A stretch of 57,486 bases of DNA. It comes from Nanobdellota archaeon (lineage in GTDB: Archaea > Nanobdellota > Nanobdellia > Pacearchaeales > GW2011-AR1). The position numbers and the translations under genes were made by a program. Below are positions 1 through 57,486 of this stretch, piece after piece. Each line of letters starts with the position of its first letter. Position 1 is the stretch's first letter. The notes under the pieces were generated by a model. That model saw nothing but the letters and a program-made list of their open reading frames with translations. It was not told the DNA's origin and did no database searches. The stretch lies in contig JBBSXA010000030.1 in assembly GCA_038045985.1 (NCBI GenBank), positions 1 through 57,486 of the forward strand, read 5' to 3'.

Positions 1-1398
1 AGAAAAGGATTTGTTTATCCTTCTGGAGAGATTTATGGAGGATTAGCAGGATTTTGGGATTTTGGAGAAATAGGAGTTGAACTAAAAAATAATATAAAAA
101 AAGAGTGGTGGAAATATTTTGCCGGAAGAGAGGATGTTGTTGGAATTGATGGGGCTATAATAACTCATCCTCAGATTTGGAAAGCTTCTGGCCATGTTGA
201 CAGCTTTAGCGATGTTTTTGTTATATGCAAAAAATGCAAAAAACCATCTAAGATCGATAAATCTGAGACTGGAAAAGTGAAATGTGACTGTGGGGGAGAA
301 TTTGATTTTGATTCTGCTAAAGATTTCAAGTTGATGTTTGAGACAAATGTTGGAGAATACGGGAAAGCTTATCTCAGACCGGAAACAGCTCAATTAATTT
401 TTTCTAATTTCAAACTTGTTTATGAGAATTCCAGATCAAAACTGCCATTTGGAATTGCCCAGATTGGAAAGGCGTTTAGAAATGAAATTGCACCCCGGGA
501 TTTTCTTTTTAGAAGCAGAGAGTTTGAGCAGATGGAGATGCAGTTTTTTGTTGATCCTGAAAAAGCCAACAATTGCAGCTATTATGACAAAATAAAAGAG
601 GTTAGAATAAAAATTCTTGGCGCTGAAAAGAATGAAGAGGCTTTGAGCTTGGCTGAAATGCTAAAAAAAGGAATTTTTAAGAACCAGTGGCACGCTTATT
701 GGCTTTATTACTCTTATAGCTGGTTTTTGGGCTTAGGAATATCTGAGGATAATTTAAGACTTAGGGAACATGAGAAAAAAGAGTTGGCGCACTACGCCAA
801 GGCTGCCGTTGATATTGAGTACAAATTTCCAAGCGGGTGGAGAGAGATTTTTGGGAGCCACGATAGAGGGCAGTTTGATCTTGGAGAGCATGAGAAGTTT
901 TCCAAAAAAGATTTGAAGGTTTTTGATGAGGAAACAAAAAAAAGAGTTCTTCCGCAGGTTGTAGAATCTTCCTTTGGCGTAGAAAGAGCTTTTCTAGCCT
1001 TTATGTTTGATGCTTACTGTTATGATCCTTCAAGGGAAAATATTGTTTTGAAGCTTGATTCGAAGTTAGCTCCTGTTAAGGTCTCTGTTTTTCCTATTGT
1101 CAAAAAGCCTGAATTTGAGAATTTGGCAAGAAAAATCTATGAAGAGTTAAGGGAAGAATGGAATGTTTCTTATGATATTTCCGGCAGTATTGGCAGAAGA
1201 TATTCTAGAAATGATGAAATAGGAACTCCTTATTGCATAACAATTGATGGCGACTCAATTTTAGGGAAAGATGTTACAATAAGAGACAGAAACACAAAAA
1301 AACAGGTTCGTGCCAAGATATCTGAACTTAAAAATATTGTCAAAAATCTTGTCGACGGTAAAATTGAATTTGAAAAATCCGGAAAATTAATCAATTAA
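1..1398 (+). CDS. glyS: glycyl-tRNA synthetase, archaeal/eukaryotic class II type (5' end outside window)
   Basis: Frame 1 is open from nt 1 (RKGFVYPSGEIYGGLAGFWDFGEIGVELKNNIKKEWW) and continuous with track ORF 277..1398. Motifs seen: FRNEIAPRDFLFRSREFEQME and C-terminal IGRRYSRNDEIGTPYCITID. Confidence 0.9.
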   Translation, partial: RKGFVYPSGEIYGGLAGFWDFGEIGVELKNNIKKEWWKYFAGREDVVGIDGAIITHPQIWKASGHVDSFSDVFVICKKCKKPSKIDKSETGKVKCDCGGEFDFDSAKDFKLMFETNVGEYGKAYLRPETAQLIFSNFKLVYENSRSKLPFGIAQIGKAFRNEIAPRDFLFRSREFEQMEMQFFVDPEKANNCSYYDKIKEVRIKILGAEKNEEALSLAEMLKKGIFKNQWHAYWLYYSYSWFLGLGISEDNLRLREHEKKELAHYAKAAVDIEYKFPSGWREIFGSHDRGQFDLGEHEKFSKKDLKVFDEETKKRVLPQVVESSFGVERAFLAFMFDAYCYDPSRENIVLKLDSKLAPVKVSVFPIVKKPEFENLARKIYEELREEWNVSYDISGSIGRRYSRNDEIGTPYCITIDGDSILGKDVTIRDRNTKKQVRAKISELKNIVKNLVDGKIEFEKSGKLIN

Positions 1399-1600
1399 TT
1401 GATTTTCACAAAATTTTTAAATGAAGTTTTCTTAGTATTATCAATTAAAAGAGGTAAGATAGTATCATTTATGGTATTATCGACTAATAATGGCAAAAAA
1501 GAAAGCAGCTAAGAAGAAAAGAAGGTAATTCAGGTTAATCAATTAATTTTTATTTTTTATTTTTAGAAAGTTTTTTATATTCTTTTTTCTTTTTTTATTT

Positions 1601-1999
1601 ATGACATGTGTTTTTTGTGATATTGCTTTAGGGAGAATTCTCAGCGAGAGAATATATGAGAATAGGAATTTCTTTTCTATTTATGATTATAAGCCAGAAG
1701 TAGAGGGGCATGCGCTGGTTATTTCAAAAAAGCATTTTGAGACTATAATTGATATTCCTAATATTATGGGAAGTGAGTTAATGGATGCAATAAAGAGCAC
1801 AACCCTTCTGCTAATTAAGAAATATAATTTAGAAGGGTTTAATGTTATAAGCAACAACAAAAAGATTGGAGGGCAACTTGTGCCGCATGCTCATTTCCAC
1901 ATAATTCCTAGAAGAAAAGGGGATAGTTTCAGAGCTTGGAATCTTAAGAAGAGGATAAAAAATTTTAAGGAAGATATGATTCTTATTGGGGATAAATGA
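1601..1999 (+). CDS. HIT-family nucleotide hydrolase/transferase
   Basis: Histidine-triad motif HAHFHIIPR near the C-terminus; size (132 aa) typical of the family. Confidence 0.85.
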   Translation: MTCVFCDIALGRILSERIYENRNFFSIYDYKPEVEGHALVISKKHFETIIDIPNIMGSELMDAIKSTTLLLIKKYNLEGFNVISNNKKIGGQLVPHAHFHIIPRRKGDSFRAWNLKKRIKNFKEDMILIGDK

Positions 2000-2006
2000 G
2001 TTTGAA

Positions 2007-2153
2007 TGGCTCTGGGGAGAATTTAACTCCCGACCCCTGCCTGACTCAGCACAATTTGTTGAACGCATAGACTGAAAATTGGAATTTTCTGCCGATTTGC
2101 CGAACTTCATTCTTCTCATGAGAGCAGTGCTCGTAACACTGAGCTACAGAGCC
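2007..2153 (-). tRNA. tRNA with anticodon CAU (Met or Ile2), ~74-nt intron at or next to position 37/38
   Basis: Minus-strand read: GGCTCTG TA GCTC AGTGTTAC GAGC A CTGCT CTCATGA [~74 nt] GGCAG GGGTC GGGAG TTAAATT CTCCC CAGAGCC A. All four stems pair, with one G-U in the anticodon stem. Confidence 0.75.
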
Positions 2154-2196
2154 GAAGCTAAGAGAAATGCATGATTTAAAAAGCTTACATTTAGAA

Positions 2197-2388
2197 TTAT
2201 TGGGGAGCAAGTCTTCTTCTTTCTACCCTTGCTATATATCCTGCAAGCTGGTTTCTTATTTTTTTTGAGGGCATTGTGTTGCTTCCAAGAATTTTTTTGT
2301 TTCTTTCAAAGTCCTTGCTAAATTCAATTCCTCGCTTTTTGAACTCTATTGTTGCCCTTTTTATTGCCTTTGACTTTATTTTTCCCAT
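2197..2388 (-). CDS. rps17e: 30S ribosomal protein S17e
   Basis: MGKIKSKAIKRATIEF...SKKIRNQLAGYIARVERRR; length and motifs fit archaeal S17e. Confidence 0.9.
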   Translation of the reverse strand: MGKIKSKAIKRATIEFKKRGIEFSKDFERNKKILGSNTMPSKKIRNQLAGYIARVERRRLAPQ

Positions 2389-2447
2389 GCTTAATGATTG
2401 ATAATATGACTTTTAAAGCTTTTTCTTTGTAAATTTTAGGATTAATT

Positions 2448-3359
2448 TCATTCAATCCTTTCAATGTTTTCCAGAGATCTTGCAGCTTCGATTAGTCCTG
2501 AGAGTTTCTTCGGCGTTTCGCCAAGACTTAAAACTTTGTAAGCCAGATTAAAGTCAGATGACTTTTTGTATGCTTTCATCAAATCTTCATCAGTGATTCT
2601 CTTTTTTTTGTAGGCGAAGAGCAGCTTTTCTTCCTTCTTTTCTTTTATTTTTAGTATTAACTCTGATTTTCCAACTCCCTCTATTCCGATTATTTCAATG
2701 CCCCTTTTTTCTAAATGCCCTTTTATTTTGTCAAAGAATTTATCATCTTTTTTTTCTGTTTTCTTTTTTGATTGTTTTTTTGGCTTAATGGGTTCTGTTT
2801 TTTCTTTTGGCTTCTTTTTTGGCTTAGGCTCTTCTTGAATAATGGGAGCTAAGATTTCAAGGTTTTCTTCCTTTTCAATTGGCTGCATGATAATTTCTTC
2901 TTTTGGCTTTTCTTCAATTTGCTTTATTTCATCTTTAGGCGCTGTGAATTCACTTGGATCTGTTGTGAAATATCTCCAGTAAAGCTCGCCTGCATTTTCA
3001 AAGGAAATTGAAAAGTCTTTTATTGATCTTAATGCTAGCCTTATTGCAGGATCTTGACTGTGGTCATGGATGAATTTTTTTTCCTTAATCATAATGTATG
3101 CGTCTTTTTCTTTGCTTTTTAGATGCTCTGCAAATTTATCCAGTGATGGCTCTTGACCAGGGATAAAATAAACTGGAGAGCTTCCAACTCTTAAATAGCT
3201 CATTTTTATTTTTTTGTCAGATACTAACTCAGAAAGAAAAGCTGAGGTGAACAACATTGACATATTCGCATTTTTTGCTATATGAACTGGGAGGCTTGGC
3301 CCACTTCTTTTCAGAAAATTCACTATGTGTTCTTTTGTCTGAATTGCGTCTTGGGACAT
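2448..3359 (-). CDS. hypothetical protein: N-terminal winged-helix-like region, Lys/Glu/Pro-rich linker, C-terminal globular domain
   Basis: Long ORF with host-like composition; no family recognised by eye. Confidence 0.55.
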   Translation of the reverse strand: MSQDAIQTKEHIVNFLKRSGPSLPVHIAKNANMSMLFTSAFLSELVSDKKIKMSYLRVGSSPVYFIPGQEPSLDKFAEHLKSKEKDAYIMIKEKKFIHDHSQDPAIRLALRSIKDFSISFENAGELYWRYFTTDPSEFTAPKDEIKQIEEKPKEEIIMQPIEKEENLEILAPIIQEEPKPKKKPKEKTEPIKPKKQSKKKTEKKDDKFFDKIKGHLEKRGIEIIGIEGVGKSELILKIKEKKEEKLLFAYKKKRITDEDLMKAYKKSSDFNLAYKVLSLGETPKKLSGLIEAARSLENIERIE

Positions 3360-3538
3360 GCTTCAGAAAGAAAACAAGGGTATAAATATTTTTATGGCAT
3401 ATTTTGTAATAAATAAATTGATAAAAGCTTGATATTTTGCTTAAATTATTGGATAAATTAATTGATGGATTTTTTTAGTTTTATTTATTATGGAATTGGC
3501 GCTTATGGTTTTAAGAATAAACTAACTTGGTCTTTGGT

Positions 3539-4057
3539 TTATGTGCGTGTCCATGAACATTCGTAATATGAAACATCGCCTTCTTCATCAAGGATTGCAA
3601 GAAGAAGCTTCTTTTTTGTGCTATGAGCCACCCTATTTTTTGCTGCAAATTCCTGCCATGTGAATTTGTTTGATTCTGTGTCTATAAAAACAATCCATTT
3701 TGCATGAGTATCTCCGGGCTTTTTTCCTTTTTCATAAACTCTGAAATCTGCTCCGAATTTTAGCGCTGTTTTGACAATATAGCCTTTATCTCTAAGATCT
3801 TTGAAGACAGTATATTTTGAATAGACTCTTTTATCCAACTTTTGGAGTTTTTTTATTGCCTGCCCTTTATCAAGAATTTTTCCTTTGCTTAAGATTTCCA
3901 GTTTTTCCTTTTCAATTAGGTACAATGCTTCTGTTATCGTGTACTGAATTTTTTCTCCTAGCGGCTCTCCGAAATGGCTTTTTTTGTGAAGAGAGAAAGC
4001 GTCTGCTGAGTTGCTTGTCACAGAGCTTCCTAAAATGTGCGCTTGGATTTTTTCCAT
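3539..4057 (-). CDS. endA: tRNA-splicing endonuclease
   Basis: LRDKGYIVKTALKFGADFRVYEKG...HAKWIVFI...AHSTKKKLLLAI match EndA catalytic-domain motifs. The first ATG is at 4057; the track start at 4078 is a TTG. Confidence 0.85.
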   Translation of the reverse strand: MEKIQAHILGSSVTSNSADAFSLHKKSHFGEPLGEKIQYTITEALYLIEKEKLEILSKGKILDKGQAIKKLQKLDKRVYSKYTVFKDLRDKGYIVKTALKFGADFRVYEKGKKPGDTHAKWIVFIDTESNKFTWQEFAAKNRVAHSTKKKLLLAILDEEGDVSYYECSWTRT

Positions 4058-4109
4058 TGTAAAAAGAATAGAAGGCAATATTTAAAAGTTCCTAGATGAT
4101 TATTGTTTT

Positions 4110-7100
4110 ATGGCATACAACTTCCAATTAATAGAAAAGAAATGGCAGAAGAAGTGGGAAGAAAAGAAGATTTTTCAAGTGAAGGAAAATGAAAAAGGCA
4201 AGAAGAAATTTTATGTCCTTGACATGTTTCCTTACCCCTCTGGAGAAGGTTTGCATATGGGTCATGCTTTTGTTTTTTCCCTAGGAGATATTTATGCCAG
4301 ATACAAGAGGCTTCAAGGATACAATGTTCTTTATCCTATAGGCTATGATTCTCTTGGATTGCCTGCAGAGAATGCTGCAATAAAAAAAGGAATTCATCCG
4401 GAGGTTTATACTGCAAAGTCTATTGCTAACTTTATGAAGCAGCAGAAGGCGATGGGATGGAGTTATGACTGGAACAGAATGTTCAAGACTTCTGATCCTG
4501 AATTTTATGTATGGGATCAGTGGATTTTTCTTAAAATGCTTGAAAAAGGGCTTGCTTGCAGGAAAAAATCTGCTGTTAACTTTTGCAGTAAATGCCAAAC
4601 TGTGCTTGCTAATGAGCAGGTTGTTGGAGGTAAGTGTTGGAGACATGAAGATACTAATGTAGAAATTAAGCATCTTGAGCAATGGTATTACAAAACTACA
4701 AATTATGCTGAAGAGCTGCTTTCAGGTTTAGATAAATTGGAATGGCCTGAAAGAGCTAAAACAATGCAGAGAAATTGGATTGGAAAAAGCTATGGGACAG
4801 AGATTGAGTTTGAAGTTGAGAATCCAGAAAGAAAGATTTCTAATGTTGTTATTGTACATGGAAGTGCTGATGACAAAAATGATAAAGAGTACAATAGACA
4901 TTGGATGATTTGGGCTAGAAAAAGATTGGAAGAAAATGGTATTAAGGTGCTTGCTCCAAATATGCCAGAACCTTGGGGTTCTAGCTATGAATCTTGGAAG
5001 AAAGAATTTGAAAAAATTTCGAACGGTATTAATGAAAATAGTATTTTAATTGGGCATAGCAGAGGTACTGCTTTTTTTGTAAAATGGCTGGGAGAAACTG
5101 GGAAAAAAGTTAAGAAATTAATATTAGTTGCTCCTTGGAAAGTTCCTGATAAGGAATTTAAAAAAAGTTTTTATAATTTTGACATAGACATAACTGTGAA
5201 GAATCAGGTTAATGAAATTGTTTATTTTACTTCTAATAATGAGGAAGCAGATGGAAGAAAAAGTTTGAAGATGTTTTTGGATGTAATTGGTGGCAGGGTT
5301 GTGGAATTAAAGAATCATGGACATTTTACGCGTGAAGAAATGGGGACAGACGAATTCCCTGAAATTTTGGCAGAAATTAATCCAAATGAAAAATGGCCTA
5401 TATTCACAACGAGACCCGATACTGTCTACGGAGTTACTTTTATGGTGATTTCTGCACAACATTCTAGACTTTACGAATTAGTTACAAAAGAACATAAAAA
5501 AAGTGTTGATAATTTTTTGAAGAAACTTGGGAGCGTTTCAGAGAAAGAACTTGAGCTTATGGGAAAAGATGGTGTTTTTACAGGCTCTTATGCAATTAAT
5601 CCAATGACTAAAGAAAGAATTCCTATTTACGCAGGAAATTTTGTTGTTGCAGATTATGGTTCAGGAATGGTTATGGCTGTTCCTGCGCACGACCAGAGAG
5701 ATTATGAATTTGCGAAGAAATATGGTTTGAAAATTAAGCAGGTTATTTCTCCAATGTATACAAATATGACTGGTTCTGATGCTTATAGGCATAATGAAGA
5801 GCCTGTTAAAAGAAAAGCAGTTGTTGCGATTGTTAAAAATCCAAAGAATAACAAATATTTACTTTTGCAGTGGAAGAAAAATGATTGGAGGGGTTTTGTT
5901 ATTGGAGGTCTTGAAAAAGGAGAAGATCTAATAAAAGCTGCTAAAAGAGAGATTGAAGAAGAAACAGGATATAATGATATTAAATTTGTTAGAAAGCTTG
6001 ATGGTGTTGTTCATTCTAGGTTTTACCATGAAGTTAAAAAGCAGAATAGAGAAGCTGAATTTGAAACTATTTACTTTGAGTTAAACAGTGAAAAGAAAAG
6101 CAAAGTAAAGGAAGAAGAAAATAAGATTCATTCTATTGTTTGGATTGATGAAGATAAAGTTGATAGTTTTCTTGTTAGAGATAATGATATTCAAGTTATT
6201 TGGAGAAAGTTTAAAGGCAAGGAGTGTTATGAAGGCTACGGAAAGCTAATTAATTCAGGAGATTTTAATGATCTTGATAATGATGAAGCGAAAGAACATA
6301 TTGTCAAGTGGCTTGAATCTAAAAAACTTGGGGGAAAAAAAGTTCAGTATAGGCTAAAAGATTGGCTTATTTCCAGGCAAAGATATTGGGGAACACCTAT
6401 TCCTATTGTTTATTGCGATAAATGTGGAATTATTCCTTTGCAGGAAAAAGAACTTCCAGTTACACTACCTAAGAATGTAAAGTTTGGAAAAGGAAATCCT
6501 CTTCTTTCCAATGAAAAATGGATTAATACTAATTGTCCTAAATGCAAAGGAAAAGCTAAAAGGGAAACAGACACTATGGACACTTTTGCGAATTCTTCAT
6601 GGTATTATTTAAGATATGCTGATTCAAAAAATAAGAAAAAGATATTTGATTCTAAAATGGCAAACTATTGGTGCCCAATAGATCAGTATATTGGCGGGCC
6701 AGAGCATATAACAATGCATTTAATTTACATAAGATTTTACACAAAATTTTTGAGAGATTTAGGTCTTATTGACTTTGATGAACCTGCTTTGAGATATTTC
6801 ACTCAAGGAGTTGTTAAAGGCAGTGATGGAAGCAGAATGAGCAAGTCTAAAGGAAATGTTGTAGAACCTTTGGATACTATTGAAAAATATGGTGCTGATT
6901 CTTTGAGATTATATTTAATGAGCGCTTCTGCTCCGGATAGTGATTTTGACTGGGATGAGAAAGGCATTCAAAGTAGCTTTAAATTTTTGCATAAAGTTTA
7001 TGATTATTTTTATGATGTTAAATTTAGCAAGGCTGATGAAAGAGTTGAGAGCAAGCTGAACAAGACTGTCAAAGAAGTTGCAAATTTAGTTGAAGATTTT

Positions 7101-7580
7101 AAGCATAATTTGGCAATAATAAAAATTAGGGGATTTTTTGATTATATTTATGAAAAAAAAATTGACAAAAAAACTGTCGAGAGTTTTTTGAAGATTTTGC
7201 ATATTTATTGCCCTTTTATTACTGAGGAAATTTGGGCAAACATTGGCGGAAAAAATTTCATAAGCTTAAGTTCTTGGCCAAAAGTTGATGAAAAAAAGAT
7301 AAATGAAGAGTTTGAAAAAGAAGATAAGATGATTGATGAAGTTGTCAGTGATGTGAATAACATTGTTAAGATAGTTAAAGAGCGCGGAAAAGAAGTTAGC
7401 AAGCTGTATTTGTATGTTATTCCTAAAGATGTCTCAGTTTATTTAGCTAATAAAAGCGAAATAGAGAAGAGAACTACTCTTAAGATGGAAGTTTACGCAG
7501 TCAATGACATAAATAAGAAAGATCCTGAAGGAAAATCTTCAAAGGCAAAGCCAAATCGTCCAGCCATATATTTAGAATAA
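4110..7580 (+). CDS. leuS: leucyl-tRNA synthetase, bacterial-type, with two in-frame domain insertions (1156 aa)
   Basis: FPYPSGEGLHMGHAF (HIGH), GYDSLGLPAENAAIKKG, TTRPDTVYGVTFMV and AVPAHDQRDYEFAKKYGL (CP1 editing), YRLKDWLISRQRYWGTPIP, SKSKGN (KMSKS). Confidence 0.95.
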   Translation: MAYNFQLIEKKWQKKWEEKKIFQVKENEKGKKKFYVLDMFPYPSGEGLHMGHAFVFSLGDIYARYKRLQGYNVLYPIGYDSLGLPAENAAIKKGIHPEVYTAKSIANFMKQQKAMGWSYDWNRMFKTSDPEFYVWDQWIFLKMLEKGLACRKKSAVNFCSKCQTVLANEQVVGGKCWRHEDTNVEIKHLEQWYYKTTNYAEELLSGLDKLEWPERAKTMQRNWIGKSYGTEIEFEVENPERKISNVVIVHGSADDKNDKEYNRHWMIWARKRLEENGIKVLAPNMPEPWGSSYESWKKEFEKISNGINENSILIGHSRGTAFFVKWLGETGKKVKKLILVAPWKVPDKEFKKSFYNFDIDITVKNQVNEIVYFTSNNEEADGRKSLKMFLDVIGGRVVELKNHGHFTREEMGTDEFPEILAEINPNEKWPIFTTRPDTVYGVTFMVISAQHSRLYELVTKEHKKSVDNFLKKLGSVSEKELELMGKDGVFTGSYAINPMTKERIPIYAGNFVVADYGSGMVMAVPAHDQRDYEFAKKYGLKIKQVISPMYTNMTGSDAYRHNEEPVKRKAVVAIVKNPKNNKYLLLQWKKNDWRGFVIGGLEKGEDLIKAAKREIEEETGYNDIKFVRKLDGVVHSRFYHEVKKQNREAEFETIYFELNSEKKSKVKEEENKIHSIVWIDEDKVDSFLVRDNDIQVIWRKFKGKECYEGYGKLINSGDFNDLDNDEAKEHIVKWLESKKLGGKKVQYRLKDWLISRQRYWGTPIPIVYCDKCGIIPLQEKELPVTLPKNVKFGKGNPLLSNEKWINTNCPKCKGKAKRETDTMDTFANSSWYYLRYADSKNKKKIFDSKMANYWCPIDQYIGGPEHITMHLIYIRFYTKFLRDLGLIDFDEPALRYFTQGVVKGSDGSRMSKSKGNVVEPLDTIEKYGADSLRLYLMSASAPDSDFDWDEKGIQSSFKFLHKVYDYFYDVKFSKADERVESKLNKTVKEVANLVEDFKHNLAIIKIRGFFDYIYEKKIDKKTVESFLKILHIYCPFITEEIWANIGGKNFISLSSWPKVDEKKINEEFEKEDKMIDEVVSDVNNIVKIVKERGKEVSKLYLYVIPKDVSVYLANKSEIEKRTTLKMEVYAVNDINKKDPEGKSSKAKPNRPAIYLE
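4842..5385 (+). other. Insertion 1 in LeuRS: YdeN/RBBP9-like alpha/beta serine hydrolase domain
   Basis: VVIVHGS...HWMIWARKRLEENGIKVLAPNMPEP...ILIGHSRGTAF...LILVAPW...NHGHFTREE. This is the family-typical order with a GHSxG nucleophile and a C-terminal HGHF. It lies between the IEFEV segment and TTRPDT. Confidence 0.7.
5754..6235 (+). other. Insertion 2 in LeuRS: NUDIX hydrolase domain
   Basis: Perfect Nudix box GGLEKGEDLIKAAKREIEEETGY (GX5EX7REUXEEXGU) at ~5904..5972. It lies between the CP1 end (KQVISP) and the YGKLINSGDF segment. Confidence 0.8.
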
Positions 7581-7591
7581 GACGATTTGGC
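7550..7591 (+). promoter_or_regulatory. 11-bp perfect hairpin whose 20-nt loop contains the leuS stop codon
   Basis: gccaaatcgtc (7550-7560) pairs with gacgatttggc (7581-7591); the TAA is at 7578-7580. Confidence 0.6.
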
Positions 7592-7610
7592 ATTAATTCG
7601 TCCAAGCTTG

Positions 7611-7652
7611 GCCAAATTAAAGCCAGGAAGGCCTGCAATTTATTTGGAGTGA
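7611..7652 (+). repeat. Ghost copy of the LeuRS C-terminus (AKLKPGRPAIYLE*), in frame with leuS after its TAA
   Basis: Compare the real end SKAKPNRPAIYLE*. The differences are mostly synonymous (cgt/agg, cca/cct, gcc/gca, ata/att, tta/ttg, gaa/gag). Confidence 0.7.
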
Positions 7653-7656
7653 TTTT

Positions 7657-9426
7657 CTACTCAAGCACAGCCTTAATTCTTCTTACCCCTGCAGAAACTG
7701 ATTCTTCCTTGATTATTTTGAATTTTCCAATGTCTTTTGTGTTTTTGGCATGAGGGCCTGAGCAAAATTCCTTTGAGAAATTTCCTATAGAATATATTGA
7801 TACAATTTTACCATACTTTTCTTCAAATGAGCCTATTGCTCCTGATTTTTTAGCCTGCTCTAAATTCATTTCTTCTCTTTTTATTTCCAGAGATTTTTTA
7901 ATTTGTTCATTTACAAGATTTTCAATTTGCTTTAGCTCTGATTCTGTCAATTTTCTTTCAAAGTTAAAGTCTAATCTCAATCTTTCTGGAGTTATGTTTG
8001 AGCCTTTCTGGAATATATTTTTATTTTTCAGCACTTGTCTAAGAGCGGTCAAGAGCAAATGCGTTGCTGTGTGAAGTTTTGTTGTTTGCTCAGAATTATC
8101 TGCCAAGCCACTTTTGAATTTTCCTGCAGAGGCTGTTTGAGAAAGTTTTTGATGCTCCTCTAATTTTTTAAAGAATGATTTTTCATCGATATTAATATTT
8201 TTCTCTTCTGCTAATTCTTTTGTCATTTCAAGCGGAAAGCCATAACTTTGATATAATAAAAAGACATTTTCTCCAGATATTCTTTTTTTCTTTTTTGTTA
8301 TGTTATCAAAAAGGCTTAGGCCCTTTTCAAGGGTTTTTTCAAATTTTTCTTCTTCTCTATTTATCTCATTGTAAATAAATTCTCTTTTTTTGTGTATGTC
8401 TTTGTAGTCTGAATAGGTTTCAAATACTTTTTCTGCAATTGGATTTATTAAATTTTGGTCTGTGAGTCCCAATTTTCTTAGGTTGATTATTGCTCTTCTT
8501 ATTAATCTTCTAAGAACGTATCCTTGCTCTTTGTTGCTTGGTATTATTTCTTCTGCTAATATGAATACTGAGGCTTTAATGTGGTCTGCAATTATTCTCA
8601 TTGTTTTTTTATGATCATTGTATTTCCTTTTTGATAACTCTTCAATCTTTTGTATTATGGGCTTCCAGACTTCTGTTTGATAGTTGTCTGTTGTTCCATT
8701 TAAAATTGCTAAAGTTCTTTCAACACCCATTCCTGTATCAACGTTTTTTTGCTTTGCTGGAAGATATTTTCCATTTTCATCTTTAATATACTCCATGAAG
8801 ACGTCATTCCAGATTTCAACCCATTTGTTCCCACCAGTTGCTAAGGTAGAATCATTTGGATTAAACTCTTCAGGTACTTTATTTGATTTATCTTTCCAGT
8901 AAAACATTTCTGTGTCAGGTCCGCAAGGTCCTGTTGTTCCTGCTGGTCCCCACCAATTGTCTTCTTTTCCTAATGGAGTGATTTTGTTAATCCCTAAAGA
9001 TTTCCAAATTTTTTCAGATTCAGTATCTCTCTTTGTAGTTTTATCACCTGCAAAAATTGTAACTGCTAATTTTTCTTTGGGAATTTTAAGCTCTTTTGTT
9101 AAAAACTGGAAACTGAATTCAATAGCTTCTTTTTTCCAGTAGTTTCCTAAAGACCAATTGCCCAACATCTCAAAAAATGTATGATGCGTTTCATCTCCGA
9201 CTTCATCTATGTCGCCGGTTCTTATGCATTTTTGTAGGCTAACTAGATTTTTCCCAAGAGGATGCTTTTGACCTAAAAGATAGGGAACTAAAGGATGCAT
9301 TCCTGCTGTTGTAAACAAAACTGACGGATCTTCTTTTGGAACTAGTGATGAGTTTTCTATACGTTTATGCCCTTTTGATTCAAAGAATTTTATGTACTTT
9401 TCAATAAGCTGTTTGCGGGTTATCAT
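7657..9426 (-). CDS. alaS: alanyl-tRNA synthetase, short bacterial-type form (589 aa, no C-Ala domain)
   Basis: FTTAGMHPLVPYLLG, FFEMLGNWSLGNYWKKEAI, editing-domain HTATHLL and CSGPH motifs. Confidence 0.9.
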   Translation of the reverse strand: MITRKQLIEKYIKFFESKGHKRIENSSLVPKEDPSVLFTTAGMHPLVPYLLGQKHPLGKNLVSLQKCIRTGDIDEVGDETHHTFFEMLGNWSLGNYWKKEAIEFSFQFLTKELKIPKEKLAVTIFAGDKTTKRDTESEKIWKSLGINKITPLGKEDNWWGPAGTTGPCGPDTEMFYWKDKSNKVPEEFNPNDSTLATGGNKWVEIWNDVFMEYIKDENGKYLPAKQKNVDTGMGVERTLAILNGTTDNYQTEVWKPIIQKIEELSKRKYNDHKKTMRIIADHIKASVFILAEEIIPSNKEQGYVLRRLIRRAIINLRKLGLTDQNLINPIAEKVFETYSDYKDIHKKREFIYNEINREEEKFEKTLEKGLSLFDNITKKKKRISGENVFLLYQSYGFPLEMTKELAEEKNINIDEKSFFKKLEEHQKLSQTASAGKFKSGLADNSEQTTKLHTATHLLLTALRQVLKNKNIFQKGSNITPERLRLDFNFERKLTESELKQIENLVNEQIKKSLEIKREEMNLEQAKKSGAIGSFEEKYGKIVSIYSIGNFSKEFCSGPHAKNTKDIGKFKIIKEESVSAGVRRIKAVLE

Positions 9427-9476
9427 AGATATACAATAACAATAAACGTTTTAAAATTATTTGTTATTCTTGTTTA

Positions 9477-9665
9477 ATGAATTTGGAAGATAAATCTGGT
9501 TATTTAAGTTTTTTAAAAGAATTAAGCCTTTTTGTTATTCCTGGTGCAATGATATACCAAGCTAGAAAAGATGTTAAAAATTTTCAAAAGGATAAAACTG
9601 TCTATTATATTGCAGGAGGAATAGAGATAATTAAAACAGGAGCTTGTATTTATTTTTTATCCTAA
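9477..9665 (+). CDS. small hypothetical membrane protein
   Basis: 62-aa ORF with hydrophobic segments; support is weak. Confidence 0.3.
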   Translation: MNLEDKSGYLSFLKELSLFVIPGAMIYQARKDVKNFQKDKTVYYIAGGIEIIKTGACIYFLS

Positions 9666-10112
9666 ACTATTAAGCTTTTCCTGGATTTCGCGGAGCTGAA
9701 TTTCTAGATTGTCTTTTGGCTTTATTTCTTCTTTTTTAGGTTTCTGCTTTTTTTCTAATTCTTGAATTTTTTGTCTTTTAATTTCAGAAATTTCTTTCAG
9801 TGTTATTGTTTTTTCCGGTATTTCCTCTTCTTCAAGAATCTTCGGAATTTTTAACTTGGGAAGAAGCGCCTTCATTTTTCTTACATCGCTGTTGAAATCT
9901 CTGGCTTTTTTATGCAGAAGCTCTTTTAACTCTATCTCTGCAACTCTTAGTATTTTGTATTTTTTTAGCGCTTGCGCTATTTTAACAGCGTTCATTTGAG
10001 ACTTCAAAATATCTCGTCTGGCCTGAACTCCTTCTTGATATCCAAGCCTTATATAAACTAAATTTTCGCTTCTCATTTGAAAACGCGAGGACACCAAGGG
10101 TTTCCTTCGCAT
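9657..10112 (-). CDS. hypothetical coiled-coil protein
   Basis: ATG start, charged heptad-like sequence; no family recognised. Confidence 0.5.
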   Translation of the reverse strand: MRRKPLVSSRFQMRSENLVYIRLGYQEGVQARRDILKSQMNAVKIAQALKKYKILRVAEIELKELLHKKARDFNSDVRKMKALLPKLKIPKILEEEEIPEKTITLKEISEIKRQKIQELEKKQKPKKEEIKPKDNLEIQLREIQEKLNSLG

Positions 10113-10213
10113 AACCTTCTTTTCATTTGTTTTCTATTTTCCCTTTCAGTTGCAGATGACAACTTCTTAAATTGCCTCCGAATGAAGTTGGAAAAAATTA
10201 TTTAATTTTTTTA

Positions 10214-10936
10214 TCATTCTATTTTAGAAAAAATGTCTTTGTCAATTTTGTCTATCTGCTCTTTTATGCGCATGATCTCATGCTGCCAGCTTTGAAGCTG
10301 TTTTTCTTCCTCTTCTTTTACTTCTCCTATATTCTTGAGGATTTTCTCCATATCTGCAATTTCTTTTTTTGTTTTTTCAAAAGCTTTCAAGCTAGCCTCG
10401 AATTTGTCAATTCTAATAAACACAGGCTCTATTCTTTTTATTCTGCTTGTTTCAAAGTTTTCCTCATGCTGAATCTCCGGCATTTTGAAGTTTTCTTCCT
10501 TGAAATCAGAGAAATCGTCTATCTCTTCTCTAGGGGACGCTTCAAGATCTATAGAATAAGGGGGCCTTATTTCTTTTGTTTTTTGCGGAACAAATTTCCT
10601 TTCTGATATCTCTTGTTTTCTCTCAGGCATTTTTGGTTTGGGCATAGTTAACTGTGGTATCATTTGGCTTTCTTGGGAAAAGTCATCAACCTCAAAATTT
10701 TCATCCTCTTTTTCCTCAGTCATTGGCTTTGGAGAGCCTTTTACAGCTTCTTTTATTGTATTCTGAGAAAATTTATCGCCGAATGAACTGTTTGGGAAAA
10801 TTGGAAGTTTATGTATTTGCTCTCTTTTTTGAGGAGAAGTGAAATCTGGAAGATCTGGGAGTTTTGGCAGTTCAGGAAGGGACATCTCATCGTCAGACTT
10901 TCTTCCTTCACCTTCTTTTTTATTAAACCACCCCAT
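10214..10936 (-). CDS. hypothetical acidic protein with C-terminal coiled coil
   Basis: ATG start. The C-terminus (FIRIDKFEASLKAFEKTKKEIADMEKILK) resembles the neighbouring 9657..10112 product in style. Confidence 0.5.
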   Translation of the reverse strand: MGWFNKKEGEGRKSDDEMSLPELPKLPDLPDFTSPQKREQIHKLPIFPNSSFGDKFSQNTIKEAVKGSPKPMTEEKEDENFEVDDFSQESQMIPQLTMPKPKMPERKQEISERKFVPQKTKEIRPPYSIDLEASPREEIDDFSDFKEENFKMPEIQHEENFETSRIKRIEPVFIRIDKFEASLKAFEKTKKEIADMEKILKNIGEVKEEEEKQLQSWQHEIMRIKEQIDKIDKDIFSKIE

Positions 10937-11024
10937 TTTACAGTATATATCTTTTGATGTATATAAAAGAGAATATAGGTTTAAAAATGTTTATCTTTTT
11001 GAAGGTTTTGGAATAAACCTGCAT

Positions 11025-11047
11025 AACCGAAACTAAAACTTTCGGTT
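11025..11047. promoter_or_regulatory. 8-bp perfect inverted repeat in the divergent intergenic region upstream of tfe
   Basis: AACCGAAA ctaaaac TTTCGGTT; a third ACCGAAA copy lies ~30 nt downstream. Confidence 0.35.
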
Positions 11048-11111
11048 TTGTATCGATTTTTAGCAGGCTAAAAACCGAAAGGTATTTAATGAGATTTTTT
11101 TTATAGTTAAG

Positions 11112-11831
11112 ATGCTGAAAGATCTTCTTAATGAGGTTATAGTTCTCGTCGCTGGCAAACCAGCAGAGCCAATTGCAGATTTGCTGAACAGCGCTAAGCA
11201 TGTTAATGAATTTTTGATAGCAAAAAAATTAGACATAACAATAAACCAGGCAAGAAACATTCTTTACAAGATATCTAATTATGGGCTTGTTTCTTCCATA
11301 AGGAAGAAAGACAAGAAAAAAGGATGGTTCACTTATTTTTGGAAGATTGAAGTCGTTAAGTCTCTGGAATTTTTAAGGGAGAGTTTGATTAAAAGGATGG
11401 ATCAAATAAATAACCAGATAAAAAGCAGAGAAGCCAAGCAATTTTATGTTTGTGAGAAGTGCAATATTGAGCTAAGCGAAGAAAATGCCTTGTTTTATGA
11501 TTTTACATGTCAGGAATGCGGGAAAGTTTTTTCTTTGAAGGATAATTCAGGATTGTTAAAAGAGCTTAAGAAGCAGCAAGCTAGGCTTATTGCAAAAATT
11601 GAAGAAATAGATAAAGAGATAGAAAGCGAGAGAGTCAAGGAAGAAAAGCTCAAGCCTAAGAAAAAACTTGTGTTGGATAAAAAATCTGCTGCAAGAAGAT
11701 TTGTTAAAAAGAAAATTTTAAAGAACGCGCCTGAAAAGAAAGTTAAGAAAATTTTTCATAAATCTAAAAAGGTTTCTGACAAAAAGGCAAAAAATATTTT
11801 AAAGAAAACTAAATCGAAGAAAAAAAGGTAA
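11112..11831 (+). CDS. tfe: transcription factor E (TFIIE-alpha homologue)
   Basis: N-terminal winged helix (FLIAKKLDITINQARNILYKISNYGLV) plus a zinc ribbon (CEKCN...CQECG), followed by a Lys-rich tail. Confidence 0.8.
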   Translation: MLKDLLNEVIVLVAGKPAEPIADLLNSAKHVNEFLIAKKLDITINQARNILYKISNYGLVSSIRKKDKKKGWFTYFWKIEVVKSLEFLRESLIKRMDQINNQIKSREAKQFYVCEKCNIELSEENALFYDFTCQECGKVFSLKDNSGLLKELKKQQARLIAKIEEIDKEIESERVKEEKLKPKKKLVLDKKSAARRFVKKKILKNAPEKKVKKIFHKSKKVSDKKAKNILKKTKSKKKR

Positions 11832-12493
11832 TGGTTGATTATCAAGTTTCAAGCAAAAAAAGTTTTTTATCCAGCCTTAGCGTGAATGTTATTATAATAC
11901 TAATTACTGTTTTATTTTTCTTTATTGCTTCTATTTTGTTAGCCAGTAACGAAAGTTTTATAGATTTTATCGCGATTAAGCCTGCTAATATTCTGGCTGG
12001 AAATTACATATGGACGTTTATTACAAGCATGCTTATGCATGGCGGTTTTTTCCACTTATTTGCAAATATGCTTTCTTTGTTTTTTGTTGGAAGCTTGACA
12101 GAAAAAATTCTTGGCAGAAAAAGATATTTTTGGTTTTATATTGCAGCAGGACTTTTTGCAGGTTTTCTTTTTGTTTTTTCCAGCCTGATTTTCACTTCTG
12201 AAATTAACAGCTATGCAGTTGGAGCTTCCGGGGCTATTTTTGGCCTTATAGGTCTTTTGATGATTTTAACCCCTAACCTTCCCGTTTATCTTATGTTTGT
12301 TCCAATTCCTGTCAAGATGAAGTATGCCGCTCCAGGAATGCTTATAGTCTTATGGCTTATTTCTATTGCTGGAAATGTTCCTATTGGAAACACTGCACAT
12401 CTTGGAGGATTTTTGGCCGGACTTTTTTATGGGTTTTATTTGAAAAAAAAGTACAGCAGAAAAACAAGAATGATTGGCAGATATTTTAGTTAA
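11831..12493 (+). CDS. rhomboid-family intramembrane serine protease
   Basis: HGGFFHLFANM, GASGAIFG (GxSG) and HLGGFLAG motifs in a polytopic protein. Confidence 0.85.
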   Translation: MVDYQVSSKKSFLSSLSVNVIIILITVLFFFIASILLASNESFIDFIAIKPANILAGNYIWTFITSMLMHGGFFHLFANMLSLFFVGSLTEKILGRKRYFWFYIAAGLFAGFLFVFSSLIFTSEINSYAVGASGAIFGLIGLLMILTPNLPVYLMFVPIPVKMKYAAPGMLIVLWLISIAGNVPIGNTAHLGGFLAGLFYGFYLKKKYSRKTRMIGRYFS

Positions 12494-12523
12494 GTTTAAA
12501 TTTGATGTTTGCTTGTTTATGCC

Positions 12524-13150
12524 ATGAAGAAGAGAGCTGATAAGAAACATTTTAGTTTTAAAGGGGAATATCTTAAGACATTTTCTTTTTTGAGAGATTC
12601 CAGGGATTTTATTTATGCAGCTATTTTGGGTTTTTTCATATTTGCTGCTCTAGGATTTTTTTTTAGTGATTTAATTCAAGAGATTTTTCTTAGCTTTGGA
12701 GTTAATATTAATGAGAAAATTTTATATCTCATAGAGAAGCTTATTTCTCAGACAGAAGGAATGAGCCATGGAGAGTTAATAGGCTTTATTTTCTTCAATA
12801 ATCTTCAGAGCAGTTTTCTTTCTTTGGCTTTAGGGATTGCTGCGGGAATTTTCCCGCTTTTTTCTTTGATTTTTAATGGATACCTTCTTGGATTTGTTGC
12901 TTTTTTTAGCGTGAATTCAGCAGGTTATCTTATTTTGTGGAGAATATTGCCTCATGGAATATTTGAGCTCCCTGCAATTTTTATTTCTATAGGGCTTGGG
13001 TTGAAGTTAGGATTTTGCTTGTTATTCAAAGGAAGCAAAGATTTTAAGTCTAATTTTTTTGGCTCTTTAAAAACATTTTTGCTTGTTGTTTTTCCTCTTT
13101 TGCTCATTGCAGCCATTATAGAAGGGAGTTTGATTTTTTTTGGGAGCTAG
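12524..13150 (+). CDS. SpoIIM-like (DUF95) membrane protein
   Basis: LPHGIFELPAIFISIGLG motif and multiple TM segments. The first ATG is at 12524; the track start at 12509 is a TTG. Confidence 0.7.
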   Translation: MKKRADKKHFSFKGEYLKTFSFLRDSRDFIYAAILGFFIFAALGFFFSDLIQEIFLSFGVNINEKILYLIEKLISQTEGMSHGELIGFIFFNNLQSSFLSLALGIAAGIFPLFSLIFNGYLLGFVAFFSVNSAGYLILWRILPHGIFELPAIFISIGLGLKLGFCLLFKGSKDFKSNFFGSLKTFLLVVFPLLLIAAIIEGSLIFFGS

Positions 13151-13910
13151 TTTGATTTTCTAAAAAAGGATTTATTGCTTCAGCAACTTCTTTTGGTCTT
13201 GAGTTAATTATGCTGTGTTTTGCATCTTCAATCATGTGTGTTTGCCAGTTATGTTGTCTTGCAAAGTCTAAATAACCTTGTTCATAAAATATATCATCAT
13301 TTTCCCCATAGATTAACAAAATAGGATGCTCTATTTCTTGATAATGGCCGGGCAGATAATGGCTATCTCTCATTCTTCCAAAGGGGGTAAATCCTGTTCT
13401 TCCATGCCTTAACATTATCGCAAATTCTTCTCCATTATTATCAAGGTCTTTTTTGAGTCTTTGTCTTTTTTCTTCGCTCCAATTAAGAGTTTTCTTCCAT
13501 AAAAAATTACTATTAACTATTTTTTTTGCAATTGTTGGGTTAAACAAACCACTACTCAATGTAAAGGCAAAGCTTCTTTTTATTCTTTTATCTAACCCTG
13601 CAGGGTTTAGAAATATTATTTTTTCAAGGTTATTTTTTATCACAGGATACGATTCTGCTATTCCCAATCCAGACATGGATATTCCAAATAATGAGAAACT
13701 ATTGTCTAAAATTCCATGCTTTTTTGCTTCTGGAATAAGCAGTTCTAGCCAGTCAGTGCAATATCTTGAGCCATATATGTCTTCTTTTTCAAGAAGTTTT
13801 GTTGTTTCTCCAGAACCTATCCAATCAGGAGCAATAAGCCTATAATCTTCTCTAAAATGCCTTGAAAATTCATCAAATGATTCTGCCGCATAGGTTCCTA
13901 TTTCGTGCAA
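13116..13910 (-). CDS. alpha/beta-fold hydrolase (N-terminus uncertain)
   Basis: GISMSG nucleophile elbow and a C-terminal DAKH. The reading frame stays open upstream of the first ATG and encodes LVALHE. Confidence 0.7.
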   Translation of the reverse strand: MHEIGTYAAESFDEFSRHFREDYRLIAPDWIGSGETTKLLEKEDIYGSRYCTDWLELLIPEAKKHGILDNSFSLFGISMSGLGIAESYPVIKNNLEKIIFLNPAGLDKRIKRSFAFTLSSGLFNPTIAKKIVNSNFLWKKTLNWSEEKRQRLKKDLDNNGEEFAIMLRHGRTGFTPFGRMRDSHYLPGHYQEIEHPILLIYGENDDIFYEQGYLDFARQHNWQTHMIEDAKHSIINSRPKEVAEAINPFLENQTSSQKKSNSLL

Positions 13911-14039
13911 TGCAACTAAAGTTTTTTTTGCATTAGGATTGTAAATCCTTACATGCGCTGTTGTCTCTCTCTGAATTCAAAATTTAAGTAGTAATCTTCC
14001 ATTAAATAAAATCTAAAAATTAGTTTTTAAAGATTGTTG

Positions 14040-14378
14040 TTATGGGGTAAACTTCATTTGTGGATAGTCTATAATTTCACCATTAGATACTTTTTGAGCA
14101 TATAATTCTGATTCTCTTAGATTTCCAGATACACTTACACATTCTTTATATAAATCCAAAAACTCCAAATAACCTATACAGATATCATTAGAGTCTCTAA
14201 CAACTCTTTTTCTGGTGCCATTTTCAATTGATTCAAAACTCCAAGTATATTTTTCAGGCAGTATTTCTTTATTAATAATATAATCAGTAGTTTCTTGAAT
14301 TCTTGGAATTTCTTTACCACATCCTGTTAAAATCGTTCCTGCTGTGATAAATGTTAACAATGTTTTTCCAAATTTCAT
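14040..14378 (-). CDS. putative lipoprotein
   Basis: Signal peptide with a lipobox-like ILTGC. Confidence 0.5.
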   Translation of the reverse strand: MKFGKTLLTFITAGTILTGCGKEIPRIQETTDYIINKEILPEKYTWSFESIENGTRKRVVRDSNDICIGYLEFLDLYKECVSVSGNLRESELYAQKVSNGEIIDYPQMKFTP

Positions 14379-14410
14379 TTGATTCTTATCTAAGGTCTAC
14401 TTATAAACCT

Positions 14411-14626
14411 TTAGTTTCTCAAATCAGATATTCCTAGAATTATCAAGAAAAGTCCTGCCATGAAGACAAGCCAGAATAATCCGCCTTTAAGGAAGATCCA
14501 GGCTGCATAAAGAAAGTCAAAAGATTTTCCGAATAGCACCCAGTTGTATTCTGAAGAAAGCCATGCAATAAGTATTGCTCCAAGCAAGAGTATCAACCCT
14601 GTGAAGAGCTCTGTCCATTTATTCAT
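14411..14626 (-). CDS. small two-TM membrane protein
   Basis: 71 aa with two hydrophobic helices. Confidence 0.45.
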   Translation of the reverse strand: MNKWTELFTGLILLLGAILIAWLSSEYNWVLFGKSFDFLYAAWIFLKGGLFWLVFMAGLFLIILGISDLRN

Positions 14627-14705
14627 GTATGAGTAGGTTTTTCTTGATTTAAAAAGATTTTTGTTGTGGAAGATAGGTTTTTAAGTTGGGGGTTTTAGTC
14701 TTATA

Positions 14706-15617
14706 ATGAAAAAAGTCAAACACATTAAAGTATCTAAGGGCATGAAGGCTTTTGAGCTTGTAGAAGAGATGAGAGGTGCGGGGTTTGGGGCAGGCAAAAT
14801 AGCTAGAGCTTCAGAGATAATGTCAATCATGTTTCATGATAAAGAATGCAAGGTTTTTTTTGGAGTTGCAGGCGCCATGGTGCCGGCAGGAATGAAAGAG
14901 GTAATTCTTGATGTTTTGGATAATGTGGATGTTTTTGTTACAACTGGAGCCACGTTGACTCATGATTTAGCTGAATCTTTAGGAGAAAGTCATTATATTG
15001 GAGATGAGCTTGAAGATGACAAAAAGCTGCACGAAAAAGGCTTTGACAGAATGTATAATATTCTTATGAGCAATAAGGCTTATGAAAGGCTTGAAGATTT
15101 TTTTGAGAGGAATTTTGACAAGCTTAGTGAATGCAGTAGCATAAAAGATTTTTTATGGAAGATTGGCGAGATTTTGGGTGATGGAAATATTAAGGGCAGT
15201 ATTTTACAAAAATGTTATGAGAAAAAAATCCCTATTTTTTGCCCAGGAATTGCGGATTCTGGAATTGGCTTGATGATTTGGGGGCACTTGGCAAAAGGCA
15301 AGAAAATAAATGTTGGGGCTTTTAATGATCTTAATGACATTATTGACTTTTCATGGACTGCAAAGAAAACAGGGGTTATTTACATTGGTGGAGGTTTGCC
15401 CAAAAATTTTATACAGCAGGCATTGCAATTTTCAAAAGGAGCTGATTATGGGATTCAGATTACTACAGATAGGGCTGAGCCTGGGGGAAGTTCCGGAGCG
15501 CCATTAAGAGAAGGAATTTCTTGGGGAAAAATGAAGCCTGGAGCTGAATTTGTTGATGTTTTTTGCGATGCCACAATTGCTCTGCCATTAATTTTTTCAT
15601 ACGAAATTTCGACATAA
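14706..15617 (+). CDS. dys: deoxyhypusine synthase
   Basis: FGVAGAMVPAGMKEV, TTGATLTHD, IGGGLPKNFIQQ, GAPLREGISWGK. Confidence 0.9.
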   Translation: MKKVKHIKVSKGMKAFELVEEMRGAGFGAGKIARASEIMSIMFHDKECKVFFGVAGAMVPAGMKEVILDVLDNVDVFVTTGATLTHDLAESLGESHYIGDELEDDKKLHEKGFDRMYNILMSNKAYERLEDFFERNFDKLSECSSIKDFLWKIGEILGDGNIKGSILQKCYEKKIPIFCPGIADSGIGLMIWGHLAKGKKINVGAFNDLNDIIDFSWTAKKTGVIYIGGGLPKNFIQQALQFSKGADYGIQITTDRAEPGGSSGAPLREGISWGKMKPGAEFVDVFCDATIALPLIFSYEIST

Positions 15618-15648
15618 AGCTTATATAAGACTGCTATTTATTTTCTGC

Positions 15649-16827
15649 ATGGTTTTTGAAAAAGAGCGGACGAAAGACATTCAGATTTTTCCTTTAAGCG
15701 AAGAAAAAATTATTGAAAAAAATCAAATCAAGGATATTCAAGTTTTTCGCTCGAAGGAAGGAAAAAGAAATGAAAGAGAAAAGGGCGGTGAAGAGAGCAG
15801 GGAAAATTCAATGCTCGAGGCCCTCAAGATTTTTTCTCCAGGCACAGCAATGAGAAATGCTATTGATGATATCCTTAGAGCTAATCTGGGGGCTTTGATT
15901 GTTATATACAAGGAAGGAATGTCAAAAATTCTTGAAGGCGGCTTTAGAGTTAATTGCAAGTTCAGCCCGCAGAGGCTTGTCGAACTTGCTAAAATGGATG
16001 GAGCAATAGTTCTTTCTAAGGATTTAAGGGAGATTCTTTTTGCAAATGTTCTTCTTGTTCCAAAAGCCAGTTTCAAATCTTCTGAAACCGGGACAAGACA
16101 TCAGGCGGCAGAAAGAACTGCAAAGCAGTTTAATTCTCTTGTTGTTGCTGTTTCTGAGAGAAAGAATAAGGTTACTATTTATCTTGGGGAAGACAAGTAT
16201 GTTTTGGAAAGCACGTCTGAAATACTGAGGAGAGCCACAGAAACACTCCAGATTCTTGAAAAACAGAAAGATCTTTTTGATGATTCTTTAATTCATCTCA
16301 ACATACTTGAAGTCACAAATCTGACGTCAACAAGTGATGTTTGCAGCGTTTTGCAAAGAATGGAAATAATAAAAAGAGTCTCGGATAACATAAGAAGGTA
16401 TCTTGTGGAATTGGGAAAAGAGGGGATCATTGTCAGCATGAGGCTTAGAGAGCTTACAAGGAATTTAAATTCTGAAAGAGAGCTAATTCTTAAGGATTAT
16501 TTTGGGTCTGATGCTGAGAGAATTGAAGATGTGCTAAGCAATATGAATTTTGATTTCCTGCTTGAGACTTCAAACATACTCCGGCTTATTTTTGAAGAGC
16601 TTAGGGATAAAATTATATTTCCAAAGGGCTATAGAATTTTGAGCAAAGCCAGTTTTCTTGAGAAGGACCTTGATGCCTTGATTGCTAATTTTGAAAATTT
16701 AGGAGATATATTTGATGCGGATGAAAATACTTTGAGCCAGGTTTTGGGAGGAAACTCTTTTATTTCTCCTGTAAAGAAAAATTTGGATTCTCTTAAGGAG
16801 AAAATTCTAGAAGGAAAGAAGATTTAA
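15649..16827 (+). CDS. disA: DisA-like diadenylate cyclase (DAC domain, helical linker, C-terminal HhH-like region)
   Basis: DAC motifs GALIVI, DGAIVLSKD, GTRHQAAERTAKQ. The N-terminal ~55 aa is a charged extension with the repeat KDIQIFP/KDIQVFR. Confidence 0.8.
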   Translation: MVFEKERTKDIQIFPLSEEKIIEKNQIKDIQVFRSKEGKRNEREKGGEESRENSMLEALKIFSPGTAMRNAIDDILRANLGALIVIYKEGMSKILEGGFRVNCKFSPQRLVELAKMDGAIVLSKDLREILFANVLLVPKASFKSSETGTRHQAAERTAKQFNSLVVAVSERKNKVTIYLGEDKYVLESTSEILRRATETLQILEKQKDLFDDSLIHLNILEVTNLTSTSDVCSVLQRMEIIKRVSDNIRRYLVELGKEGIIVSMRLRELTRNLNSERELILKDYFGSDAERIEDVLSNMNFDFLLETSNILRLIFEELRDKIIFPKGYRILSKASFLEKDLDALIANFENLGDIFDADENTLSQVLGGNSFISPVKKNLDSLKEKILEGKKI

Positions 16828-16828
16828 A

Positions 16829-17881
16829 ATGCTAAGCAAGAAAAAGCTGTCTGAGATAAAGTCTCATTTGGAGAAGGCCCAAAATCCGATTTTCTTTTTT
16901 GACAATGATCAGGACGGGCTTTGCAGTTTTTTGCTTTTACAGAGAGCTTTTGGCAGAGGAAAAGGCGTTGCCATAAAATCTTTTCCAGATCTTAATGAAA
17001 GTTATTTCAGAAAAGTTGAAGAGCTTAATGCGGACTATATTTTTGTTTTGGACAAGCCAGTTATATCTGATAGTTTTTTGGAGAGAGTTAAAGAAAAGAA
17101 TATTCCTTTTGTTTGGATAGATCATCATGATGTTGAAGTTCAGAAGCTTGATTTTATTAATTATTATAATCCTTTTTTTGATGATGAAAATACTAATGAG
17201 CCGGTTACAGCAATTTGCTATGAAATCTCCAAGAGGAAGGAGGATATTTGGCTAGGGGTAGTGGGATGCATTGCTGATGGATTTCTCCCTTATTTTTACA
17301 GAGATTTTGCCAGAGAATATCCCGAATTGTCTTTTGAAAGCGATAAAGCTTTTGATGTTCTTTATAAGGCTAGGATTGGAGAGGTAGCAAGGATTTTTGG
17401 AGCTGGACTTAAGGATACAACAAGCAATGTTGTTGCCATGATTAAATTTTTGATTAAATCCAGAGGTCCTTATGATGCTCTTGAAGAAAATTCTCAAAAC
17501 CATAGTTTTCATAAAAGATATAAACAGGTTAGGGAGAGATACGGGCGAATTTTGGAAAAAGCAGTGCCTCTGGCCAAGTCTTCAGAGGATCTTGTCTTTT
17601 TCAAGTATTCAGGAGATATTAGCATTAGCGGAGAGCTATCTAATGAGCTTTGCTACCTTTTTCCAAAGAAAAAAATTGCTGTTGCTTATATTAAAGGAGG
17701 CAAGGTTAATCTTTCTTTAAGAGGAAAAGGAATTAGGAATATTTTTGTTGATGCTATAAACGGCTTTGATGGCGCTTCAGGCGGAGGGCATAGAGATGCT
17801 GTTGGCGGTCAGCTGCAGGAAAAAGATCTTGAGGATTTCAGGAAGAAGCTGGAATTCTTTGTTTCCAATGAATATAAATAG
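16829..17881 (+). CDS. DHH/DHHA1-family phosphoesterase (RecJ/NrnA/GdpP-like)
   Basis: DNDQDGLCS, WIDHHD (DHH), GGGHRDAVGG (DHHA1). The start is 2 nt after the disA stop. Confidence 0.8.
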   Translation: MLSKKKLSEIKSHLEKAQNPIFFFDNDQDGLCSFLLLQRAFGRGKGVAIKSFPDLNESYFRKVEELNADYIFVLDKPVISDSFLERVKEKNIPFVWIDHHDVEVQKLDFINYYNPFFDDENTNEPVTAICYEISKRKEDIWLGVVGCIADGFLPYFYRDFAREYPELSFESDKAFDVLYKARIGEVARIFGAGLKDTTSNVVAMIKFLIKSRGPYDALEENSQNHSFHKRYKQVRERYGRILEKAVPLAKSSEDLVFFKYSGDISISGELSNELCYLFPKKKIAVAYIKGGKVNLSLRGKGIRNIFVDAINGFDGASGGGHRDAVGGQLQEKDLEDFRKKLEFFVSNEYK

Positions 17882-18198
17882 TTCTGATGCCTTCATCTGC
17901 TATGGATTTATGGCTAGATTCAAGAATTTGCAAGTTTAATCTAGTTATTAAATCAATCATAAAATTTAAAACAATTTAATTCAGACTGCCTGAGTTAAGT
18001 TGAATGTTTCTTGATTACTCGGGTAGAGCCTGGATTTGCCCTAAAATGAAATTTGATGAAGAACAAGATAGAGAATACCTTGAAAGGGAATTAAGTTTGC
18101 TAATAGAAAGATCTTTGGATTTGGAAGCTGAAATTGACTTTATAATTGAGGATGGAGAGTGACTCAATCTATTTTAATTTCTATTTTTTTATAATAAA

Positions 18199-19650
18199 TC
18201 AATAGCTCTTGGCTACATAAACAACTTCTTCTGCTTTTTTATTGCAAATGATGCAATTTCCTGACGGCTTTTCTTTTTTGTCCGCTAGAATTCCGCGGAC
18301 ATAAGCGCCGATATCTTTTTCAATAATTTCGGCGCATTTTTCCCCCTGCTTTTCAATTGAGCAGAAATTTATTTTTGCTATTTTCTTGTCATCTATTGTT
18401 TTTTGGATTTCAGATTTTGTTTTGCAGTTTACTGTTTTTCCGTTCATGAATTTATCTGCTTTTTCCTTCAACCTTTTGTCATATTCTTCTCCAAGCTTCA
18501 CTAAATCTTTTAGTTTTGCAGTGGAAATTTTTTCTTTTCTTTCAGTATCTCTTGTAAAAAGAGTTAATTTTTTTTCTTTCAGCTCTTTGCCCCCTATTTC
18601 AAGCCTGAGTGGAACTCCTTTTAGCTCCCATCCATAGAATTTTTCCCCTGGGCGCTTTTCAGAGTTGTCTATTTCAACTTTAAGATTTAACTCCTCTAGT
18701 TCTTTCTTTATCTTTTCTGACTCATTTATGACTTTTGATTTGTTTTCTGAATCACAAATAGGAATTATTATAATCTGAATAGGAGAGATGCAGAAAGGCA
18801 GAACAAGGCCTTTGTTGTCTCCATGCATTGAAATTACTGAAGCTAAAATTCTTGATATTGCAGGTCCGTAGCAGGTTTGCCAGACATAATCCTCTTTTTC
18901 ATCTTTTGTTTTGAATTTTATGCCAAAAGCTTTTGAAAAATTCTGGCTTAGTAAATGAGTTGATGGCTGCTGTATTACTCTTCCGTCTGGCATTAGTGAA
19001 TCAGATCCTATTGTGTATTCTGCTCCTGGAAATTTATCCCATGAGGGTCTCTTTAATGCCAAAAATGGAATTCCATATTTTTGGTGCATTATTTCTTCCG
19101 TTGTTTGAATGTCTTCCTGGACTTGAGCTTCTGCTTCTTTTTTTGACGCAAAACAATCATGCGCTTCAATCCAGTAAAATTCTCTTCCTCTTATTAAAGG
19201 TCTTGTGGCTTTTGTTTCAAGCCTGAACACATTTGCTCTTTGATAAATTTTTAGAGGCAAATCTCTCCAAGATCTTATCCATAAAGAATACATTTGATAC
19301 ATTGATGTTTCACTTGTAGGTCTTAATGCTAATTTTTCTTCTCCTTGAACGTGCTCAAGCCAGAAGACATTTGGGCTAAATCCCTTGACATGAGACGCTT
19401 CTTTCTTGAAGTTTTTTTCAGGGATAACTATTGGGAAGAATGAAGGCTTATGATTTTTTTTTTGGAGAGCTTTTTCATATAATTCGTACATATTTTCTAT
19501 TGTCATTGCTCCCCATGGTCTTATGACAACAAAACCTTTAACATCAAACCTTATGTCAGTTATTTCTGCTTTTTCAAGAATTTGGGAATACCACTCTGAG
19601 AAGTTTTCCTCTTTCTTGACAGTGAGGCCTTCTTGAGATTTTTGCGCCAT
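18199..19650 (-). CDS. proS: prolyl-tRNA synthetase, archaeal/eukaryotic type
   Basis: FSEWYSQILEKAEITDIRFDVKG, LRPTSETSMY, C-terminal zinc-binding-type domain ending in Y. Confidence 0.93.
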   Translation of the reverse strand: MAQKSQEGLTVKKEENFSEWYSQILEKAEITDIRFDVKGFVVIRPWGAMTIENMYELYEKALQKKNHKPSFFPIVIPEKNFKKEASHVKGFSPNVFWLEHVQGEEKLALRPTSETSMYQMYSLWIRSWRDLPLKIYQRANVFRLETKATRPLIRGREFYWIEAHDCFASKKEAEAQVQEDIQTTEEIMHQKYGIPFLALKRPSWDKFPGAEYTIGSDSLMPDGRVIQQPSTHLLSQNFSKAFGIKFKTKDEKEDYVWQTCYGPAISRILASVISMHGDNKGLVLPFCISPIQIIIIPICDSENKSKVINESEKIKKELEELNLKVEIDNSEKRPGEKFYGWELKGVPLRLEIGGKELKEKKLTLFTRDTERKEKISTAKLKDLVKLGEEYDKRLKEKADKFMNGKTVNCKTKSEIQKTIDDKKIAKINFCSIEKQGEKCAEIIEKDIGAYVRGILADKKEKPSGNCIICNKKAEEVVYVAKSY

Positions 19651-19760
19651 ATACTCTAGAAATAATTGGGGTTTATTAAATTAAGGTTTGGCGATTTTCC
19701 AGAGAAGGTTAAAGTGTTTTCTTTGAGATTCAGATAATGATTTACTTTTTATTTTATTAA

Positions 19761-20660
19761 TCAAACTAAAGTCTGATTCAAGAATTGTGTAGAGATATCA
19801 TTCACAGCCTCTTTTATGTAGTTGCTTTCAAGAGCAAATCCCAGACTTTCTCCTGATCCTATTTTAAAATTATTTATTCCTATTACTTTGCCTTCTTTGT
19901 TTATTAAAGGGCCTCCTGAATTTCCTGGATTCAAGGCAGCATCTGTCTGAATATATGCCTCTATTCCATTTATCCCCTCCCTGTGAACGCCTGAAACTAT
20001 TCCTTGAGAGACAGAGAATTGGAGCCCTAAAGGGTTTCCTATTGCAATTACTTTTTCACCTATCTGGGCTTCATCAGAATCTCCAAGCTTTAATTTTTTA
20101 TATGTTCCGGGTATTTTTAACAATGCTACATCAAGCTGCGCGTTATATCCTACTAACTCTGCAGGGATTATCTCCTGTGCATAGCTTATTGCATAGACTT
20201 CTTTTCCACCTGACAAAACATGGGCATTTGTCACCAAATAACCGTTGTCAGTCAGTATAAATCCTGTTCCTTGCCCGACATCTGTCCTTATTGTAACAAC
20301 AGCGGGAATTGTTGATTCAATTATTCCTGAAAAATCCTCTCCTGCAGAAGCTTTCAATAAATCTATTTCTGATTTTACTGATTCATTTATAGAGCTTATC
20401 GAGCTTTGTATTTGAAGCACACTTGTTGCCAAGTCATTCATCTTTCTCTGAGTGTCTGATTGAAGCTGATTTATTTTGCCATTTACTTCATCATTATTCA
20501 GCGTTTGCTTAACAATTATTCCATTGAGAAATATTGCTGTTACTATCATGTATATCACTATAATTGAGGTAAAGCTTCCTATGAATATTTTATGGTGTTT
20601 TTTTAAAGCAATGTGCTGAACAGGCTGTGATGGAATAATCTCTCTTTTGTATGCTGGCAT
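19761..20660 (-). CDS. membrane-anchored trypsin-like (S1C/HtrA-type) serine protease without a PDZ domain
   Basis: TNAHV (His), DVALLK (Asp), GNSGGPLIN (Ser). There is an N-terminal TM and a coiled coil. The first ATG is at 20660. Confidence 0.8.
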   Translation of the reverse strand: MPAYKREIIPSQPVQHIALKKHHKIFIGSFTSIIVIYMIVTAIFLNGIIVKQTLNNDEVNGKINQLQSDTQRKMNDLATSVLQIQSSISSINESVKSEIDLLKASAGEDFSGIIESTIPAVVTIRTDVGQGTGFILTDNGYLVTNAHVLSGGKEVYAISYAQEIIPAELVGYNAQLDVALLKIPGTYKKLKLGDSDEAQIGEKVIAIGNPLGLQFSVSQGIVSGVHREGINGIEAYIQTDAALNPGNSGGPLINKEGKVIGINNFKIGSGESLGFALESNYIKEAVNDISTQFLNQTLV

Positions 20661-20795
20661 TGAAAACAACCTACGGTTTTTTTCGATTTTCCTCAATTTG
20701 CAATTTATGTCGATTTCTAATTGCCTCAGAGGAAATCGCGTAGACTCTCCTTTTTGCTTATTAGATAAAAGAGTATTTAAAATTTGGGAATTTTA

Positions 20796-20867
20796 TGAGC
20801 CTGCCAGGATTCGAACCTAGATCAACGGGGCCGAAACCCGTCATTCTATCCATTGAACTACAGGCCC
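20796..20867 (-). tRNA. tRNA-Arg (anticodon UCG)
   Basis: Minus strand: GGGCCTG TA GTTC AATGGATA GAAT G ACGGG TTTCGGC CCCGT TGAT CTAGG TTCGAAT CCTGG CAGGCTC A. Confidence 0.85.
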
Positions 20868-20962
20868 TTAATAATTTAATAATGATTAGGTTTTTATACT
20901 TTAGGAAAAATCAACGCCGTTTTATAGAGAAGATTTTTATACTTTCGTCTTTTCTTTTTAAC

Positions 20963-22228
20963 ATGAAAATCTCAAAAGGAGCTAAATCAGGAGATTATGT
21001 AGAAGTGCATCTTGGAAAGCTGATTTATGAGGGTGTTTTGCTTGAGAGTTCTGAAGATGAAAAGGATGTTGTTTTGCTGAAGCTTGACAATGGCTATAAT
21101 CTAGGATTTAATAAAAAAGATGTTCTTGAAGTAAAATTGATTAAGAAAGGTGAAGAAAAAAAAGGAAAAATTGAATTAAGGAAAGATTCTGAAAAGCCGA
21201 TTGTTGCCTTGATTATGACTGGAGGAACTATTGTCAACAGGCTTGACCCTAAAAGGGGAGGCGTCAGCCCTTTAACTTCTCCTGAAGATTTTTTTACTTT
21301 TTACCCTGAGATTTTTGAAATCATAAGTCCTAGAATTGAAATGCCTTTTATGAAAGCTTCAGAAGATATGGACTTCAAGGATTGGCAGAAAATTGCAAAA
21401 GTTGTTGAGAAGCATCTTAATGATCCTCATGTCAAAGGAATAATGATTACTCACGGGACAGATACTTTACATTACACTTCTTCTGCTTTGAGCTTTTTTC
21501 TTGGAAAAGTGAATAAGCCTGTGGTTTTGACTTATAGCCAGAAAAGTTCCGACAGGGCTTCAAGCGATGCCAACATGAATTTAAATTGCGCTGCTCTGGC
21601 TGCTATTTCAGACATTGCTGAAGTGATGCTTGTTGGGCATGCTTCTATGAGCGATGATTTTTGCTACGCAATGCCTGGAGCAAAAGTCAGGAAGCTTCAT
21701 ACTTCAAGAAGAGATGCCTTTAAAGTTGTGAATGGAAAGCCTTTTGCAAAAATAAAAGATGAGGTTGAGATTCTTAGAAGTTTTAACAGAAGAAGCAGTA
21801 ATAAGATTAAGGCTGATACAAATTTTGAAGAAAAGGTCGCTTTGATTAAATTTTATCCCGGGCAGGATACTGAGATTCTTGACTATTATACAAAGAAAGG
21901 ATATAAAGGGATTGTTGTTGAGGCTCTTGGATTAGGGCATGTTTCTGTTAATGGAAGAAAATCTTGGATTAAAAAATTGAAAGAAGTTCAGAAAAAAATG
22001 ATTGTTTGCTTTGCCGCCCAGACAATTTATGGAAGATTAGATTCTTATGTTTACAGTAATTTAAGAGATATAGCTAAGACAGGAGTTATTTATCTTGAAG
22101 ACATGCTTGCTGAAACCGCTTTTGTGAAGCTGGGATTTGTATTAGCAAAAACAACGAATAAAGAAGAAGTAAAAAGATTAATGCTTACAAATATGGTTGG
22201 GGAATTGAATGAGAGATTGGAGGAATAA
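20963..22228 (+). CDS. gatD: Glu-tRNA(Gln) amidotransferase subunit D
   Basis: Asparaginase-like motifs MTGGTIV and THGTDTLHYTSSALSF. The start is moved to the ATG at 20963 because the track ORF start overlaps tRNA-Arg. Confidence 0.9.
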   Translation: MKISKGAKSGDYVEVHLGKLIYEGVLLESSEDEKDVVLLKLDNGYNLGFNKKDVLEVKLIKKGEEKKGKIELRKDSEKPIVALIMTGGTIVNRLDPKRGGVSPLTSPEDFFTFYPEIFEIISPRIEMPFMKASEDMDFKDWQKIAKVVEKHLNDPHVKGIMITHGTDTLHYTSSALSFFLGKVNKPVVLTYSQKSSDRASSDANMNLNCAALAAISDIAEVMLVGHASMSDDFCYAMPGAKVRKLHTSRRDAFKVVNGKPFAKIKDEVEILRSFNRRSSNKIKADTNFEEKVALIKFYPGQDTEILDYYTKKGYKGIVVEALGLGHVSVNGRKSWIKKLKEVQKKMIVCFAAQTIYGRLDSYVYSNLRDIAKTGVIYLEDMLAETAFVKLGFVLAKTTNKEEVKRLMLTNMVGELNERLEE

Positions 22229-22260
22229 AGATATAAAAACTTTAAGAGTTCTATATTTTT

Positions 22261-22860
22261 ATGGAATACGATTCTGAGAAGAGAGAAATAAAGCTTGATA
22301 GAGAATTAAGTAACTTAGACAAATTCGCAATTGAATTTACAGAAACACTTGGAAAGCACGTTGATTATGTCATTGTTGCAGGCTATATTTCTATTTTGCT
22401 TGGAAGGGTTAGAATTACTGAAGATATTGATGTGTTTATAAGAAGATTTAATTTTGAAGAGTTCTTGAAACTTTATGAAGATCTGAGAAAAAATGGATTT
22501 TGGTGCATTAATGCTGAAAAAGATAGAGATATTTTTAATTATTTAAAAGATGGTTTGGCTGTAAGATTTTCTTATGAAGGAACTTCTCTCCCTAATTTTG
22601 AAGTAAAATTTCCCAAAGATGAGCTTGATGAACAGGTTTTTGGCGATTTTATTACAGTAGTTATTCATGGTAAAAAATTAATTATTTCTTCGCTTGAGAG
22701 AAATATTGCCTTTAAGAGATACTTCTTGGGGTCTGATAAAGATATTGAGGATGCTATTCACCTTGAAAAAATGTTTAAAGGACAGATTAACAATGAAAAA
22801 ATTAATAAAGTAAAAGCACTTATTGAAGCAAGAAGAAAATGGAAAATAAAAAAAGTATAA
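22261..22860 (+). CDS. hypothetical protein, possibly a nucleotidyltransferase fold (AbiEii/DUF6036-like)
   Basis: VIVAGYISILLGRVRITEDIDVFI resembles the GG..R.T.D.D signature; recognition is weak. Confidence 0.4.
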   Translation: MEYDSEKREIKLDRELSNLDKFAIEFTETLGKHVDYVIVAGYISILLGRVRITEDIDVFIRRFNFEEFLKLYEDLRKNGFWCINAEKDRDIFNYLKDGLAVRFSYEGTSLPNFEVKFPKDELDEQVFGDFITVVIHGKKLIISSLERNIAFKRYFLGSDKDIEDAIHLEKMFKGQINNEKINKVKALIEARRKWKIKKV

Positions 22861-23057
22861 AAAGTAAAAGGCTGTTTATGAAGCCAGGAAAAACAAATAA
22901 AGAGGATAGAATAAATTTCGTTAAATTTTGGGTTAAAAATATGAAACAGATGTCAGATAAAGAATGGAGTAGGCAACAGAATATGTTGATTGATTCTGTA
23001 ATTAAAATTAATAAAGGCAAACAGAATGTTCTTATTGATTCTCAGATTAGAGATTAA
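22839..23057 (+). CDS. small hypothetical protein
   Basis: ATG ORF overlapping the previous gene by 22 nt. Confidence 0.3.
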   Translation: MENKKSIKSKRLFMKPGKTNKEDRINFVKFWVKNMKQMSDKEWSRQQNMLIDSVIKINKGKQNVLIDSQIRD

Positions 23058-23084
23058 AAAAGAATGAAAAAAATTTATTAGATT

Positions 23085-23411
23085 TTGGTTGGCACAATTG
23101 TTGTATTGTTAATTTTAGGGGTTATTTTGATGAAAGGTATTTTTACTCCCTCGAATGAAGGTCCTTCTCCTGTTGAGTTAATTAAGGCTAAAGATCTTTA
23201 CAATCAAAAAAAGCCTGAGGGAATGCAGTTTGACAGCCAATGCTTGGGTGTAATTGAAGTTATTAATGGGGTATATGCTGTTGATATTGTTCATGTTCCG
23301 AGAAGTTCTGTTGATAATCTTCCTGAAAATCAATGTGAATTATATAGAAATGGGAGTGTTGGTCGTTTTATTGAACTAGACAAAGATGGGAATGTTGTTA
23401 GAGGAGGCTAA
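23085..23411 (+). CDS. hypothetical N-terminally anchored or secreted protein
   Basis: TTG start and an N-terminal hydrophobic helix. Confidence 0.4.
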   Translation: MVGTIVVLLILGVILMKGIFTPSNEGPSPVELIKAKDLYNQKKPEGMQFDSQCLGVIEVINGVYAVDIVHVPRSSVDNLPENQCELYRNGSVGRFIELDKDGNVVRGG

Positions 23412-23789
23412 TCACTTCAGCTTCTTCTCAATCCTGTCAAGCTGTTTTTTCATTTCTTCAATTTCCCTTTCTGCTTTTCTGTTGACAGCATAATCATACT
23501 CTGATTTTAATCGGTCTGTATGAGCTTGCCTATTTTGAGACATTAAGATGATTGGCGCTTGAAGCGCTGCAATGCATGAAAGAACAAGGTTTAAAAGAAT
23601 AAATGGATAAGGGTCCCATTTTTCAATCCAAGCATAAACATTTACTAAAATCCAAAAAGTTAAAAATATTAGGAAAGTTATTATGAATATCCAGCTTCCA
23701 ACCCCTTTTGTTAATTTATCAGCCGCTCTCTGGCCGTATGTTCTCTGCTTGTGAATAATTGAATGTATTGGAGACTCTTCCTTTTGCAT
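23412..23789 (-). CDS. DUF1003-family membrane protein
   Basis: WDPYPFILLNLVLSCIAALQAPIILMSQNRQ is a family-typical motif. Confidence 0.7.
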   Translation of the reverse strand: MQKEESPIHSIIHKQRTYGQRAADKLTKGVGSWIFIITFLIFLTFWILVNVYAWIEKWDPYPFILLNLVLSCIAALQAPIILMSQNRQAHTDRLKSEYDYAVNRKAEREIEEMKKQLDRIEKKLK

Positions 23790-23897
23790 ATTGATAAATG
23801 ACTGAATAAGATTATAAAGTTTAGCCCTATTTTTGATTGTTCTATTGTAACTTATAAGGGGTTACAAAATGGAAAGATTTATAAACTCGTTATCTCA

Positions 23898-24341
23898 ATG
23901 TTTTGTATGGAATTTGAAAATATAAATGAAGAGGCTTTTTCCGATTTGGAAAAGCCCAGAAAAACCAGAAATACCCCTGAAAGCGACGTAATTCAGAAGA
24001 TAGGCAAAGAAAGAGTGACTTCTCTTAAAAATTTTATTTTAGAGCTTAATATTCTTATTGAAGAAAGGGAAAAGCTGAGCAGGATGATTACTTCTGAAGT
24101 TGAAAAAATAAAGATGGAAGTGGATAATTTTCTTAAGAATAACACTTCTTTTGATGCTGACGGCTTTAGGGAAAGAAATGGCTTGAGGCTGAAGCAGATA
24201 GAAGTTTCTGAACTGGAATTAAATGAAAAGGTCAATTGCTGGAGAGATGTTGCTTTGCTCAAAAAGGAATTAAGAGAAAGGCAGAAAGAGCTTAGCGAGA
24301 AACAGGAAAGAGTTTCTATGTTTGACCAGATTTTGAAATAA
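23898..24341 (+). CDS. hypothetical coiled-coil protein
   Basis: Charged heptad-like sequence. Its stop is 1 nt before the ATPase start, suggesting translational coupling. Confidence 0.55.
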   Translation: MFCMEFENINEEAFSDLEKPRKTRNTPESDVIQKIGKERVTSLKNFILELNILIEEREKLSRMITSEVEKIKMEVDNFLKNNTSFDADGFRERNGLRLKQIEVSELELNEKVNCWRDVALLKKELRERQKELSEKQERVSMFDQILK

Positions 24342-24342
24342 A

Positions 24343-26658
24343 ATGCTGCAGCAGAGATTAACAATTGAAGATCTTTGCAGGAAGCTGAGGCCCGTATTTG
24401 GAAAAAAGATAGATGATATTTATCTTAGATATGCCATGGCAGAGTCTAGAGAAGAAAAGGAAGATATTATGCATATGATCAGCGCGCTTTACAGTAAAAA
24501 CCTGAATAAACTTCTTGATAACCAGATACTTTTGGAGCCGCCTAATGAGGATGCTCTGGATGGAGACTATCATTTGGCCGATGTTAGCTATGCTGGAAAA
24601 AAGATATTCTCATTCAATCTTAGAGAAAAAGACTGGTCTAGGCATGTTTGCATAAGCGGAATGAGTGGAAGCGGAAAAACTACCTTGGCTTTTAACATTC
24701 TTCAGACTTTTATTGATCATGATAAGCCTTTTTTAGTTTTTGACTGGAAAAAAAGCTTTAGACCTTTGCTTTTAGCAAGCCAGGAAGTTGTTTGTTTTAC
24801 AATAGGAGATGAATCTGCAAGCAATATGTTTAAAACAAATATAAACAGGCCTCCTAAAGGGATTGACCCTAAAGAATGGATAAATGTTTTGTGTGATCTT
24901 ATTATTGAAAGTTTTTCAGCTTCTTTTGGTGTTCATAAAGTCTTGCTTGAGACTCTTGATGAGGCTTTTGAGCATTTTGGAGTTTATAATGGGTCTGACA
25001 ACTACCCTACATGGAACAATATTAAATGGTATCTTGATCAGAAAATAGAGAAGACAAAAGGAAGAGAAGCAGGATGGCTTGAAAGCGCCCTCAGAATAGT
25101 GAGCGTTTTGACTTTTGGAAACTTTGGAAAAGTCTGCAACAGCAAAGAGAAAGGAGTGCTTTCCGTTGAAGATCTTCTTAACAAGAAAGTTGTTTTTGAG
25201 CTGAATGCCCTTAGCAATATAGAGAAAAAGTTTTTCTGCGAGTTTGTCCTTACATACATTTACAAGCTTAAGAAAGCAAGACAAAAAAATTCTGAGAGCA
25301 AGTTCGTCCATGCAATTGTTGTGGATGAAGCGCATAATATTTTTCTCAAAGGAAATCCTCATTTTACAAAAGAATCTGTAACAGACATGATATACAGAGA
25401 AATGAGAGAATACGGAACAAGCCTTATCTGTTTGGACCAGCACATCTCAAAATTAAGCGATACTGTTAAGGGAAACAGCGCTTGCAACATTGCCTTCCAG
25501 CAGCAGCTTTCCCAGGATATTTATGATATAAGCGGACTGACACAATTGAGAGATCAGCAGCAGTTTTTTTCCATGCTTCCAGTCGGGTCTGCGATAGTCA
25601 AGCTTTCTGAAAGATACACTTCGCCGTTTTTGATTGAAGTTCATAATGCTGAGCTTAGGGGAAAAACAGTCACAGATGAAGAGGTTAAGAGCAGAGCAGA
25701 GTTTCATATTATGGGAATTAGCGTTGAGAAGGAAGCCGATAAAGAGTTCAACGATGCTTTAATTGGCAGGAAAACCATGGAAAATCCCGTTAAAAGAAAA
25801 GAAGTTAGCATCGAAGATATTAAGCACGATAGAACTGTTTTCAAAGCTGAGGATATTCTTCCTTTAGATGATGGAGGAATTGTTTATGAAGTTATCAATG
25901 AACCTCTTGGAGGAAGTTTCCCAAAAAGAGCGAACAACGAGTTCCTTGCCAATGAACCTTCTGGAGGAGTGTTTCCAAGAGCAGATTCTGAAATTCTTGC
26001 TGATGAATATTTTGGGAAAATGTTTCCAAAAACTAACGAAGTTCCAAAACCAGTATTTGCAATAAATCAAAATTTTGAAAGTGTTCCAAGAGCAGAAATA
26101 ATTGTTAATAAAATTTTTGAAAATAAAGAAGATGATGTTTTTTATGAACTTAAAAAGATGGCTTACGGTATTTCTTTGACTCCTAGACAAGAGGTTTTAT
26201 TTGATTATATAAAAGGAAGAGTTAAGCTAGGCGACAGTTTAAAGGAACTTGAAAATACTCTTTTGTTCTACAAACAGGAAGGCAATTATAAAGCTGAAGA
26301 TGTTTTTGTTGCTGTAAATCATTATCTGTCGAGCAAGCTTGCTAATCTTTTTCCAAGCAATAAAAAGGAAGAGAAAGCATATTCTCAAATTGTTACCCCT
26401 ATAAAGAGTCGAAAGATTTATAAAGAAAATCATTCTAGAATAACTGGCAGTTCAGCGTCTGACGAGGAAAGAGTAATCTCTTTTCTGAGCGCTAATCCTG
26501 GAAAGGATTTTGGCACGGTTGAGCTGTACAAAGAGCTTGGATTGTCTTCAAGGAAAGGAAACAAGATTAAGAATGAATTGCTTGAGAGAAAGATTATAAT
26601 CATAGAAGAAAAGAAAAATGACAAAGGCTGGAAAAAAATTATTGCATTGGCAAAGTAG
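24343..26658 (+). CDS. HerA/DUF87-type (VirB4/CedB-like) P-loop ATPase with a C-terminal winged-helix domain
   Basis: RHVCISGMSGSGKTTLAFNIL (Walker A), PFLVFDWKKSF, AIVVDEAHNIF (Walker B), ICLDQHISKLS. The C-terminal tail is wHTH-like (SFLSANPGKDFGTVELYKELGLSSRKGNKIKNELLERKII). Confidence 0.75.
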   Translation: MLQQRLTIEDLCRKLRPVFGKKIDDIYLRYAMAESREEKEDIMHMISALYSKNLNKLLDNQILLEPPNEDALDGDYHLADVSYAGKKIFSFNLREKDWSRHVCISGMSGSGKTTLAFNILQTFIDHDKPFLVFDWKKSFRPLLLASQEVVCFTIGDESASNMFKTNINRPPKGIDPKEWINVLCDLIIESFSASFGVHKVLLETLDEAFEHFGVYNGSDNYPTWNNIKWYLDQKIEKTKGREAGWLESALRIVSVLTFGNFGKVCNSKEKGVLSVEDLLNKKVVFELNALSNIEKKFFCEFVLTYIYKLKKARQKNSESKFVHAIVVDEAHNIFLKGNPHFTKESVTDMIYREMREYGTSLICLDQHISKLSDTVKGNSACNIAFQQQLSQDIYDISGLTQLRDQQQFFSMLPVGSAIVKLSERYTSPFLIEVHNAELRGKTVTDEEVKSRAEFHIMGISVEKEADKEFNDALIGRKTMENPVKRKEVSIEDIKHDRTVFKAEDILPLDDGGIVYEVINEPLGGSFPKRANNEFLANEPSGGVFPRADSEILADEYFGKMFPKTNEVPKPVFAINQNFESVPRAEIIVNKIFENKEDDVFYELKKMAYGISLTPRQEVLFDYIKGRVKLGDSLKELENTLLFYKQEGNYKAEDVFVAVNHYLSSKLANLFPSNKKEEKAYSQIVTPIKSRKIYKENHSRITGSSASDEERVISFLSANPGKDFGTVELYKELGLSSRKGNKIKNELLERKIIIIEEKKNDKGWKKIIALAK

Positions 26659-27193
26659 ATTAAGTTTCATATTCACACAAATCAACAATCACTAAAAACA
26701 AAAACCCTGGCATACCCTCCACGAGGATATTTCGTTAGCACTTTTTTCTTGAATTATCAACTATGCTAAAATTTCTTTAAATTTTGGCTGTAAAACCCCG
26801 GAAAACCCTGAAATTACTGTTTAATTTCATACATATATAAACAGACAACAAACACTATTCATTGGAGGACCCTTGAATAAACAACAATAAATAAACAACA
26901 ATTTGTGAATCTATCTATTACTAGTAGAACACAAAACACACATACAAACCTCTTTCAGAAAGGAGAATTAAACAAAGCGAAGTTGTAACCTTATAACCTT
27001 ATTGTAAGGGCTGCGTTTTACTTTAACTTTTTCACTTGGCCAATGTTGCAAGCAGTAGATGTGCAGCCCTTTTTTCTCTGCGTTTTGAGAAAATCAAAAA
27101 ACACAAAACGAGCATTAGACTTTGTCTTTTGCTTTGAAAATCACAAATCAACAATCTTAACAACAATCTTAAAACACCAAACTTGGAGGTTTT

Positions 27194-27706
27194 ATGAAGA
27201 CATTTTTCTTTTTAGGTTTTGGCACTATGCTATTTATTTTAGCAGGTGTACTGACAATTTCTTTCTGGTACGACTTCACTAATAATTGTGAGGACTACCT
27301 TAAGTTGGCCGGAGATGCGCCGACTGTCGAGAAGGCAAACGAGTTTCTTGGGAAAGCATTGGGATTCCTGGAAAACAATGGCCTTACCTCTGGAAATTCA
27401 GCCTTCTTTTTTAAAAAGCCAGATGCTGATATCGGCATTTGGTACAATCAAATTAAAGGGGCTTATTCAACAACGCAGGACATTCTTGAGAGAATGAGAA
27501 ACAGCGCTTCTCCAGTTTCTCAGCTTGAAAAGGACAATGCTCTGATGAAAATCAGGGAAGTTGTTCTTGATGCGGGGAAAAATGGAGTCGAGGTTACTGT
27601 GCCAGCCCACATTAGCTGGTTTCCTCACCAACTTCTCATGCTTTTTCTCTGGACTCTCTCTGTTGGTTTCATTATTTTCGGGTTCGCTATTCTGATAGAG
27701 TGGTGA
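27194..27706 (+). CDS. island membrane protein: N- and C-terminal TM helices flanking a helical ectodomain
   Basis: GGAGG lies 4 nt before the ATG; both ends are hydrophobic. Confidence 0.6.
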   Translation: MKTFFFLGFGTMLFILAGVLTISFWYDFTNNCEDYLKLAGDAPTVEKANEFLGKALGFLENNGLTSGNSAFFFKKPDADIGIWYNQIKGAYSTTQDILERMRNSASPVSQLEKDNALMKIREVVLDAGKNGVEVTVPAHISWFPHQLLMLFLWTLSVGFIIFGFAILIEW

Positions 27707-27748
27707 TCACATAACAAGGACAAGCCGAATTTTTCAGTGAGGTGAAAC

Positions 27749-28316
27749 ATGAATCTTTTTTTTCAAATTTGGGGCGGAGTTTTCTATCTTCTGAACAAGA
27801 TTTTTTTCTCCATTTCTGAAAGAAAAGGAAATGAAGAGAGAAAAAGGAAGTGGAAGATAGCAGCATGGTCAGTCTATCTTATAGGACTTCCTGGCTGGCT
27901 TTACATATTGACTTCCAGCAAAGCTTGGATAGTTGCTTCTGTTGAGCTGTGTGGTGCTCCCTCAATGATTGTGGGACTTGCTGCAGCTATAAAGGGAAAT
28001 GAACAAAATTTCCCAGTGGTTTTATTATGTTGCAATGATAGGCTCTGTTTTTGGCATTGCTCTCAGCATCTATGATTTCGGAGGCATTACTAAATGGAGC
28101 CAGGTGGTTGAGCTGGGAGTTGTTGCAGGGTTTCTTTTTGGCTCTTATCTATTGGCTAAAGAGCACGCCTCCGGATATCTCTGGTTCATGCTTATGAATT
28201 CCTCGAATTGCATTCTTATGTATATTCAGGGGAATTTCTACATGGCGTTGCAACAGGCTTTGTCTTTACTTTTTGTTGTTTATTCTTTCTATCTAAGGAA
28301 GAAGCACATCACTTAA
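27749..28316 (+). pseudogene. multi-pass membrane protein split by a frameshift near 27995-28015
   Basis: ORFs 27749..28075 and 27999..28316 overlap in different frames, and both are TM-rich. The join lies in aaagggaaatgaacaaaatttccc. Confidence 0.5.
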
Positions 28317-28330
28317 CTCATGGAGGAGTT

Positions 28331-28567
28331 ATGATCTTTTTGAGATTTTGGATTGCTTCAGCTTGTGAGGCAGTTCTGAGATTTGTCTACACGTTTGTGG
28401 CTTTGGAATTTGTTTCCAGACACATTCCTGTAGTTGTGAGAAGGCATTTGTTCTGCTTTTGGACAAGTGCTAAGTTAAACCTAATAAGGGAGGAGGTGAA
28501 GCTTAAGATTTCTATCTTGATTTTCGTGATGGTCTCCATACTCTGGTTTGCTGGAGACAAGTGTTAA
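28331..28567 (+). CDS. small island protein (78 aa, hydrophobic)
   Basis: GGAGG lies 4 nt before the ATG at 28331. Confidence 0.5.
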   Translation: MIFLRFWIASACEAVLRFVYTFVALEFVSRHIPVVVRRHLFCFWTSAKLNLIREEVKLKISILIFVMVSILWFAGDKC

Positions 28568-28597
28568 CCTTTAGCTTAATTTTGTCTTGGAGGAAAC

Positions 28598-28768
28598 ATG
28601 TCAAAAAATTTATCCAAGGACTTTCTTATTCAAGAAGGTCTTAGTGAGATTGAAGAGCCAAAATCTGGGGCGGGAGCTTTATCTTTTGCTCAGTTCTATG
28701 GAACCGATAACCCTTTTTGGCTTCTTGTTGAGCCACAGCTTGATGTCTTTGAAGGAGATGATTTTTAA
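28598..28768 (+). CDS. small acidic island protein (56 aa; not in the ORF track because it is <60 aa)
   Basis: ttGGAGGaaacATG; product MSKNLSKDFLIQEGLSEIEEPKSGAGALSFAQFYGTDNPFWLLVEPQLDVFEGDDF. Preferred over the TTG-started track ORF 28587..28811. Confidence 0.5.
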   Translation: MSKNLSKDFLIQEGLSEIEEPKSGAGALSFAQFYGTDNPFWLLVEPQLDVFEGDDF

Positions 28769-28833
28769 CGCGTTTCATCCTGTCGAACACAACAACAATT
28801 TTCACAATTGAATTTGAACTTTTTTTCAGGAGA

Positions 28834-29121
28834 ATGGAGTTTCTGAATATGAAGAATGGAAAAAACGGAAATTCAAAAAGGGAGAAGAAAGGAAAGTCTT
28901 TCAATGGATACATCCTCAAGGAGCTCGTAGAGAAGATTAATTCTCGAATGAAAGATTACGAGCTCAAGGCTATTCTTATTGGGAGAGGAGTTCATATCGA
29001 TACACGGAAGTTCTACCCGGTTATAACAGCCTTGAGAATCAAAAGAGGGAGGCTTTGCAAACAGATAATGTCAATGGCTCCTGAGAAATCAGAGGCTAAA
29101 GACAAGAGAAAAAGAAAGTAA
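28834..29121 (+). CDS. small basic island protein (possible nucleic-acid binder)
   Basis: cAGGAGaATG; Lys/Arg-rich at both termini. Confidence 0.55.
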   Translation: MEFLNMKNGKNGNSKREKKGKSFNGYILKELVEKINSRMKDYELKAILIGRGVHIDTRKFYPVITALRIKRGRLCKQIMSMAPEKSEAKDKRKRK

Positions 29122-29183
29122 CAAACAACAGTTTCGAGCTAAACTCGAAAAATCAAACACAAACCATTTCTCAAGGAGATTTT

Positions 29184-29354
29184 ATGAAAAATTCTCATGT
29201 TTTGGCAATTTTATTTGCCGCCATCCTTTTTCTTTTAGGTGCACTTTTTGCTCCACCTATCTTTCTCAGAGTGTCTATTGCTCTGATTGCCCTGAGTTTG
29301 ATTTTTTCCTTACTTCACAAAAAGCACAGAAAAGATCCTAACAGTCACGAATAG
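29184..29354 (+). CDS. small two-TM island protein (56 aa; not in the ORF track)
   Basis: AAGGAGattttATG; product MKNSHVLAILFAAILFLLGALFAPPIFLRVSIALIALSLIFSLLHKKHRKDPNSHE. Confidence 0.5.
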   Translation: MKNSHVLAILFAAILFLLGALFAPPIFLRVSIALIALSLIFSLLHKKHRKDPNSHE

Positions 29355-29435
29355 CGGTTGCTCAGATGGTTTCTCAGACATTGGATGTCGGCATTTCTTC
29401 GGCTTTGGATTGGTGAAATCTTTCAAGGAGAATTT

Positions 29436-29759
29436 ATGTCGACGATGAAAGAAAAGAAAGGCTTGTCATTTAATATATGGATTGGCCTTTTAAGCCTTGC
29501 AGGATTGGCTTTGTATGTTTATGCCAACAGAGAGATTGTTTCTACCGTCTTTCTCGCGGAAGACTTCACAGCTTATCTTGGCAGAGGACTGATTTGCGGG
29601 ACTACAGGTTTTTTTTGGAGCCCTCTTATTGGTTTTCTTAAAGCACTTTTCACGGTTCTTGCCTTTGTTGTTGCTTTGGCGATTGTTGCATTTTTCTTCG
29701 CGTACATTATCTTTGGCTTCACATTTCAAGATGCTCTCAAAGCTGTGAGCGCATTGTAG
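29436..29759 (+). CDS. island membrane protein (~3 TM)
   Basis: AAGGAGaatttATG at 29436, in frame with track ORF 29358..29759. Confidence 0.55.
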   Translation: MSTMKEKKGLSFNIWIGLLSLAGLALYVYANREIVSTVFLAEDFTAYLGRGLICGTTGFFWSPLIGFLKALFTVLAFVVALAIVAFFFAYIIFGFTFQDALKAVSAL

Positions 29760-29767
29760 GGGGATTT

Positions 29768-30166
29768 ATGGAAATCAGAGACATAGTGTTTGCGATTATT
29801 GCAGTAGGATTAGTGGTGATTGTTTTTATAACAAAGCTTTCATCATACCAATCTGCAAAGGCACAGAAAACTTCGAGTTATGCAATGATCGCAATTGCAG
29901 CTGTTTTTATACTGATTGTTTTTGGATGGCTTGCCACTCAATACGATTATGATAAAATGTCTGCAGATTTTAAAGGGGGAAAGCTGGAACTTTCTTTGCA
30001 GCAATCAAAGAGAAATTCTGCCGGGGATTCTGTTTCTGTTCAAGATTCTATTAATTTTGAAGTTCCTGCCGAGAAGATAAATCAGGGATGGAAGATGATA
30101 GGAAAGATTGCCGGGAGCTTGGATGAATTGTTTAACAAACCTAAAGACAAACCTGACAGCTTGTGA
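29768..30166 (+). CDS. island membrane protein (2 TM plus a soluble tail)
   Basis: GGGGGatttATG; two hydrophobic helices. Confidence 0.55.
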   Translation: MEIRDIVFAIIAVGLVVIVFITKLSSYQSAKAQKTSSYAMIAIAAVFILIVFGWLATQYDYDKMSADFKGGKLELSLQQSKRNSAGDSVSVQDSINFEVPAEKINQGWKMIGKIAGSLDELFNKPKDKPDSL

Positions 30167-30228
30167 GGAGGAATATGGAAAGTGATGAACTTTTAATTAT
30201 TAACAATAAACTTTGAAGGAGGTTCTAT

Positions 30229-30525
30229 GTGAGTGAGCATGTTTCAAAAGAGGTTTTCGCTATTGTTCGCGCTCCTAAAAATATTGGAGATCATAGCAAC
30301 TATATTGTTACTTCTCCTTATTACAATCAGGGGCAGTTCAAGAGAGATGATTCAATAACTGTAGATCGAAAGAAATGGCTGGAAAATTTTCAACCTGAGG
30401 AAGGCGTATTTGTCATTCTTTTGGGTGTCTTTGGGAAACCTAAAGGTTTGCGTGCAAGCTCTGCTAGGTTCGCTACTCCTTATGAAATACAGTTTCATAC
30501 AGCAAAAAGCAAAGAGCAAGATTAA
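30229..30525 (+). CDS. small soluble island protein
   Basis: AAGGAGG precedes a GTG start. Confidence 0.5.
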   Translation: MSEHVSKEVFAIVRAPKNIGDHSNYIVTSPYYNQGQFKRDDSITVDRKKWLENFQPEEGVFVILLGVFGKPKGLRASSARFATPYEIQFHTAKSKEQD

Positions 30526-30538
30526 CGAAAGGATTTTT

Positions 30539-30790
30539 ATGAGTTTCATTCAGATTTTAGAATTTATTGTTGTGATGCTACTCATTTTGGTAGCTTTCAC
30601 TCAAGTGATTATTCCTCTTTTGAAGGGCACTCTTGTTTTTCCTTTTTTTCGCAAGGCTAGGAAGAAGGAGCATGAGATTGTTTCCATTGAGGAAGAGAGA
30701 GATGAGGTTCGGCTTGATCAAGAAATTGCTCGAAAAAGAGACAAGCTTGATCAGGAGAAGAAAAAGGGAGGTTTGTCAAAGGACAATTAA
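30539..30790 (+). CDS. small island protein: one TM plus a charged coiled-coil tail
   Basis: ATG at 30539, in frame with track ORF 30410..30790; hydrophobic N-terminus. Confidence 0.5.
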   Translation: MSFIQILEFIVVMLLILVAFTQVIIPLLKGTLVFPFFRKARKKEHEIVSIEEERDEVRLDQEIARKRDKLDQEKKKGGLSKDN

Positions 30791-30853
30791 TCCTTTTTAC
30801 ACGTTCGTTTTTTAAAACTTTAAACTGTTAACATTAAACTTTTGGAGAATTAT

Positions 30854-32047
30854 ATGTCAATCCAAAGCAGTTCTAGCATGAGGCAATTGTCGAAGATTCT
30901 TGGTATTGGTATTGCCGTCCTTGTTTTTTTGTTCTTGATAGTCGGAGCAGGAAAACTTTGGCAGAATGTCGATGCTAACGAGATCGTCGTGATTCAAGCC
31001 CCCGTGTCTGGAGAGTTGAACTGGCACGTCACACCTGGGCTTAAGTGGCAGGGATGGGGTTCAGTTACTACCTATCCAAAGAGAGCGATTTACCAGTTTG
31101 AGATTTCTGTGCGCTTCAATGATGGCGGCCATGGCACCATGTTTGGCAGTGTCCAATATGATATGCCAAATGATGTTGATAATCTTAAAAAACTACACAC
31201 GAAGTACGGATCAAAGGAAGCGATTCAGAGTCAGCTTGTTAAGACTGTTACTGACAAGTCGGTATACATGACCGGGCCTTTGATGACTTCAAAAGAAAGT
31301 TATGCTGAAAAGCGTAATTATCTTCTAAGCTATGTTGAAGATCAGATTGTGCATGGAGTCTACAAGACTCTCTCGAGAGAAGCAAAAATGATTGATCAGA
31401 TGACTGGGGCAGAGAAGACTATCACTGTTGTCGAGATCGTTTTGAAAGAGGGTATTCCTGAAAGGCAAGAGGAGGCTGTTCTAGCTAGTTTTGGCATCAG
31501 ACCGTTTAACTTTGCCATCGAAAAACTTCCATATGATGAGGCTGTTGAAACTCAAATAAAGATGCAGCAGCAAATCACTATGGATGTCCAGACAGCAATT
31601 GCCGATGCGAAGAAGGCTGAACAGAGGACAATCACTGTTGTTGAACAAGGCAAGGCTGATGCTGCCAAGGCGAAGTGGGATCAAGAAGTCATAAAGGCCC
31701 AGCAGGTTACTGAAGCTGAGCAGAAGTTGGAAGTTGCTCGACTTGGGGCTCTTGCTGCCGAACAATACAAAAAGGAGCAGATTCTTAGAGCAGATGGTGA
31801 TTCCGAATACAAGCGCAGAGTCATGGAAGCTGATGGCGCTCTTACTCAGAAGCTCGCGACTTACAAAGACGTCAATATCCGGTATGCTGAGGCTATTGAG
31901 AAGTACACAGGAGCTTGGGTACCTTCTATTGTTATGGGAGGTGATGGGAAATCCGGAACTTCAAACGGTGCTCAGGATTTGATCAGTCTCCTTTTAGCAA
32001 GGACTGCAAAAGACCTTTCCCTAGATCTTAGCGTCAAGGGCAAGTAA
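30854..32047 (+). CDS. SPFH/Band-7 (flotillin/YqiK-like) membrane-scaffold protein
   Basis: N-terminal TM, an SPFH-like core (EIVVIQAPVSGELNWHVTPGLKW...), and a long Ala/Glu/Lys/Gln coiled coil (AKKAEQRTITVVEQGKADAAKAKWDQEVIKAQQ...). Confidence 0.65.
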   Translation: MSIQSSSSMRQLSKILGIGIAVLVFLFLIVGAGKLWQNVDANEIVVIQAPVSGELNWHVTPGLKWQGWGSVTTYPKRAIYQFEISVRFNDGGHGTMFGSVQYDMPNDVDNLKKLHTKYGSKEAIQSQLVKTVTDKSVYMTGPLMTSKESYAEKRNYLLSYVEDQIVHGVYKTLSREAKMIDQMTGAEKTITVVEIVLKEGIPERQEEAVLASFGIRPFNFAIEKLPYDEAVETQIKMQQQITMDVQTAIADAKKAEQRTITVVEQGKADAAKAKWDQEVIKAQQVTEAEQKLEVARLGALAAEQYKKEQILRADGDSEYKRRVMEADGALTQKLATYKDVNIRYAEAIEKYTGAWVPSIVMGGDGKSGTSNGAQDLISLLLARTAKDLSLDLSVKGK

Positions 32048-32126
32048 GTCTTCTTTCAGACACACTCTGGCCAAGAGTGTTATGCACCTTCCTCTCTTGT
32101 ACTGAGAGTTACGCTCTTTCTGCCAT

Positions 32127-32158
32127 GAAGGCCTTTGATGTAAAAGTTAGAGGCCTTC
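32127..32158 (+). terminator. 8-bp GC-rich hairpin after the SPFH gene, with a T8 run ~17 nt downstream
   Basis: GAAGGCCT ...16 nt... AGGCCTTC; a second hairpin ACACTCT ggcca AGAGTGT lies at ~32061-32079. Confidence 0.35.
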
Positions 32159-32249
32159 GATTTGATTTAGTCTTCTTTTTTTTCTGATTGTTTTCTATGT
32201 GGAATTCTAAATTTTTTCTTCCGGAATTTCAGAAATCTATCTTTCTTAC

Positions 32250-32603
32250 CATATTTTTTTTGCAAAATTTCAGGTTAATATGCATGCAAGTTATGCGATT
32301 TACAAAAATATTACCTGTCTTTTTATTATTAACAATTATATTTTAGAATCTTACATTAAATCTTTGGTTTTTTACTTAACTGGTAATTTAGCAGACACTT
32401 TTTTATTTAATTTTCCGTTTAAACATATTTTTTTGCAAAATTTATGATAAGAAAGCTAAATTTATTTGATTAATTTGGACAATTTTCTGTAATTTCTACT
32501 TTATTTTATTATTAATATTATTCTATTTTGATTAAAGGTTATATTTAGACATTATTTTACATTTTAATTTTTTTCTTAAAAACATATTTTTTTTGCAAAA
32601 TTT
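32250..32603 (+). repeat. Three copies of a ~21-nt box CATATTTTTTT(T)GCAAAATTT spaced ~160-175 nt apart in an AT-rich intergenic region
   Basis: Boxes at 32250-32270, 32424-32443 and 32583-32603. The spacers share degenerate similarity (ttttattattaa...). Confidence 0.7.
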
Positions 32604-32662
32604 TAAATAAGGTTTATTTATTCTTGAGCAAATTTAATAAACTCTTATTTCTTTTTGCTTTT

Positions 32663-34102
32663 ATGAATATTAATTATGGAGACATGGGTTTTAAGGCTGG
32701 ACTGGAAATTCATCAGCAGCTTGACTCTAAAAAATTGTTCTGCAACTGCCCGAGCATTTTAAGAGGAGACACCCCCAGCTTTGAGATTAAGAGAAAATTG
32801 CATACTGTTGCGGGCGAATCTGGAGAAATTGATGTTGCAGCAGAGCACGAAGCTGCTCTTGACAGGGAGTTTGTTTATCAGGCTTACGATACTACATGCC
32901 TGGTTGAGCTGGATGAAGAGCCTCCCCATGAAATAAATAAAGATGCGTTAATGACTGCTTTGCATATTTCTCTTTTGATGAATGCCAAGATAATTCCAAT
33001 TTCACAGATAATGAGGAAGACGGTTATTGATGGAAGCAATACTGGAGGTTTTCAGAGAACTGTGATGATTGCCAGGGATGGTTTTATTGAGACTTCTTAT
33101 GGAAATGTTCGAATTTTAGGAATTTTTCTTGAAGAAGATTCTGCCAGACTTGTTTTGAAAGATGAAAAAAGCGCTGTTTACAGGCTTGACAGGCTTGGAA
33201 TTCCTTTAATTGAAATTGCCACAGAGCCTGATTTGAAAAATGCAGAACACGCAAAAGAAACTGCTTTGAAAATTGGAGAGATACTTAGAGCGTGCAAAGT
33301 AAAAAGAGGAATTGGAACTATTAGACAGGACATTAATATTTCTATAAAAGGAAGCAATAGAGTTGAGCTTAAAGGCTTTCAAGATCCTAAAATAATGTTG
33401 AAGAGTATTGAAGAAGAAGTAAGAAGGCAGCTGGCTTATGTTGGCGCTGGAAAAAAAAATTCTTCTGAAGTCAGAAATGTTTTGCCTAATGGAAGTTCTG
33501 AGTTTATGAGGCCGATGCCTGGTGCAGACAGAATGTATCCTGAAACTGATCTTCCTTTGCTGAAAATTCCATTGGATTTTATTAATAGCGCTAAGAAAAA
33601 CTTGCCTAGGCTAAGAGAAGAAATTGAAGAAGAATTAAGAAATCAGGGGCTTAGCCAGGAATATATTTCTATTCTTTTGAAATCTAATGAGATTGAAAAG
33701 TACAAAGAACTTTATTATATTGTTCCAAAGCCAAATTTTGTTGCAAAGGCTGTTTTGGTTTTTCCAAAAGAGATTGCCGCGAAAAAAGGGATTGCATTTG
33801 AAAGGGTTTTAGAAATACTCGATGAGCATTATTTTGAAGTTTTTAATAAAGTTGCCCAGGGAAAACTCAAAGAAGAAGATGTGAAGCATATTTTTGAGAG
33901 GCTTGTTGATGGAAAGAGTTTTTCCGAAGCTGCGAAACTTGACAAGCTTAGCGTGAATGATTTGGAAGAAGCTGTCCTTAAAATTATGAAAAGCAAGCCA
34001 GGACTTTCAGAGAATGCTTATATGGGGTTGGTTATGAGGGAGCTTAGAGGAAAAATTAGTGGAAAAGAAGCGAGCGAAATAATAAAGAAACTTATGCACT
34101 AA
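32663..34102 (+). CDS. gatE: Glu-tRNA(Gln) amidotransferase subunit E (short form)
   Basis: GLEIHQQLDSKKLFCNCPS, a GatB/E catalytic core and a C-terminal YqeY-like tail MGLVMRELRGK. The ATG at 32663 is preferred to the TTG at 32624. Confidence 0.88.
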   Translation: MNINYGDMGFKAGLEIHQQLDSKKLFCNCPSILRGDTPSFEIKRKLHTVAGESGEIDVAAEHEAALDREFVYQAYDTTCLVELDEEPPHEINKDALMTALHISLLMNAKIIPISQIMRKTVIDGSNTGGFQRTVMIARDGFIETSYGNVRILGIFLEEDSARLVLKDEKSAVYRLDRLGIPLIEIATEPDLKNAEHAKETALKIGEILRACKVKRGIGTIRQDINISIKGSNRVELKGFQDPKIMLKSIEEEVRRQLAYVGAGKKNSSEVRNVLPNGSSEFMRPMPGADRMYPETDLPLLKIPLDFINSAKKNLPRLREEIEEELRNQGLSQEYISILLKSNEIEKYKELYYIVPKPNFVAKAVLVFPKEIAAKKGIAFERVLEILDEHYFEVFNKVAQGKLKEEDVKHIFERLVDGKSFSEAAKLDKLSVNDLEEAVLKIMKSKPGLSENAYMGLVMRELRGKISGKEASEIIKKLMH

Positions 34103-34136
34103 TTTTTCTGCAGCTTCGTCCAAGCGTGGCCAAATC

Positions 34137-34193
34137 AGAGGAAAGATTTCAGGGAGCGAGGCTGTTGAAATAATCAGGAAGCTGATGAAGTGA
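34137..34193 (+). repeat. Ghost copy of the GatE C-terminus (RGKISGSEAVEIIRKLMK*), +1 frame relative to gatE
   Basis: Compare the real end RGKISGKEASEIIKKLMH*. Many differences are synonymous. It is preceded by tcgtccaagcgtggccaaat (34116-34135). Confidence 0.7.
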
Positions 34194-34330
34194 GAAGATT
34201 TAATCTTTAATGCCAAATAATTTAAATATTTTGGCATATTACTTTTTGCTGTGCAAAAAGTGTTGCATAAAACCCCCAATTTTTTTGGCTCCAAAAGATT
34301 TATATAGTTTTATTTTATAACATATGTTAT

Positions 34331-34924
34331 ATGAAGAAACCGATTGTTCATAAAAAATACCTTAGGTTATATGAAGAAACTGCTAGGCAGAAGGTTTTAG
34401 AAGTTTTGTTTAGATTTCCTGATAAAGAATTTAGCCTTTCTGATTTAGCAAAAGAGGCTAGTGTTGCAAAAGCTAATATAGGAAAAATATTGTTGGAATT
34501 GGAGAAGTGGGAGTTTATTTCAGTAACCAGGCTTAGTAAGATTTGGAGAATTATGGCTAATAGGGACAATTGGGATTTTAAGAAAAGTAAAATAATATAC
34601 AATTTAAATTTTGTTTATAAGAGTGGTTTAGTTGAATTCCTAATAGATTATTTCAAAAATCCAAAATGTATTGTTCTTTTTGGGAGTTTTGGGAAGGGCG
34701 AAGACATTGCCAGTTCAGATATAGATATAGCTATAGAAAATGAAAATTCTGAAGGTTATAAAGTTACTGGCTTGAGAGAACTTTTAGAGTTTGAAAAAAT
34801 AATCAGAAGAAATATACAACTCCACCTGTTTAATCAAAGTAATGTCGATGAAGGCGTTTTTAACAATATAATCAATGGTGTTGTTTTATTTGGATTTTTG
34901 GAGGTTAATCATGGAAAAAAATAA
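34331..34924 (+). CDS. minimal nucleotidyltransferase (MNT) with an N-terminal wHTH; antitoxin-type partner of HEPN
   Basis: LFGSFGKGEDIASSDIDIAI (GSx10-DxD). Confidence 0.75.
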   Translation: MKKPIVHKKYLRLYEETARQKVLEVLFRFPDKEFSLSDLAKEASVAKANIGKILLELEKWEFISVTRLSKIWRIMANRDNWDFKKSKIIYNLNFVYKSGLVEFLIDYFKNPKCIVLFGSFGKGEDIASSDIDIAIENENSEGYKVTGLRELLEFEKIIRRNIQLHLFNQSNVDEGVFNNIINGVVLFGFLEVNHGKK

Positions 34925-35354
34925 AATCGAAGAATTAATCAGCAAGAATTCTTTAAGAAGGAGAGAAATTGACTTTGAGAGAGTTAAATCTCTCTTAAAA
35001 TCTGCAGAAGTTACAGTAAAGGTAGTAAAAAATATTTCTTTGAATGATGAAACCGCAACAACAATTTTTAGAGAGCTTTATGAGGCAATAAGGCAATTAG
35101 GAGAAGCAAAATGGTGGCTTAATGGTTACGAGCCCTACGGATTAGGCAGTCATGGCCTGGCTTTAGACATTCTAAAAGAATTTAATGTTAAAAATAAAGT
35201 AAAACTTAATTATCTTGATAGATTTAAAAAAATACGCCACGATGCTAATTATAGAGGAATGTTTGTATCTTTTTCTCAAGCTAAAGAACTTATTGAATTT
35301 TGGGATTCTTGCGGAAAAGAGATTTTAGAGTCGATTAAGAAGCTGATGAAATAA
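34911..35354 (+). CDS. HEPN-domain protein (toxin-type partner of MNT)
   Basis: Overlaps the MNT stop by 14 nt. All-helical, with KKIRHDANYRG resembling the HEPN (PF05168-like) signature. Confidence 0.6.
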   Translation: MEKNKIEELISKNSLRRREIDFERVKSLLKSAEVTVKVVKNISLNDETATTIFRELYEAIRQLGEAKWWLNGYEPYGLGSHGLALDILKEFNVKNKVKLNYLDRFKKIRHDANYRGMFVSFSQAKELIEFWDSCGKEILESIKKLMK

Positions 35355-35649
35355 GTTTGGCTCGTTCTTCTAGTCTATTCAATTCTTCGTATAAACCAAA
35401 GACAGTAGTCTTTTCTAACTTGAGGTCTTCTAAACCTAAAGCCCTCATATTTCTCACAGCTTTTGCAGCAATGTAATCTACATCATTATGAAATGCATAA
35501 GCAAAAAATCTTTTTACAAAACTTTTTGATTCATACTGATTGATTATTTCCTCTAAGTCATTTTTTGATAGATCTTCATATTTTTTTATTCTTTCTAGAA
35601 TGTGGCTACAATACAAAATTCTTTCAATTCTAGCTAGTCCTCCGATCAT
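35335..35649 (-). CDS. hypothetical small helical protein
   Basis: ATG ORF; no family recognised. Confidence 0.4.
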   Translation of the reverse strand: MIGGLARIERILYCSHILERIKKYEDLSKNDLEEIINQYESKSFVKRFFAYAFHNDVDYIAAKAVRNMRALGLEDLKLEKTTVFGLYEELNRLEERAKLISSAS

Positions 35650-35691
35650 CTTAGTTTTTCTTCTTCATAAAATTTAACTGCTTTTTCTAAT

Positions 35692-36363
35692 TCATATTCT
35701 ATGTTGTTTATTTTTTTCTATAAATTCGATTATATGCTTTGCATTTTTTGTAAATGAATTTCTATTATTTTTTATACGTTTCCTTAATTTTGGCATTTGT
35801 AAGTATGTAAGAGTTCCACAGACGATGCCAAAACCAAGTGTCCATGGTAAAAAAGATACATTAGGATTTTGGTTTGTTACGAATATCATGTCAAGAGCTT
35901 TTCCAATGAAATACCCTCCTGAAAACTCATATATTGGCCAAGCCTCTGGTTCGTTTAATGAGAGAATAGAATTTATTTTTAACCAATAAGATGATGTAAT
36001 TTCCTCTAATTTTTCAACTTCATTGTTGTACTTTTTTCTTTCTTCTTTATTCCATGGAAATTTAAGTTTAAATTTTGCTTTACTTGTCACTTCATCAAAT
36101 ATCTTTTCTGGGTTTTCTCCTCCAAGAATTCTTCTTAAATAGATATTATTTTCATACTCACTTGTTATCTTTTTGATTTCTTCTTTGGTAGAAGTTATTC
36201 TTGTTTCAATCTTGTAACTTCTTGAATTAAGTCTTTGCATTTGCTCATTATCTATGTTTAATCTTTCTTCAAGATCTTTAAATTCAGAATACAATGTTTT
36301 CATGTGATTGTGGTTGTCATAGATTTTATAAAACTTATCACCCTTGTACAGGGTGTATAACAA
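35692..36363 (-). CDS. hypothetical protein: N-terminal coiled coil, C-terminal 2 TM
   Basis: The ORF has a TTG start at 36363 or an ATG at 36303. Hydrophobic segments FLPWTLGFGIVCGTLTYL. Confidence 0.45.
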   Translation of the reverse strand: MLYTLYKGDKFYKIYDNHNHMKTLYSEFKDLEERLNIDNEQMQRLNSRSYKIETRITSTKEEIKKITSEYENNIYLRRILGGENPEKIFDEVTSKAKFKLKFPWNKEERKKYNNEVEKLEEITSSYWLKINSILSLNEPEAWPIYEFSGGYFIGKALDMIFVTNQNPNVSFLPWTLGFGIVCGTLTYLQMPKLRKRIKNNRNSFTKNAKHIIEFIEKNKQHRI

Positions 36364-36396
36364 TAGGTTTTTATATTATGGATTTCTGTTGTTTTT

Positions 36397-37146
36397 ATGG
36401 ATAAAAATTATCATGAATTGGTTAAAGTAGGATTAACTGATGGAGAAACAAAAGTTTATCTTGCGTTGATTGAATTAGGAAGCTCTACAGTTGGACCTAT
36501 TGTAAAAAGATCTAAGGTTGCTTACTCGAATATTTATGAAATTCTTAATAGATTAATTGAGAAAGGTTTGGTTAGCTTTATTATTAAGGAAAAAACCAAG
36601 CACTTTCAAGCAGCTTCTACATCAAATATTTTGGAATATTTGGATATGAAGGAAAAAGAAATTTTTGAGCATAGAGCGTCTTTAAAGAGGATTTTGCCTG
36701 ATTTGGAAAGATTAAGAGAAAAAGGTGATAAACAAGAAGCAGAGGTTTTTGTGGGGTTAAAAGGATTAAGAAGCGCTTATGAAAAAATGCTTAAAGGATT
36801 AACAAGAAAAGACGAAGCTTTATTTTTTTATCTGCATGATAATGCTTATGCTGATCAATCAGATAATTTTTATAGAAGCATCTGGAATATTACAAGAAAA
36901 GTTAATATGAATGGCATTGCGAATAAATATTATGAAAAGTCTTGGTTTGCAAAGAAATCGAAGAATGTTAATTTTGTTAAGATAAAGTTTGTAAATTATC
37001 CTATTCCTGGAAATATTGATATTGTAAAAGATATGGTTTTTATTGTTTCATGGAAGCCTTCTGTTGTGGGAATTCTTATACATTCCCAAAGTATTGCAGA
37101 TGGAATGAGAAAATATTTTAACGAAGTTTGGAATTCTGTGAAGTAA
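36397..37146 (+). CDS. TrmB-family transcriptional regulator
   Basis: LTDGETKVYLALIELGSSTVGPIVKRSKVAYSNIYEILNRLIEKGLVSFI. Confidence 0.8.
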   Translation: MDKNYHELVKVGLTDGETKVYLALIELGSSTVGPIVKRSKVAYSNIYEILNRLIEKGLVSFIIKEKTKHFQAASTSNILEYLDMKEKEIFEHRASLKRILPDLERLREKGDKQEAEVFVGLKGLRSAYEKMLKGLTRKDEALFFYLHDNAYADQSDNFYRSIWNITRKVNMNGIANKYYEKSWFAKKSKNVNFVKIKFVNYPIPGNIDIVKDMVFIVSWKPSVVGILIHSQSIADGMRKYFNEVWNSVK

Positions 37147-37197
37147 CAAACTTTAAAAACTCTTTTTCAATAAGTTATTCATTATTTGTTTTTTGAG

Positions 37198-37752
37198 ATG
37201 GTTCCGAAAAAAATATTTTTTGTCAAGGGGGTAGGAAGGCATAGAGAGAGGCTTGCAAGTTTTGAAGCTGCCCTGAGAGATGCTGGAATTGAAAAGTACA
37301 ATCTTGTTTATGTTTCTTCTATTTATCCTGCAGGATGCAAAAATATTTCAAAGGAAGAGGGACTGAAGCTTGTACAACCTGGTGAGATTGTTTTCTGCGT
37401 TATGGCAAGGTCTGAAACAAACGAACACAATAGATTGATAGTTTCTTCTATAGGAGTTGCCATTCCAAAAGAAGGAGAACAATATGGATATCTTTCTGAG
37501 CATCATGGCTATGGTGAAACAGAAAAAATAGCAGGAGATTATGCAGAAGACTTGGCTGCAAGCATGTTGGCTACAACTCTAGGTCTTGAGTTTGATCCTG
37601 AAAAAAGCTGGGATGAAAGAGAGCAAGAATACAAAGCGTCAGGAAAAATTTTCAAAACAAAAAATGTTACTCAGTCTGCAGAAGGAAAATCTGGGGTTTG
37701 GACAACTGTTCTTTCAGCTGCTGTTTTGATTGATGATAGTAATGGCAGTTAG
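37198..37752 (+). CDS. pdaD: pyruvoyl-dependent arginine decarboxylase
   Basis: [13 protein letters not shown]...[25 protein letters not shown] (VSS self-cleavage site). Confidence 0.88.
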
Positions 37753-37786
37753 ATAATTTAATAAATGTTATTTTTCTATCTCTATT

Positions 37787-37846
37787 ATGCAACGCTCATA
37801 CGTTTCAGAAATAAAGGCAGGGAATGATGTTTTACTTAAGGGATGA
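37787..37846 (+). pseudogene. Orphan copy of the aspS 5' end (MQRSYVSEIKAGNDVLLKG*)
   Basis: 55/60 nt identical to 39185-39244 (47/48 over the first 48 nt). The repeat starts exactly at the ATG. Confidence 0.85.
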
Positions 37847-39184
37847 TTAACTATACTATATCATCTTAAAGAAATAGGTTAAACTATACGATATGATAGT
37901 AAAGTTTATAAACTCTGAAATTATGTAATATTCATGGATGTTGAGTCTGAGTTTTACAAGCAAAATCCCTGGTGGGAAGGAAAATTTGAAGAAAAAAGCA
38001 TATCTAGGGATATTTATTTGAATGAGATATTCAGGAATATGAAAAGTAAAGAGATTATATTTTTAACAGGATTAAGAAGAATTGGAAAAACTACTATTTT
38101 AATGCAAATAATAAGGCGACTATTAACCAACACAAAACCTGAAGATGTTCTCTTTATAAGGCTAGACTCTTTTAATTTATTAGAGTATTCAATTCATCAA
38201 TTAGTTGAAGAATACAGGAAAATTCATAAGAAGTCTGTTTTAGATTTTTTTTATTTGTTTTTAGATGAAGTCACCTCTAGGGGTAATTTTGAACAAGAAT
38301 TAAAGAGTTTATATGACAACGAAAATATAAAGGTTATCTGTTCTTCATCAATTGCTACCTTCATGAGGGACAAAAAAGCCAGTCTTACCGGCAGAACAAA
38401 AACAATCGAGGTAATGCCCTTGACTTTCCAGGAATTTTTAAAATTTAAGGGGGCAAAGATAGGCAAAGCAGATAAATCAAAACTAGAAAGCTATTTCAAA
38501 GATTATTTGAAAATTGGTGGAATTCCCCATTATGTCTTGACAGAAGATAGGGCTTATTTAAACGAATTAGTTGAGAGCATTGTCTACAAAGATATAATTG
38601 CATATCATAAAATATCTGGAGAAAAAGCTGTAAAAGAATTATTTGTGCTGTTATGCCAAAGAGTTGGAAAGCCAATGAGCTATAATAAACTTGCAGAATT
38701 ATTAAAGATTTCAGTAGATAGTGTTAAGAGATATGTTGGTTATTTTGAAAAAGCATATTTATTTTATGTGGTTGATAGATATTCTAAATCTGCAAATGAG
38801 AAAGTAACATCCCCCAAAAAAATCTATATTGGTGACGTTGGTATAAAAAATATTATAACTGAATTTAAGGATTTGGGAGCAAGTTATGAAAACCTCGTAT
38901 TCTTAAAAATTAAAAGTAAAAATCCAAATTATTATCTGGAAAATTCAATAGAGATAGATTTTATTACAAAAGATAGCTTAATTGAGGCAAAATATAACCA
39001 AGAGCTTAATGAAAAGCAATTGGAAGCTTTTAACGCTATAAAATCAAAGAATAAGATTATAGCTAATGGATATAAGTTTTTTTTAGACTGATTTTACTTG
39101 ATTAATTTTTTTGCTTTATTTTCTTTCTTTTCCTAGTTTTTCCTAAGCAAATATATTTAAAAAATGTTGTTCTTTAGTGTTTTC
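37847..39184 (+). mobile_element. 1.34 kb insertion carrying only a DUF4143 AAA+ ATPase gene, bounded by the duplicated aspS 5' end
   Basis: Direct repeats at 37787-37846 and 39185-39244; no integrase or transposase lies inside. Confidence 0.6.
37934..39091 (+). CDS. AAA+ ATPase with a C-terminal DUF4143 (PD-(D/E)xK-like) domain, COG1373 type
   Basis: NPWW, LTGLRRIGKTT (Walker A), LFLDEV (Walker B), LTGRT, GGIPHY, and C-terminal EIDFI...LIEAKY. Confidence 0.8.
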   Translation: MDVESEFYKQNPWWEGKFEEKSISRDIYLNEIFRNMKSKEIIFLTGLRRIGKTTILMQIIRRLLTNTKPEDVLFIRLDSFNLLEYSIHQLVEEYRKIHKKSVLDFFYLFLDEVTSRGNFEQELKSLYDNENIKVICSSSIATFMRDKKASLTGRTKTIEVMPLTFQEFLKFKGAKIGKADKSKLESYFKDYLKIGGIPHYVLTEDRAYLNELVESIVYKDIIAYHKISGEKAVKELFVLLCQRVGKPMSYNKLAELLKISVDSVKRYVGYFEKAYLFYVVDRYSKSANEKVTSPKKIYIGDVGIKNIITEFKDLGASYENLVFLKIKSKNPNYYLENSIEIDFITKDSLIEAKYNQELNEKQLEAFNAIKSKNKIIANGYKFFLD

Positions 39185-40477
39185 ATGCAACGCTCATATG
39201 TTTCAGAAATAAAGGCAGGGAATGATGTTTTAATCAAAGGATGGGTTCATGAATTAAGAGTTCTTAGTAAGATGGCTTTTATTCTGCTGAGAGACAGTTC
39301 TGGGATTGTTCAGTGTGTTGTTAAGGATAAAGATGTTTCTAATACGACTTTGGAAAGTGTTGTTGAAATAAGGGGAAAAGCAAAACCTGCCAAAGTTAAG
39401 GCTGAAGGTGTTATAGATGATGTTGAGATTGATGTTTCTGAAATTAATATTTTGAGCAAGGCAGATAAACTGCCTATTCAGGTTAATGAAAAAGCTGTCA
39501 GCTCTGAGTTGTCTAATAGATTGGATTGGAGATCTTTAAGCTTGAGAATACCTCGGTCAAGAGCTATATTCAAAGTTCAGGCTAAAATAGTTGAAGGTAT
39601 GCAAGAATATCTTAATCATAATGGATTTTTGCAGGTTTTTACGCCATGCCTGATGGGGGTTGCTTCAGAATCAGGCAGTGAAGCATTTGAAGTAAAATAT
39701 TTCAATACTAAAGCTTATTTGAGACAGGATCCTCAGCTTCACAGGCAGCTGACTATCTTAGGAGGCATAGAAAAGATTTATGATATTGGGCCTAGCTGGA
39801 GGGCTGAGAATAGCAATACAATAAAGCATTTATGCGAGCATAGGACTTGCGCTGTTGAAATGGCTTTTATAGAATCTGAAAGAGATGTTATGAGAGTTGA
39901 AGAGCAGGTTATTATTTCTGCTTTTGAAAAGGTAAATAAAGAGTGTAGGAAAGAATTGGAGATTTTTGGAATTGAGTTGAAAACTCCTAAAGCACCATTT
40001 CTTGAATTTAATTTCCCAGAAATTTATGATATTTTGAAAAAGTTAGGAAAGAAAATTAAAGAAGGAGAAGATTTAGACTCAGAAGCTGAAAAATTGTTTT
40101 GGGGATATGTGCAAAAAAAGCATCCTGGAACAGAGTTCTATTTTGTAAATAAGTTCCCGTTTAAGGAAAAACCATTTTATGTTTATTGTGATGAAAAAAG
40201 CGAATATGCAAGAAGCACTGATCTTTATTATAAAGGAATGGAGATGTCTTCTGGTGGACAGAGGGAAAATCGCTACGCTAAACTCATTAAAAATGTTGAA
40301 GAGAAAAAAGTGCCTTTAAAGTCTGTTGAGTGGTTCACTAAATTCTTTAAGTACGGAGCTCCAACTCACGGAGGATTTGCTTTGGGAGTAGAAAGAATAA
40401 CAATGATGCTTCTTGGAGTGGAAAACATAAGAGAGGCTGTTTTGTTTCCGAGAGATCCTGGGAGATTGACGCCTTAA
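39185..40477 (+). CDS. aspS: aspartyl-tRNA synthetase, archaeal type
   Basis: Class IIb motifs and C-terminal GGFALGVERITMMLLGVENIREAVLFPRDPGRLTP. The ATG at 39185 matches the duplicated native start. Confidence 0.9.
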   Translation: MQRSYVSEIKAGNDVLIKGWVHELRVLSKMAFILLRDSSGIVQCVVKDKDVSNTTLESVVEIRGKAKPAKVKAEGVIDDVEIDVSEINILSKADKLPIQVNEKAVSSELSNRLDWRSLSLRIPRSRAIFKVQAKIVEGMQEYLNHNGFLQVFTPCLMGVASESGSEAFEVKYFNTKAYLRQDPQLHRQLTILGGIEKIYDIGPSWRAENSNTIKHLCEHRTCAVEMAFIESERDVMRVEEQVIISAFEKVNKECRKELEIFGIELKTPKAPFLEFNFPEIYDILKKLGKKIKEGEDLDSEAEKLFWGYVQKKHPGTEFYFVNKFPFKEKPFYVYCDEKSEYARSTDLYYKGMEMSSGGQRENRYAKLIKNVEEKKVPLKSVEWFTKFFKYGAPTHGGFALGVERITMMLLGVENIREAVLFPRDPGRLTP

Positions 40478-40505
40478 AGAAATTTAGTGGTTGGTTTAGT
40501 ATTGT

Positions 40506-40646
40506 TTAAATATTATTCCATATTTCGTCTTCTTCGTTATCCCATAGTTTTTTTAGAGATATCTCGCTTAATTTTAATATATCTTTGAAATCATCTCTTA
40601 TTTTTTTGGATATTTTCTTATCAGAACTAGTTATCCTTTTTTTCAT
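40506..40646 (-). CDS. tiny ORF (46 aa) between aspS and asnS, antitoxin-like in flavour
   Basis: MKKRITSSDKKISKKIRDDFKDILKLSEISLKKLWDNEEDEIWNNI; below the track cutoff. Support is weak. Confidence 0.25.
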   Translation of the reverse strand: MKKRITSSDKKISKKIRDDFKDILKLSEISLKKLWDNEEDEIWNNI

Positions 40647-40741
40647 TCCCTTTTATTATTTTTAGTTATTTAAGAATTTATGTTAACTTGGGAATTTAGA
40701 CTAACCACTAATTTAATAAATCCCTTTTCTTTTCTCTAGTC

Positions 40742-42037
40742 ATGACAACAAAATTTATATCAATTTCAGAAGCCATGCATAAAAAAAGCGGGAAAGTAGC
40801 TGTGCGGGGATGGGTGTACAGGGAAAGAGGTTCGAACGCTTTGAAGTTCATTGTTCTCAGGGATTCTTCAGATATAATTCAGTGTGTTTTGAAAAAAGAG
40901 AATTTTGAAAAGCAATGGCAGGAGATAGACAAATTGCAGGTTGAAGCTTCTCTTGAAATTGAAGGGACTATAAAAGAAGACAAAAGAGCTCCAACTGGCT
41001 ATGAAATTTCTGTTGAGAAGATAAATATTGTTGGATTAAGTGATTCATTTCCCATAAACAAAGATTTGAATGAAGAGCTTTTGGGAGACAGAAGGCATTT
41101 GTGGATAAGAAGCAGGAAGATGACTGCAATTCTTAAAATAAGAAGCACTGTTATGCAGTCTTTCAGGGATTATTTTAGAGAAAAAGGTTTTTATGAGTTT
41201 CAAAGCCCTATAATAATTCCAGGAGGAGCTGAAGACGGACCTACAATGTTTGAATTGAATTATTTTGGAAAGAAAATGCATCTTTGCCAGACATGGCAGT
41301 TATATGCTGAAGCTGCAATTTATGGTCTTGAAAAAATATATGGAATAGGTCCAACATTCAGAGCTGAAAAATCAAAAACTTCTAGGCATTTGACAGAGTT
41401 CTGGATGGCTGAAATGGAAGTCGCCTGGGCAAATCTTGATGATATAATGGATTATGCTGAAAATATGACTAAGTATATTATAAAAAAAGTTATGGAAAAA
41501 AATAAGAAAGAGTTGGAAATTTTAGAGAGAGATATTAAAAAGCTTGAACCTAGTTTGAAAAAGAAATTTCCTAGAATAACTTATGATGAGGCTTTGAAAG
41601 AATTAAAGAAAAAGAAAATTAGTGTTCCTTGGGGGAAAGATTTGAGAACTATTGAGGAAGAAAAGCTTATGGAAGAGCGCGATACGCCGATTTTTGTCAC
41701 ACACTACCCTAAAGAAGCAATGGCTTTTTACAAACCCAAGGATCCTAAAAATCCAAAAGTGGCTTTATGCTTTGATATGTTGGGACCTGAAGGAAATGGT
41801 GAGTTAATTGGTGGAAGTCAGAGAGATACTGATATTGAAGAATTGAAGAAAGCCTTGAAAGCTAAAGGAGAAAAATTGGAAGATTATAGCTATTATTTTG
41901 ATATTCATTCTTATGGTGTTGTTCCTCATGCTGGTTTTGGCTTAGGTCCAGAGAGGCTGATAAAATGGATTTGCGGTTTAGACACAGTTAAAGATGCTAT
42001 TGCATTTCCCAGGACGATGACACGAATGAAGCCGTAA
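40742..42037 (+). CDS. asnS: asparaginyl-tRNA synthetase
   Basis: GPTFRAEKSKTSRHLTEFWMAEME, GGSQRDTD, HAGFGLGPERLIKWICGL...AIAFPRTMTRMKP. Confidence 0.88.
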   Translation: MTTKFISISEAMHKKSGKVAVRGWVYRERGSNALKFIVLRDSSDIIQCVLKKENFEKQWQEIDKLQVEASLEIEGTIKEDKRAPTGYEISVEKINIVGLSDSFPINKDLNEELLGDRRHLWIRSRKMTAILKIRSTVMQSFRDYFREKGFYEFQSPIIIPGGAEDGPTMFELNYFGKKMHLCQTWQLYAEAAIYGLEKIYGIGPTFRAEKSKTSRHLTEFWMAEMEVAWANLDDIMDYAENMTKYIIKKVMEKNKKELEILERDIKKLEPSLKKKFPRITYDEALKELKKKKISVPWGKDLRTIEEEKLMEERDTPIFVTHYPKEAMAFYKPKDPKNPKVALCFDMLGPEGNGELIGGSQRDTDIEELKKALKAKGEKLEDYSYYFDIHSYGVVPHAGFGLGPERLIKWICGLDTVKDAIAFPRTMTRMKP

Positions 42038-42039
42038 AG

Positions 42040-42801
42040 TTATATTTCTAAGGCTATTTTTATTGCTCTGATGCAATTTTTATTGAATATATTTTTGTGA
42101 GGGGTAAATTTTCCATGTCTCATCATATGTTTTTTTACATGAACTAAGTCTGAAGTCATAAGCATTATTCCTAAAGGAAATTTATGCCCAAGTATTTTTA
42201 CAATAGGATATGTTTCCATTTCAACTACCTCAGTATGGTCTCTCAGTATCTGTGCTAATTTAATTATGATTTCTTCATCTTTGTTTACTGCATTATCTGG
42301 AGTTAGAGCCATGTTTGAAGTTACAACCCTTGATTTTTTTGCTTTTATTTTGCTAAGCAAGAAGTTTTGCAATTTAATTTTTGTTTTGGGGTTTATTTTG
42401 AAATCTTTTTTATGAGATATTCTTGTTTTTTTAAATAATAATTCATTGAATTCTTCAGGAGTATGAATATCTCCTTTTTTGCCGTGAAATCCTCCACAGA
42501 GTCCTAAAAATAAAACTGCATCTGTGTTTTTTATTCTTGTTGCTACCTCATCTGCTGGTGGAGGAATGAGCTCTTTCCATCTTGTAGCAAGATATTTTTT
42601 ATTTAGATAGTAATTTTTGCCTTTTGTTGGCATGTCTGAAAATAAAAATTCCACTTTTGTGTTATTTATTTTTGTTATAAATTTAAAATAAGACACTCTT
42701 TTTATAATGCAACCCAAACTTTTTTCTATTTCATTAAAAACTCTAAAGTATCCTTGGTATAAACCCACACTTCCTCCATAAATTATTGTGAGCTTCTTCA
42801 T
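42040..42801 (-). CDS. hypothetical protein, possibly a nucleoside-phosphorylase (PNP_UDP_1-like) fold
   Basis: LFLGLCGGFHG and VVEMETYPIV resemble family motifs; recognition is weak. Confidence 0.4.
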   Translation of the reverse strand: MKKLTIIYGGSVGLYQGYFRVFNEIEKSLGCIIKRVSYFKFITKINNTKVEFLFSDMPTKGKNYYLNKKYLATRWKELIPPPADEVATRIKNTDAVLFLGLCGGFHGKKGDIHTPEEFNELLFKKTRISHKKDFKINPKTKIKLQNFLLSKIKAKKSRVVTSNMALTPDNAVNKDEEIIIKLAQILRDHTEVVEMETYPIVKILGHKFPLGIMLMTSDLVHVKKHMMRHGKFTPHKNIFNKNCIRAIKIALEI

Positions 42802-42849
42802 AATTCTGCTAAGAGATATCTTTTTATATTCTTTTTGGATTAGATTTTT

Positions 42850-43653
42850 ATGAAAATTCTAGTCATTGGCGATCCACATGGGGCAATTGAAAATGTTAGA
42901 AAAGCTCCTGTGAAAGGTGTTGATTTAATTCTATTAACTGGGGATATTGGAAAAGCTGATTTGGCAAGAAAAAGATATTTTGAAAATATTGAAAGAAAAC
43001 AAAAAGGATTAGATGAATTAGAATATGATGGAAAATTTGCAAAACAGGTTCATCAACAAATTCATAATTCTACGATTGAGATATTAAAATATTTATCAAG
43101 ATACGCACCAGTTTATTCTTTACAGGGAAATGTTGGAATTCCTACACTTTCAGATGTTAAAAAAGATTATAAAAAATATGGAATAAAACTTGCTTCAACA
43201 AGGGAAAAAGTTGATTCTATGAAAAATGTTAATCTGGTAAAAAATAGGGTGAGAATAATTGATGGATTAAGGATTGGGTTTTTAGAATATTTTGTTGATA
43301 CAAATTGGGTTCAGGATTTTAAGCCATCTGATTATAAAAAGAGATTGAAGAAGGCTAAAATGGCTACAGATAAAGCAAGGGACGTTCTGAAAAGATTTGG
43401 CAATCTTGATATTTTAGTTTGTCATCAGCCTCCTTATGGTTATTTAGATAAGGTTAGCGGAAAATTTGGCGCTCCAAAAAGCTGGCAAGGAAAACATGCA
43501 GGCAGTAAGGTAATTTTAGAATATATAAAAAAATATCAACCAAAATATGTTTTTTGCGGTCATATACATGAAGGCAGAGGAAGAGTGAAAATCGGAAAAA
43601 CACAGGTTTACAATATGGGATTTAACGGAGAGCATATAGTTGTAAATATCTGA
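42850..43653 (+). CDS. calcineurin-like metallophosphoesterase
   Basis: VIGDPHG, LTGDIGK, GNVG, VCHQPPYG, GHIHEG. Confidence 0.8.
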   Translation: MKILVIGDPHGAIENVRKAPVKGVDLILLTGDIGKADLARKRYFENIERKQKGLDELEYDGKFAKQVHQQIHNSTIEILKYLSRYAPVYSLQGNVGIPTLSDVKKDYKKYGIKLASTREKVDSMKNVNLVKNRVRIIDGLRIGFLEYFVDTNWVQDFKPSDYKKRLKKAKMATDKARDVLKRFGNLDILVCHQPPYGYLDKVSGKFGAPKSWQGKHAGSKVILEYIKKYQPKYVFCGHIHEGRGRVKIGKTQVYNMGFNGEHIVVNI

Positions 43654-43661
43654 TTAAAAAA

Positions 43662-43685
43662 ATCATCTATGCTTTATCTGATTAG
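43662..43685. repeat. Left direct repeat of the vapBC cassette; on the minus strand it is a ghost of the Zn-ribbon gene end (QIKHR*)
   Basis: atcatctatgctttatctgattag versus 44322-44345 atcacctatgctttatctgaatag (22/24). Confidence 0.75.
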
Positions 43686-43725
43686 AACAGAAACATTTAT
43701 ATATAAATTATAAATTATAATTTAT

Positions 43726-43941
43726 ATGAAGACAATAGCATTAAAGGAAAGAACTTTTGAGATGATTAGGGAGCTTAAAGAGAAAGAAAAAGCAGAGTCT
43801 TTTGACAAATTGATAGCAGAGCTAATCATGCACAAAGAAAAGATTCCTAAATCTATGTTTGGAGCTTTGAAGGGAAAAACAAAAAGCTTTACTAGAAAAG
43901 AGAGGGAAGAAATTATGGGGGATGACAAAAGGTGGCGATAG
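43726..43941 (+). CDS. vapB: VapB-type antitoxin
   Basis: 71-aa charged protein whose ORF overlaps the downstream PIN gene by 10 nt. Confidence 0.6.
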   Translation: MKTIALKERTFEMIRELKEKEKAESFDKLIAELIMHKEKIPKSMFGALKGKTKSFTRKEREEIMGDDKRWR

Positions 43942-44309
43942 TTTTTGACACTTATGCATGGATAGAATATTTTAACGCCACAAAAAAAGGGAATACTGTT
44001 AAAACATATCTTGAAGAAGAAAAAATTATTACCCCTACAATTGTTCTTTTAGAATTAAGCTATAAATCAAGCAAAGAGGGATGGGATTTTAGCAAATATT
44101 TAAGTTTTATAAAAGCTAATTCTACTATTGTTGGGTTTAATGAAAAATTCATTTTTACATTCGGGAAATCTTACAATGATATTAAACAACAAGTTAAAGG
44201 CATTGGAATTACAGACATTATAATAATCCATACTGCAATAATGAATGATGCCAAAATTTTGACGGGGGATGAACATTTCAAGAATGTAGATAGTGCTGTT
44301 ATGCTTTAG
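43932..44309 (+). CDS. vapC: PIN-domain toxin
   Basis: IVFDTYAWIEY, ITDIIIIHTA, ILTGDEHF (acidic PIN residues); GTG start. Confidence 0.8.
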   Translation: MAIVFDTYAWIEYFNATKKGNTVKTYLEEEKIITPTIVLLELSYKSSKEGWDFSKYLSFIKANSTIVGFNEKFIFTFGKSYNDIKQQVKGIGITDIIIIHTAIMNDAKILTGDEHFKNVDSAVML

Positions 44310-44321
44310 CCCTTTGCCTTA

Positions 44322-44345
44322 ATCACCTATGCTTTATCTGAATAG
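44322..44345. repeat. Right direct repeat of the vapBC cassette, overlapping the real 3' end of the Zn-ribbon gene
   Basis: See 43662-43685. Confidence 0.75.
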
Positions 44346-44556
44346 TGCAGTCAGCACAGACAACTTCGACCTTTTTTGTTGCGGGGTTTGCCACAAAATT
44401 GTACAAGTAAGGCTTCAGAACCTTGTTGCACTTTATGCATTTGTTCTTTTGGTCAAGGACTGCCTGCCTGTTGTTTGAAACTTTCATTTCCACAGGCTTC
44501 AAATTCCTGTCTTTCAATGCTCTAAGGTAATTAGAGTTGCCCATTTCTTCTGCCAT
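44323..44556 (-). CDS. small zinc-ribbon protein
   Basis: CIKC...CADC cysteine pairs. Confidence 0.5.
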   Translation of the reverse strand: MAEEMGNSNYLRALKDRNLKPVEMKVSNNRQAVLDQKNKCIKCNKVLKPYLYNFVANPATKKVEVVCADCTIQIKHR

Positions 44557-44666
44557 GATATTTTGATGGCATTCATCTATTTATAACCTTTGTTGTGAAA
44601 TATGGAGTGTTTTGCGTATATCCAAATCACAATATTCCTTAAAAAGCTGGGATTTCTGGATTTTTT

Positions 44667-45113
44667 ATGAGATTCAAGACAATAAAGAATCTTGTGAAAC
44701 TTGTTGAGGAGTCTGATATTAAAAGATTATCCGTTAGCACAAGGATTTCTGGTTTTGAAATTGTTGGAAGACAAGGGATTAAATTTCCTGAACAAATGGA
44801 GAATTTAAACCCTGTTTTTATTGAAAAAAAGCCAAAGCTTGAAAATTATTATTTTGTTGAATCATCATTTGTTGGACTATTTTATTGGGACAAACCTGAG
44901 GCAGGTAAACCAGTTATGGAAGGCAGGTCATTAGTTAGAAAAAAAACACGTTATGATAAAGGACAGATTTTGGGCTATATCTACTGTTTAAAGCAATATA
45001 ATGAGGTGAAAATTGACAAGCCAGGGATTATAAGAAAGGTTCGTGTTAAAAATGGCCACCCTGTTGAGTACGGGACGAAATTGTTTGAAATTGAGCTTTG
45101 TGAAAAGCCTTAA
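44667..45113 (+). CDS. biotinyl/lipoyl-domain-like protein
   Basis: The C-terminal GQILGYIYCLKQYNEVKIDKPGIIRKVRVKNGHPVEYGTKLFEIE resembles a BCCP-type hammerhead, but there is no canonical MKM. Confidence 0.45.
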   Translation: MRFKTIKNLVKLVEESDIKRLSVSTRISGFEIVGRQGIKFPEQMENLNPVFIEKKPKLENYYFVESSFVGLFYWDKPEAGKPVMEGRSLVRKKTRYDKGQILGYIYCLKQYNEVKIDKPGIIRKVRVKNGHPVEYGTKLFEIELCEKP

Positions 45114-45137
45114 AAACAGATTTTGATTTCTTTTTTT

Positions 45138-45803
45138 ATGGATATTGATGAAATTGAGATAAAATGGCTTGGACATTCTGGTTTTCTTGTTAAGAACTCT
45201 AAAACGATTTATATTGACCCTTATAATATCAAGGAGCAGGAAAATAAGGCAGATATAATACTGATAACTCACGGACATTATGACCATTGCAGCTATGCAG
45301 ACATTCAGAAAATTGTTAAGGAAGGAACCAAAATTTTTGTGACGGCTGACGCACAGAGCAAAGTTGCAAGATTTACCATTCCTATTCAAATTGAAGTTGT
45401 GGAGCCTGGCCAGGAAATTGATATTGGCGACATAAAGATTGAGACTTTTTCTTCATATAATATTGACAAGAGTTTTCATCCAAAAGAGGAATCTTGGGTT
45501 GGCTATTTGATTAAAATGAATGGTGTTGTTATTTATCATTCTGGAGACTGTGATTTTATTCCTGAAATGCAGAAGCTTACAGGATATAAACAGCATGGAA
45601 AGAAATTTATTGCTTTGCTCCCTGTTGGAGGAAGATATACTATGAACGCTGAAGAAGCCTTTGAAGCTGCTAAGGTGATTAAGCCTAGCCTGGCAATTCC
45701 AATGCACTGGGGCTCTATAGTTGGAAGCGAAGAAGACGCAAAAGAGTTTGTTGAGCTCTGTAAGGAGGAGGGAATTGATGCTGTTATTTTGGAGAAGGAA
45801 TAA
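45138..45803 (+). CDS. MBL-fold metallo-hydrolase (UPF0173-like)
   Basis: ITHGHYDH (HxHxDH); ATG at 45138. Confidence 0.8.
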   Translation: MDIDEIEIKWLGHSGFLVKNSKTIYIDPYNIKEQENKADIILITHGHYDHCSYADIQKIVKEGTKIFVTADAQSKVARFTIPIQIEVVEPGQEIDIGDIKIETFSSYNIDKSFHPKEESWVGYLIKMNGVVIYHSGDCDFIPEMQKLTGYKQHGKKFIALLPVGGRYTMNAEEAFEAAKVIKPSLAIPMHWGSIVGSEEDAKEFVELCKEEGIDAVILEKE

Positions 45804-45804
45804 G

Positions 45805-46842
45805 ATGAAATACGTTATCGGAAACGAAAAAATATTTTATGATTTTGTGAAATCTATTAAAAAAGACGACAAAGTTGCAATTATAAGCCATAATGATGTT
45901 GATGGGGTTATATCTCCAATTGTCCTGGAAGAAATTTTGAAAAGAATGAATCTTTCTGTTGATTATTTTAATTTTATTAATTATTCTAAAGGAATGTTTG
46001 ACTCGGAAATTGATAAAATGAAGGAGGAGGGAATTACTAAAGTATTTTTGACAGATATGAATGCAGACGAGTCTGATATAGACGGTTTTGAAAGGCTTAG
46101 AGAAGATTTTGATGTTTTTCTTATAGATCATCATCCAGTTTCTTACGAATTGAAGAACAAAGATAACATTATTAAGACTGGTTCTTCCGATTGCTCTGCA
46201 TTTACTATTTATATTCTGGGGAGGGAATTTTTTGATTTATCAGAATTAGACTGGCTTGTTTGTTCTGCTATGATTGCAGACTGGTCTTTTAACTCAGAAG
46301 AGAATTTGAAATTCATTTTGGAAAGATATCTTGATTTTGACAAAGATAATATTGAAAGTTCCGAAATAGGAAGATTAATGATTAAAATATCCAATGCGAT
46401 AGTTTATTTTAAATCTAATTTGAAAAAAGTTTATGATTTTATTAAAGAAAAAAATTTTAATGAACTTACTAAAGGAGCAGAGATGGTTCAAAGAGAGTTG
46501 GAAAGATGCATTGAAAAATATAAAGAAGAAGCAGAATTTAATGAAGAGAAAGGAGTTTATTTTGCTTATTTTAATTCTAGTTTTGGTTTGACTTCTATTA
46601 TTGTGACCCTTATGTCTAAAGAAGATTACGACAAAGTTTATTTTTTAGCTTCAGATGATAGAAAAAATATAAAAGTTAGTGCTAGATGCCAATCAGGCAG
46701 AGTTGATTTGAATTATGTTCTTAGAAAATCTATTGAAGGATTTAATGAGGCGACTGCAGGGGGTCATAAGAAAGCTTCAGCGGCTTTAATTATGAAAAAA
46801 GATCTTGGGAAATTCAAGGAAAGACTGCTGGAATTCATATAA
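45805..46842 (+). CDS. DHH/DHHA1-family phosphoesterase (second paralogue)
   Basis: ISHNDVDGVIS, LIDHHP, AGGHKKASAA. The ATG at 45805 is 2 nt after the MBL gene stop. Confidence 0.75.
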   Translation: MKYVIGNEKIFYDFVKSIKKDDKVAIISHNDVDGVISPIVLEEILKRMNLSVDYFNFINYSKGMFDSEIDKMKEEGITKVFLTDMNADESDIDGFERLREDFDVFLIDHHPVSYELKNKDNIIKTGSSDCSAFTIYILGREFFDLSELDWLVCSAMIADWSFNSEENLKFILERYLDFDKDNIESSEIGRLMIKISNAIVYFKSNLKKVYDFIKEKNFNELTKGAEMVQRELERCIEKYKEEAEFNEEKGVYFAYFNSSFGLTSIIVTLMSKEDYDKVYFLASDDRKNIKVSARCQSGRVDLNYVLRKSIEGFNEATAGGHKKASAALIMKKDLGKFKERLLEFI

Positions 46843-46874
46843 ATTTTTATAAATTGTATTAATTATTAAATTAT

Positions 46875-47159
46875 ATGGGAAAAGAATACAGACTTATTTA
46901 TGATGCTATAGAGGATTACAATGCCAATGTCTTACAAAAACCAAATTCTTATTTTTTAATCAAGGTTAATTCTCAGAGTGCAACTTTTGAATTATACTCT
47001 GATGACAGAGTTAAATGGTCAAAGTCTACTTTGGTGGGAAAAGTTAGTTGTTCAGAGAGGATAGTTCTCATTTATGGCAAGGGAAAGCAATCTTTTTTTG
47101 ATTATTTGTTTCCCAGACTTACAAAAGAAGGGTTAAAAGTGAGACTATTGTTAAATTGA
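46875..47159 (+). CDS. hypothetical protein
   Basis: ATG ORF; no family recognised. Confidence 0.4.
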   Translation: MGKEYRLIYDAIEDYNANVLQKPNSYFLIKVNSQSATFELYSDDRVKWSKSTLVGKVSCSERIVLIYGKGKQSFFDYLFPRLTKEGLKVRLLLN

Positions 47160-47248
47160 AAGCAATTTAGTGATTTTAAGTCAACTCAGAAGCATCTTTT
47201 GAAGAATAAAAAAGTTTAAATAGAATAAGATAATAATTTTCTCATTAT

Positions 47249-47272
47249 ATTAATTGATGACCGTCAATTAAT
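47249..47272. promoter_or_regulatory. 9-bp perfect inverted repeat upstream of ftsZ
   Basis: ATTAATTGA tgaccg TCAATTAAT. A TATA-like ctatataaac and taAGGAGGtt lie downstream, before the ATG. Confidence 0.4.
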
Positions 47273-47393
47273 ATCCTTTGCATGCACAGGATTTTTCCTT
47301 GTTCTTAATTAGTTGGAAGTGTTTCAACTATATAAACTTTTCTCACGAAAAGTTTGACCAATACAAATGTAAGGAGGTTAAAGAAAACAAAAG

Positions 47394-48473
47394 ATGGTAT
47401 TAGATTTTGCAAAAGAAGCAGTCGAAAAGTCGAGCACACATAGCATCAATTTTGATGAATTGAGAGCTGGAAAAGCTAACATAAAAGTTATTGGTGTTGG
47501 AGGAATGGGCTGCAATGCAGTTACATGGCTTTTTAACAAAGGCATTAACGGAGCTAACATTTTTGCCACAAATACTGACGCTTTGCACCTTTCTGTCACA
47601 AAAGCTGACGAAAAGATCCTTATTGGTAAAGAGCTTACCAGAGGACTTGGATGCGGAGGCTTGCCTCAAAGAGGAAGAGAAGCTGCAAAAGAGGCAATTG
47701 TTGATATAAAGAGAGCTGTTTCAGGCGCAGACATGGTTTTTGTCATTTGTGGTGAAGGCGGAGGAACAGGCACAGGAGCTGCCCCTGTTATTGCACAACT
47801 TGCTAAGGAGAACGGCGCTATTGTTATTGGTGTTGTTACAATGCCTTTTGAGGCTGAAAAAGCAAGAGTTGACAAAGCTGAATTTGGGCTTCAAGAGCTA
47901 AGAGAAGTAACCAACACATGCATCGTGCTTGACAACAACAGACTTGTAGACATTGCTGGACAATTGCCAATTGAGCAGGCTTTTGCTGTAGCAAACGAAC
48001 TTGTTTCTACAATGGTTAAGGGTATTGTTGAAACCATTACCTTGCCAAGTTTGATTAACTTGGACTATGCTGATGTTTCCTCTATTATGAAGGACGGAGG
48101 AGTAGCTGTTATAGGCATTGGAGAGGCAGATACGCAAGACAGAGTTAACGAAGCTGTAAAGCAAGCACTTACACATCCTCTACTTGACGTGGATTATCAA
48201 GGTGCTACTGGAGCTTTGATACACATTACTTGCGGTCCTGACTTGAAACTGGAAGAGTTCGATACTATAGGAAGAACTGTTTCAGACAATTTGAGCCCTG
48301 ATGCACAGGTTATTATTGGAGCTAGAATCAGCAAAGACTTTGTAGGAAAAGTCAGAGTTATAACAATAATGACTGGAGTTAAGTCTCCATATGTTCTTGG
48401 AAGAAGCAATGACGATCACAGAATTCCCGCTTCAAGAGAAATGTCTGATTTGGGAATAGAAGTCTGGAGATAA
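47394..48473 (+). CDS. ftsZ: cell division GTPase FtsZ
   Basis: GVGGMGCNAV, GEGGGTGTGAAPVIA (tubulin signature), NRL. Confidence 0.95.
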   Translation: MVLDFAKEAVEKSSTHSINFDELRAGKANIKVIGVGGMGCNAVTWLFNKGINGANIFATNTDALHLSVTKADEKILIGKELTRGLGCGGLPQRGREAAKEAIVDIKRAVSGADMVFVICGEGGGTGTGAAPVIAQLAKENGAIVIGVVTMPFEAEKARVDKAEFGLQELREVTNTCIVLDNNRLVDIAGQLPIEQAFAVANELVSTMVKGIVETITLPSLINLDYADVSSIMKDGGVAVIGIGEADTQDRVNEAVKQALTHPLLDVDYQGATGALIHITCGPDLKLEEFDTIGRTVSDNLSPDAQVIIGARISKDFVGKVRVITIMTGVKSPYVLGRSNDDHRIPASREMSDLGIEVWR

Positions 48474-48486
48474 TTTCAAATTTAAT

Positions 48487-48510
48487 CCGGAGATTTTCTC
48501 CGGTTTTTTT
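48487..48510 (+). terminator. intrinsic-terminator-like hairpin plus T7 after ftsZ
   Basis: CCGGAGA tttt CTCCGG TTTTTTT. Confidence 0.55.
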
Positions 48511-48539
48511 CTTTTTTTTATTACAATAATCTTTATTAA

Positions 48540-48791
48540 TTGATAATTGTTGCTCTTGTTATGGTAGATTTTACAAAAGTTTCTCGGGAAGATTTGCAGA
48601 CAAAGAATTTAGGGGAGTTAATTGGTGATATGATCTCTTTAGTTATTCAAGAGCCAAGAGTTGTTGATCATAATTTTCTTCAACCATTAAGAGGGACTTA
48701 TTTGTTATACAATCAAGAAATTAGCAGAAGGGAAATAGAAATTTATAGTAAAGGAGGATATTCTGACACTCTTTTGAGACCAAGATTTTAA
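48540..48791 (+). CDS. hypothetical protein (non-ATG start)
   Basis: Track ORF only. Confidence 0.25.
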   Translation: MIIVALVMVDFTKVSREDLQTKNLGELIGDMISLVIQEPRVVDHNFLQPLRGTYLLYNQEISRREIEIYSKGGYSDTLLRPRF

Positions 48792-48846
48792 TCTTGGGAG
48801 ATGTAACCTTCGATTCTTTACATAGTTGTGATTAATATTTTTTCAC

Positions 48847-49488
48847 CTACTTCCCAATCAACGTTAGAATTATCTGTGCGAGAACCGCTAAAATGATTAT
48901 TATCAAAACTGCCCATGGACCTTTCTTTGGTTTTTCCTCTTCATCTTTGATTATTCTGTTTATTTCATACTGAATGTACAAGAATCCAAACAAGAATGTG
49001 AATAAGGCTGAAACGTTTGCCTTGCTGTATTTCTCGCTTAAAGCCTGGTTCATGATTACTCTTGATATAAATGCAAGGATTAGGCCAACTATTTTTGCTG
49101 CAGCCAGGATTCCTATAAATCCTATTATAATTGTTGTCTGTATTGGAGATATTCCAGTGTAAAAATTACTGAGGTCTGCGCCTGAAATTGTGAATGGAAA
49201 AAATATTGCCAAGACAATTAAAAGAATGGCTAATGTCAAATAAATTGTCGGAAGTGTTTTGGATAACTTTGTCTGCGTGCCAAGATTATGAAATTCTGGA
49301 GCTCTCTTTATGTACCATATAGCTGGATATATCCCAATTGTTATTATTGACAGCAAAATAAGGATAAATATATTTTTTTGATTTGGAAGGACATTTGTAT
49401 CTTCTACTGGTTTTCTTTCTGCAATTTGCGGCTGAGGAAGCTTCTTTGCTTCAAAGTCTTCTTTTCTAAAACTGAATTCTTCTTCCAT
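48847..49488 (-). CDS. DUF4234-like multi-pass membrane protein
   Basis: GIYPAIWYIKR motif plus 4-5 TM helices. Confidence 0.6.
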   Translation of the reverse strand: MEEEFSFRKEDFEAKKLPQPQIAERKPVEDTNVLPNQKNIFILILLSIITIGIYPAIWYIKRAPEFHNLGTQTKLSKTLPTIYLTLAILLIVLAIFFPFTISGADLSNFYTGISPIQTTIIIGFIGILAAAKIVGLILAFISRVIMNQALSEKYSKANVSALFTFLFGFLYIQYEINRIIKDEEEKPKKGPWAVLIIIILAVLAQIILTLIGK

Positions 49489-49489
49489 T

Positions 49490-50041
49490 TTATGCGTTTA
49501 ATTTTTCCGGCTTTATCATTTTTTTATTTCCATACACGTCAAAGTAGAGAATATTATCTAAAAGTATTTTTTCCTTTTTTTCTGGTTTTTTTACTTCATA
49601 CCCAATCGGAAAAATTGCCTCCACTTCGAGATCTTCTGGAATCTTTAATGCTCTTTTTATCTGGCTTTCTACAAAATATCCTATCCAGCATGTTGAAAGG
49701 CCTTTTTCAGTCAAGCTTAACCAGAAGTTTTGCATTGCTGCTCCTGTCTGTTGTTTCACATATTTCTCGCCGTCTTTGTAAGTTTTTTTTGTTCTTTCTG
49801 GCTTTGAGCAGAACACAACAATGCACTTTACTTGGCCTACAAAATTCTGCTGGGTTGCTCTTGAGATTATCTCTATTTTTTCAGGATCTCTGACAATTAT
49901 TGCTTTTAATGTGAAAATATTTCCAGCCATTGGAGAAAATCTTGCAGAATCAACAGCTTCTATGATGTCTCGCCAGTCTGGTTCTGTGCTTTTGAACTTT
50001 CTGACAGAATGCCTCTCTTTAAGAACTTTTTGAAAATCCAT
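49490..50041 (-). CDS. nitroreductase-family protein
   Basis: LKERHSVRKFKS... N-terminal signature; size typical of the family. Confidence 0.75.
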   Translation of the reverse strand: MDFQKVLKERHSVRKFKSTEPDWRDIIEAVDSARFSPMAGNIFTLKAIIVRDPEKIEIISRATQQNFVGQVKCIVVFCSKPERTKKTYKDGEKYVKQQTGAAMQNFWLSLTEKGLSTCWIGYFVESQIKRALKIPEDLEVEAIFPIGYEVKKPEKKEKILLDNILYFDVYGNKKMIKPEKLNA

Positions 50042-50125
50042 GAATTATTGAAGAAATAGGATTATAAAAAGGTTATTGATTTTCTGGCATACAAGTTTTT
50101 TTAAACAATCAGTCTTGATACTTTT

Positions 50126-50386
50126 ATGGTAAAATCTTTGAATGGTAGTTTTGTTTTTTCTACTAATGTCCATGAAAGAAAGATTTATGATATTGTTGTA
50201 AATACCTCAAGAGATCAGAATGATAGAATTGTTGCTAACTACCATTTTAGGATAAGAGTTGATATGTCATCTGGAAATGGAATTTATGAAATAGGATATG
50301 TTTTTGCAGATGGATTGGGCCGCAGCAAGATTAAGAATAAAATAAGGAAACATATTGCTTCTAATATTAAGTACAATAGATTTTAG
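50126..50386 (+). CDS. hypothetical protein
   Basis: ATG ORF. Confidence 0.35.
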   Translation: MVKSLNGSFVFSTNVHERKIYDIVVNTSRDQNDRIVANYHFRIRVDMSSGNGIYEIGYVFADGLGRSKIKNKIRKHIASNIKYNRF

Positions 50387-51714
50387 CCAAATGCTATAAT
50401 TCCGCCGCCTAGACATTTTTTATCTTGGTAAAGAACAATTGCCTGACCTTCAGAAACCCCTGTAATTGGTTTTTTTAGAGTTACTTTTAATTTTTTGTTT
50501 TTTAGTTCGAGTATTGATGGAAGAAGCTCTCCGACTTGGCGGATTCTTGATAGGACCTTGGTGGATTTCTTTCTCCCACCACCAACTCCCCGACCGCCCA
50601 CCCTAAAATTAGGTTCGCTATCGCTCACATATTTACTATTAATTGTTAATGCATTATCATTCTTTGAATTTTTATTATTCCCATTATTTTTTGAAATACT
50701 ATCTAAAGGATTGTTGTTTATCCAATGGACATTTTTTATGAAGACATCTTTTCTGAAGTTTAGATTATGGCCTTCCGGAGCAGCAATTATTGTGTTTGTT
50801 TTAAGAATTTTTCTTGCAACATACCATTTTTTTTGAGCTCCAAAACCTCTTTTCACCTCGATTTCGTATCTTGGGCCAATTCTCTGGCCGATTGTGTAGT
50901 AATAGATTCCATCATGCTCTCCAATCTGTTTTCCTTCTGGATCGAGGATTTTCCCTTTTTTTGGCTTTATCTTTTTCTGGAGGAATCTTTTCAAATTGAC
51001 TTTTCCAATAAAGCAGATTCCTACAGTTGATTTTTTGTCATAATTTGGAAATTTGTTTTTGTGCGCTATTTCTCTCACTTGGGATTTTGTTAAATTTCCT
51101 ATTGGGAACAAAACTTTTGATAATTCTTTTTGTTTTAACCTATAAAGAAAATAAGATTGGTCTTTTGATTCGTCTTTTGCACGAAGGAGTTCATAATGAT
51201 AGTCCATCCCGTCACCATCTCCCCGACCACCCTCCCTTACTTTATTATTAATCAAACTATCTTTTTTCAAATTAACATACTTATTTTTTAATATTAATCT
51301 TTTTGGGCTAATTTTTTTAGAAATTTCATTTATCCTTGCGTAGTGCCCTGTTGCTATAAAATCGCATTTTAGCTTCTTTGCTTCTTTCAATAACAATGGG
51401 AACTTTACTTTTTCATTGCAGTCTATGTCTGGATTAGGAGTTATTCCTTTTTTGTAAAGCTTATACATCTTATCTACAACAAGTTTTCTGTATTGTTTTT
51501 CGAAATCTAGAGTTATCAAAGGAATGTTTAATATTGTTGCGATTTTTTGCGCCATTCTTCTTTCTCCTCTCCATGTACATTCTCCAATATCATTTTTTGT
51601 GTCGCTCCAATTTTTCATGAATGCTCCAATTACTTCATGACCTTGTTTTTTTAGAAGAAGCGCCGCTATACTTGAATCAACTCCGCCAGACATTGCGAGA
51701 AGAATTTTTGGCAT
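50383..51714 (-). CDS. mnmA: tRNA 2-thiouridine(34) synthase MnmA, with two low-complexity insertions
   Basis: LLAMSGGVDSSIAALLLKKQGHEVIGAFM (PP-loop), ATGHYAR, KDQSYFL. Confidence 0.88.
   Translation of the reverse strand: MPKILLAMSGGVDSSIAALLLKKQGHEVIGAFMKNWSDTKNDIGECTWRGERRMAQKIATILNIPLITLDFEKQYRKLVVDKMYKLYKKGITPNPDIDCNEKVKFPLLLKEAKKLKCDFIATGHYARINEISKKISPKRLILKNKYVNLKKDSLINNKVREGGRGDGDGMDYHYELLRAKDESKDQSYFLYRLKQKELSKVLFPIGNLTKSQVREIAHKNKFPNYDKKSTVGICFIGKVNLKRFLQKKIKPKKGKILDPEGKQIGEHDGIYYYTIGQRIGPRYEIEVKRGFGAQKKWYVARKILKTNTIIAAPEGHNLNFRKDVFIKNVHWINNNPLDSISKNNGNNKNSKNDNALTINSKYVSDSEPNFRVGGRGVGGGRKKSTKVLSRIRQVGELLPSILELKNKKLKVTLKKPITGVSEGQAIVLYQDKKCLGGGIIAFG
50573..50604 (-). repeat. GC-rich in-frame mini-insertion, copy A (encodes RVGGRGVGGG)
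   Basis: tcccaccaccaactccccgaccgcccacccta; 26/32 identical to copy B. Confidence 0.7.
51207..51238 (-). repeat. GC-rich in-frame mini-insertion, copy B (encodes REGGRGDGDG)
   Basis: tcccgtcaccatctccccgaccaccctccctt. Confidence 0.7.
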
Positions 51715-51716
51715 GC

Positions 51717-52331
51717 TTATTTTTCTAACAATTTTTTTAGTTCTTCAAAAGAAATAGACTCTGCCCAATTTATTAATGGGTAATGATTAAGAATAATTTC
51801 CTTTTCTTTTAAACTTCCAGTATAAGTGTCTACTCCTTCTTTGAGTATTTTAATTTTATACCCTCTCCATGTTAACTCCTGTGCTGTAGAAAAAACACAA
51901 CAATCTAAAGTTAGGCCAATTAAAATGACTAAATCAATTTCTTCTGGTTTCCCAACAACTTTGTTAAGCCAATCTGTAAATTCTTTAGGACCTTGATAAG
52001 GAAGACCTGGTTTTTTATTTGCTTCTCCTATGTTTTTTCTTATCCAAATTGGAGAGTTCATACATTTAATCCATATTGGTTTTATTTTAATCTCATTTGG
52101 AATTTCTGATTCATATTGTTGTGTTCCAGGATAACAGCAGTCATCTAAATCTCCCGGTCTTGGTTGCCTATAGTCTGAGATAATTTCTGTGATTTTTATT
52201 TTGTTTTCTTTCAAAAAAGGAACCAAGGTTTTTTTAATAAAATTAACACAAGGTCTTTTTTTATAGTGTTTTCCAATAGGGTTGCTAAATTCTTTCTGAA
52301 AATCTATAGATATAATTTTTATATTTTTCAT
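51717..52331 (-). CDS. isochorismatase/cysteine-hydrolase-family protein
   Basis: IISIDFQKEF and LVILIGLTLDCCVFSTAQEL. The ATG at 52331 avoids overlap with relE; the longer track form runs to 52358. Confidence 0.6.
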   Translation of the reverse strand: MKNIKIISIDFQKEFSNPIGKHYKKRPCVNFIKKTLVPFLKENKIKITEIISDYRQPRPGDLDDCCYPGTQQYESEIPNEIKIKPIWIKCMNSPIWIRKNIGEANKKPGLPYQGPKEFTDWLNKVVGKPEEIDLVILIGLTLDCCVFSTAQELTWRGYKIKILKEGVDTYTGSLKEKEIILNHYPLINWAESISFEELKKLLEK

Positions 52332-52335
52332 GTTC

Positions 52336-52617
52336 TCAATCATCTCTAAAGTTTTCATAGATGATTTTTCTGTGATCTATTGCTGATAAATAAACTTTTC
52401 TTTCTTGTTCTATTATTTTGAAAATCAGCCTAAACTTTTTTACTATTCTTGTTGATTTATATTCATGCAACTTTCCAGATAAGAAACCGCCAACATGATT
52501 AGGATCTTCTTTCAATCTTTGCACTTTTTTATCTAAAGCCTCAATGAATTCTTTATCCTTTTTGTGTTTTTTGAATTCCTTAGAAAAGGTATTTGTAGCT
52601 ATAATCTCATAGCTCAT
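52336..52617 (-). CDS. relE: RelE/ParE-superfamily toxin
   Basis: 93 aa, FSKEFKKHKKDKEF...LKEDPNHVG...YKSTRIVKKFRLIFKI...VYLSAIDHRK; overlaps its upstream partner by 4 nt. Confidence 0.6.
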   Translation of the reverse strand: MSYEIIATNTFSKEFKKHKKDKEFIEALDKKVQRLKEDPNHVGGFLSGKLHEYKSTRIVKKFRLIFKIIEQERKVYLSAIDHRKIIYENFRDD

Positions 52618-52820
52618 TCTATGTCCTTTATAGAATTAATCTTTTTTGTTTTTCCACTTTTAATATCTTTTTCACTTTCTTCGATTTGTCTCATAGTATC
52701 TTCATTTGAATAAATCATGATGCTTTTTAAAGCAGAGTCGAGTTCTTTTTTTGTCACCATGGATTGTTCTATTATTTTTAGTTTTCTAGACAACTCTTCT
52801 ATATTAATTGTTTTTTCCAT
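52614..52820 (-). CDS. antitoxin partner of RelE-like toxin
   Basis: 68-aa acidic ORF, translationally coupled to the toxin. Confidence 0.5.
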   Translation of the reverse strand: MEKTINIEELSRKLKIIEQSMVTKKELDSALKSIMIYSNEDTMRQIEESEKDIKSGKTKKINSIKDIE

Positions 52821-52872
52821 GTTTACATTATTTTGTAGAACTTAATAAAACTTATGTTTTGTTCTTCTAAAA

Positions 52873-53439
52873 CTAGGCAGCTAGGTAATGCTTGAAGTTT
52901 TCTCTGTATTGGTAAGTATTTCTTAAAATTGCTAGAGTTAAATCTCTTAGTTCTTCTTGTTTTTCTATTTGGAATTGCGCGAAGTTCTTTAAATCATTCC
53001 CGACTTTGTGTATTGTTGGAATTAAGTCTTCTGTAAAATTATCACCAATGATTCTGGATACTCTAATAGCTATTTTTCCATAATATCCTAAATTGCTCCC
53101 CCTTTCTTTTAGCTGGTCTTCACATTCCTTCAGCTTAGAGTAAATTTTATCACTTAATATGTAAGTTGGATTTCTTCCTTTACTGATTATTTTTTCTTTA
53201 TGCTTTTTTAAAACTTCTAAAAGGAACCAATCTGCTGGATACGCGTCAATTTCTCTTTTTCCCTCCAAATAGTCTCTGGAATTTAAAGTTCCTAAGATTA
53301 ATTCTGAAAGCTTCACAAAATTATTAGAATGAACTTCCTTTTTTCCAATATATCTGTCTATATCTAGTGCTGCTACCATAGAAATATTTGCTAAAGTTTC
53401 ATTTCTCAAAGAGTCCTCTAGATTATTTCTTCTTACCAT
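52873..53439 (-). CDS. hypothetical helical protein
   Basis: ATG ORF; no family recognised. Confidence 0.4.
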   Translation of the reverse strand: MVRRNNLEDSLRNETLANISMVAALDIDRYIGKKEVHSNNFVKLSELILGTLNSRDYLEGKREIDAYPADWFLLEVLKKHKEKIISKGRNPTYILSDKIYSKLKECEDQLKERGSNLGYYGKIAIRVSRIIGDNFTEDLIPTIHKVGNDLKNFAQFQIEKQEELRDLTLAILRNTYQYRENFKHYLAA

Positions 53440-53494
53440 AATTTTTTATAGTGATTTATTTTTAAGTATTTATATACTAAAGGTTTCCTAAAAA

Positions 53495-53977
53495 ATGAAA
53501 CAAAAAGCTGTTTTTGGTGCAGGATGCTTTTGGCATGTCCAGCATGTGTTTGATTCTTTGGAAGTTGATACTCAAGTCGGTTACATGGGAGGAGATGAAA
53601 AGAAATTTCCAAATCCAAGTTACAAAGATGTTTGCTCTGGCAAAACAGGATATGCTGAAGCTGTTTACATAGAATACGATAAAAAGGTTTCTTATGAAAA
53701 ACTTCTTGATTTATTCTGGAAAAGCCATGACCCCACTCAGTATCACAGGCAAGGGTCAGATGTTGGTTCGCAATATAGGAGTGTTATTTTTTATTTTAAT
53801 GACAAGCAAAAGAATTTGGCAAAAAAGACTAAAAAAGAAGTTGAAAAGAAATTAGGCAAAAAGGTTTACACTGAAATTGTTAAAGCTGGAAAATTTGTAA
53901 GAGCTGAAGAATATCACCAGAAATATTATAAAAAACATCCTGTTTATTGCAAGGTTATTAATCTGTTTGGGAAATAA
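53495..53977 (+). CDS. msrA: peptide-methionine (S)-S-oxide reductase
   Basis: AVFGAGCFWHVQHVF (GCFW), GYAEAVYIEYD, HDPTQ. Confidence 0.9.
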   Translation: MKQKAVFGAGCFWHVQHVFDSLEVDTQVGYMGGDEKKFPNPSYKDVCSGKTGYAEAVYIEYDKKVSYEKLLDLFWKSHDPTQYHRQGSDVGSQYRSVIFYFNDKQKNLAKKTKKEVEKKLGKKVYTEIVKAGKFVRAEEYHQKYYKKHPVYCKVINLFGK

Positions 53978-54051
53978 GTCTTTTGGAAAGGTTTATAAAT
54001 GTGTTAATTTTTAATATTATATAAATTTAGTTAATTAAAAAAGTTAATAAA

Positions 54052-54267
54052 ATGGAAGTACTGGTTAAAGCAAAGAAGATTGGAGGCTCTTTGGGAGTTA
54101 TAATTCCCAGAGAGGTAGTTGAGAAAGAAAGGATTTTTCCAGAAGATTCATTGAATGTGACTATAGAAAAAAAGAATGATTTGGATTTTTTGTGGGCTGT
54201 AAATAAGGATATAAAAAAATCTACGAAAGAAATAATGAAAGAAATTGATGAAGGAGAAAATGAATAA
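54052..54267 (+). CDS. AbrB/SpoVT-type antitoxin
   Basis: KKIGGSLGVIIPREVVEKERI. Confidence 0.65.
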   Translation: MEVLVKAKKIGGSLGVIIPREVVEKERIFPEDSLNVTIEKKNDLDFLWAVNKDIKKSTKEIMKEIDEGENE

Positions 54268-54631
54268 AGCTTTTTTCTTTGATACTTATGCCATTATTGA
54301 AATCAATAAGGGGAACCCTGCTTATAAAAAATATGCTTTTGGAGTTAAAATAATTCTGAGTAAATTAAACATCTTAGAGTATATTTATTTTCTGATAAGA
54401 GAAAAAAAAGAGAGCCAGATTGAGGAAGCTTTTAGCAAATTATCTAAGTTTAATGTTGATTATGATGATAAAATTTTGCTGGATGCGGCCAAAATGAAAT
54501 TTAAATTTGTGAAAGAGAAATTGTCTTTTGTAGATTGTATAGGTTACTACATTGCAAAAAAGTACAATTGCAAATTTTTAACTGGCGATGAAAAATTCAA
54601 AAATAAAGAGAACGTGGAGTTTGTGAAGTAG
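54245..54631 (+). CDS. vapC: PIN-domain toxin (start may be the ATG at 54260)
   Basis: FFFDTYAIIEI, FVDCIGYYIA, FLTGDEKF. Confidence 0.75.
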   Translation: MMKEKMNKAFFFDTYAIIEINKGNPAYKKYAFGVKIILSKLNILEYIYFLIREKKESQIEEAFSKLSKFNVDYDDKILLDAAKMKFKFVKEKLSFVDCIGYYIAKKYNCKFLTGDEKFKNKENVEFVK

Positions 54632-54656
54632 AGTAGAAAAACTATGCTGAACAAAG

Positions 54657-55031
54657 ATGAAAAGGGAATACGCGAAAAATCTGACATCAGAGCAGGCGAG
54701 AGTCTTGCTTTACAAGGAAACTGAAAGATCTGGAACTGGAAAATTTTTGCATAACAAGAAAAAAGGGGATTACAGATGTGCTGCCTGTGGAAATATTTTG
54801 TTTAAGAGTGATGTGAAATTTGATTCTGGGACTGGATGGCCGAGCTTTTCAGATGCTGTCAAAGGCTCTATAAAACTGGAGAAAGATTATTCTTTGCTTA
54901 TTCCAAGGACAGAAGTCATTTGCGCAAAGTGTGGAGGGCATTTAGGGCATGTTTTTAATGACGGGCCAAGTCCAACAAAAAAAAGATACTGCATTAATTC
55001 TTGCGCTTTGGGGTTTGATGAGAAGAAGTAA
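54657..55031 (+). CDS. msrB: peptide-methionine (R)-S-oxide reductase
   Basis: CAACGNILF, GTGWPSF, CAKCGGHLGHVF, RYCINS. Confidence 0.9.
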   Translation: MKREYAKNLTSEQARVLLYKETERSGTGKFLHNKKKGDYRCAACGNILFKSDVKFDSGTGWPSFSDAVKGSIKLEKDYSLLIPRTEVICAKCGGHLGHVFNDGPSPTKKRYCINSCALGFDEKK

Positions 55032-55041
55032 CTTTTAAAAG

Positions 55042-55344
55042 TTGTCTGCATTTTTTGGATTTATGATGGATCTTTTTGAATATTATAGGCTGTTGAAAAT
55101 GCCATGGGAGATTCAGGATTTTAAATTTATTTTTGACAAAGAAGATATTGGCTTGATTGAACTGGTTAATAATTACTGCCTTGTTAAATTTAATTCTGAA
55201 TCTTATACTGATAAGGACAAATATTATGAAAAAGTTTCAAAAGGATTAAGTTATTTGAGCTCTATAAAATTTGAGATTGATAAGAAAAATCCTCTTAAGA
55301 GTTATTCTAAGTTATGCAAGCTGCTTGATGGTTTTGAGTTTTGA
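55042..55344 (+). CDS. hypothetical protein
   Basis: Track ORF with a non-ATG start. Confidence 0.3.
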   Translation: MSAFFGFMMDLFEYYRLLKMPWEIQDFKFIFDKEDIGLIELVNNYCLVKFNSESYTDKDKYYEKVSKGLSYLSSIKFEIDKKNPLKSYSKLCKLLDGFEF

Positions 55345-55411
55345 TTAATGGAAGTAAAATGCCCAAACTGAAAATCATAGATTTTCGTAAGGCCGTTTAA
55401 TTAAGGTTAAA

Positions 55412-55504
55412 CGCCCAGGGTAGGACTCGAACCTACGACCCCACGGTCACTGTGTTTTATCAAACGTAACAGCCGTGTGCTCTAACCGACTGAGCTACCC
55501 GGGC
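55412..55504 (-). tRNA. tRNA-Asn (anticodon GUU) with a ~19-nt intron at 37/38
   Basis: Minus strand: GCCCGGG TA GCTC AGTCGGTT AGAGC A CACGG CTGTTA [cgtttgataaaacacagtg] A CCGTG GGGTC GTAGG TTCGAGT CCTAC CCTGGGC G. Confidence 0.85.
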
Positions 55505-55540
55505 TTATTAGTTTAAAGAGAATTATGCTTTTAAAAGGTT

Positions 55541-56059
55541 TTACTTCTTTTTCTTCTTAACTTCTTTTAGACCAAGGTCAAGGATGGGCTGGGGCTGGCG
55601 CTTCTCAAGGAAGGCATAAACATTTCCTTGTTTTGACCCTCTTATCAACGAGATTATTGCTTCTTGGGCGTTTTCTATGAATTCAGCTTCGCCAATTATT
55701 CCAACAAAATTGTCTTTTATCTCAAAGTCACATTTTGTCAGCTCTGAAAGTGTTTTAAGGGTTTTTCCGCCTTTGCCAATAAGTCTTGCTCTTATTCTTG
55801 CATAATCTTTTTTTGGAGTATGATTTTTTATATTAATTATCTCAAGAACATTTTCATGATGCTTGAGAAGAAGTGCCGTGGCAAATGGAAACCCAAAGTT
55901 TAATGCTTCAATTACTCTTTCAGAAAGATATTCATCTTCAGCTTCACCATAAATGTAAACTTCTCTGCCTCTATTGGAAATTTTTATATGGAGCTCTTCT
56001 TCAAGCTTTGTTTTGTTTTGAGTTATTCTTGGAAGCTTGTCGATGATTAATTTTTTCAT
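55541..56059 (-). CDS. KH-domain RNA-binding protein (aDim2/Pno1-like, COG1094 type)
   Basis: IGKGGKTLKTLSELT GxxG motif; two KH-like halves. Confidence 0.7.
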   Translation of the reverse strand: MKKLIIDKLPRITQNKTKLEEELHIKISNRGREVYIYGEAEDEYLSERVIEALNFGFPFATALLLKHHENVLEIINIKNHTPKKDYARIRARLIGKGGKTLKTLSELTKCDFEIKDNFVGIIGEAEFIENAQEAIISLIRGSKQGNVYAFLEKRQPQPILDLGLKEVKKKKK

Positions 56060-56104
56060 GATTTATAGAGATAAGAAGACATTATAAGTTTTTTTATTTT
56101 AACT

Positions 56105-56452
56105 TTAAAACTCGCTGGTCTCTGTTTTTAGGTGGCCGTGTCTTTTAAGCCATTCAACTTGGTTTGGCCTATATTTGAAAATAACGTCTCCTTTATTTTT
56201 ATCAAATTCCCAAGGCTCTATTATGACAACATCGCCCGGACGAAGCCAGAGCGCTCTCTTTAATCTTCCAGGAACTCTGCAGTTTCTTGATTTTCCATCC
56301 AGGCAAGAAACCATCATCTTGTTGCCTCCATGTCTCTGCTCAATTATTCCAATTACTTCCTCGCCTCTCGGCAGCCTGACTCTGATTGGCTTGTTTGGAT
56401 CTTGATTCTCCAGGTCCTCACTTTGATTTATATCTTTGAATTCTGCTGACAT
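56105..56452 (-). CDS. eif1a: translation initiation factor aIF-1A
   Basis: RVRLPRGEEVIGIIEQRHGGNKMMVSCLDGKSRNCRVPGRLKRALWLRPGDVVIIEPWEF. Confidence 0.92.
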   Translation of the reverse strand: MSAEFKDINQSEDLENQDPNKPIRVRLPRGEEVIGIIEQRHGGNKMMVSCLDGKSRNCRVPGRLKRALWLRPGDVVIIEPWEFDKNKGDVIFKYRPNQVEWLKRHGHLKTETSEF

Positions 56453-56481
56453 ATTAAATTAAAAAGAAGCGGTTTTATAAA

Positions 56482-56748
56482 TTATACTCTTGACGTAATT
56501 CCTTTAATTATTTCATCCCTAGGATCTATTTCTTCATGTAGATTGAATTTCTCTTTGAAGTAATCTTTTATAGAATAATAAGCTTTTCTTAGTAGGCTTC
56601 TATTATCTTTGTTTGGATTGTAATTGCTGTGGAATTTTATCCATAATTCTCTGACTGTCTGCCCAGGCTCGTTATCTTCCATTATTGCTTCGGGAATTTT
56701 TCCTCTTTCTATTTTTTCTTCTAGAGAGTATATCTTTATCTCAACCAC
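56482..56748 (-). CDS. hypothetical protein
   Basis: GTG-start ORF. Confidence 0.35.
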   Translation of the reverse strand: MVEIKIYSLEEKIERGKIPEAIMEDNEPGQTVRELWIKFHSNYNPNKDNRSLLRKAYYSIKDYFKEKFNLHEEIDPRDEIIKGITSRV

Positions 56749-56792
56749 GTTAAAACCTATACAACTAAGTTAATAAATATTATTGCAATTTC

Positions 56793-57089
56793 TCACAAAA
56801 GCACAAACGCAAAAGGAATTCCTGCAATCGTTCCGGCAGAATTTTTCTCAATTAACCCAGATTCGACTGCAGCTTTTATTGATTTCTCTCCGACAATGTT
56901 GAATGTCGCGTCTTCTCTCTGCAGATCCTGAATTATTTCTATGACTTCCTGCTCTGTTTTTTCATCGCCGCCATAAAAAGATTCTTTCAAATCAAGTTGG
57001 AAATCACCTTCCTCAAAATACTTTCCAAGAATTTCAGTATCACAAATGGCAACTACGTCTCTATACGTTTTTATTATCTTAACTAGCAT
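56793..57089 (-). CDS. DUF424-family protein (COG2412 type)
   Basis: DVVAICDTEILGKYFEEGDFQLDLKESFYGG. Confidence 0.7.
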   Translation of the reverse strand: MLVKIIKTYRDVVAICDTEILGKYFEEGDFQLDLKESFYGGDEKTEQEVIEIIQDLQREDATFNIVGEKSIKAAVESGLIEKNSAGTIAGIPFAFVLL

Positions 57090-57108
57090 ATTTTCTTATG
57101 AAGATAAA

Positions 57109-57303
57109 CTAAAAACCCTTTTTTGCTTCACCGACTTTGATTGCTTTTTCAGCATTGTCTTTCGACATCATGGCACACATTACAGTCCCGCATGCCGGGC
57201 ATTTTCCTTTTGCCATGTAGCCGCCTTTAGATGTCTGACCGATGACGGCGTCTTTCATCTTTTGACCTTTCTTTTTACACTTTACACAATAAGCGCTAAC
57301 CAT
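57109..57303 (-). CDS. small zinc-ribbon protein (DUF5679-like)
   Basis: MVSAYCVKCKKKG...GKCPACGTVM. AAGGAGG precedes the ATG at 57303; the longer track form is unlikely. Confidence 0.5.
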   Translation of the reverse strand: MVSAYCVKCKKKGQKMKDAVIGQTSKGGYMAKGKCPACGTVMCAMMSKDNAEKAIKVGEAKKGF

Positions 57304-57486
57304 TTTTCCTCCTTGTTTTACTTCTCTAAGAAAATGTGTTTTATAAAGATTTGGTTGTTCCCCTTGGAATAATTTTTCCTGAATATAAAAGCTTATAAGT
57401 TGGATTTTCTTGTTTGTCAAATGGATAATCTTGAAGATGGGTTAGGTTTTCCAGTTAATATATGCTCATTTGATAGCGTTCTTAAT

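What the first reader, a model, noticed from the sequence alone, without database searches (positions are those of the whole stretch)
4842..6235. LeuRS carries two complete foreign enzyme domains inserted in frame: a YdeN/RBBP9-like serine hydrolase and a NUDIX hydrolase
Seen: LeuRS is 1156 aa, and its bacterial-type blocks are collinear and intact (HIGH, CP1 TTRPDT...AHDQRDYEFA, YRLKDW..RQRYWG, KMSKS). About 180 aa lie between the IEFEV segment and TTRPDT, with alpha/beta-hydrolase motifs in family order (VIVHGS, GHSRG nucleophile, HGHF). About 160 aa lie between the CP1 end and YGKLINSG, with a perfect Nudix box GGLEKGEDLIKAAKREIEEETGY. Neither insert has intein termini. Established: aaRSs make Ap4A and misactivated adenylates and must clear mischarged tRNA. 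NUDIX enzymes hydrolyse dinucleoside polyphosphates and nucleotide-X substrates. YdeN/RBBP9 proteins are serine esterases. Inference: the inserts flank the editing domain and may be auxiliary proofreading or signal-clearing modules, with the esterase acting on the aminoacyl ester and the NUDIX on adenylate or Ap4A. I know of no described LeuRS with this architecture.
Basis: partly seen in the sequence, partly recalled or inferred. Interest (0 to 1): 0.72.

Follow-up and report, generated by a model that had tools for sequence, protein, structure and literature searches.

The report
LeuRS with two nested hydrolase domains
An archaeal leucyl-tRNA synthetase carries two complete, apparently active enzymes (a serine hydrolase and a Nudix hydrolase) spliced into loops of its proofreading domain. 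The same graft recurs many times in tiny symbiotic archaea and bacteria, which suggests an undescribed accessory activity tied to this essential enzyme.

Summary
ORF 4110-7580 (+) is an intact 1156-aa bacterial-type LeuRS. Nested in frame in two surface loops of its CP1 editing domain are a PF06821 (YdeN/RBBP9) serine hydrolase (aa 237-428) and a NUDIX domain (aa 548-705). Both score above Pfam thresholds, keep their catalytic residues and model as confident globular domains.

It is not an assembly chimera. Among the 121 closest LeuRS (the window's plus 120 from DPANN archaea), 49 carry the hydrolase only, 10 the NUDIX only, 13 both and 42 neither. CPR bacteria have the same grafts, at five or more sites in LeuRS.

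Insert and host histories are decoupled. The window's core is 83% identical to an insert-less LeuRS, while its inserts are closest to those of distant LeuRS and to free-standing genes. Free-standing copies of the hydrolase often lie directly beside insert-less leuS. In the two scans made, every large protein that could be typed as hosting either domain was LeuRS.

Best reading: accessory hydrolases repeatedly recruited to LeuRS. They probably act on aminoacyl-X and (di)nucleoside-polyphosphate compounds that LeuRS makes or binds. Substrates are unknown. No paper describing this architecture was found.

The parts
4110..7580 (+). leuS: 1156-aa bacterial-type leucyl-tRNA synthetase carrying both inserts, read through to its stop codon
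   Evidence: TIGR00396, 860 bits. AF2 model mean pLDDT 90.0, pTM 0.75. Foldseek top hit is T. thermophilus LeuRS 2BTE, target-normalised TM 0.77.
4110..4817 (+). N-terminal catalytic (Rossmann) part, aa 1-236, including HIGH (HMGH, 4254-4265). It ends with the first strand of the CP1 hairpin (TEIEFEV).
   Evidence: It is 87.5% identical in protein to the insert-less P0009.
4818..5393 (+). Insert 1, aa 237-428: a complete YdeN/RBBP9-type serine hydrolase (PF06821, aa 247-420) grafted into the turn of the first CP1 beta-hairpin. Insert-less relatives have about 4 residues here.
   Evidence: Pfam. Full-length alignment to YdeN 1UXO, E 5e-8. Clean in-frame indel against L086. Free-standing proteins begin and end at the insert borders. 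pLDDT 81-96 apart from one loop.
4857..4862 (+). His250-Gly251 (the 'HG' motif of VVIVHG), which I take to be the oxyanion-hole motif
   Evidence: Conserved in 64 of 65 and 65 of 65 embedded homologues. The oxyanion-hole role is assigned from general knowledge of alpha/beta hydrolases, not tested here.
5052..5066 (+). Nucleophile elbow GHSRG; Ser317 (5058-5060) is the putative catalytic serine
   Evidence: Ser is present in 65 of 65 sequences. It is invariant in the alignment with free-standing proteins.
5241..5243 (+). Glu378, the putative triad acid (Asp in about half of the homologues)
   Evidence: The column is Asp or Glu in 63 of 65 sequences. It aligns with the second Asp of YdeN 'SKDD'.
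5322..5324 (+). His405 of HGHF, the putative catalytic histidine
   Evidence: Present in 65 of 65 sequences. Invariant.
5394..5750 (+). Core of the CP1 editing domain, aa 429-547, with the threonine-rich TTRPDT (5406-5423) and HDQRD (5688-5702) editing motifs intact
   Evidence: PF13603. T433, T434, R435, T438, R530 and D531 are invariant across 102 LeuRS of all architectures.
5751..6224 (+). Insert 2, aa 548-705: a complete NUDIX hydrolase domain (PF00293, aa 567-684) in a loop near the C-terminal end of CP1. Insert-less relatives have about 7 residues here.
   Evidence: Pfam. Border comparison. AF2 of the domain alone gives pLDDT 90.5, pTM 0.83. Free-standing 160-190-aa homologues align over its whole length.
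5904..5972 (+). Nudix box GGLEKGEDLIKAAKREIEEETGY (G599 to Y621), with the metal-binding Glu residues
   Evidence: Among 24 site-2 inserts (23 NUDIX plus the non-NUDIX P0113): G599, G600, E617 and G620 in 24 of 24; R613, E614 and E618 in 23; E605 in 21.
6225..7577 (+). Rest of LeuRS, aa 706-1156: return to the catalytic core, KMSKS (RMSKS, 6834-6848), anticodon-binding domain and C-terminal domain

Best explanation
**What is shown.** The gene encodes a working bacterial-type LeuRS of a DPANN archaeon. Two complete small enzymes have been grafted in frame into two permissive surface loops of its CP1 editing domain. The grafts are a YdeN/RBBP9-type serine hydrolase (Ser317, His405, Glu378) and a Nudix pyrophosphohydrolase whose nearest characterised structural neighbours are (di)nucleoside-polyphosphate hydrolases. 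Both derive from free-standing genes of DPANN and CPR organisms. Such grafts have arisen repeatedly, and they do not share the history of the LeuRS that carries them.

**What is inferred.** Selection keeps these hydrolases physically or operonically coupled to LeuRS because they act in cis on small molecules that LeuRS makes or binds. The serine hydrolase would cleave an alpha-aminoacyl-X bond through an aminoacyl-enzyme intermediate. Candidate substrates are an aminoacyl ester, such as a mischarged or stray aminoacyl-nucleoside or aminoacyl-tRNA end, or an aminoacyl-nucleotide mimic. The Nudix domain would cleave a pyrophosphate-linked nucleotide such as Ap4A or ApnA formed from the adenylate. 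Together they would form a LeuRS-tethered clearance or detoxification module. The exact substrates are not established.
For: - **Domains are real and complete.** Both pass Pfam gathering scores. Insert 1 aligns end to end with YdeN. Free-standing proteins start and stop at the insert borders. AF2 models both as confident domains.
- **Catalytic residues are under selection.** Ser317 and His405 are in 65 of 65 sequences, HG in 64-65 of 65, and the acid column is Asp or Glu in 63 of 65. The Nudix-box Arg, Glu and Gly positions are kept in 21-24 of 24 sequences.
- **The architecture recurs in independent assemblies.** Among the 121 closest LeuRS, 49 have the hydrolase only, 10 the NUDIX only and 13 both. 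P0010 was seen on 22 contigs.
- **Grafting converged on LeuRS.** The hydrolase occurs at Q~236, Q~552, Q~772 and Q~969. The NUDIX occurs at Q~209 and Q~552 and at further positions in the C-terminal half. Copies occur in tandem, with up to three NUDIX in one LeuRS, in both DPANN archaea and CPR bacteria.
- **The host is LeuRS.** Among 80 GTDB loci, all 12 copies of the hydrolase that lie in ORFs longer than 885 codons are in LeuRS. About 105 of the 150 best NUDIX representatives are LeuRS or LeuRS fragments. All 11 informative metagenome loci are LeuRS.
- **Gene neighbourhood agrees.** Five GTDB loci have an intact free-standing hydrolase gene abutting or overlapping bacterial-type leuS: L006, L010, L030, L039 and L065. 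L001 and L002 show the same arrangement. L001 shares extended synteny with the window, and there the hydrolase is a separate gene between leuS and alaS.
- **The chemistry is plausible.** RBBP9 forms an aminoacyl-enzyme and needs a free alpha-amine (PMC8866121). It is also reported as a valacyclovir (valyl-ester) hydrolase (reference seen in PMC7730578). The nearest characterised structures to the NUDIX include Ap4A and Ap6A hydrolases, RppH and MutT1.
- **The two domains also pair without LeuRS.** Ser_hydrolase-NUDIX fusions exist as free-standing proteins: P0137, L062 and L069.
Against: - No biochemical data exist, and the substrate cannot be read from homology. The top structural hit, 2AZW, has unknown function.
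- Presence of the inserts is patchy among close relatives. P0009, with a core 83% identical, has neither insert.
- The hydrolase and the NUDIX occur independently of each other in LeuRS (Fisher p = 0.82).
- The canonical CP1 editing site is intact in all architectures, so nothing indicates a missing editing activity that needs replacing.
- Most homologues of the hydrolase are free-standing and not next to leuS (63 of 80 GTDB loci are free-standing). Some are membrane-anchored.
Confidence: 0.45

Rival explanations
1. **Built-in antidote.** The inserts protect LeuRS from natural aminoacyl-nucleotide ('Trojan horse') inhibitors such as leucyl-adenylate mimics, by cleaving them at the target enzyme. 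This is a special case of the tethered-clearance idea, but with an external toxin as substrate rather than a by-product of LeuRS.
For: - Known immunity enzymes against aminoacyl-nucleotide antibiotics are of similar kinds: the GNAT MccE2, the peptidases MccF and MccG that cut the aminoacyl-nucleotide bond, and the phosphoramidase MccH (PMC9239234).
- NCBIfam lists an IleRS with an embedded GNAT domain (NF040702).
- Other grafts at the same loops give weak, sub-threshold matches to nucleotidyltransferase and HAD families, and a CPR IleRS-like protein carries a histidine phosphatase.
- LeuRS-targeting agrocin 84 and a dedicated immune LeuRS exist (PDB 3ZGZ and 5AH5, in the list).
- Patchy, laterally exchanged distribution is typical of accessory or conflict traits.
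- Membrane-anchored cytoplasmic variants of the hydrolase fit action on imported compounds.
Against: - The case is purely inferential.
- No such antibiotic is known from CPR or DPANN habitats.
- RBBP9/YdeN enzymes have not been shown to cleave acyl-sulfamate or acyl-phosphoramidate bonds.
- The Pfam matches for the nucleotidyltransferase-like and HAD-like inserts are below threshold.
Confidence: 0.15
2. **Co-expression hitch-hiking.** The inserts are ordinary housekeeping enzymes, for example an aminopeptidase for scavenged peptides and a house-cleaning Nudix. In these tiny genomes they were fused into an essential, constitutively expressed gene. The CP1 loops simply tolerate insertions, and there is no catalytic link to LeuRS.
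For: - Most homologues of the hydrolase are free-standing and not near leuS.
- The same loops carry unrelated inserts in other relatives.
- Presence is patchy, and the two domains occur independently of each other.
- The only rigorously shown RBBP9 activity is aminopeptidase activity on peptides.
- CPR and DPANN organisms are reduced-genome symbionts (general knowledge).
Against: - It does not explain why every large host that could be typed is LeuRS.
- It does not explain independent grafts at five or more internal sites in two domains of life.
- It does not explain why intact free-standing copies abut leuS at five of the 29 archaeal GTDB loci. By my rough estimate, about 0.2% of genes would lie next to any given gene in a genome of about 1000 genes.
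- Fusion of neighbouring genes usually gives end-to-end fusions rather than nested ones (general knowledge).
Confidence: 0.25
3. **Selfish cassette.** The inserts are mobile elements that spread between leuS alleles by recombination at conserved flanks, and persist because the loops tolerate them, much as inteins persist in conserved genes.
For: - Host and insert histories are decoupled. In 16 of 16 bootstrap triplets the core and the insert gave opposite answers. Pairwise identity of core and insert is essentially uncorrelated (Spearman rho 0.12 and -0.02).
- Embedded and free-standing hydrolases interleave in the tree.
- Tandem and multiple copies occur.
Against: - There is no endonuclease, integrase or intein motif and no splicing termini.
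- No terminal direct or inverted repeats lie at the borders.
- The hydrolytic catalytic residues are strictly conserved, which a purely selfish element does not need.
- Third-codon positions are near saturation between the closest copies, so the transfers are not recent.
Confidence: 0.1
4. **Assembly or annotation artefact.** The inserts result from a chimeric contig that joins leuS fragments to unrelated genes.
For: The window is a metagenome-type sequence, and I could not map reads to it.
Against: - One uninterrupted frame runs through four junctions.
- GC content in the inserts (0.30-0.34) is close to that of the flanking regions.
- The same junctions occur in dozens of independent assemblies from NCBI, JGI, ENA and Logan.
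- Against L086 the difference is a clean 564-nt in-frame indel with 78-85% nucleotide identity in the core.
Confidence: 0.01

Closest known systems
Bacterial-type LeuRS (T. thermophilus 2BTE/1H3N, E. coli 4AQ7), including the bacterial-type LeuRS found in some archaea
   Same: Same order of blocks (HIGH, Zn module, CP1 with the threonine-rich and HDQRD editing motifs, KMSKS, anticodon-binding and C-terminal domains). It matches TIGR00396, and its fold matches at target-normalised TM 0.73-0.80.
   Different: No solved LeuRS in the Foldseek list covers the two extra enzyme domains: the top LeuRS hits have targets of 762-876 residues and query-normalised TM of only 0.50-0.59. No paper describing a LeuRS with such domains nested in CP1 was found.
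YdeN (B. subtilis, 1UXO) and RBBP9 (2QS9, 7OEX): Pfam PF06821 serine hydrolases
   Same: Full-length alignment to YdeN, with the HG motif, the GHSxG nucleophile and the GHF histidine. RBBP9 is an aminopeptidase that needs a free alpha-amine and forms an aminoacyl-enzyme.
   Different: Here the domain is nested inside another enzyme. The acid residue is Glu rather than Asp in the window. The substrate is unknown. The residues RBBP9 uses to bind the alpha-amine (Glu108, Tyr99) could not be aligned with confidence.
Nudix (di)nucleoside-polyphosphate hydrolases and RppH (A. aeolicus Ap4A hydrolase 3I7U, T. thermophilus Ndx1 1VC8, Chlamydia CT771 4MPO, E. coli RppH)
   Same: Canonical Nudix box and fold. 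A profile of the subfamily matches 3I7U at E 3.4e-8 over the whole domain. Foldseek target-normalised TM is 0.76-0.78 to 3I7U and Ndx1. An aromatic pair lies 17-18 residues after the box. From memory, a Tyr there is an ApnA-hydrolase signature.
   Different: Sequence identity is only 14-25%. The top hit, 2AZW, is uncharacterised. This subfamily has its own conserved K..NR and H...W motifs, and about 105 of its 150 best representatives are LeuRS or LeuRS fragments.
IleRS with an embedded GNAT domain (NCBIfam NF040702, 'ileS_w_GNAT')
   Same: Judging by the model's name, it is another class Ia synthetase that carries an extra small-molecule-modifying enzyme domain.
   Different: The synthetase and the inserted fold are both different. 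I did not examine its insertion site, and I found no functional study of it.
Free-standing trans-editing factors (YbaK/ProX, AlaX, DTD) and the cis editing domains of synthetases
   Same: The concept is shared: a hydrolytic module attached to, or working alongside, a synthetase to cleave aminoacyl esters.
   Different: The folds are unrelated. Membership is not claimed. The analogy rests on function only and is untested.
Inteins and other in-frame insertions in conserved genes
   Same: In-frame insertion at conserved sites of an essential gene, with patchy distribution and a history decoupled from the host gene.
   Different: There are no intein splicing motifs or endonuclease. The inserts are retained in the mature protein as enzymes with conserved active sites.

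Membership tests
Bacterial-type LeuRS (TIGR00396) | Whole-protein match above the curated cutoff | tested here: met
   860 bits against a cutoff of 548.4. The archaeal-type model TIGR00395 scores only 232.6 against 648.5.
Bacterial-type LeuRS (TIGR00396) | Class I signatures HIGH and KMSKS | tested here: met
   HMGH at 4254-4265 and RMSKS at 6834-6848. H49, G51, H52, M910, S911, K912 and S913 are invariant across 102 LeuRS sequences (the window's plus 101 relatives).
Bacterial-type LeuRS (TIGR00396) | CP1 editing domain with the threonine-rich motif and the conserved Asp | tested here: met
   PF13603 at E 2.1e-55. TTRPDT and HDQRD are present. T433, T434, R435, T438 and D531 are invariant.
Bacterial-type LeuRS (TIGR00396) | Leucylation and editing activity | not testable with these tools
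   Needs an enzyme assay.
PF06821 Ser_hydrolase (YdeN/RBBP9) | Profile match above the gathering score over the whole domain | tested here: met
   50.6 bits against 22, covering profile positions 2-167 of 172. YdeN 1UXO matches at E 5e-8 over residues 8-172.
PF06821 Ser_hydrolase (YdeN/RBBP9) | Ser-His-acid triad plus the HG motif | tested here: met
   Ser317 and His405 in 65 of 65 sequences, HG in 64-65 of 65, and the acid column Asp or Glu in 63 of 65, with Glu378 in the window.
PF06821 Ser_hydrolase (YdeN/RBBP9) | Alpha/beta-hydrolase fold | tested here: inconclusive
   The AF2 model of the region is confident and shows alternating strands and helices. I ran no separate fold search on insert 1.
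PF06821 Ser_hydrolase (YdeN/RBBP9) | Hydrolysis of alpha-aminoacyl substrates with a free amine (the RBBP9 activity) | not testable with these tools
   Only RBBP9 has been characterised. Its amine-binding residues could not be aligned with confidence.
NUDIX (PF00293) | Profile match above the gathering score | tested here: met
   63.8 bits against 21.1.
NUDIX (PF00293) | Nudix box GX5EX7REUXEEXGU | tested here: met
   GGLEKGEDLIKAAKREIEEETGY fits every fixed position except the final hydrophobic residue, which is Tyr. The fixed positions are kept in 21-24 of 24 homologues.
NUDIX (PF00293) | Nudix alpha/beta/alpha fold | tested here: met
   AF2 pLDDT 90.5. Foldseek gives 471 PDB matches at E <= 0.001, and all 50 listed are Nudix proteins.
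Nudix Ap4A/ApnA-hydrolase subgroup | Closest characterised relatives are ApnA hydrolases, and a Tyr lies about 16-18 residues after the box (signature recalled from memory) | tested here: inconclusive
   3I7U, 1F3Y, 4MPO and 1VC8 are among the best hits, but so are MutT1, NudI, NudB, RppH and an uncharacterised protein. The aromatic pair F638-Y639 is present, and the pair is conserved in the family.
Intein | N-terminal Cys/Ser, C-terminal His-Asn followed by Cys/Ser/Thr, and Hint-domain blocks | tested here: not met
   Insert 1 begins ENPERK and ends NPNEK followed by W. Insert 2 begins PMYTN and ends KGKE followed by C, with no His-Asn. Pfam finds no Hint or endonuclease domain.
Transposon-like or cassette element | Terminal direct or inverted repeats, or a recombinase | tested here: not met
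   No repeat pair lies at the insert borders, and no recombinase domain is present in the ORF.

The most novel reading that the evidence does not exclude
LeuRS in DPANN archaea and CPR bacteria acts as a scaffold for a previously unrecognised, repeatedly evolved accessory activity. A tethered aminoacyl-X hydrolase and a nucleotide pyrophosphatase together destroy aminoacyl-nucleotide species at the synthetase. That would be either a third, non-CP1 proofreading or clearance route, or built-in immunity to leucyl-adenylate-mimic antibiotics. The modules are exchanged laterally between leuS genes and free-standing genes.
Probability: 0.3. Interest if true: 0.9.

Novelty: new variant of a known kind. 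Interest (0 to 1): 0.72.

Why it matters
Synthetases are among the most conserved and best-studied enzymes, and their accessory domains have repeatedly revealed new biology. Here two catalytically intact foreign enzymes sit inside the editing domain. The same graft has evolved many times, at five or more sites, in the two great radiations of ultra-small symbionts, one archaeal and one bacterial. In relatives without the graft, the hydrolase gene often lies directly beside leuS.

That pattern is strong comparative evidence for an unknown activity coupled to leucine charging. It could concern fidelity, by-product clearance or antibiotic immunity. It also gives the poorly understood YdeN/RBBP9 family and one Nudix subfamily a concrete and testable functional context. 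The clean natural presence/absence variants (for example the window against P0009, P0004 and P0010) are ready-made constructs for experiments and for protein-engineering studies of permissive sites in LeuRS.

Tried and rejected
- **Intein or mobile-element reading.** Rejected. There are no splicing termini, no Hint or endonuclease domains and no border repeats.
- **Assembly chimera.** Rejected, because the same junctions occur in many independent assemblies and the difference from L086 is a clean in-frame indel.
- **Vertical co-inheritance of inserts with many losses.** Rejected for the window. LeuRS with the nearest cores that carry inserts have the most divergent inserts: P0003 has core 0.74 and insert 1 0.42; P0002 has core 0.80 and NUDIX 0.33. 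All 16 bootstrap triplets were decisive.
- **Recent transfer.** Not supported. Third-position identity is about 0.58-0.59 in the inserts and 0.49-0.57 in the adjacent N-terminal and CP1 core, which is near saturation.
- **Degenerate, non-catalytic inserts.** Rejected on residue conservation.
- **Correlation of the hydrolase and NUDIX inserts within LeuRS.** None found.
- **Paralogues of either insert elsewhere in the window.** None found.
- **Word-index search with the NUDIX insert.** It returned only two proteins, and the context of P0242 was uninformative.
- **First metagenome scan with alignment A3.** It failed because the alignment was too divergent. The repeat with A4 used a generic Nudix-box pattern, so only about the top 12 loci were informative.
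- **Foldseek with the full-length model.** It returned only LeuRS structures.
- **Model coordinates.** They are not exposed, so docking of the inserts relative to the editing and synthetic sites could not be measured.
- **L073.** The hydrolase next to an archaeal-type LeuRS-like gene has an in-frame stop, so I did not count it.
- **Pfam on the other inserts at the same loops.** Only sub-threshold hints or no match at all.


Full report
**1. The observation**

The window has one long ORF at 4110-7580 (+) of 1156 aa. It is a bacterial-type LeuRS: TIGR00396 scores 860 bits against a cutoff of 548, while the archaeal-type model falls far below its cutoff.

Pfam places two extra domains inside it. 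PF06821 Ser_hydrolase lies at aa 247-420 (E 2.8e-13, 50.6 bits against a gathering score of 22, nearly the whole profile). PF00293 NUDIX lies at aa 567-684 (E 2.1e-17, 63.8 bits against 21.1). The LeuRS editing-domain profile PF13603 matches in two separate stretches, the best at aa 426-552 between the two inserts.

Comparison with insert-less relatives fixes the limits of the inserts:
- Insert 1 is aa 237-428 (nt 4818-5393). It replaces a turn of about 4 residues in the hairpin 'EILFEV-NGKx-WPIFTTRPDT'.
- Insert 2 is aa 548-705 (nt 5751-6224). It replaces a loop of about 7 residues between 'KIKQVIS' and 'AYxGxGKLINSG'.

**2. Are the inserts real, folded and active?**

Insert 1 aligns end to end with B. 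subtilis YdeN (1UXO, E 5e-8) and partly with human RBBP9. Across 65 LeuRS that carry it, Ser317 (in GHSxG) and His405 (in GHF) are in 65 of 65 sequences and the HG motif in 64-65 of 65. The acid position is Asp or Glu in 63 of 65. The window has 'TSNNE', with Glu378 at that column.

Among 24 site-2 inserts, of which 23 are NUDIX, the Nudix-box Gly, Arg and Glu positions are kept in 21-24.

An AlphaFold2 model of the whole protein, built on 102 sequences, has mean pLDDT 90.0 and pTM 0.75. Both inserts are modelled at about 81-97, apart from one loop. The NUDIX domain modelled alone reaches pLDDT 90.5. The full model matches bacterial LeuRS structures (T. thermophilus 2BTE, target-normalised TM 0.77). 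No solved LeuRS covers the inserts.

The canonical CP1 editing residues (T433, T434, R435, T438, R530, D531) are invariant across 102 LeuRS of all architectures.

**3. It is not a chimera, and it is common**

The 120 closest database proteins are LeuRS. Where a source names them, they come from DPANN archaea (Pacearchaeota, Woesearchaeota, Nanoarchaeota). Aligned together with the window's protein (121 in all), they fall into clear classes:

| Architecture | Count |
|---|---|
| Hydrolase only | 49 |
| Neither insert | 42 |
| Both inserts | 13 |
| NUDIX only | 10 |
| Other inserts at the same loops | 7 |

The junctions are the same throughout. One NUDIX-bearing LeuRS (P0010) was seen on 22 contigs from several samples.

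L086 carries the closest core (P0009, 83% identical). It has the window's gene order: a 303-aa ORF, the tRNA-splicing endonuclease gene, leuS and, further on, alaS. Its leuS differs by a clean 564-nt in-frame indel at site 1, with 78-85% nucleotide identity in the core. GC content in the inserts is close to that of the flanking regions.

**4. Where the inserts come from**

Free-standing PF06821 proteins of 180-195 aa are 50-70% identical to insert 1. Where a source names them, they come from DPANN archaea and from Patescibacteria (CPR). They begin (M..N.IIVHG) and end (FPELLxEVLK) exactly at the insert borders, so the insert is a whole protein spliced in frame. Free-standing NUDIX proteins of 160-190 aa (34-48% identity) likewise align over all of insert 2. 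This defines a subfamily with its own K..NR and H...W motifs.

**5. Host and insert histories are decoupled**

The window's core is closest to insert-less LeuRS (P0009 0.83, P0018 0.80, P0014 0.79). Insert 1 is closest to P0004 (0.73, core 0.62) and to the free-standing P0121 (70%). Insert 2 is closest to P0001 and P0010 (0.78 and 0.75, cores 0.63-0.64). P0002 has a core 0.80 identical, but its NUDIX is only 0.33 identical.

In 16 of 16 triplet tests, column bootstrapping gave P = 1.000 for one relative being closer on the core and P = 0.000 for the same relative on the insert. Pairwise core and insert identities are essentially uncorrelated (Spearman rho 0.12 and -0.02).

In a neighbour-joining tree of 189 hydrolase domains, embedded and free-standing forms interleave. 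Fourteen embedded copies have a free-standing nearest neighbour. Third-codon positions are near saturation, so these events are not recent. No repeats flank the inserts.

The neighbour-joining trees are crude. The triplet tests do not depend on them.

**6. The link to LeuRS is specific and convergent**

*Hydrolase.* A scan of GTDB species representatives found 362 relatives of the hydrolase, and I analysed the best 80 loci.
- 63 copies are free-standing.
- 12 copies lie in ORFs longer than 885 codons, and all of those ORFs are LeuRS.
- Seven of the archaeal LeuRS carry the domain at site 1, and three carry it at site 2 (L035, L046, L072).
- Two CPR bacteria also have it in LeuRS: L012 (Saccharibacteria, site 2) and L047 (Paceibacterota, with the hydrolase at site 1 and a NUDIX at site 2).
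- Further sites are Q~772 (L096, P0335, P0342) and Q~969 (a second copy in P0079).

*NUDIX.* About 105 of the 150 best 50%-identity representatives are LeuRS or LeuRS fragments. The domain occurs at Q~552, at Q~209, in tandem and in the C-terminal half. P0243 carries three NUDIX domains. All 11 informative metagenome loci are LeuRS.

*Neighbourhood.* Intact free-standing hydrolase genes abut or overlap bacterial-type leuS in L001, L002, L006, L010, L030, L039 and L065, with spacings ranging from a 4-nt overlap to 27 nt at the loci where I measured them. L001 shares the window's extended synteny (leuS, alaS, TFIIE-alpha, rhomboid, deoxyhypusine synthase). There the hydrolase is a separate gene between leuS and alaS. 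L006 encodes P0121, the closest free-standing relative of the window's insert 1, directly upstream of leuS.

**7. What the domains probably do**

RBBP9 is the characterised member of PF06821. It is a serine aminopeptidase that requires a free alpha-amine and forms an aminoacyl-enzyme (PMC8866121). It is also reported as a valacyclovir (valyl-ester) hydrolase (Shenoy et al. 2020, seen only as a reference in PMC7730578). The family therefore acts on alpha-aminoacyl-X bonds, which is the chemistry of an aminoacyl ester.

A profile of the NUDIX subfamily matches an uncharacterised protein best (2AZW). Next come the A. aeolicus Ap4A hydrolase (3I7U, E 3.4e-8), a decapping Nudix effector and the lupin Ap4A hydrolase. 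Foldseek gives the same picture: MutT1, NudI, CT771, RppH, 3I7U at target-normalised TM 0.78, and Ndx1 at 0.76. ADP-ribose pyrophosphatases score lower. This favours a (di)nucleoside-polyphosphate or NTP-type substrate, but it does not fix one.

Free-standing Ser_hydrolase-NUDIX fusions exist (P0137, L062, L069), as do membrane-anchored forms of the hydrolase (L040, L058). Within LeuRS the two domains occur independently of each other (Fisher p = 0.82).

**8. Interpretation**

*Shown.* The gene encodes an intact LeuRS with two complete, conserved and confidently folded hydrolase domains in CP1 loops. Such grafts have arisen repeatedly and are exchanged laterally. The association with LeuRS is specific, both by nesting and by gene neighbourhood.

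*Inferred.* The domains work in cis on small molecules that LeuRS makes or binds: aminoacyl esters or aminoacyl-nucleotide species for the hydrolase, and ApnA or other nucleotide pyrophosphates for the NUDIX. I give this 0.45.

An antibiotic-antidote version is attractive (0.15), because known immunity enzymes against aminoacyl-nucleotide antibiotics are a GNAT, peptidases and a phosphoramidase (PMC9239234), because NCBIfam lists an IleRS with an embedded GNAT, and because the distribution is patchy. The other rivals are neutral co-expression hitch-hiking (0.25), a selfish cassette (0.1) and an artefact (0.01).

The main weaknesses of a plain 'extra proofreading' reading are that the CP1 editing site is intact everywhere, that presence is patchy, and that a Nudix enzyme cannot cleave the acyl-phosphate bond of an adenylate.

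**9. Novelty**

Searches of the paper library found no description of a LeuRS with these nested domains. The proteins are in public databases under generic names. I rate this a new variant of a known kind: a synthetase with accessory domains, here enzymes nested in CP1. The evolutionary pattern is unusually informative.

Noticed in passing
P0017, P0030, P0087, P0042, P0085, P0115, P0043 (site 2); P0113 (site 2); P0115 (site 1): The same two CP1 loops carry other inserts in relatives. One is an unknown domain of about 120-136 aa with no significant Pfam match ('GFWNEF..FYFIFKHK' or 'GGAWYADS' types). One is a 170-aa nucleotidyltransferase-like insert (PF10706, E 0.0018, below threshold). One is a 134-aa HAD-like insert (PF13419, E 0.016, below threshold).
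   Followed up: partly
L086 1908-4877 (P0009), insert after Q aa 772: The closest core relative lacks both inserts. It has a different 130-aa insert in the catalytic core after the CDKC zinc motif, with no Pfam match. The Ser_hydrolase occupies the same site in L096, P0335 and P0342.
   Followed up: partly
L049 2317-5988 and 6004-6576 (Candidatus Yanofskybacteria): A 1223-aa IleRS-like class I synthetase carries an embedded histidine phosphatase domain (PF00300, E 6e-31). A free-standing Ser_hydrolase gene starts 16 nt downstream of it. Nested enzymes are therefore not limited to LeuRS in CPR bacteria.
   Followed up: partly
L004 2517-3479 (P0137); L062 1728-2702; L069 5980-6963; L040 5308-6561; L058 622-1899: Free-standing two-domain Ser_hydrolase plus NUDIX proteins occur in CPR bacteria. 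So do variants of the hydrolase preceded by a signal or transmembrane segment and a coiled coil.
   Followed up: partly
L001 3337-4404; L010 6564-7574; L039 5738-6808; L006 3366-4535; L086 4964-6067: An ORF of about 340-390 aa follows leuS or the Ser_hydrolase gene in these relatives, with a C-terminal 'KYGL.E.Y' motif in four of them. No Pfam match is on record for the L001 and L086 copies. No such gene lies between leuS and alaS in the window.
   Followed up: no
window 2007-2153 (-) and 55412-55504 (-): Rfam calls a tRNA spanning 147 nt that ARAGORN misses, which probably means a long intron. It lies about 1.4 kb from the tRNA-splicing endonuclease gene (3539-4078). The tRNA-Thr at 55412-55504 is 93 nt long, so it probably contains an intron too.
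   Followed up: no
window 277-1395 (+), 4110-7580 (+), 7657-9426 (-): Three synthetase genes lie within 9.5 kb: a 373-aa class II enzyme (tRNA-synt_2b plus HGTP_anticodon), LeuRS, and a short 589-aa AlaRS that ends with the tRNA_SAD domain.
   Followed up: no
L073 5980-6700: A Ser_hydrolase reading frame lies directly upstream of an archaeal-type LeuRS-like gene (941 aa). It has an in-frame stop at the conserved Trp (FLVR*LGE). This may be a pseudogene, a sequencing error or a recoded codon.
   Followed up: partly
L008 5281-9297 (Woesearchaeota); P0243: Two extreme architectures were seen. One is a 1338-aa LeuRS with two tandem alpha/beta-hydrolase domains at site 1 plus a NUDIX at site 2. The other is an 1140-aa LeuRS with three NUDIX domains.
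   Followed up: yes
window 24343-26655 (+): A 771-aa protein gives HerA/DUF87 helicase-like, ResIII and weak STAND-NTPase matches. It is unrelated to the finding.
   Followed up: no

Follow-up and report, generated by a model that had tools for sequence, protein, structure and literature searches.

A close described counterpart of the locus reported here is found in fungal mitochondria, where 'gene hybrids' (Allomyces atp6; Glomus atp6, atp9, cox2 and nad3) have acquired a mobile insert bringing a foreign, in-phase C-terminus, which becomes the working end of the gene (PMC3630166). The native C-terminus is left downstream, unused, and the inserted end is the more diverged of the two, which was taken to indicate horizontal transfer (PMC3630166). 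The leuS gene of the window (the whole stretch of 57,486 nucleotides of Nanobdellota archaeon DNA analysed here) has the same layout: a foreign-type working terminus, DR1, which is 88-92% identical across non-sister lineages, and a displaced 'ghost' of family-consensus type, DR2 (Table 1). However, the insert of the gene hybrids measures about 0.4-1 kb and holds a homing-endonuclease ORF that drives its mobility, whereas the leuS gap, located in an archaeal chromosome, is 38 nt long (7581-7618), contains no ORF and has a 24-nt palindrome as its constant part.

Rickettsia palindromic elements (RPEs) and intragenic MITEs are small palindromic repeats that occur in many unrelated genes, in frame and translated (PMC10969869). 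The DPANN repeat is similar in that 51 of 92 copies lie within long sense ORFs (many copies are orthologous, so that copy counts here and below do not represent independent events) and 32 of 40 read SSK[L/R]GQ. RPEs differ in being bacterial and about 100-150 bp long, with no foreign gene end or ghost terminus reported; the DPANN element measures 24-46 nt and its flanking duplications vary greatly in length. REP/REPtron and IS200/IS605-derived palindromes share with it a length of 20-40 nt, imperfect pairing with fixed mismatches, multiple copies and a frequent position just past genes. Yet REPs are extragenic, are mobilised by a REP-flanked Y1 (RAYT) gene and lack duplications, while the DPANN copies are often intragenic, the genome under study (G000) has no Y1 gene and the Y1 loci of its relatives are without the core. 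As in a MITE, the whole unit is an imperfect palindrome, with a copy number of 8-10 in G000 and of up to 17 in relatives, but the short target-site duplication of MITEs, whose fixed length depends on the parent transposase, is missing. The hairpin elements of mitochondria are very short repeats that spread in compact organellar genomes, genes included. To our knowledge, they have not been shown to bring replacement gene ends. Double-hairpin elements, GC clusters and repetitive hairpin elements of mitochondrial genomes are named in PMC2800124. Finally, homology-facilitated illegitimate recombination, or re-integration via a conserved gene end, would likewise combine a homology anchor on one side with a short-homology join on the other and leave two diverged copies of the anchor flanking the insertion; it is a general process and explains neither the recurrence of one 24-nt palindrome nor the inverted copy of the flank. 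No description of the DPANN hairpin element was found in the literature searched, and entry into essential genes without breaking them, by way of a replacement end, is as far as we can judge not described in archaea.

Table 1. Features of the leuS 3' region and of the second instance in the window
Feature	Coordinates	Strand	Remarks
leuS	4110..7580	+	LeuRS of bacterial type, 1156 aa, containing Ser_hydrolase and NUDIX inserts; TAA stop at 7578-7580
DR1, working terminus	7533..7580	+	KSSKAKPNRPAIYLE plus stop; module part 88-92% nt identical to L172 and L032
Hairpin 5' arm (11 bp)	7550..7560	+	gccaaatcgtc, within codons K-P-N-R-P
IR	7581..7594	+	inverted copy of the DR1 start, the reverse complement of AAAGCCAAATCGTC with one mismatch
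Palindromic unit, 24 nt	7595..7618	+	AA-TTCGTCCAAGCTTGGCCAAA-TT; 20-nt core 7597-7616, TTCGYCCAAGCKTGGYCAAA; dispersed DPANN repeat
DR2, ghost	7619..7652	+	AAAGCC...GGAGTGA, encoding (K)KPGRPAIYLE plus stop; KPG type (family consensus); interpreted as displaced, untranslated native leuS end
alaS	7657..9426	-	convergent with leuS; its stop lies 4 nt beyond the ghost stop
Second instance	34046..34193	+	ORF 32624-34102 (putative gatE) ending RGKISGKEASEIIKKLMH plus stop, stop 34100-34102

A first-pass annotation, made from the sequence of the window alone, had described the hairpin around the leuS stop codon and the second copy of the C-terminus behind it. The stem, the TAA in its loop and the position of the ghost all hold, and reading on in frame gives DDLALIRPSLAKLKPGRPAIYLE up to the TGA at 7650-7652. 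The 3' arm of the stem (7581-7591, gacgatttggc) is the first part of the IR; pairing with 7550-7560 is perfect and extends to 14 nt with one mismatch (7547-7560 with 7581-7594), the TAA forming the final three bases of the loop. The predicted fold has a free energy of -17.1 kcal/mol (z = -6.3), which none of 200 shuffled sequences equalled. The ghost repeats only 7547-7580 of DR1. The annotation had also noted the perfect palindrome CCAAGCTTGG at 7602-7611 and a third GCCAAAT at 7611-7617, which it read as allowing an alternative pairing. Both motifs are present; they are simply the element's own arms, and the 'spacer' that holds them is the key feature that had been overlooked. The 24-nt unit is the centre of an extended imperfect palindrome, 7588-7625, whose outer left arm, 7588-7594, is shared with the IR.

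The ghost and the real terminus are identical at 9 of 10 residues and at the stop. When the spacer was dinucleotide-shuffled 20,000 times, at best 5/10 residues matched the real terminus, and about 20,000 random 76-mers taken from the window reached no more than 4/10. Neither of the two outcomes that the annotation had named as refuting it was observed: relatives carry the ghost too, and its match exceeds chance by far. The two 33-nt copies differ by 11 bases, leaving 3 codons identical, 7 changed synonymously (the stop counted) and 1 changed by replacement. Eleven random substitutions gave 6.8 replacements on average, and as few as the 1 observed arose in none of 3,000 simulations; this bears out the early remark that the differences are mostly synonymous. 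The pattern recurs in 20 coding DR pairs, which were chosen by eye, partly through protein similarity, and are thus biased towards conserved pairs: 78 codons are identical, 88 differ synonymously and 63 by replacement, the differences fall 55/53/117 on the three codon positions, and 15 of the 20 pairs depart from random substitution at P < 0.01, with switches between AGY and TCN serine codons included. Ghosts compared with ghosts across genomes behave alike (21/29/58). Real and ghost copies diverge from each other in the manner of orthologues; the ghost reading frame differs from locus to locus. A mutagenesis of adenines like that of DGRs was considered and rejected, the differences not being confined to adenines; A in DR1 against G in DR2 is nevertheless over-represented (68 vs 39).

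The same leuS module, made up of the last ~16 codons (KSSKAKPNRPAIYLE plus stop), the inverted copy of their own start and the palindrome, is present in four LeuRS genes: that of the window and those of L031 (P0001), L032 (P0003) and L172 (P0017). The sisters P0007, P0009 and P0002 lack it, as do P0015, P0049, the 11 metagenome relatives recovered by a protein scan and 29 relatives of other genera; a core-plus-ghost pattern specific to leuS had no matches in a metagenome scan. The four carriers do not form one clade, as judged by an AU test from which the last 18 residues had been removed beforehand (log-likelihood difference 158.9, p-AU 5e-7). Between the window and L172, the gene bodies share 63% of their nucleotides and the 4-fold sites, which are saturated, 35%. 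In the module, the corresponding figures are 44/48 for DR1, 34/39 for the IR plus core and 25/33 for the ghost. The module is thus 87-92% identical between lineages with saturated silent sites, and the window's copy resembles those of L172 and L032 more closely than that of the sister L031. Sequence comparison across these carriers shows that unrelated LeuRS lineages share a leuS module at an identity far above that of the gene. A terminus of the PNRP type cannot by itself serve as a marker of the element: PNRP is also found in L004, P0015 and P0049, which lack the element.

The leuS ghosts all belong to the KPG type. With the real end of P0007, which is free of the module, they agree at 29-30 of 33 nt, and with the real ends of the four module carriers, which are of the PNRP type, at only 19-23 of 33. 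When we attempted to assign each ghost to its own lineage, all proved about equally near to the consensus terminus, so that the nativeness of each to its lineage could not be demonstrated.

The palindrome itself is a multi-copy, lineage-specific repeat. G000 contains about 10 copies of the unit, 8 of them with at most 2 core mismatches. At the same threshold, the core occurs in 48 of 401 genomes of the order and in 29 of 153 genera, a reversed-pattern control giving about 0. The exact core has 95 matches among 185,579 species genomes, of which about 85 fall in Pacearchaeota, Woesearchaeota or Nanoarchaeota; the remaining ~10 are bacterial, for a chance estimate of ~9. It was absent from the viral contigs searched. 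The unit is 24 nt long, or ~46 nt in its long form, and its copies sit directly past gene stops or in frame within genes, often amid two copies of local sequence; the architecture is also found at tRNA ends and in 5' leaders. Forty copies have 10 or more open codons on either side and belong to ORFs of 80 codons or more; the 32 that read SSK[L/R]GQ are those in one frame. A perfect stem, 7 bp or longer, pairs the last codons with the segment between stop and core in 11 of the 26 copies located at gene 3' ends, against 9% of controls (P = 9e-6). The stop within a hairpin is a recurrent by-product.

The reading that we favour, with a probability of about 0.7, is that the ghost was once the native 3' end of leuS and was moved downstream by a small module that recombined into the gene. 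This module would have supplied three parts: the foreign last ~16 codons with their stop, which now act as the working terminus; an inverted copy, 14 nt long, of the beginning of these codons, creating the 11-bp hairpin around the stop; and the 24-nt imperfect palindrome, apparently a mobile dispersed repeat of Pacearchaeota-like DPANN archaea. Because the incoming piece would supply the end of the gene in full, LeuRS is not broken and its old terminus is left as an untranslated copy. Entry on the left may have used homology in the conserved gene end, and the right side may have been joined in register or through microhomology (AAAG/AAAGCC) at the edge of the element; this would amount to homology-facilitated recombination or to re-integration of a repeat-flanked unit. 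Hairpin and ghost are then best read as by-products, not as translation signals. The first-pass annotation had offered a relic of 3'-end replacement as one of two interpretations. That one stands, enlarged by the dispersed 24-nt element and by its recurrence in other LeuRS lineages and other genes.

Flanking duplications are found at other loci as well. In the window, the putative gatE has a 12-nt linker after its stop, then a core (34115-34134), the dinucleotide tc and a ghost, RGKISGSEAVEIIRKLMK plus stop (34137-34193); this ghost does not share the frame of the gatE stop (34 nt). The gatE relatives are too distant for this ghost to be assigned to its lineage. The duplication measures 57 nt at this site (34115), ~27 nt in C31, 25 in C19, 13 in C5, 27 in L057, where it concerns a tRNA end, and 18 in L129, where it is in frame; overall, flanking repeats run from 8 to ~57 nt, with no fixed target-site duplication. 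We suppose that new sites arise by a process making duplications of variable length (8 to ~57 nt), sometimes with an inverted copy of the flank. The main competitor holds that leuS itself underwent a single plain transposition with a long target-site duplication of ~34-48 nt, the upstream copy remaining coding and the downstream one drifting in place. The identical or near-identical flanks of young copies (18/18 in L129, 27/27 in L057, ~27 nt with one mismatch and one indel in C31) suit this view, as does the fact that right-hand repeats all begin 0-3 nt past the core, and events resembling plain transposition probably do create new sites. A drifting ghost should, however, change at all codon positions, whereas the differences are strongly biased to synonymous ones; nor does drift account for a module so well preserved between saturated lineages that are not a clade. 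Moreover, we know of no transposase, of IS or MITE families, that such repeat lengths would fit. As an account of leuS, transposition seems to us unlikely.

Less probable still is that the hairpin is a domesticated RNA or DNA signal, selected as a terminator, an mRNA stabiliser or a protein-binding site between the convergent leuS and alaS, the ghost being incidental. The 20-nt core is indeed invariant across genera, with fixed mismatch positions; copies are biased in orientation, 23 lying solely after a sense stop and 3 solely before an antisense stop; T-runs are frequent in the left hairpin; and the predicted fold of the core is more stable on the minus strand (-16.1 vs -12.4 kcal/mol). But over half of the copies fall within long sense ORFs, where they are read in frame, the spread among genomes and genera is patchy, and sister lineages manage without the element. 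Rfam 15 gave no match beyond two at chance level over 7480-7720 (E = 1.5 and 6.1), and only tRNAs across the whole window. An archaeal bulge-helix-bulge intron, with its two 3-nt bulges on opposite strands and a 4-bp helix between them, was also considered and rejected: the predicted core fold shows 1x1 mismatches at positions 3/18 and 5/16, a tetraloop and no bulges, and the intragenic copies keep the frame, as translated copies should.

We consider it very improbable that the palindrome is the crossover site of a cassette system (attC-, dif- or att-like), of which leuS and gatE would be empty cassettes. Its geometry, with 7-nt inverted arms around AAGCKT, would fit, and the same window contains aspS and vapBC cassettes whose cargo is bracketed by duplicated gene ends. 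These cassettes have no core-like sequence, however, and the palindrome is therefore not a general cassette boundary; by inspection, the integron core sites GTTRRRY/RYYYAAC are absent from the consensus, and flanking duplications that vary in length are not what site-specific recombination would be expected to leave. Least probable of all is the second interpretation of the first-pass annotation, a programmed readthrough or alternative C-terminus in which some ribosomes bypass the TAA at 7578-7580 to yield a 24-residue extension with a second KPGRPAIYLE (peptide DDLALIRPSLAK): although the ghost stays coding-like and is open and in frame in the window, L032 and L172 (72-nt period), with a stable stem from ~8 nt past the stop, it is out of frame yet equally well preserved in L031, the closest relative (83-nt period), in gatE and in L120, the 5' arm must melt before the ribosome reaches the stop, the hairpin decays in relatives (none in L031, 9/11 pairs in L172), and the tRNA ends and 5' leaders have the same architecture where translation is irrelevant. 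Given the in-frame ghost of three of the four leuS lineages and the stem past the stop, readthrough at a low level may nevertheless occur in this genome.

Within recombination of a module into leuS, which remains our preferred account, a more specific and quite tentative proposal, with the odds clearly against it, would make the 24-nt hairpin the cis-acting site of an ORF-less, homing-type DPANN element. The 'portable gene end' might serve as its homology arm for invading the conserved ends of essential genes (aaRS genes, gatE, tRNAs), and mobilisation could occur in trans, by a putative structure-specific nuclease or by the host recombination machinery. If this were true, ghost termini would be a readable record of DNA donors and recipients. 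The search for a mobilising enzyme or a movement mechanism, with Y1 transposases as the family tested, found none: G000 has no Y1 match, the Y1 loci of relatives adjoin no core, and L177-L180 have no core within 4 mismatches. Y1 genes (IS200/IS605 or RAYT) occur in 8 of 13 genomes rich in the element and in 4 of 13 that lack it (Fisher P = 0.24), and a role for Y1 is thus unsupported.

DPANN genomes are tiny and almost every gene in them is essential. An element that carries its own replacement end, inserted where an aminoacyl-tRNA synthetase gene has its last codons or in frame within genes, illustrates how mobile DNA may persist there at low cost, and pairs of real and ghost termini could serve as natural markers of recombination between unculturable lineages. 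When these genomes are annotated, 'duplicated C-termini', 'in-frame extensions' and 7-residue inserts resembling SSKLGQS should be regarded as repeat scars, neither recoding signals nor conserved motifs. Among the leuS loci themselves, L135 has a second, independent insertion with a different junction, and in L031 a 367-aa gene separates the ghost from alaS.

The 3' end of leuS carries a hairpin around its stop codon and, downstream, a second, probably untranslated copy of the gene end (the ghost). The first-pass annotation had described a perfect 11-bp stem with the leuS TAA in its loop; both are present, the stop forming the final loop bases, and the fold is predicted at -17.1 kcal/mol (z = -6.3). 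The segment following the stop is, with one mismatch, the reverse complement of AAAGCCAAATCGTC, the start of the real terminus. The frame continues, as had been read, into DDLALIRPSLAKLKPGRPAIYLE and a TGA. A palindrome, CCAAGCTTGG, and a third GCCAAAT were also correctly placed; the alternative pairing proposed for the latter is in fact the right arm of a 24-nt element itself. Ghost and real end share 9 of 10 residues and the stop; 20,000 dinucleotide-shuffled versions of the spacer between them reached at most 5/10, and about 20,000 76-mers drawn at random from the window at most 4/10. The mostly synonymous nature of their differences was borne out: the 33-nt copies differ at 11 bases and in only one residue, and so few replacements arose in 0 of 3,000 random-substitution simulations.

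Features of the leuS region and related sites in the window
Feature	Coordinates	Strand	Remark
tRNA match (Rfam)	2007-2153	-	147 nt, 46 bits
tRNA-splicing endonuclease gene	3539-4078		adjoins the tRNA match
leuS	4110-7580	+	bacterial-type LeuRS, 1156 aa
Ser_hydrolase domain in LeuRS	4848-5369		residues 247-420, insert around editing domain
NUDIX domain in LeuRS	5808-6161		residues 567-684, insert around editing domain
Source of inverted copy	7547-7560		AAAGCCAAATCGTC
Hairpin stem	7550-7560 / 7581-7591		11 bp, perfect
leuS stop	7578-7580		TAA
Inverted copy	7581-7594		one mismatch
Core	7597-7616		20 nt
Palindrome	7602-7611		CCAAGCTTGG
Third GCCAAAT	7611-7617
Ghost stop	7650-7652		TGA
Ghost-alaS interval	7653-7656		4 nt
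alaS	7657-9426	-	convergent with leuS
Second core copy	34115-34134		behind gatE

The spacer belongs to a dispersed repeat. Its core, the 20-nt block TTCGYCCAAGCKTGGYCAAA conserved between leuS loci with a ghost, was used as a query and occurs in 48 of the 401 genomes of the order searched, at up to 17 copies per genome; the carriers represent 29 of 153 genera and a single family. The reversed pattern was essentially never found in the same 401 genomes. Eight copies with no more than two mismatches, and another two with three, are present in the genome of the window, a Pacearchaeota-like DPANN archaeon (0.89 Mb in 45 contigs). With one genome per species (185,579 species, 596 Gb), the exact core was found 95 times, about 85 of them in Pacearchaeota, Woesearchaeota or Nanoarchaeota MAGs; the roughly 10 bacterial matches compare with a chance estimate of about 9. 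The element had no Rfam match, and viral contigs held no copy of the core.

The constant unit is 24 nt long, laid out as xy-core-y'x'. Its outer dinucleotides vary yet remain complementary (most commonly AC/GT; AA/TT at leuS), core mismatches are fixed at positions 3/18 (C.A) and 5/16 (pyrimidine.pyrimidine), and to the left there is often a further hairpin, whose sequence varies. Flanking sequence was sufficient for 92 distinct copies; of these, 51 fall within long sense-strand ORFs and 31 lie 0-60 nt past a sense stop. A single reading frame, SSK[L/R]GQ, is shared by 32 of the 40 clearly intragenic copies (P = 2e-9), recalling the palindromic elements of Rickettsia (PMC10969869), and annotators could take the encoded peptide for a conserved protein motif. 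The peptide from such copies (window genome and loci L035-L172) reads (T)SSK[L/R]GQ(S)K, prefixed in a long form by KA[E/K]PLAT.

Many copies are bracketed by two copies of local sequence, the right-hand one starting 0-3 nt past the core. The repeat measures 27 identical nt at a tRNA 3' end (L057) and about 27, 25 and 13 nt at C31, C19 and C5 of the window genome; at C9 it comprises a ribosome-binding site and start region. At gatE it spans 57 nt, with ends RGKISGKEASEIIKKLMH and RGKISGSEAVEIIRKLMK, each followed by a stop, the ghost being out of frame. In L129 (~4100-4300), one ORF holds two in-frame element copies about 60 nt apart, one intact with an identical, in-frame 18-nt duplication and one degenerate (CTCGCCCAAGCGTGGCCGAG). 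In L036 and L143 (~700-850), a tRNA 5' end is present in triplicate; the 24-nt element lies between one pair of these repeats, and a 37-nt hairpin insert of another kind (ctgaataacgtgatacgtttccttcatacttcaggaa) between a second pair (17 nt).

Where a copy lies at the 3' end of a gene, the stretch from stop to core frequently repeats, in inverted orientation, the beginning of the upstream repeat. Of 26 copies in this position, 11 have a perfect stem (7 bp or more) around or next to the stop, compared with 9% in controls (P = 9e-6), and the leuS stop hairpin is one case of this recurrent arrangement. The leuS hairpin is not maintained among relatives: 10 of 11 pairs are left in L032 (one compensated change) and 9 of 11 in L172, and L031 has lost it.

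Comparison of downstream DNA, which had been proposed as a check, showed that the two closest LeuRS loci also have a ghost. In L031 (protein P0001) it reads KAKKAKPGKPGIYLE and lies 83 nt past the stop, out of frame; in L032/L033 (P0003) it reads GDLSLLRPSVVKVKPGKLGIYLE, in frame and with the 72-nt period of the window. Similarity between loci ends exactly at the ghost stop, with different genes beyond. A fourth carrier, L172 (P0017), has SSKAKPNRPSIFLE and a stop, then GACGACTTGCCATTAC, the core and a ghost KPGKPGIYLE with its stop. Of the 120 closest LeuRS, nearly all terminate in KPG[K/R]P[G/A]IYLE, a signature of the family. Most relatives have only this real end: the ghost is absent in 29 relatives from other genera, which have one terminus copy each, and the element is absent at the leuS loci of P0007, P0009, P0002, P0015 and P0049 and in 11 metagenome relatives. 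L135 has a separate leuS insertion, whose junction falls at the second AAGCCAGG within the KPGKPG codons.

The codon pattern shows that the ghosts diverged while still coding. Twenty coding repeat pairs were compared, picked by eye and partly orthologous so that totals overstate independent events. Of their 229 codons, 78 are identical, 88 synonymous and 63 replaced, with differences at the three codon positions of 55/53/117, several serine AGY/TCN switches, and P < 0.01 against random substitution in 15 pairs. Ghosts compared across genomes follow the same positional pattern (21/29/58). A duplicate drifting after its formation was rejected on the synonymous bias of the real-ghost differences. 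The readthrough or alternative terminus suggested by the first-pass annotation is not supported either: L031, gatE and L120 have their ghosts out of frame with the stop, and the identical layout recurs at tRNA ends, which argues against translation. Low-level readthrough is unlikely in this genome, in which the ghost is in frame and a stem begins about 8 nt past the leuS stop. In the 20 pairs, A in the real copy opposite G in the ghost outnumbers the reverse (68 vs 39, P = 0.007), and real copies are also richer in C.

The history of the module (real end, inverted copy and palindrome) differs from that of the gene. The LeuRS tree places the window's protein as sister of P0001, P0003 with module-free P0007-P0009, and P0017 in a distant clade. 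Forcing the four carriers together, a trait-defined group but named after a tree had been viewed, lowers the log-likelihood by 158.9 units (p-AU 5e-7 with the last 18 residues excluded). The gene bodies of the window and L172 are 63% identical over all nucleotides and 35% at 4-fold sites; the real ends match at 44/48, inverted copy plus core at 34/39 and ghosts at 25/33. The window's module is closer to those of L172 and L032 (72-nt period, KSSKAK/PNRP, hairpin) than to that of its sister L031, which retains 14 more ghost bases. All leuS ghosts are of the consensus KPG type and match the real end of P0007 at 29-30 of 33 nt, compared with 19-23 of 33 for the PNRP-type real ends of the four carriers.

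We propose that a short unit, combining a leuS end of foreign origin with an inverted copy of that end's start and with the palindrome, entered several LeuRS lineages and in each displaced the resident end. To enter, the unit would exploit homology to the conserved end of the gene, and the join at AAAG/AAAGCC would be in register or rely on microhomology. First-time insertions would need another process, one giving duplications of 8 to about 57 nt; no transposase is known to make these, and Y1 transposases were not linked to the element. Since other cassettes in the window and L031 duplicate gene ends without the palindrome, recombination may be generally favoured at gene ends and account for all of these sites. 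The "gene hybrids" of fungal mitochondria have the same form, a foreign end displacing the resident one, but include an endonuclease gene, which the leuS module does not (PMC3630166).

Several minor features accompany these loci. LeuRS length in relatives ranges from about 800 to 1160 aa with Ser_hydrolase/NUDIX-like inserts. A 367-aa gene without Pfam hits separates ghost and alaS in L031 (4964-6067), and in L172, L173 and L176 the gene after leuS is about as long; the window has none. In L031 (6075-6165, minus strand), the real alaS end SSQGVRRIKAILE precedes a 39-nt insert lacking the core and then a ghost end KEASSAGVRRIKAVLEN resembling the window's real alaS end. The tRNA match, absent from ARAGORN output, is probably a tRNA with a long intron. 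Finally, GCCAAATCGTCCA (7550-7562) in the real leuS terminus resembles a fusion of the core's 3' end to its 5' end (GGCCAAA then TTCGTCCA, one T fewer), a likeness that may stem from target preference, from an earlier tandem or circular form, or from chance; at the matching place, L032 carries the T/C variant of its own genome's core.

Follow-up and report, generated by a model that had tools for sequence, protein, structure and literature searches.

Four gene loci in the window, the whole 57,486-nt stretch of DNA that was analysed, carry a duplicated terminus: aspS, a Zn-ribbon gene, leuS and gatE (Table 1). All four duplications are genuine and lie far above chance, and with moderate confidence we regard them as selfish DNA insertions that spread horizontally among DPANN archaea in a "home-and-rescue" manner, each bringing a replacement gene end. 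The host is a DPANN archaeon with a tiny genome, and the invaded genes are essential or conserved. The loci form two classes, palindrome loci (leuS and gatE) and cassette loci (aspS and the Zn-ribbon gene). The layout is known from fungal mitochondria; the kinds of cargo are new for terminus-replacing insertions and include a previously undescribed 27-base palindrome.

Duplicated termini and the divergence of their copies

The terminal peptides of 856 ORFs from the window and 60 related loci were scanned with a cut-off of at least 22 bits. Intergenic same-strand matches to a displaced, truncated copy of a gene end (a ghost) numbered 10 per 1712 terminal peptides versus 1 per 1098 internal peptides, and 3 matches lay on the opposite strand. 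Such duplications are enriched at termini, the four duplicated ends of the original prediction were confirmed, and the same theme was seen again in L007, L134, L004, L058 and L028 and on 57 metagenome contigs. The proposal that incoming DNA brings the replacement end was likewise supported, and no integrase or transposase Pfam family occurred among the 63 window ORFs scanned, as had been stated. The 20-mer common to leuS and gatE is real (0 matches with up to 3 mismatches in 100 shuffles), but the accompanying description of these two ghosts as having no remaining cargo needed correction: the cargo is a palindrome, and the two ghosts, instead of being left by cassettes that were excised or decayed, mark where a specific and widespread palindromic element of 27 nt has inserted. 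For a single terminus-targeting recombinase supplied in trans we found no evidence, since the cassette junctions have no common core sequence, the same vapBC cassette occupies two unrelated targets with different repeats, and the element-bearing contigs have no standout recombinase family.

We compared the codons of the functional copy (T1) and the ghost (T2) at 11 independent loci. Among the 141 codons, 47 were identical, 54 differed synonymously and 40 nonsynonymously, whereas random mutation of equal extent predicted 88 ± 3.9 nonsynonymous codons and gave 40 or fewer in 0 of 20,000 simulations. The differences fell 41/28/78 by codon position and included twelve Ser/Arg/Leu codon-family switches. 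Ghosts retain their stop codons and reading frames, and repeat length across loci ranges from ~5 to ~87 nt. From genome to genome, the insert and replacement terminus vary far less than the host gene does. The gene-joined T1 forms, with the insert, the young, shared and mobile part of the 3' loci, and T2, adjoining the downstream flank, is the native type.

Table 1. Positions of the duplicated termini, their cargo and neighbouring features in the window
Feature	Position	Strand	Remarks
leuS	4110-7580	+	gene
leuS functional 3' end (T1)	7548-7580	+	KPNRPAIYLE-stop; minority KPN(R/K)P type, accompanies element
leuS spacer	7581-7596	+	inverted copy (gacgatttggc) of leuS end, plus 12-mer ATTTGGCATTAA
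leuS palindromic element core	7596-7617	+	A+TTCGTCCAAGCTTGGCCAAAT; 53.3 bits
Ghost leuS 3' end (T2)	7620-7652	+	KPGRPAIYLE-stop; consensus native type
gatE	32624-34102	+	GatB/E gene
gatE functional 3' end (T1)	34043-34102	+	LRGKISGKEASEIIKKLMH-stop
gatE palindromic element core	34115-34135	+	TTCGTCCAAGCGTGGCCAAAT; 47.8 bits
Ghost gatE 3' end (T2)	34134-34193	+	IRGKISGSEAVEIIRKLMK-stop
Second small palindrome	34207-34240	+	GCCAAAT/ATTTTGGC half-sites; contains 12-mer common to leuS locus
Ghost aspS 5' end	37787-37846	+	MQRSYVSEIKAGNDVLLKG-stop; behind native-type aspS promoter
ATPase cassette 5' region	37847-37933	+	conserved; two 21-nt ACTATAC-N10-TAAAG motifs, then TATA box
AAA_14 + DUF4143 ATPase ORF	37934-39091	+	PD-(D/E)XK fold; EIDF...IEAK motif intact
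aspS 5' segment	39185-39530	+	codes for OB-fold domain; co-transferred with cassette
Zn-ribbon ghost 3' end	43661-43690	-	CSNQIKHR-stop; 7 nt past metallophosphoesterase gene stop
vapBC cassette	43691-44309	+	promoter with palindromic ATAAATTATAATTTAT; vapB 43726-43941; PIN vapC 43932-44309
Zn-ribbon functional 3' end	44321-44350	-	CTIQIKHR-stop
Zn-ribbon gene	44323-44556	-	77 aa

A palindromic element at leuS, gatE and other gene ends

The cargo at leuS and gatE is a miniature non-coding element, a ~27-nt imperfect palindrome of the form T-N-A-TTCGTCCAAGCKTGGCCAAAT-N'-A. The core common to both loci is A-TTCGTCCAAGC(T/G)TGGCCAAAT, with TTCGTCCAAGC[T/G]TGGCCAAAT present at 7597-7617 and 34115-34135, and stop codons are absent from all frames of the element. 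We found 57 more exact copies of the 21-mer core on AT-rich metagenome contigs; as a rule a stop codon lies just 5' and a ghost of the gene end concerned lies 3'. A second hairpin, built from the replacement terminus, usually lies 5' of the palindrome. Relative to randomly chosen positions of these contigs, a stop codon stood at most 45 nt upstream for 60% of palindromes (random, 14%) and an abutting direct repeat for 40% (random, 1.5%). The 48 nt upstream folded more stably than controls (-7.1 versus -4.7 kcal/mol, p = 2e-5). The -2/+1 flank pair co-varies (AU 27, CG 14, GC 6, unpaired 3), and diverged copies carry compensatory changes. The palindrome itself, whose two inverted half-sites flank 4 central nt, has asymmetric mismatches that are conserved.

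Each locus has a single palindrome, not one per junction. The targets number more than 40 and include tRNA 3' ends (L066, L068, L071, L079, L100 and L105, with a variant second copy on L074); in L073 a copy sits within a canonical intron of tRNA-Ser. Copies inside ORFs are in frame, are translated as SSK(L/R)GQ(I/V) and have duplications of only ~5-17 nt. In young copies T1 and T2 are 16-26 nt long and do not differ (L086, 22-26; L097, 16; L116, 17), and T1/T2 identity peaks in the 9-18 nt adjoining the palindrome. Since the identical flanking repeats and the short ORF-internal duplications look like target-site duplications, a dedicated insertion mechanism probably acts in addition to recombinational spread. 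A search for the mobilising enzyme yielded none, with no recombinase enriched on the 57 contigs and no RAYT or IS200-type gene, and no Rfam family matched the palindrome or hairpin. Fragments of a large serine recombinase occur on L066. The element is sporadic: in ~900 kb of unselected relatives it turned up in L007, as a single decayed copy in L003 and nowhere else. In the window itself, mnmA is an example of an empty site. In gyrB of L062 and L090, ~64 nt before the palindrome are identical, and the ghosts differ at 4 synonymous sites.

At leuS, T1 and the ghost differ at 11 of 33 nt with just 1 amino-acid change. The ghost type, KPG(K/R)P, terminates about 90 of 105 LeuRS homologues from DPANN archaea; the KPN(R/K)P end occurs together with the element, as in the window, in L093 and in L140. 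Between the window and L093, nucleotide identity is ~60% in the leuS body, 87% in T1 plus spacer, 100% in the palindrome and 74% in the ghost, beyond which the sequences are unrelated. L141 has no insertion. Flanking bases lengthen the leuS hairpin to 7588-7625, and the spacer 12-mer is also found at the gatE locus. A gap of 4 nt separates the ghost from the stop codon of alaS, a convergent neighbour of leuS at 7657-9426 that is a distinct gene, not to be taken for gatE. At gatE, the last codons of T1 pair with T1's own start to form a hairpin. The gatE ghost resembles the ends of the closest GatE relatives, and T1 those of a different GatE clade. This ghost is out of frame, that of leuS in frame with leuS; empty gatE sites occur in L119-L123.

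Gene cassettes at aspS and the Zn-ribbon gene

The aspS direct repeat (37787-37845 and 39185-39243) spans 59 nt at 93% identity, and its left copy, which the native aspS promoter precedes, runs from ATG through 19 further codons to a stop. The cassette has a promoter of its own; its paired motifs form a hairpin in L124, and DUF4143 is a member of the PD-(D/E)XK nuclease fold. A comparison with L134 revealed 80-97% nucleotide identity across the cassette and 76-88% over the first ~330 nt of aspS, then a sudden drop to 50-60% at ~39500-39550. The AspRS proteins are 86% identical in the N-domain and 42% in the catalytic domain, and despite the latter the L134 ghost is of the window type, cut at the identical GGAT position. 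Thus the promoter, ghost, cassette and segment coding for the N-terminal domain move as one unit, generating mosaic aspS genes, and the ghost travels with this block instead of being a local scar. The joint in L134 lies between sequences only ~55% identical, and ordinary homologous recombination does not easily account for it.

The ATPase lies 5' of aspS in three lineages; L007 and L058 have empty sites, and in L124, L127 and L135 the cassette lies away from aspS without a detectable duplication. The ATPase protein has more than 100 cluster representatives of 74-92% identity across DPANN lineages, against maxima of 81% for GatE and 77% for AspRS, and is 90-92% identical in many lineages with GatE at or below 81% or AspRS at or below 77%. 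Of the original suggestion that this protein may drive the insertions, the mobility of its gene is borne out, and its putative nuclease stays a candidate. The aspS insertion destroys no sequence of the empty allele, so classical homing-site immunity is not obviously applicable.

The repeat at the Zn-ribbon 3' end (44321-44350 and 43661-43690) spans 30 nt at 87% identity. The ghost has synonymous states in common with the orthologue of L134, where the site is empty. In L007, vapBC lies at the 5' end of AsxRS2 (asnS-like) with an 87-nt repeat of 75% identity; the ATPase and vapBC cassettes were both found again in other genomes. A second PIN toxin-antitoxin pair lies at 54053-54631 in the window, between msrA and msrB, with no ghost.

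Mechanism, alternatives and known systems

In the mechanism that we propose, an insert would lodge at one extremity of a conserved gene, 5' or 3', together with a replacement copy of that end, leaving the host gene intact and a truncated ghost beside the insert. Entry may proceed when the terminus on the element recombines with the resident gene, by a Campbell-type event or a double crossover; as in homing, a double-strand break might start the process, and a nuclease might stimulate it. Insertions would survive only at termini because only there does a short duplication keep the gene intact. Synonymous divergence of the replacement end would reflect its origin in another lineage, and may also guard against re-cutting or deletion.

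Classical site-specific integration, by tyrosine- or serine-integrase elements that enter gene or tRNA ends and hold the displaced end in attP, is unlikely but accounts for several observations. The cassettes and palindrome would be remnants or cis-mobilisable mini-elements of an integrase encoded elsewhere, with the palindrome as recombinase-binding core. The layout resembles attL/attR, tRNA 3' ends are among the targets, the inverted half-sites with their 4-nt centre and asymmetric mismatches suit such a core, the T1/T2 identity peak beside the palindrome is crossover-core-like, and L066 has its serine recombinase fragments. However, the window has no integrase, the 57 contigs show no recombinase enrichment, and the palindrome is not present at both junctions; a different "core" at every locus would mean an attP rebuilt for more than 40 targets. 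Nor do the cassettes fit, with junctions lacking a common motif, one vapBC cassette at two unrelated targets, and a ~330-nt aspS co-transfer tract that is unduplicated and misfits Campbell insertion of a 59-nt attP. Quite unlikely is ordinary transposition or replication slippage, with in-place target-site or tandem duplication and neutral decay of the unused copy in the absence of horizontal transfer. The perfect repeats of L086, L097 and L116 and the 93% identity at aspS agree with it, but neutral decay predicts mostly nonsynonymous change, against the 40 codons observed (88 ± 4 expected) and the third-position excess. It also sits poorly with ghosts that keep stop codons and frames, gyrB ghost orthologues that differ from one another solely synonymously, a T1 and insert more conserved than the host gene, and repeat lengths unlike those of transposase-made duplications.

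Very unlikely, too, is a host-selected RNA or DNA signal (for mRNA 3' ends or stability, for termination, or for cutting by the splicing endonuclease), with a ghost that serves the following gene as 5' UTR or the host gene as an alternative C-terminus. Hairpin co-variation, the preferred place just past stop codons, the more stable upstream fold, the copy in the tRNA-Ser intron and the in-frame leuS ghost are consistent with such a signal. Yet Rfam gives no match, no T-tract stands 3' of the palindrome, gatE has an out-of-frame ghost, ORF-internal copies are translated, minimal in-frame copies have no complementary exon sequence for a bulge-helix-bulge motif, and occurrence among relatives is sporadic. 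The window is a MAG contig and 21 nt, the conserved core length, is a common k-mer size, but assembly or chimera artefacts are extremely unlikely: the same structures occur in independent JGI, ENA, NCBI and Logan assemblies, orthologous loci have diverged evolutionarily (window/L093/L140; L062/L090/L094/L111; L007/L003), ORF-internal copies are in frame and flanks co-vary.

Home-and-rescue insertion, the reading that we favour, has partial counterparts among known systems. Integrative elements of archaea and bacteria insert at the ends of tRNA or protein genes and rebuild these ends from attP; they share the duplicated target terminus, the preserved gene and tRNA 3' ends as targets, whereas here there is no integrase, inserts measure 30 nt to 1.4 kb, one palindrome stands at each locus, and the repeats are diverged orthologue-like copies instead of an identical core. 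Rickettsia palindromic elements and REP/MITE-like palindromes are short (100-150 nt), non-coding, scattered through compact genomes, without a stop codon in any frame and able to sit in frame inside ORFs. Our element is likewise short, non-coding, scattered and at times in frame, but has only ~27 nt, strongly prefers the last codons of genes, and comes with a duplicated recoded terminus and a target-derived hairpin; a RAYT or IS200-type gene was not found. Synthetic home-and-rescue or cleave-and-rescue drives insert into an essential gene's end, carrying a recoded replacement and displacing the original end, as here; this system, however, is natural, and a nuclease or guide behind it is hypothetical.

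A precedent is found in the mobile ORF elements (mORFs) of fungal mitochondria, in which a foreign C-terminus has been inserted, with an endonuclease ORF next and the native C*-terminus beyond it (PMC3630166). Examples are atp6 of Allomyces macrogynus, atp6, atp9, cox2 and nad3 of Glomus, atp9 of Rhizopus and cox2 of Mortierella, and they were interpreted as horizontal transfer (PMC3630166). Both systems combine a host gene core, an inserted foreign terminus that is diverged in DNA and nearly identical in protein, a mobile insert, and a native terminus left downstream as a relic that matches close relatives. The present insertions differ in lying on archaeal (DPANN) chromosomes rather than in organelles, in using both 5' and 3' gene ends, in an aspS ghost that belongs to the travelling block, and in cargo, which is a DUF4143 ATPase, vapBC or the 27-nt palindrome rather than a GIY-YIG/LAGLIDADG ORF. 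L058 is the exception: in this relative a Pfam-confirmed LAGLIDADG endonuclease gene is bracketed by a ghost and the genuine 5' end of gatE, in the same layout as the window insertions.

Duplicated gene termini in the window

Four genes of the window carry a second copy of one of their ends (see the table), and these duplicated termini, all named in the original prediction, were confirmed by the repeats, by the ghost peptides and by the shuffle and terminal-peptide controls. We refer to the functional terminus as T1 and to the ghost, the duplicated terminus beside the insert, as T2. A DUF4143 ATPase cassette occupies the 5' end of aspS, vapBC lies between the 3' end of a Zn-ribbon gene and its ghost, and a short palindromic element (hereafter, the palindrome) is found at the 3' ends of leuS and gatE. 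The left copy of the aspS repeat comprises 19 codons and a stop codon, and the promoter region in front of it is conserved in the empty sites of two related loci, L007 and L134; the empty 5' site of aspS contains the sequence …AAAGGATGGGTTCATGAA…. The motif TTCGTCCAAGC[T/G]TGGCCAAAT directly precedes both the leuS ghost and the gatE ghost, and it had zero matches at up to 3 mismatches in 100 shuffles of the window. The gene alaS, which adjoins leuS, was rejected as the fourth case, since its supposed ghost (LGRINAK against RRIKAVLE) was unconvincing; that place belongs to gatE, at 32.6-34.1 kb.

A mechanical terminus scan of 856 ORFs from the window and 60 related loci recorded intergenic same-strand copies scoring at least 22 bits. 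Such matches were obtained for 10 of 1712 terminal peptides and 1 of 1098 internal peptides, with 3 on the opposite strand. Three of the 10 terminal matches came from the window, to which the Zn-ribbon gene, too short for the scan, is additional. The layout of a gene with its functional terminus, mobile DNA and a truncated native terminus was found at all four window loci and in the related loci L007, L058 and L134. Presence and absence were checked among related genomes, and empty sites exist for all four targets: for aspS in L007 and L058, where the gene directly follows PvlArgDC, for gatE in L119-L123, for the Zn-ribbon gene in L134 and for leuS in L141.

Coordinates of the duplicated termini and of other features in the window and in related loci
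Feature	Sequence	Position	Strand	Description
aspS repeat	window	37787-37845 and 39185-39243		59 nt, 93% identity
Zn-ribbon gene	window	44323-44556	minus	77 aa
Zn-ribbon ghost	window	43661-43690		copy of the gene's last 30 nt, 87% identity
leuS	window	4110-7580		LeuRS, 1156 aa
leuS T1	window	7548-7580		ends KPNRPAIYLE*
leuS ghost	window	7620-7652		KPGRPAIYLE*
alaS	window	7657-9426	minus	short AlaRS, 589 aa
gatE	window	32624-34102		Pfam GatB_N/GatB_Yqey; T1 ends …LRGKISGKEASEIIKKLMH*
gatE ghost	window	34134-34193		IRGKISGSEAVEIIRKLMK*
Accessory genes, DUF1003 to gatE	window	23898-32600		~9 kb
HerA/DUF87-like ATPase gene	window	24343-26658		
Insert, gatE ghost to PvlArgDC	window	34194-37185		~3 kb
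MarR-like/nucleotidyltransferase gene	window	34331-34924		
mnmA	window	50383-51714	minus	
mnmA insertion repeats	window	50574-50611 and 51207-51244		79% identity over 38 nt
ParE toxin gene	window	52336-52617		
Second toxin-antitoxin pair	window	54053-54631		small antitoxin and PIN toxin
Third tRNA	window	2007-2153	minus	147 nt
tRNA-Thr	window	55412-55504	minus	93 nt
PemK/MazF toxin-antitoxin cassette	L007	1572-2101		
AspRS C-terminal ghost	L028	6829-6885		SPRDPERLVP
gatE ghost to real gatE start	L058	6693-7926		
LAGLIDADG gene	L058	6799-7917		
Large serine recombinase gene	L066	188-2271		split into three ORFs
Orphan coding remnant	L127	4230-4290		…KELRKSILQKAFNGELT*
AspRS gene	L134	6187-7479		

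Origin of functional and ghost copies

The codons of T1 and T2 were compared at 11 independent loci, comprising 141 codons and 147 nucleotide differences. Codons were identical in 47 cases, synonymous in 54 and nonsynonymous in 40; random placement of the 147 differences led us to expect 88±3.9 nonsynonymous codons, and 40 or fewer were reached in 0 of 20,000 simulations. Differences at codon positions 1, 2 and 3 numbered 41, 28 and 78, respectively, and 12 switches between Ser, Arg or Leu codon families were counted. Because of this synonymous bias, and because the ghosts retain their reading frame and stop codon, decay in place is disfavored. As judged from their codons, the functional and ghost copies are derived from different lineages.

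Comparison with homologues showed which copy is the newcomer. About 90 of about 105 DPANN LeuRS homologues have the ghost-type end KPG(K/R)P(A/G)IY(L/V)E; the T1 type, KPN(R/K)P, is in the minority and occurs together with the element in the window and L093, and with a decayed copy of it in the syntenic locus L140. L141 has a native-type LeuRS end without the element. The closest GatE, at 81% identity, and the compared proteins P0007 and P0015 have ends resembling the gatE ghost GKISGSEAVEIIRKLMK, whereas gatE T1 GKISGKEASEIIKK exactly matches the terminus found in a clade of 66% identity, even in the AGY/TCN choice of serine codons. Relative to L093, the window has ~60% DNA identity in the leuS body, 87-100% in T1 with spacer and palindrome, and 74% in the ghost, and the downstream sequences are unrelated. 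Likewise, ~64 nt before the palindrome are identical in gyrB of L062 and L090, and their ghosts differ at four synonymous sites. The LeuRS, GatE and host-versus-insert comparisons thus identify T1 and the hairpins as the young, shared, mobile part and T2 as the resident end. An inserted end that is foreign and a relic that is like close relatives were found for leuS, gatE and the Zn-ribbon gene, whose terminal codons in L134, which lacks vapBC, share synonymous states with the window ghost and not with T1; the exception is aspS, whose ghost travels with the block. Identity between T1 and T2 peaks in the first 9-18 nt beside the palindrome (77% and 70%) compared with ~57% further out, and in L116 it is perfect over 17 nt, after which nearly all codons differ synonymously. 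In its shape, this gradient looks like a crossover point.

The ATPase gene lies directly before aspS in three lineages, those of the window, L004 and L134. The window and L134 are 66% identical in GatE and 91% identical in the ATPase, and at the DNA level they share 80-97% identity in the cassette and 76-88% in the first ~330 nt of aspS, followed by an abrupt drop to 50-60%. At the protein level, the N-terminal OB-fold domain of the L134 AspRS is 86% identical to that of the window, but its catalytic domain only 42%, and this domain is 42-45% identical to all other AspRS compared. On these identities, the L134 AspRS is a chimera, with its joint between very dissimilar sequences. The L134 aspS ghost is the same as that of the window and is cut at the same GGAT; because it is of the window type, the ghost is part of the traveling block.

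The DUF4143 ATPase itself is widespread: Pacearchaeota, Woesearchaeota and Nanoarchaeota MAGs contribute more than 100 cluster representatives with 74-92% identity, far above that of the window housekeeping proteins to their relatives. It occurs in unrelated neighborhoods (L124, L127 and L135), often away from aspS without a duplication, and repeats flanking the cassettes in L124 and L127 were rejected as being at chance level. All copies have ~90 nt of upstream sequence in common, and conservation ends at the stop codon. The upstream region contains a TATA box preceded by two ACTATAC-N10-TAAAG motifs; the centers of the two motifs form inverted complements, with 90% complementarity in L124. 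The D…ExK motif of the protein is intact (EIDF…IEAK), and DUF4143 has been placed in the PD-(D/E)XK superfamily (PMC3424549). An exact-protein look-up of the window DUF4143 protein and of the closest GatE (P0002) returned no match. Right after the L127 cassette, an orphan coding remnant without a gene body was observed, which may resemble a restriction S subunit C-terminus.

The vapBC cassette has the layout of a type II toxin-antitoxin system, with a small antitoxin gene (vapB, weak DUF7557/VAPB matches), a gene overlap of 10 nt and a PIN toxin (PF01850, E=5e-12). It is found again in L007 (VapB 79%, VapC 62%), where the promoter-side boundary is the same but the location different: there it lies at the 5' end of AsxRS2, an asnS-like gene, flanked by an 87-nt repeat of the gene start (75% identity), and the differences between these repeats are orthologue-like. 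The vapBC repeats in the window and in L007 are unrelated. Directly upstream of the AsxRS2 ghost lies a PemK/MazF cassette, so that the L007 spacer between AspRS and AsxRS2 contains two toxin-antitoxin cassettes in tandem, both of which begin ATAGAAAGATTTATA. In L058, a gatE ghost (EKLGLKCGLEIHQ) is separated from the real gatE start (EKQGLKIGLEIHQ) by a free-standing, Pfam-confirmed LAGLIDADG gene, which closely follows a Fic gene; in L122, Fic is directly before gatE. Here the ghost/insert/real-end layout holds a bona fide homing-endonuclease gene.

The palindrome at gene ends

The conserved 21-mer core of the palindrome had 57 exact matches in a metagenome collection, all on AT-rich contigs (28-42% GC) and many from groundwater; 51 contexts were left after removal of duplicates. 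In gene direction, T1 and its stop codon are followed by a 3-45-nt spacer, then by the palindrome and, 1-4 nt beyond, by T2. The start of T1 is usually repeated in inverted orientation within the spacer, giving a hairpin around the stop codon. With random positions on the same contigs as the control, a same-strand stop codon of an ORF of at least 50 codons was found at most 45 nt upstream of 60% of palindromes versus 14% of random positions, and an abutting direct repeat at 40% versus 1.5%; the MFE of the 48 nt upstream was -7.1 versus -4.7 kcal/mol (p=2e-5).

An A directly precedes the 21-mer in 42 of 51 contexts, and 47 of 50 sequences have a complementary flank pair at -2/+1 (AU 27, CG 14, GC 6). 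Since this pair co-varies and diverged copies have compensatory changes within the core, the unit is a ~27-nt imperfect hairpin, with 11 pairs and two invariant mismatches. It has 0 stop codons in six frames, and copies inside ORFs are translated as SSK(L/R)GQ(I/V): L074 and L083 carry one in the ThrRS linker, L072 has one in a radical-SAM-like N-terminus, and further ones lie in L078 and in L007 mnmA. Targets include leuS, gatE, gyrB (L062, L090, L094 and L111), thrS, mnmA and several tRNA 3' ends, and one copy lies inside a canonical tRNA-Ser intron. On the minus strand of L074, in the ~100 nt surrounding the variant TTCGTCCAAGCTTGGCCAAAG, a tRNA 3' end is followed by two adjoining palindromes of opposite orientation and then by a ghost of that end.

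A covariance model detected just two copies in the window and, in ~900 kb of relatives unselected for the element, only the L007 copy and a decayed one at the same mnmA site in L003; with so few copies in the relatives, the palindrome is sporadic and the window comparatively rich in it. At the aspS and Zn-ribbon junctions the model found no degenerate copies, so the element is not common to the cassette loci. Viral contigs gave a single chance match, in a GC-rich methyltransferase gene, and in Rfam neither the palindrome region nor the sequences adjoining the cassettes had a matching family. The leuS and gatE loci share the 12-mer TTAATGCCAAAT, placed differently relative to the palindrome, and the leuS T1 sequence CCAAATCGTCC looks like a junction of two palindrome copies. 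A limited literature search yielded no account of the palindrome, nor of DUF4143 as a mobile terminus-replacing gene, and we regard the palindrome as a genuinely new small element. In L028, from an Aenigmatarchaeota MAG, a ghost AspRS C-terminus was observed 47 nt past the real stop codon; the interval between them contains no palindrome.

Mode of insertion and accessory DNA of the window

At the level of sequence, the insertions show themselves to be horizontally mobile, to bring a replacement terminus, to leave or carry a ghost and to make mosaic host genes; the original prediction was right in its general idea that incoming DNA supplies the new end. Entry would occur by pairing of the element-borne terminus with the resident gene, and the observed layout would result if an intermediate in the form of a circle or loop underwent a single crossover, or if an existing block underwent a double one. 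Insertions would be restricted to gene ends because only fragments containing a terminus leave an intact gene. A nuclease that induces breaks would make the spread true homing, candidates being LAGLIDADG (L058) and, more tentatively, DUF4143 or, for the palindrome, a trans-acting factor; the palindrome loci encode no protein. The palindrome probably also has a dedicated insertion step, given that the repeats are identical at young copies and measure only 5-17 nt at copies inside ORFs.

DPANN archaea have tiny genomes and few recognizable mobile elements. The terminus insertions reveal a route by which accessory genes and domain-sized pieces of essential genes pass between DPANN lineages; the N-terminal domain of aspS moved between lineages that are 42-60% identical elsewhere in the gene, which matters for aminoacyl-tRNA synthetase phylogenies and for how far marker genes can be trusted. 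AAA_14/DUF4143 (COG1373), a huge uncharacterized family, gains a testable candidate role as a selfish, homing-type ATPase-nuclease, and the palindrome, on 57 contigs, arrives with a spare gene end. Ghost termini are a marker of recent transfer and a warning for gene callers, which may output short spurious ORFs and chimeric termini.

The closest match among known systems is provided by fungal mitochondrial mORFs, for which homing has been shown biochemically and which have the same layout, an inserted terminus diverged in DNA but conserved in protein, and a native relic (PMC3630166). Our insertions differ in that their hosts are archaeal chromosomes, their cargo is another, 5' ends are also used and a protein-free miniature version exists. 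An integrase-type element would have a common att core at both junctions, whereas the repeats here are target-specific with one palindrome per locus; as had been predicted, Pfam found no integrase or transposase, and no tyrosine or serine recombinase, in the 63 window ORFs scanned, and the 231 ORFs on palindrome contigs included one fragmented serine recombinase only and yielded no enzyme for the palindrome. A large serine recombinase was rejected as the mobilizer, since the suspected family (L074, L083 and L109) proved to be ThrRS and the sole real one is the fragmented gene in L066; that gene lies ~7 kb from a tRNA-Arg(CCU) with a palindrome and a ghost 3' end. Nor do the data support one trans-acting terminus-targeting recombinase, given the target-specific repeats and the unrelated vapBC repeats of the window and L007, or the view of the leuS and gatE ghosts as scars of excised cassettes, since a specific palindrome is present at both.

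The palindrome departs from MITEs and IS-derived elements, which have terminal inverted repeats and a fixed-length target-site duplication, in that each locus has a single palindrome and flanking repeats of ~5 to 35 nt. It shares an imperfect hairpin with conserved mismatches with REP/RAYT and IS200/IS605 elements; these insert without target duplication, whereas 40% of palindrome contexts have abutting duplications, and a Y1/HUH transposase was absent from the top Pfam families among the 231 ORFs. RPEs likewise differ in at least one defining feature. A diversity-generating retroelement (DGR) was rejected because the changes between leuS T1 and T2 are not adenine-specific, with t>a, c>a and t>g among them, and because Pfam found no RT domain in the window. 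Translational readthrough or bypass is contradicted by T1 already having a stop codon and by the gatE ghost being out of frame, although the leuS ghost is in frame, and splicing by the tRNA endonuclease by the purine-rich direct repeats of minimal copies, which cannot form a bulge-helix-bulge. We also considered, as a long shot, that the palindrome loci might be natural RNA-guided home-and-rescue drives. The 27-nt hairpin would serve as the handle and the T2 ghost, kept as a guide and not as a relic, would send a trans-encoded nuclease to the native end in element-free genomes, with recoded T1 giving carriers immunity while the essential gene keeps working.

The window, a contig from a DPANN archaeon, is AT-rich (34% GC), and the nearest relatives of its AspRS are from Woesearchaeota and Nanoarchaeota MAGs (72-77% identity). 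The ancestral order reconstructed from relatives, GatD…GatE-PvlArgDC-AspRS-AsxRS2-metallophosphoesterase-MBL hydrolase, is kept but is broken by several accessory insertions. The accessory block between DUF1003 and gatE, where L134 has one 206-aa ORF, includes the HerA/DUF87-like ATPase amid many small ORFs without a family match and may be an integrated element or a defense island. In relatives, a gap of just 30-54 nt separates gatE from PvlArgDC; in the window, the insert between the gatE ghost and PvlArgDC contains a MarR-like/nucleotidyltransferase gene, two minus-strand ORFs and a TrmB-family regulator. The second toxin-antitoxin pair lies in the msrA-msrB interval without a terminus duplication, and a ParE toxin gene was also observed. 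LeuRS has two additional internal domains, a Ser_hydrolase/alpha-beta hydrolase (aa ~247-420) and a NUDIX domain (aa ~567-684); 4 nt separate the alaS stop codon from the leuS ghost, and this convergent layout is also present in L140. Two in-frame GC-rich insertions of ~40 aa each, Gly/Arg-rich and absent from the L007 orthologue, interrupt mnmA and are an in-frame mini-insertion family distinct from the palindrome. The third tRNA, found by Rfam and missed by ARAGORN, has, from its length, a long intron, and tRNA-Thr presumably also contains an intron.
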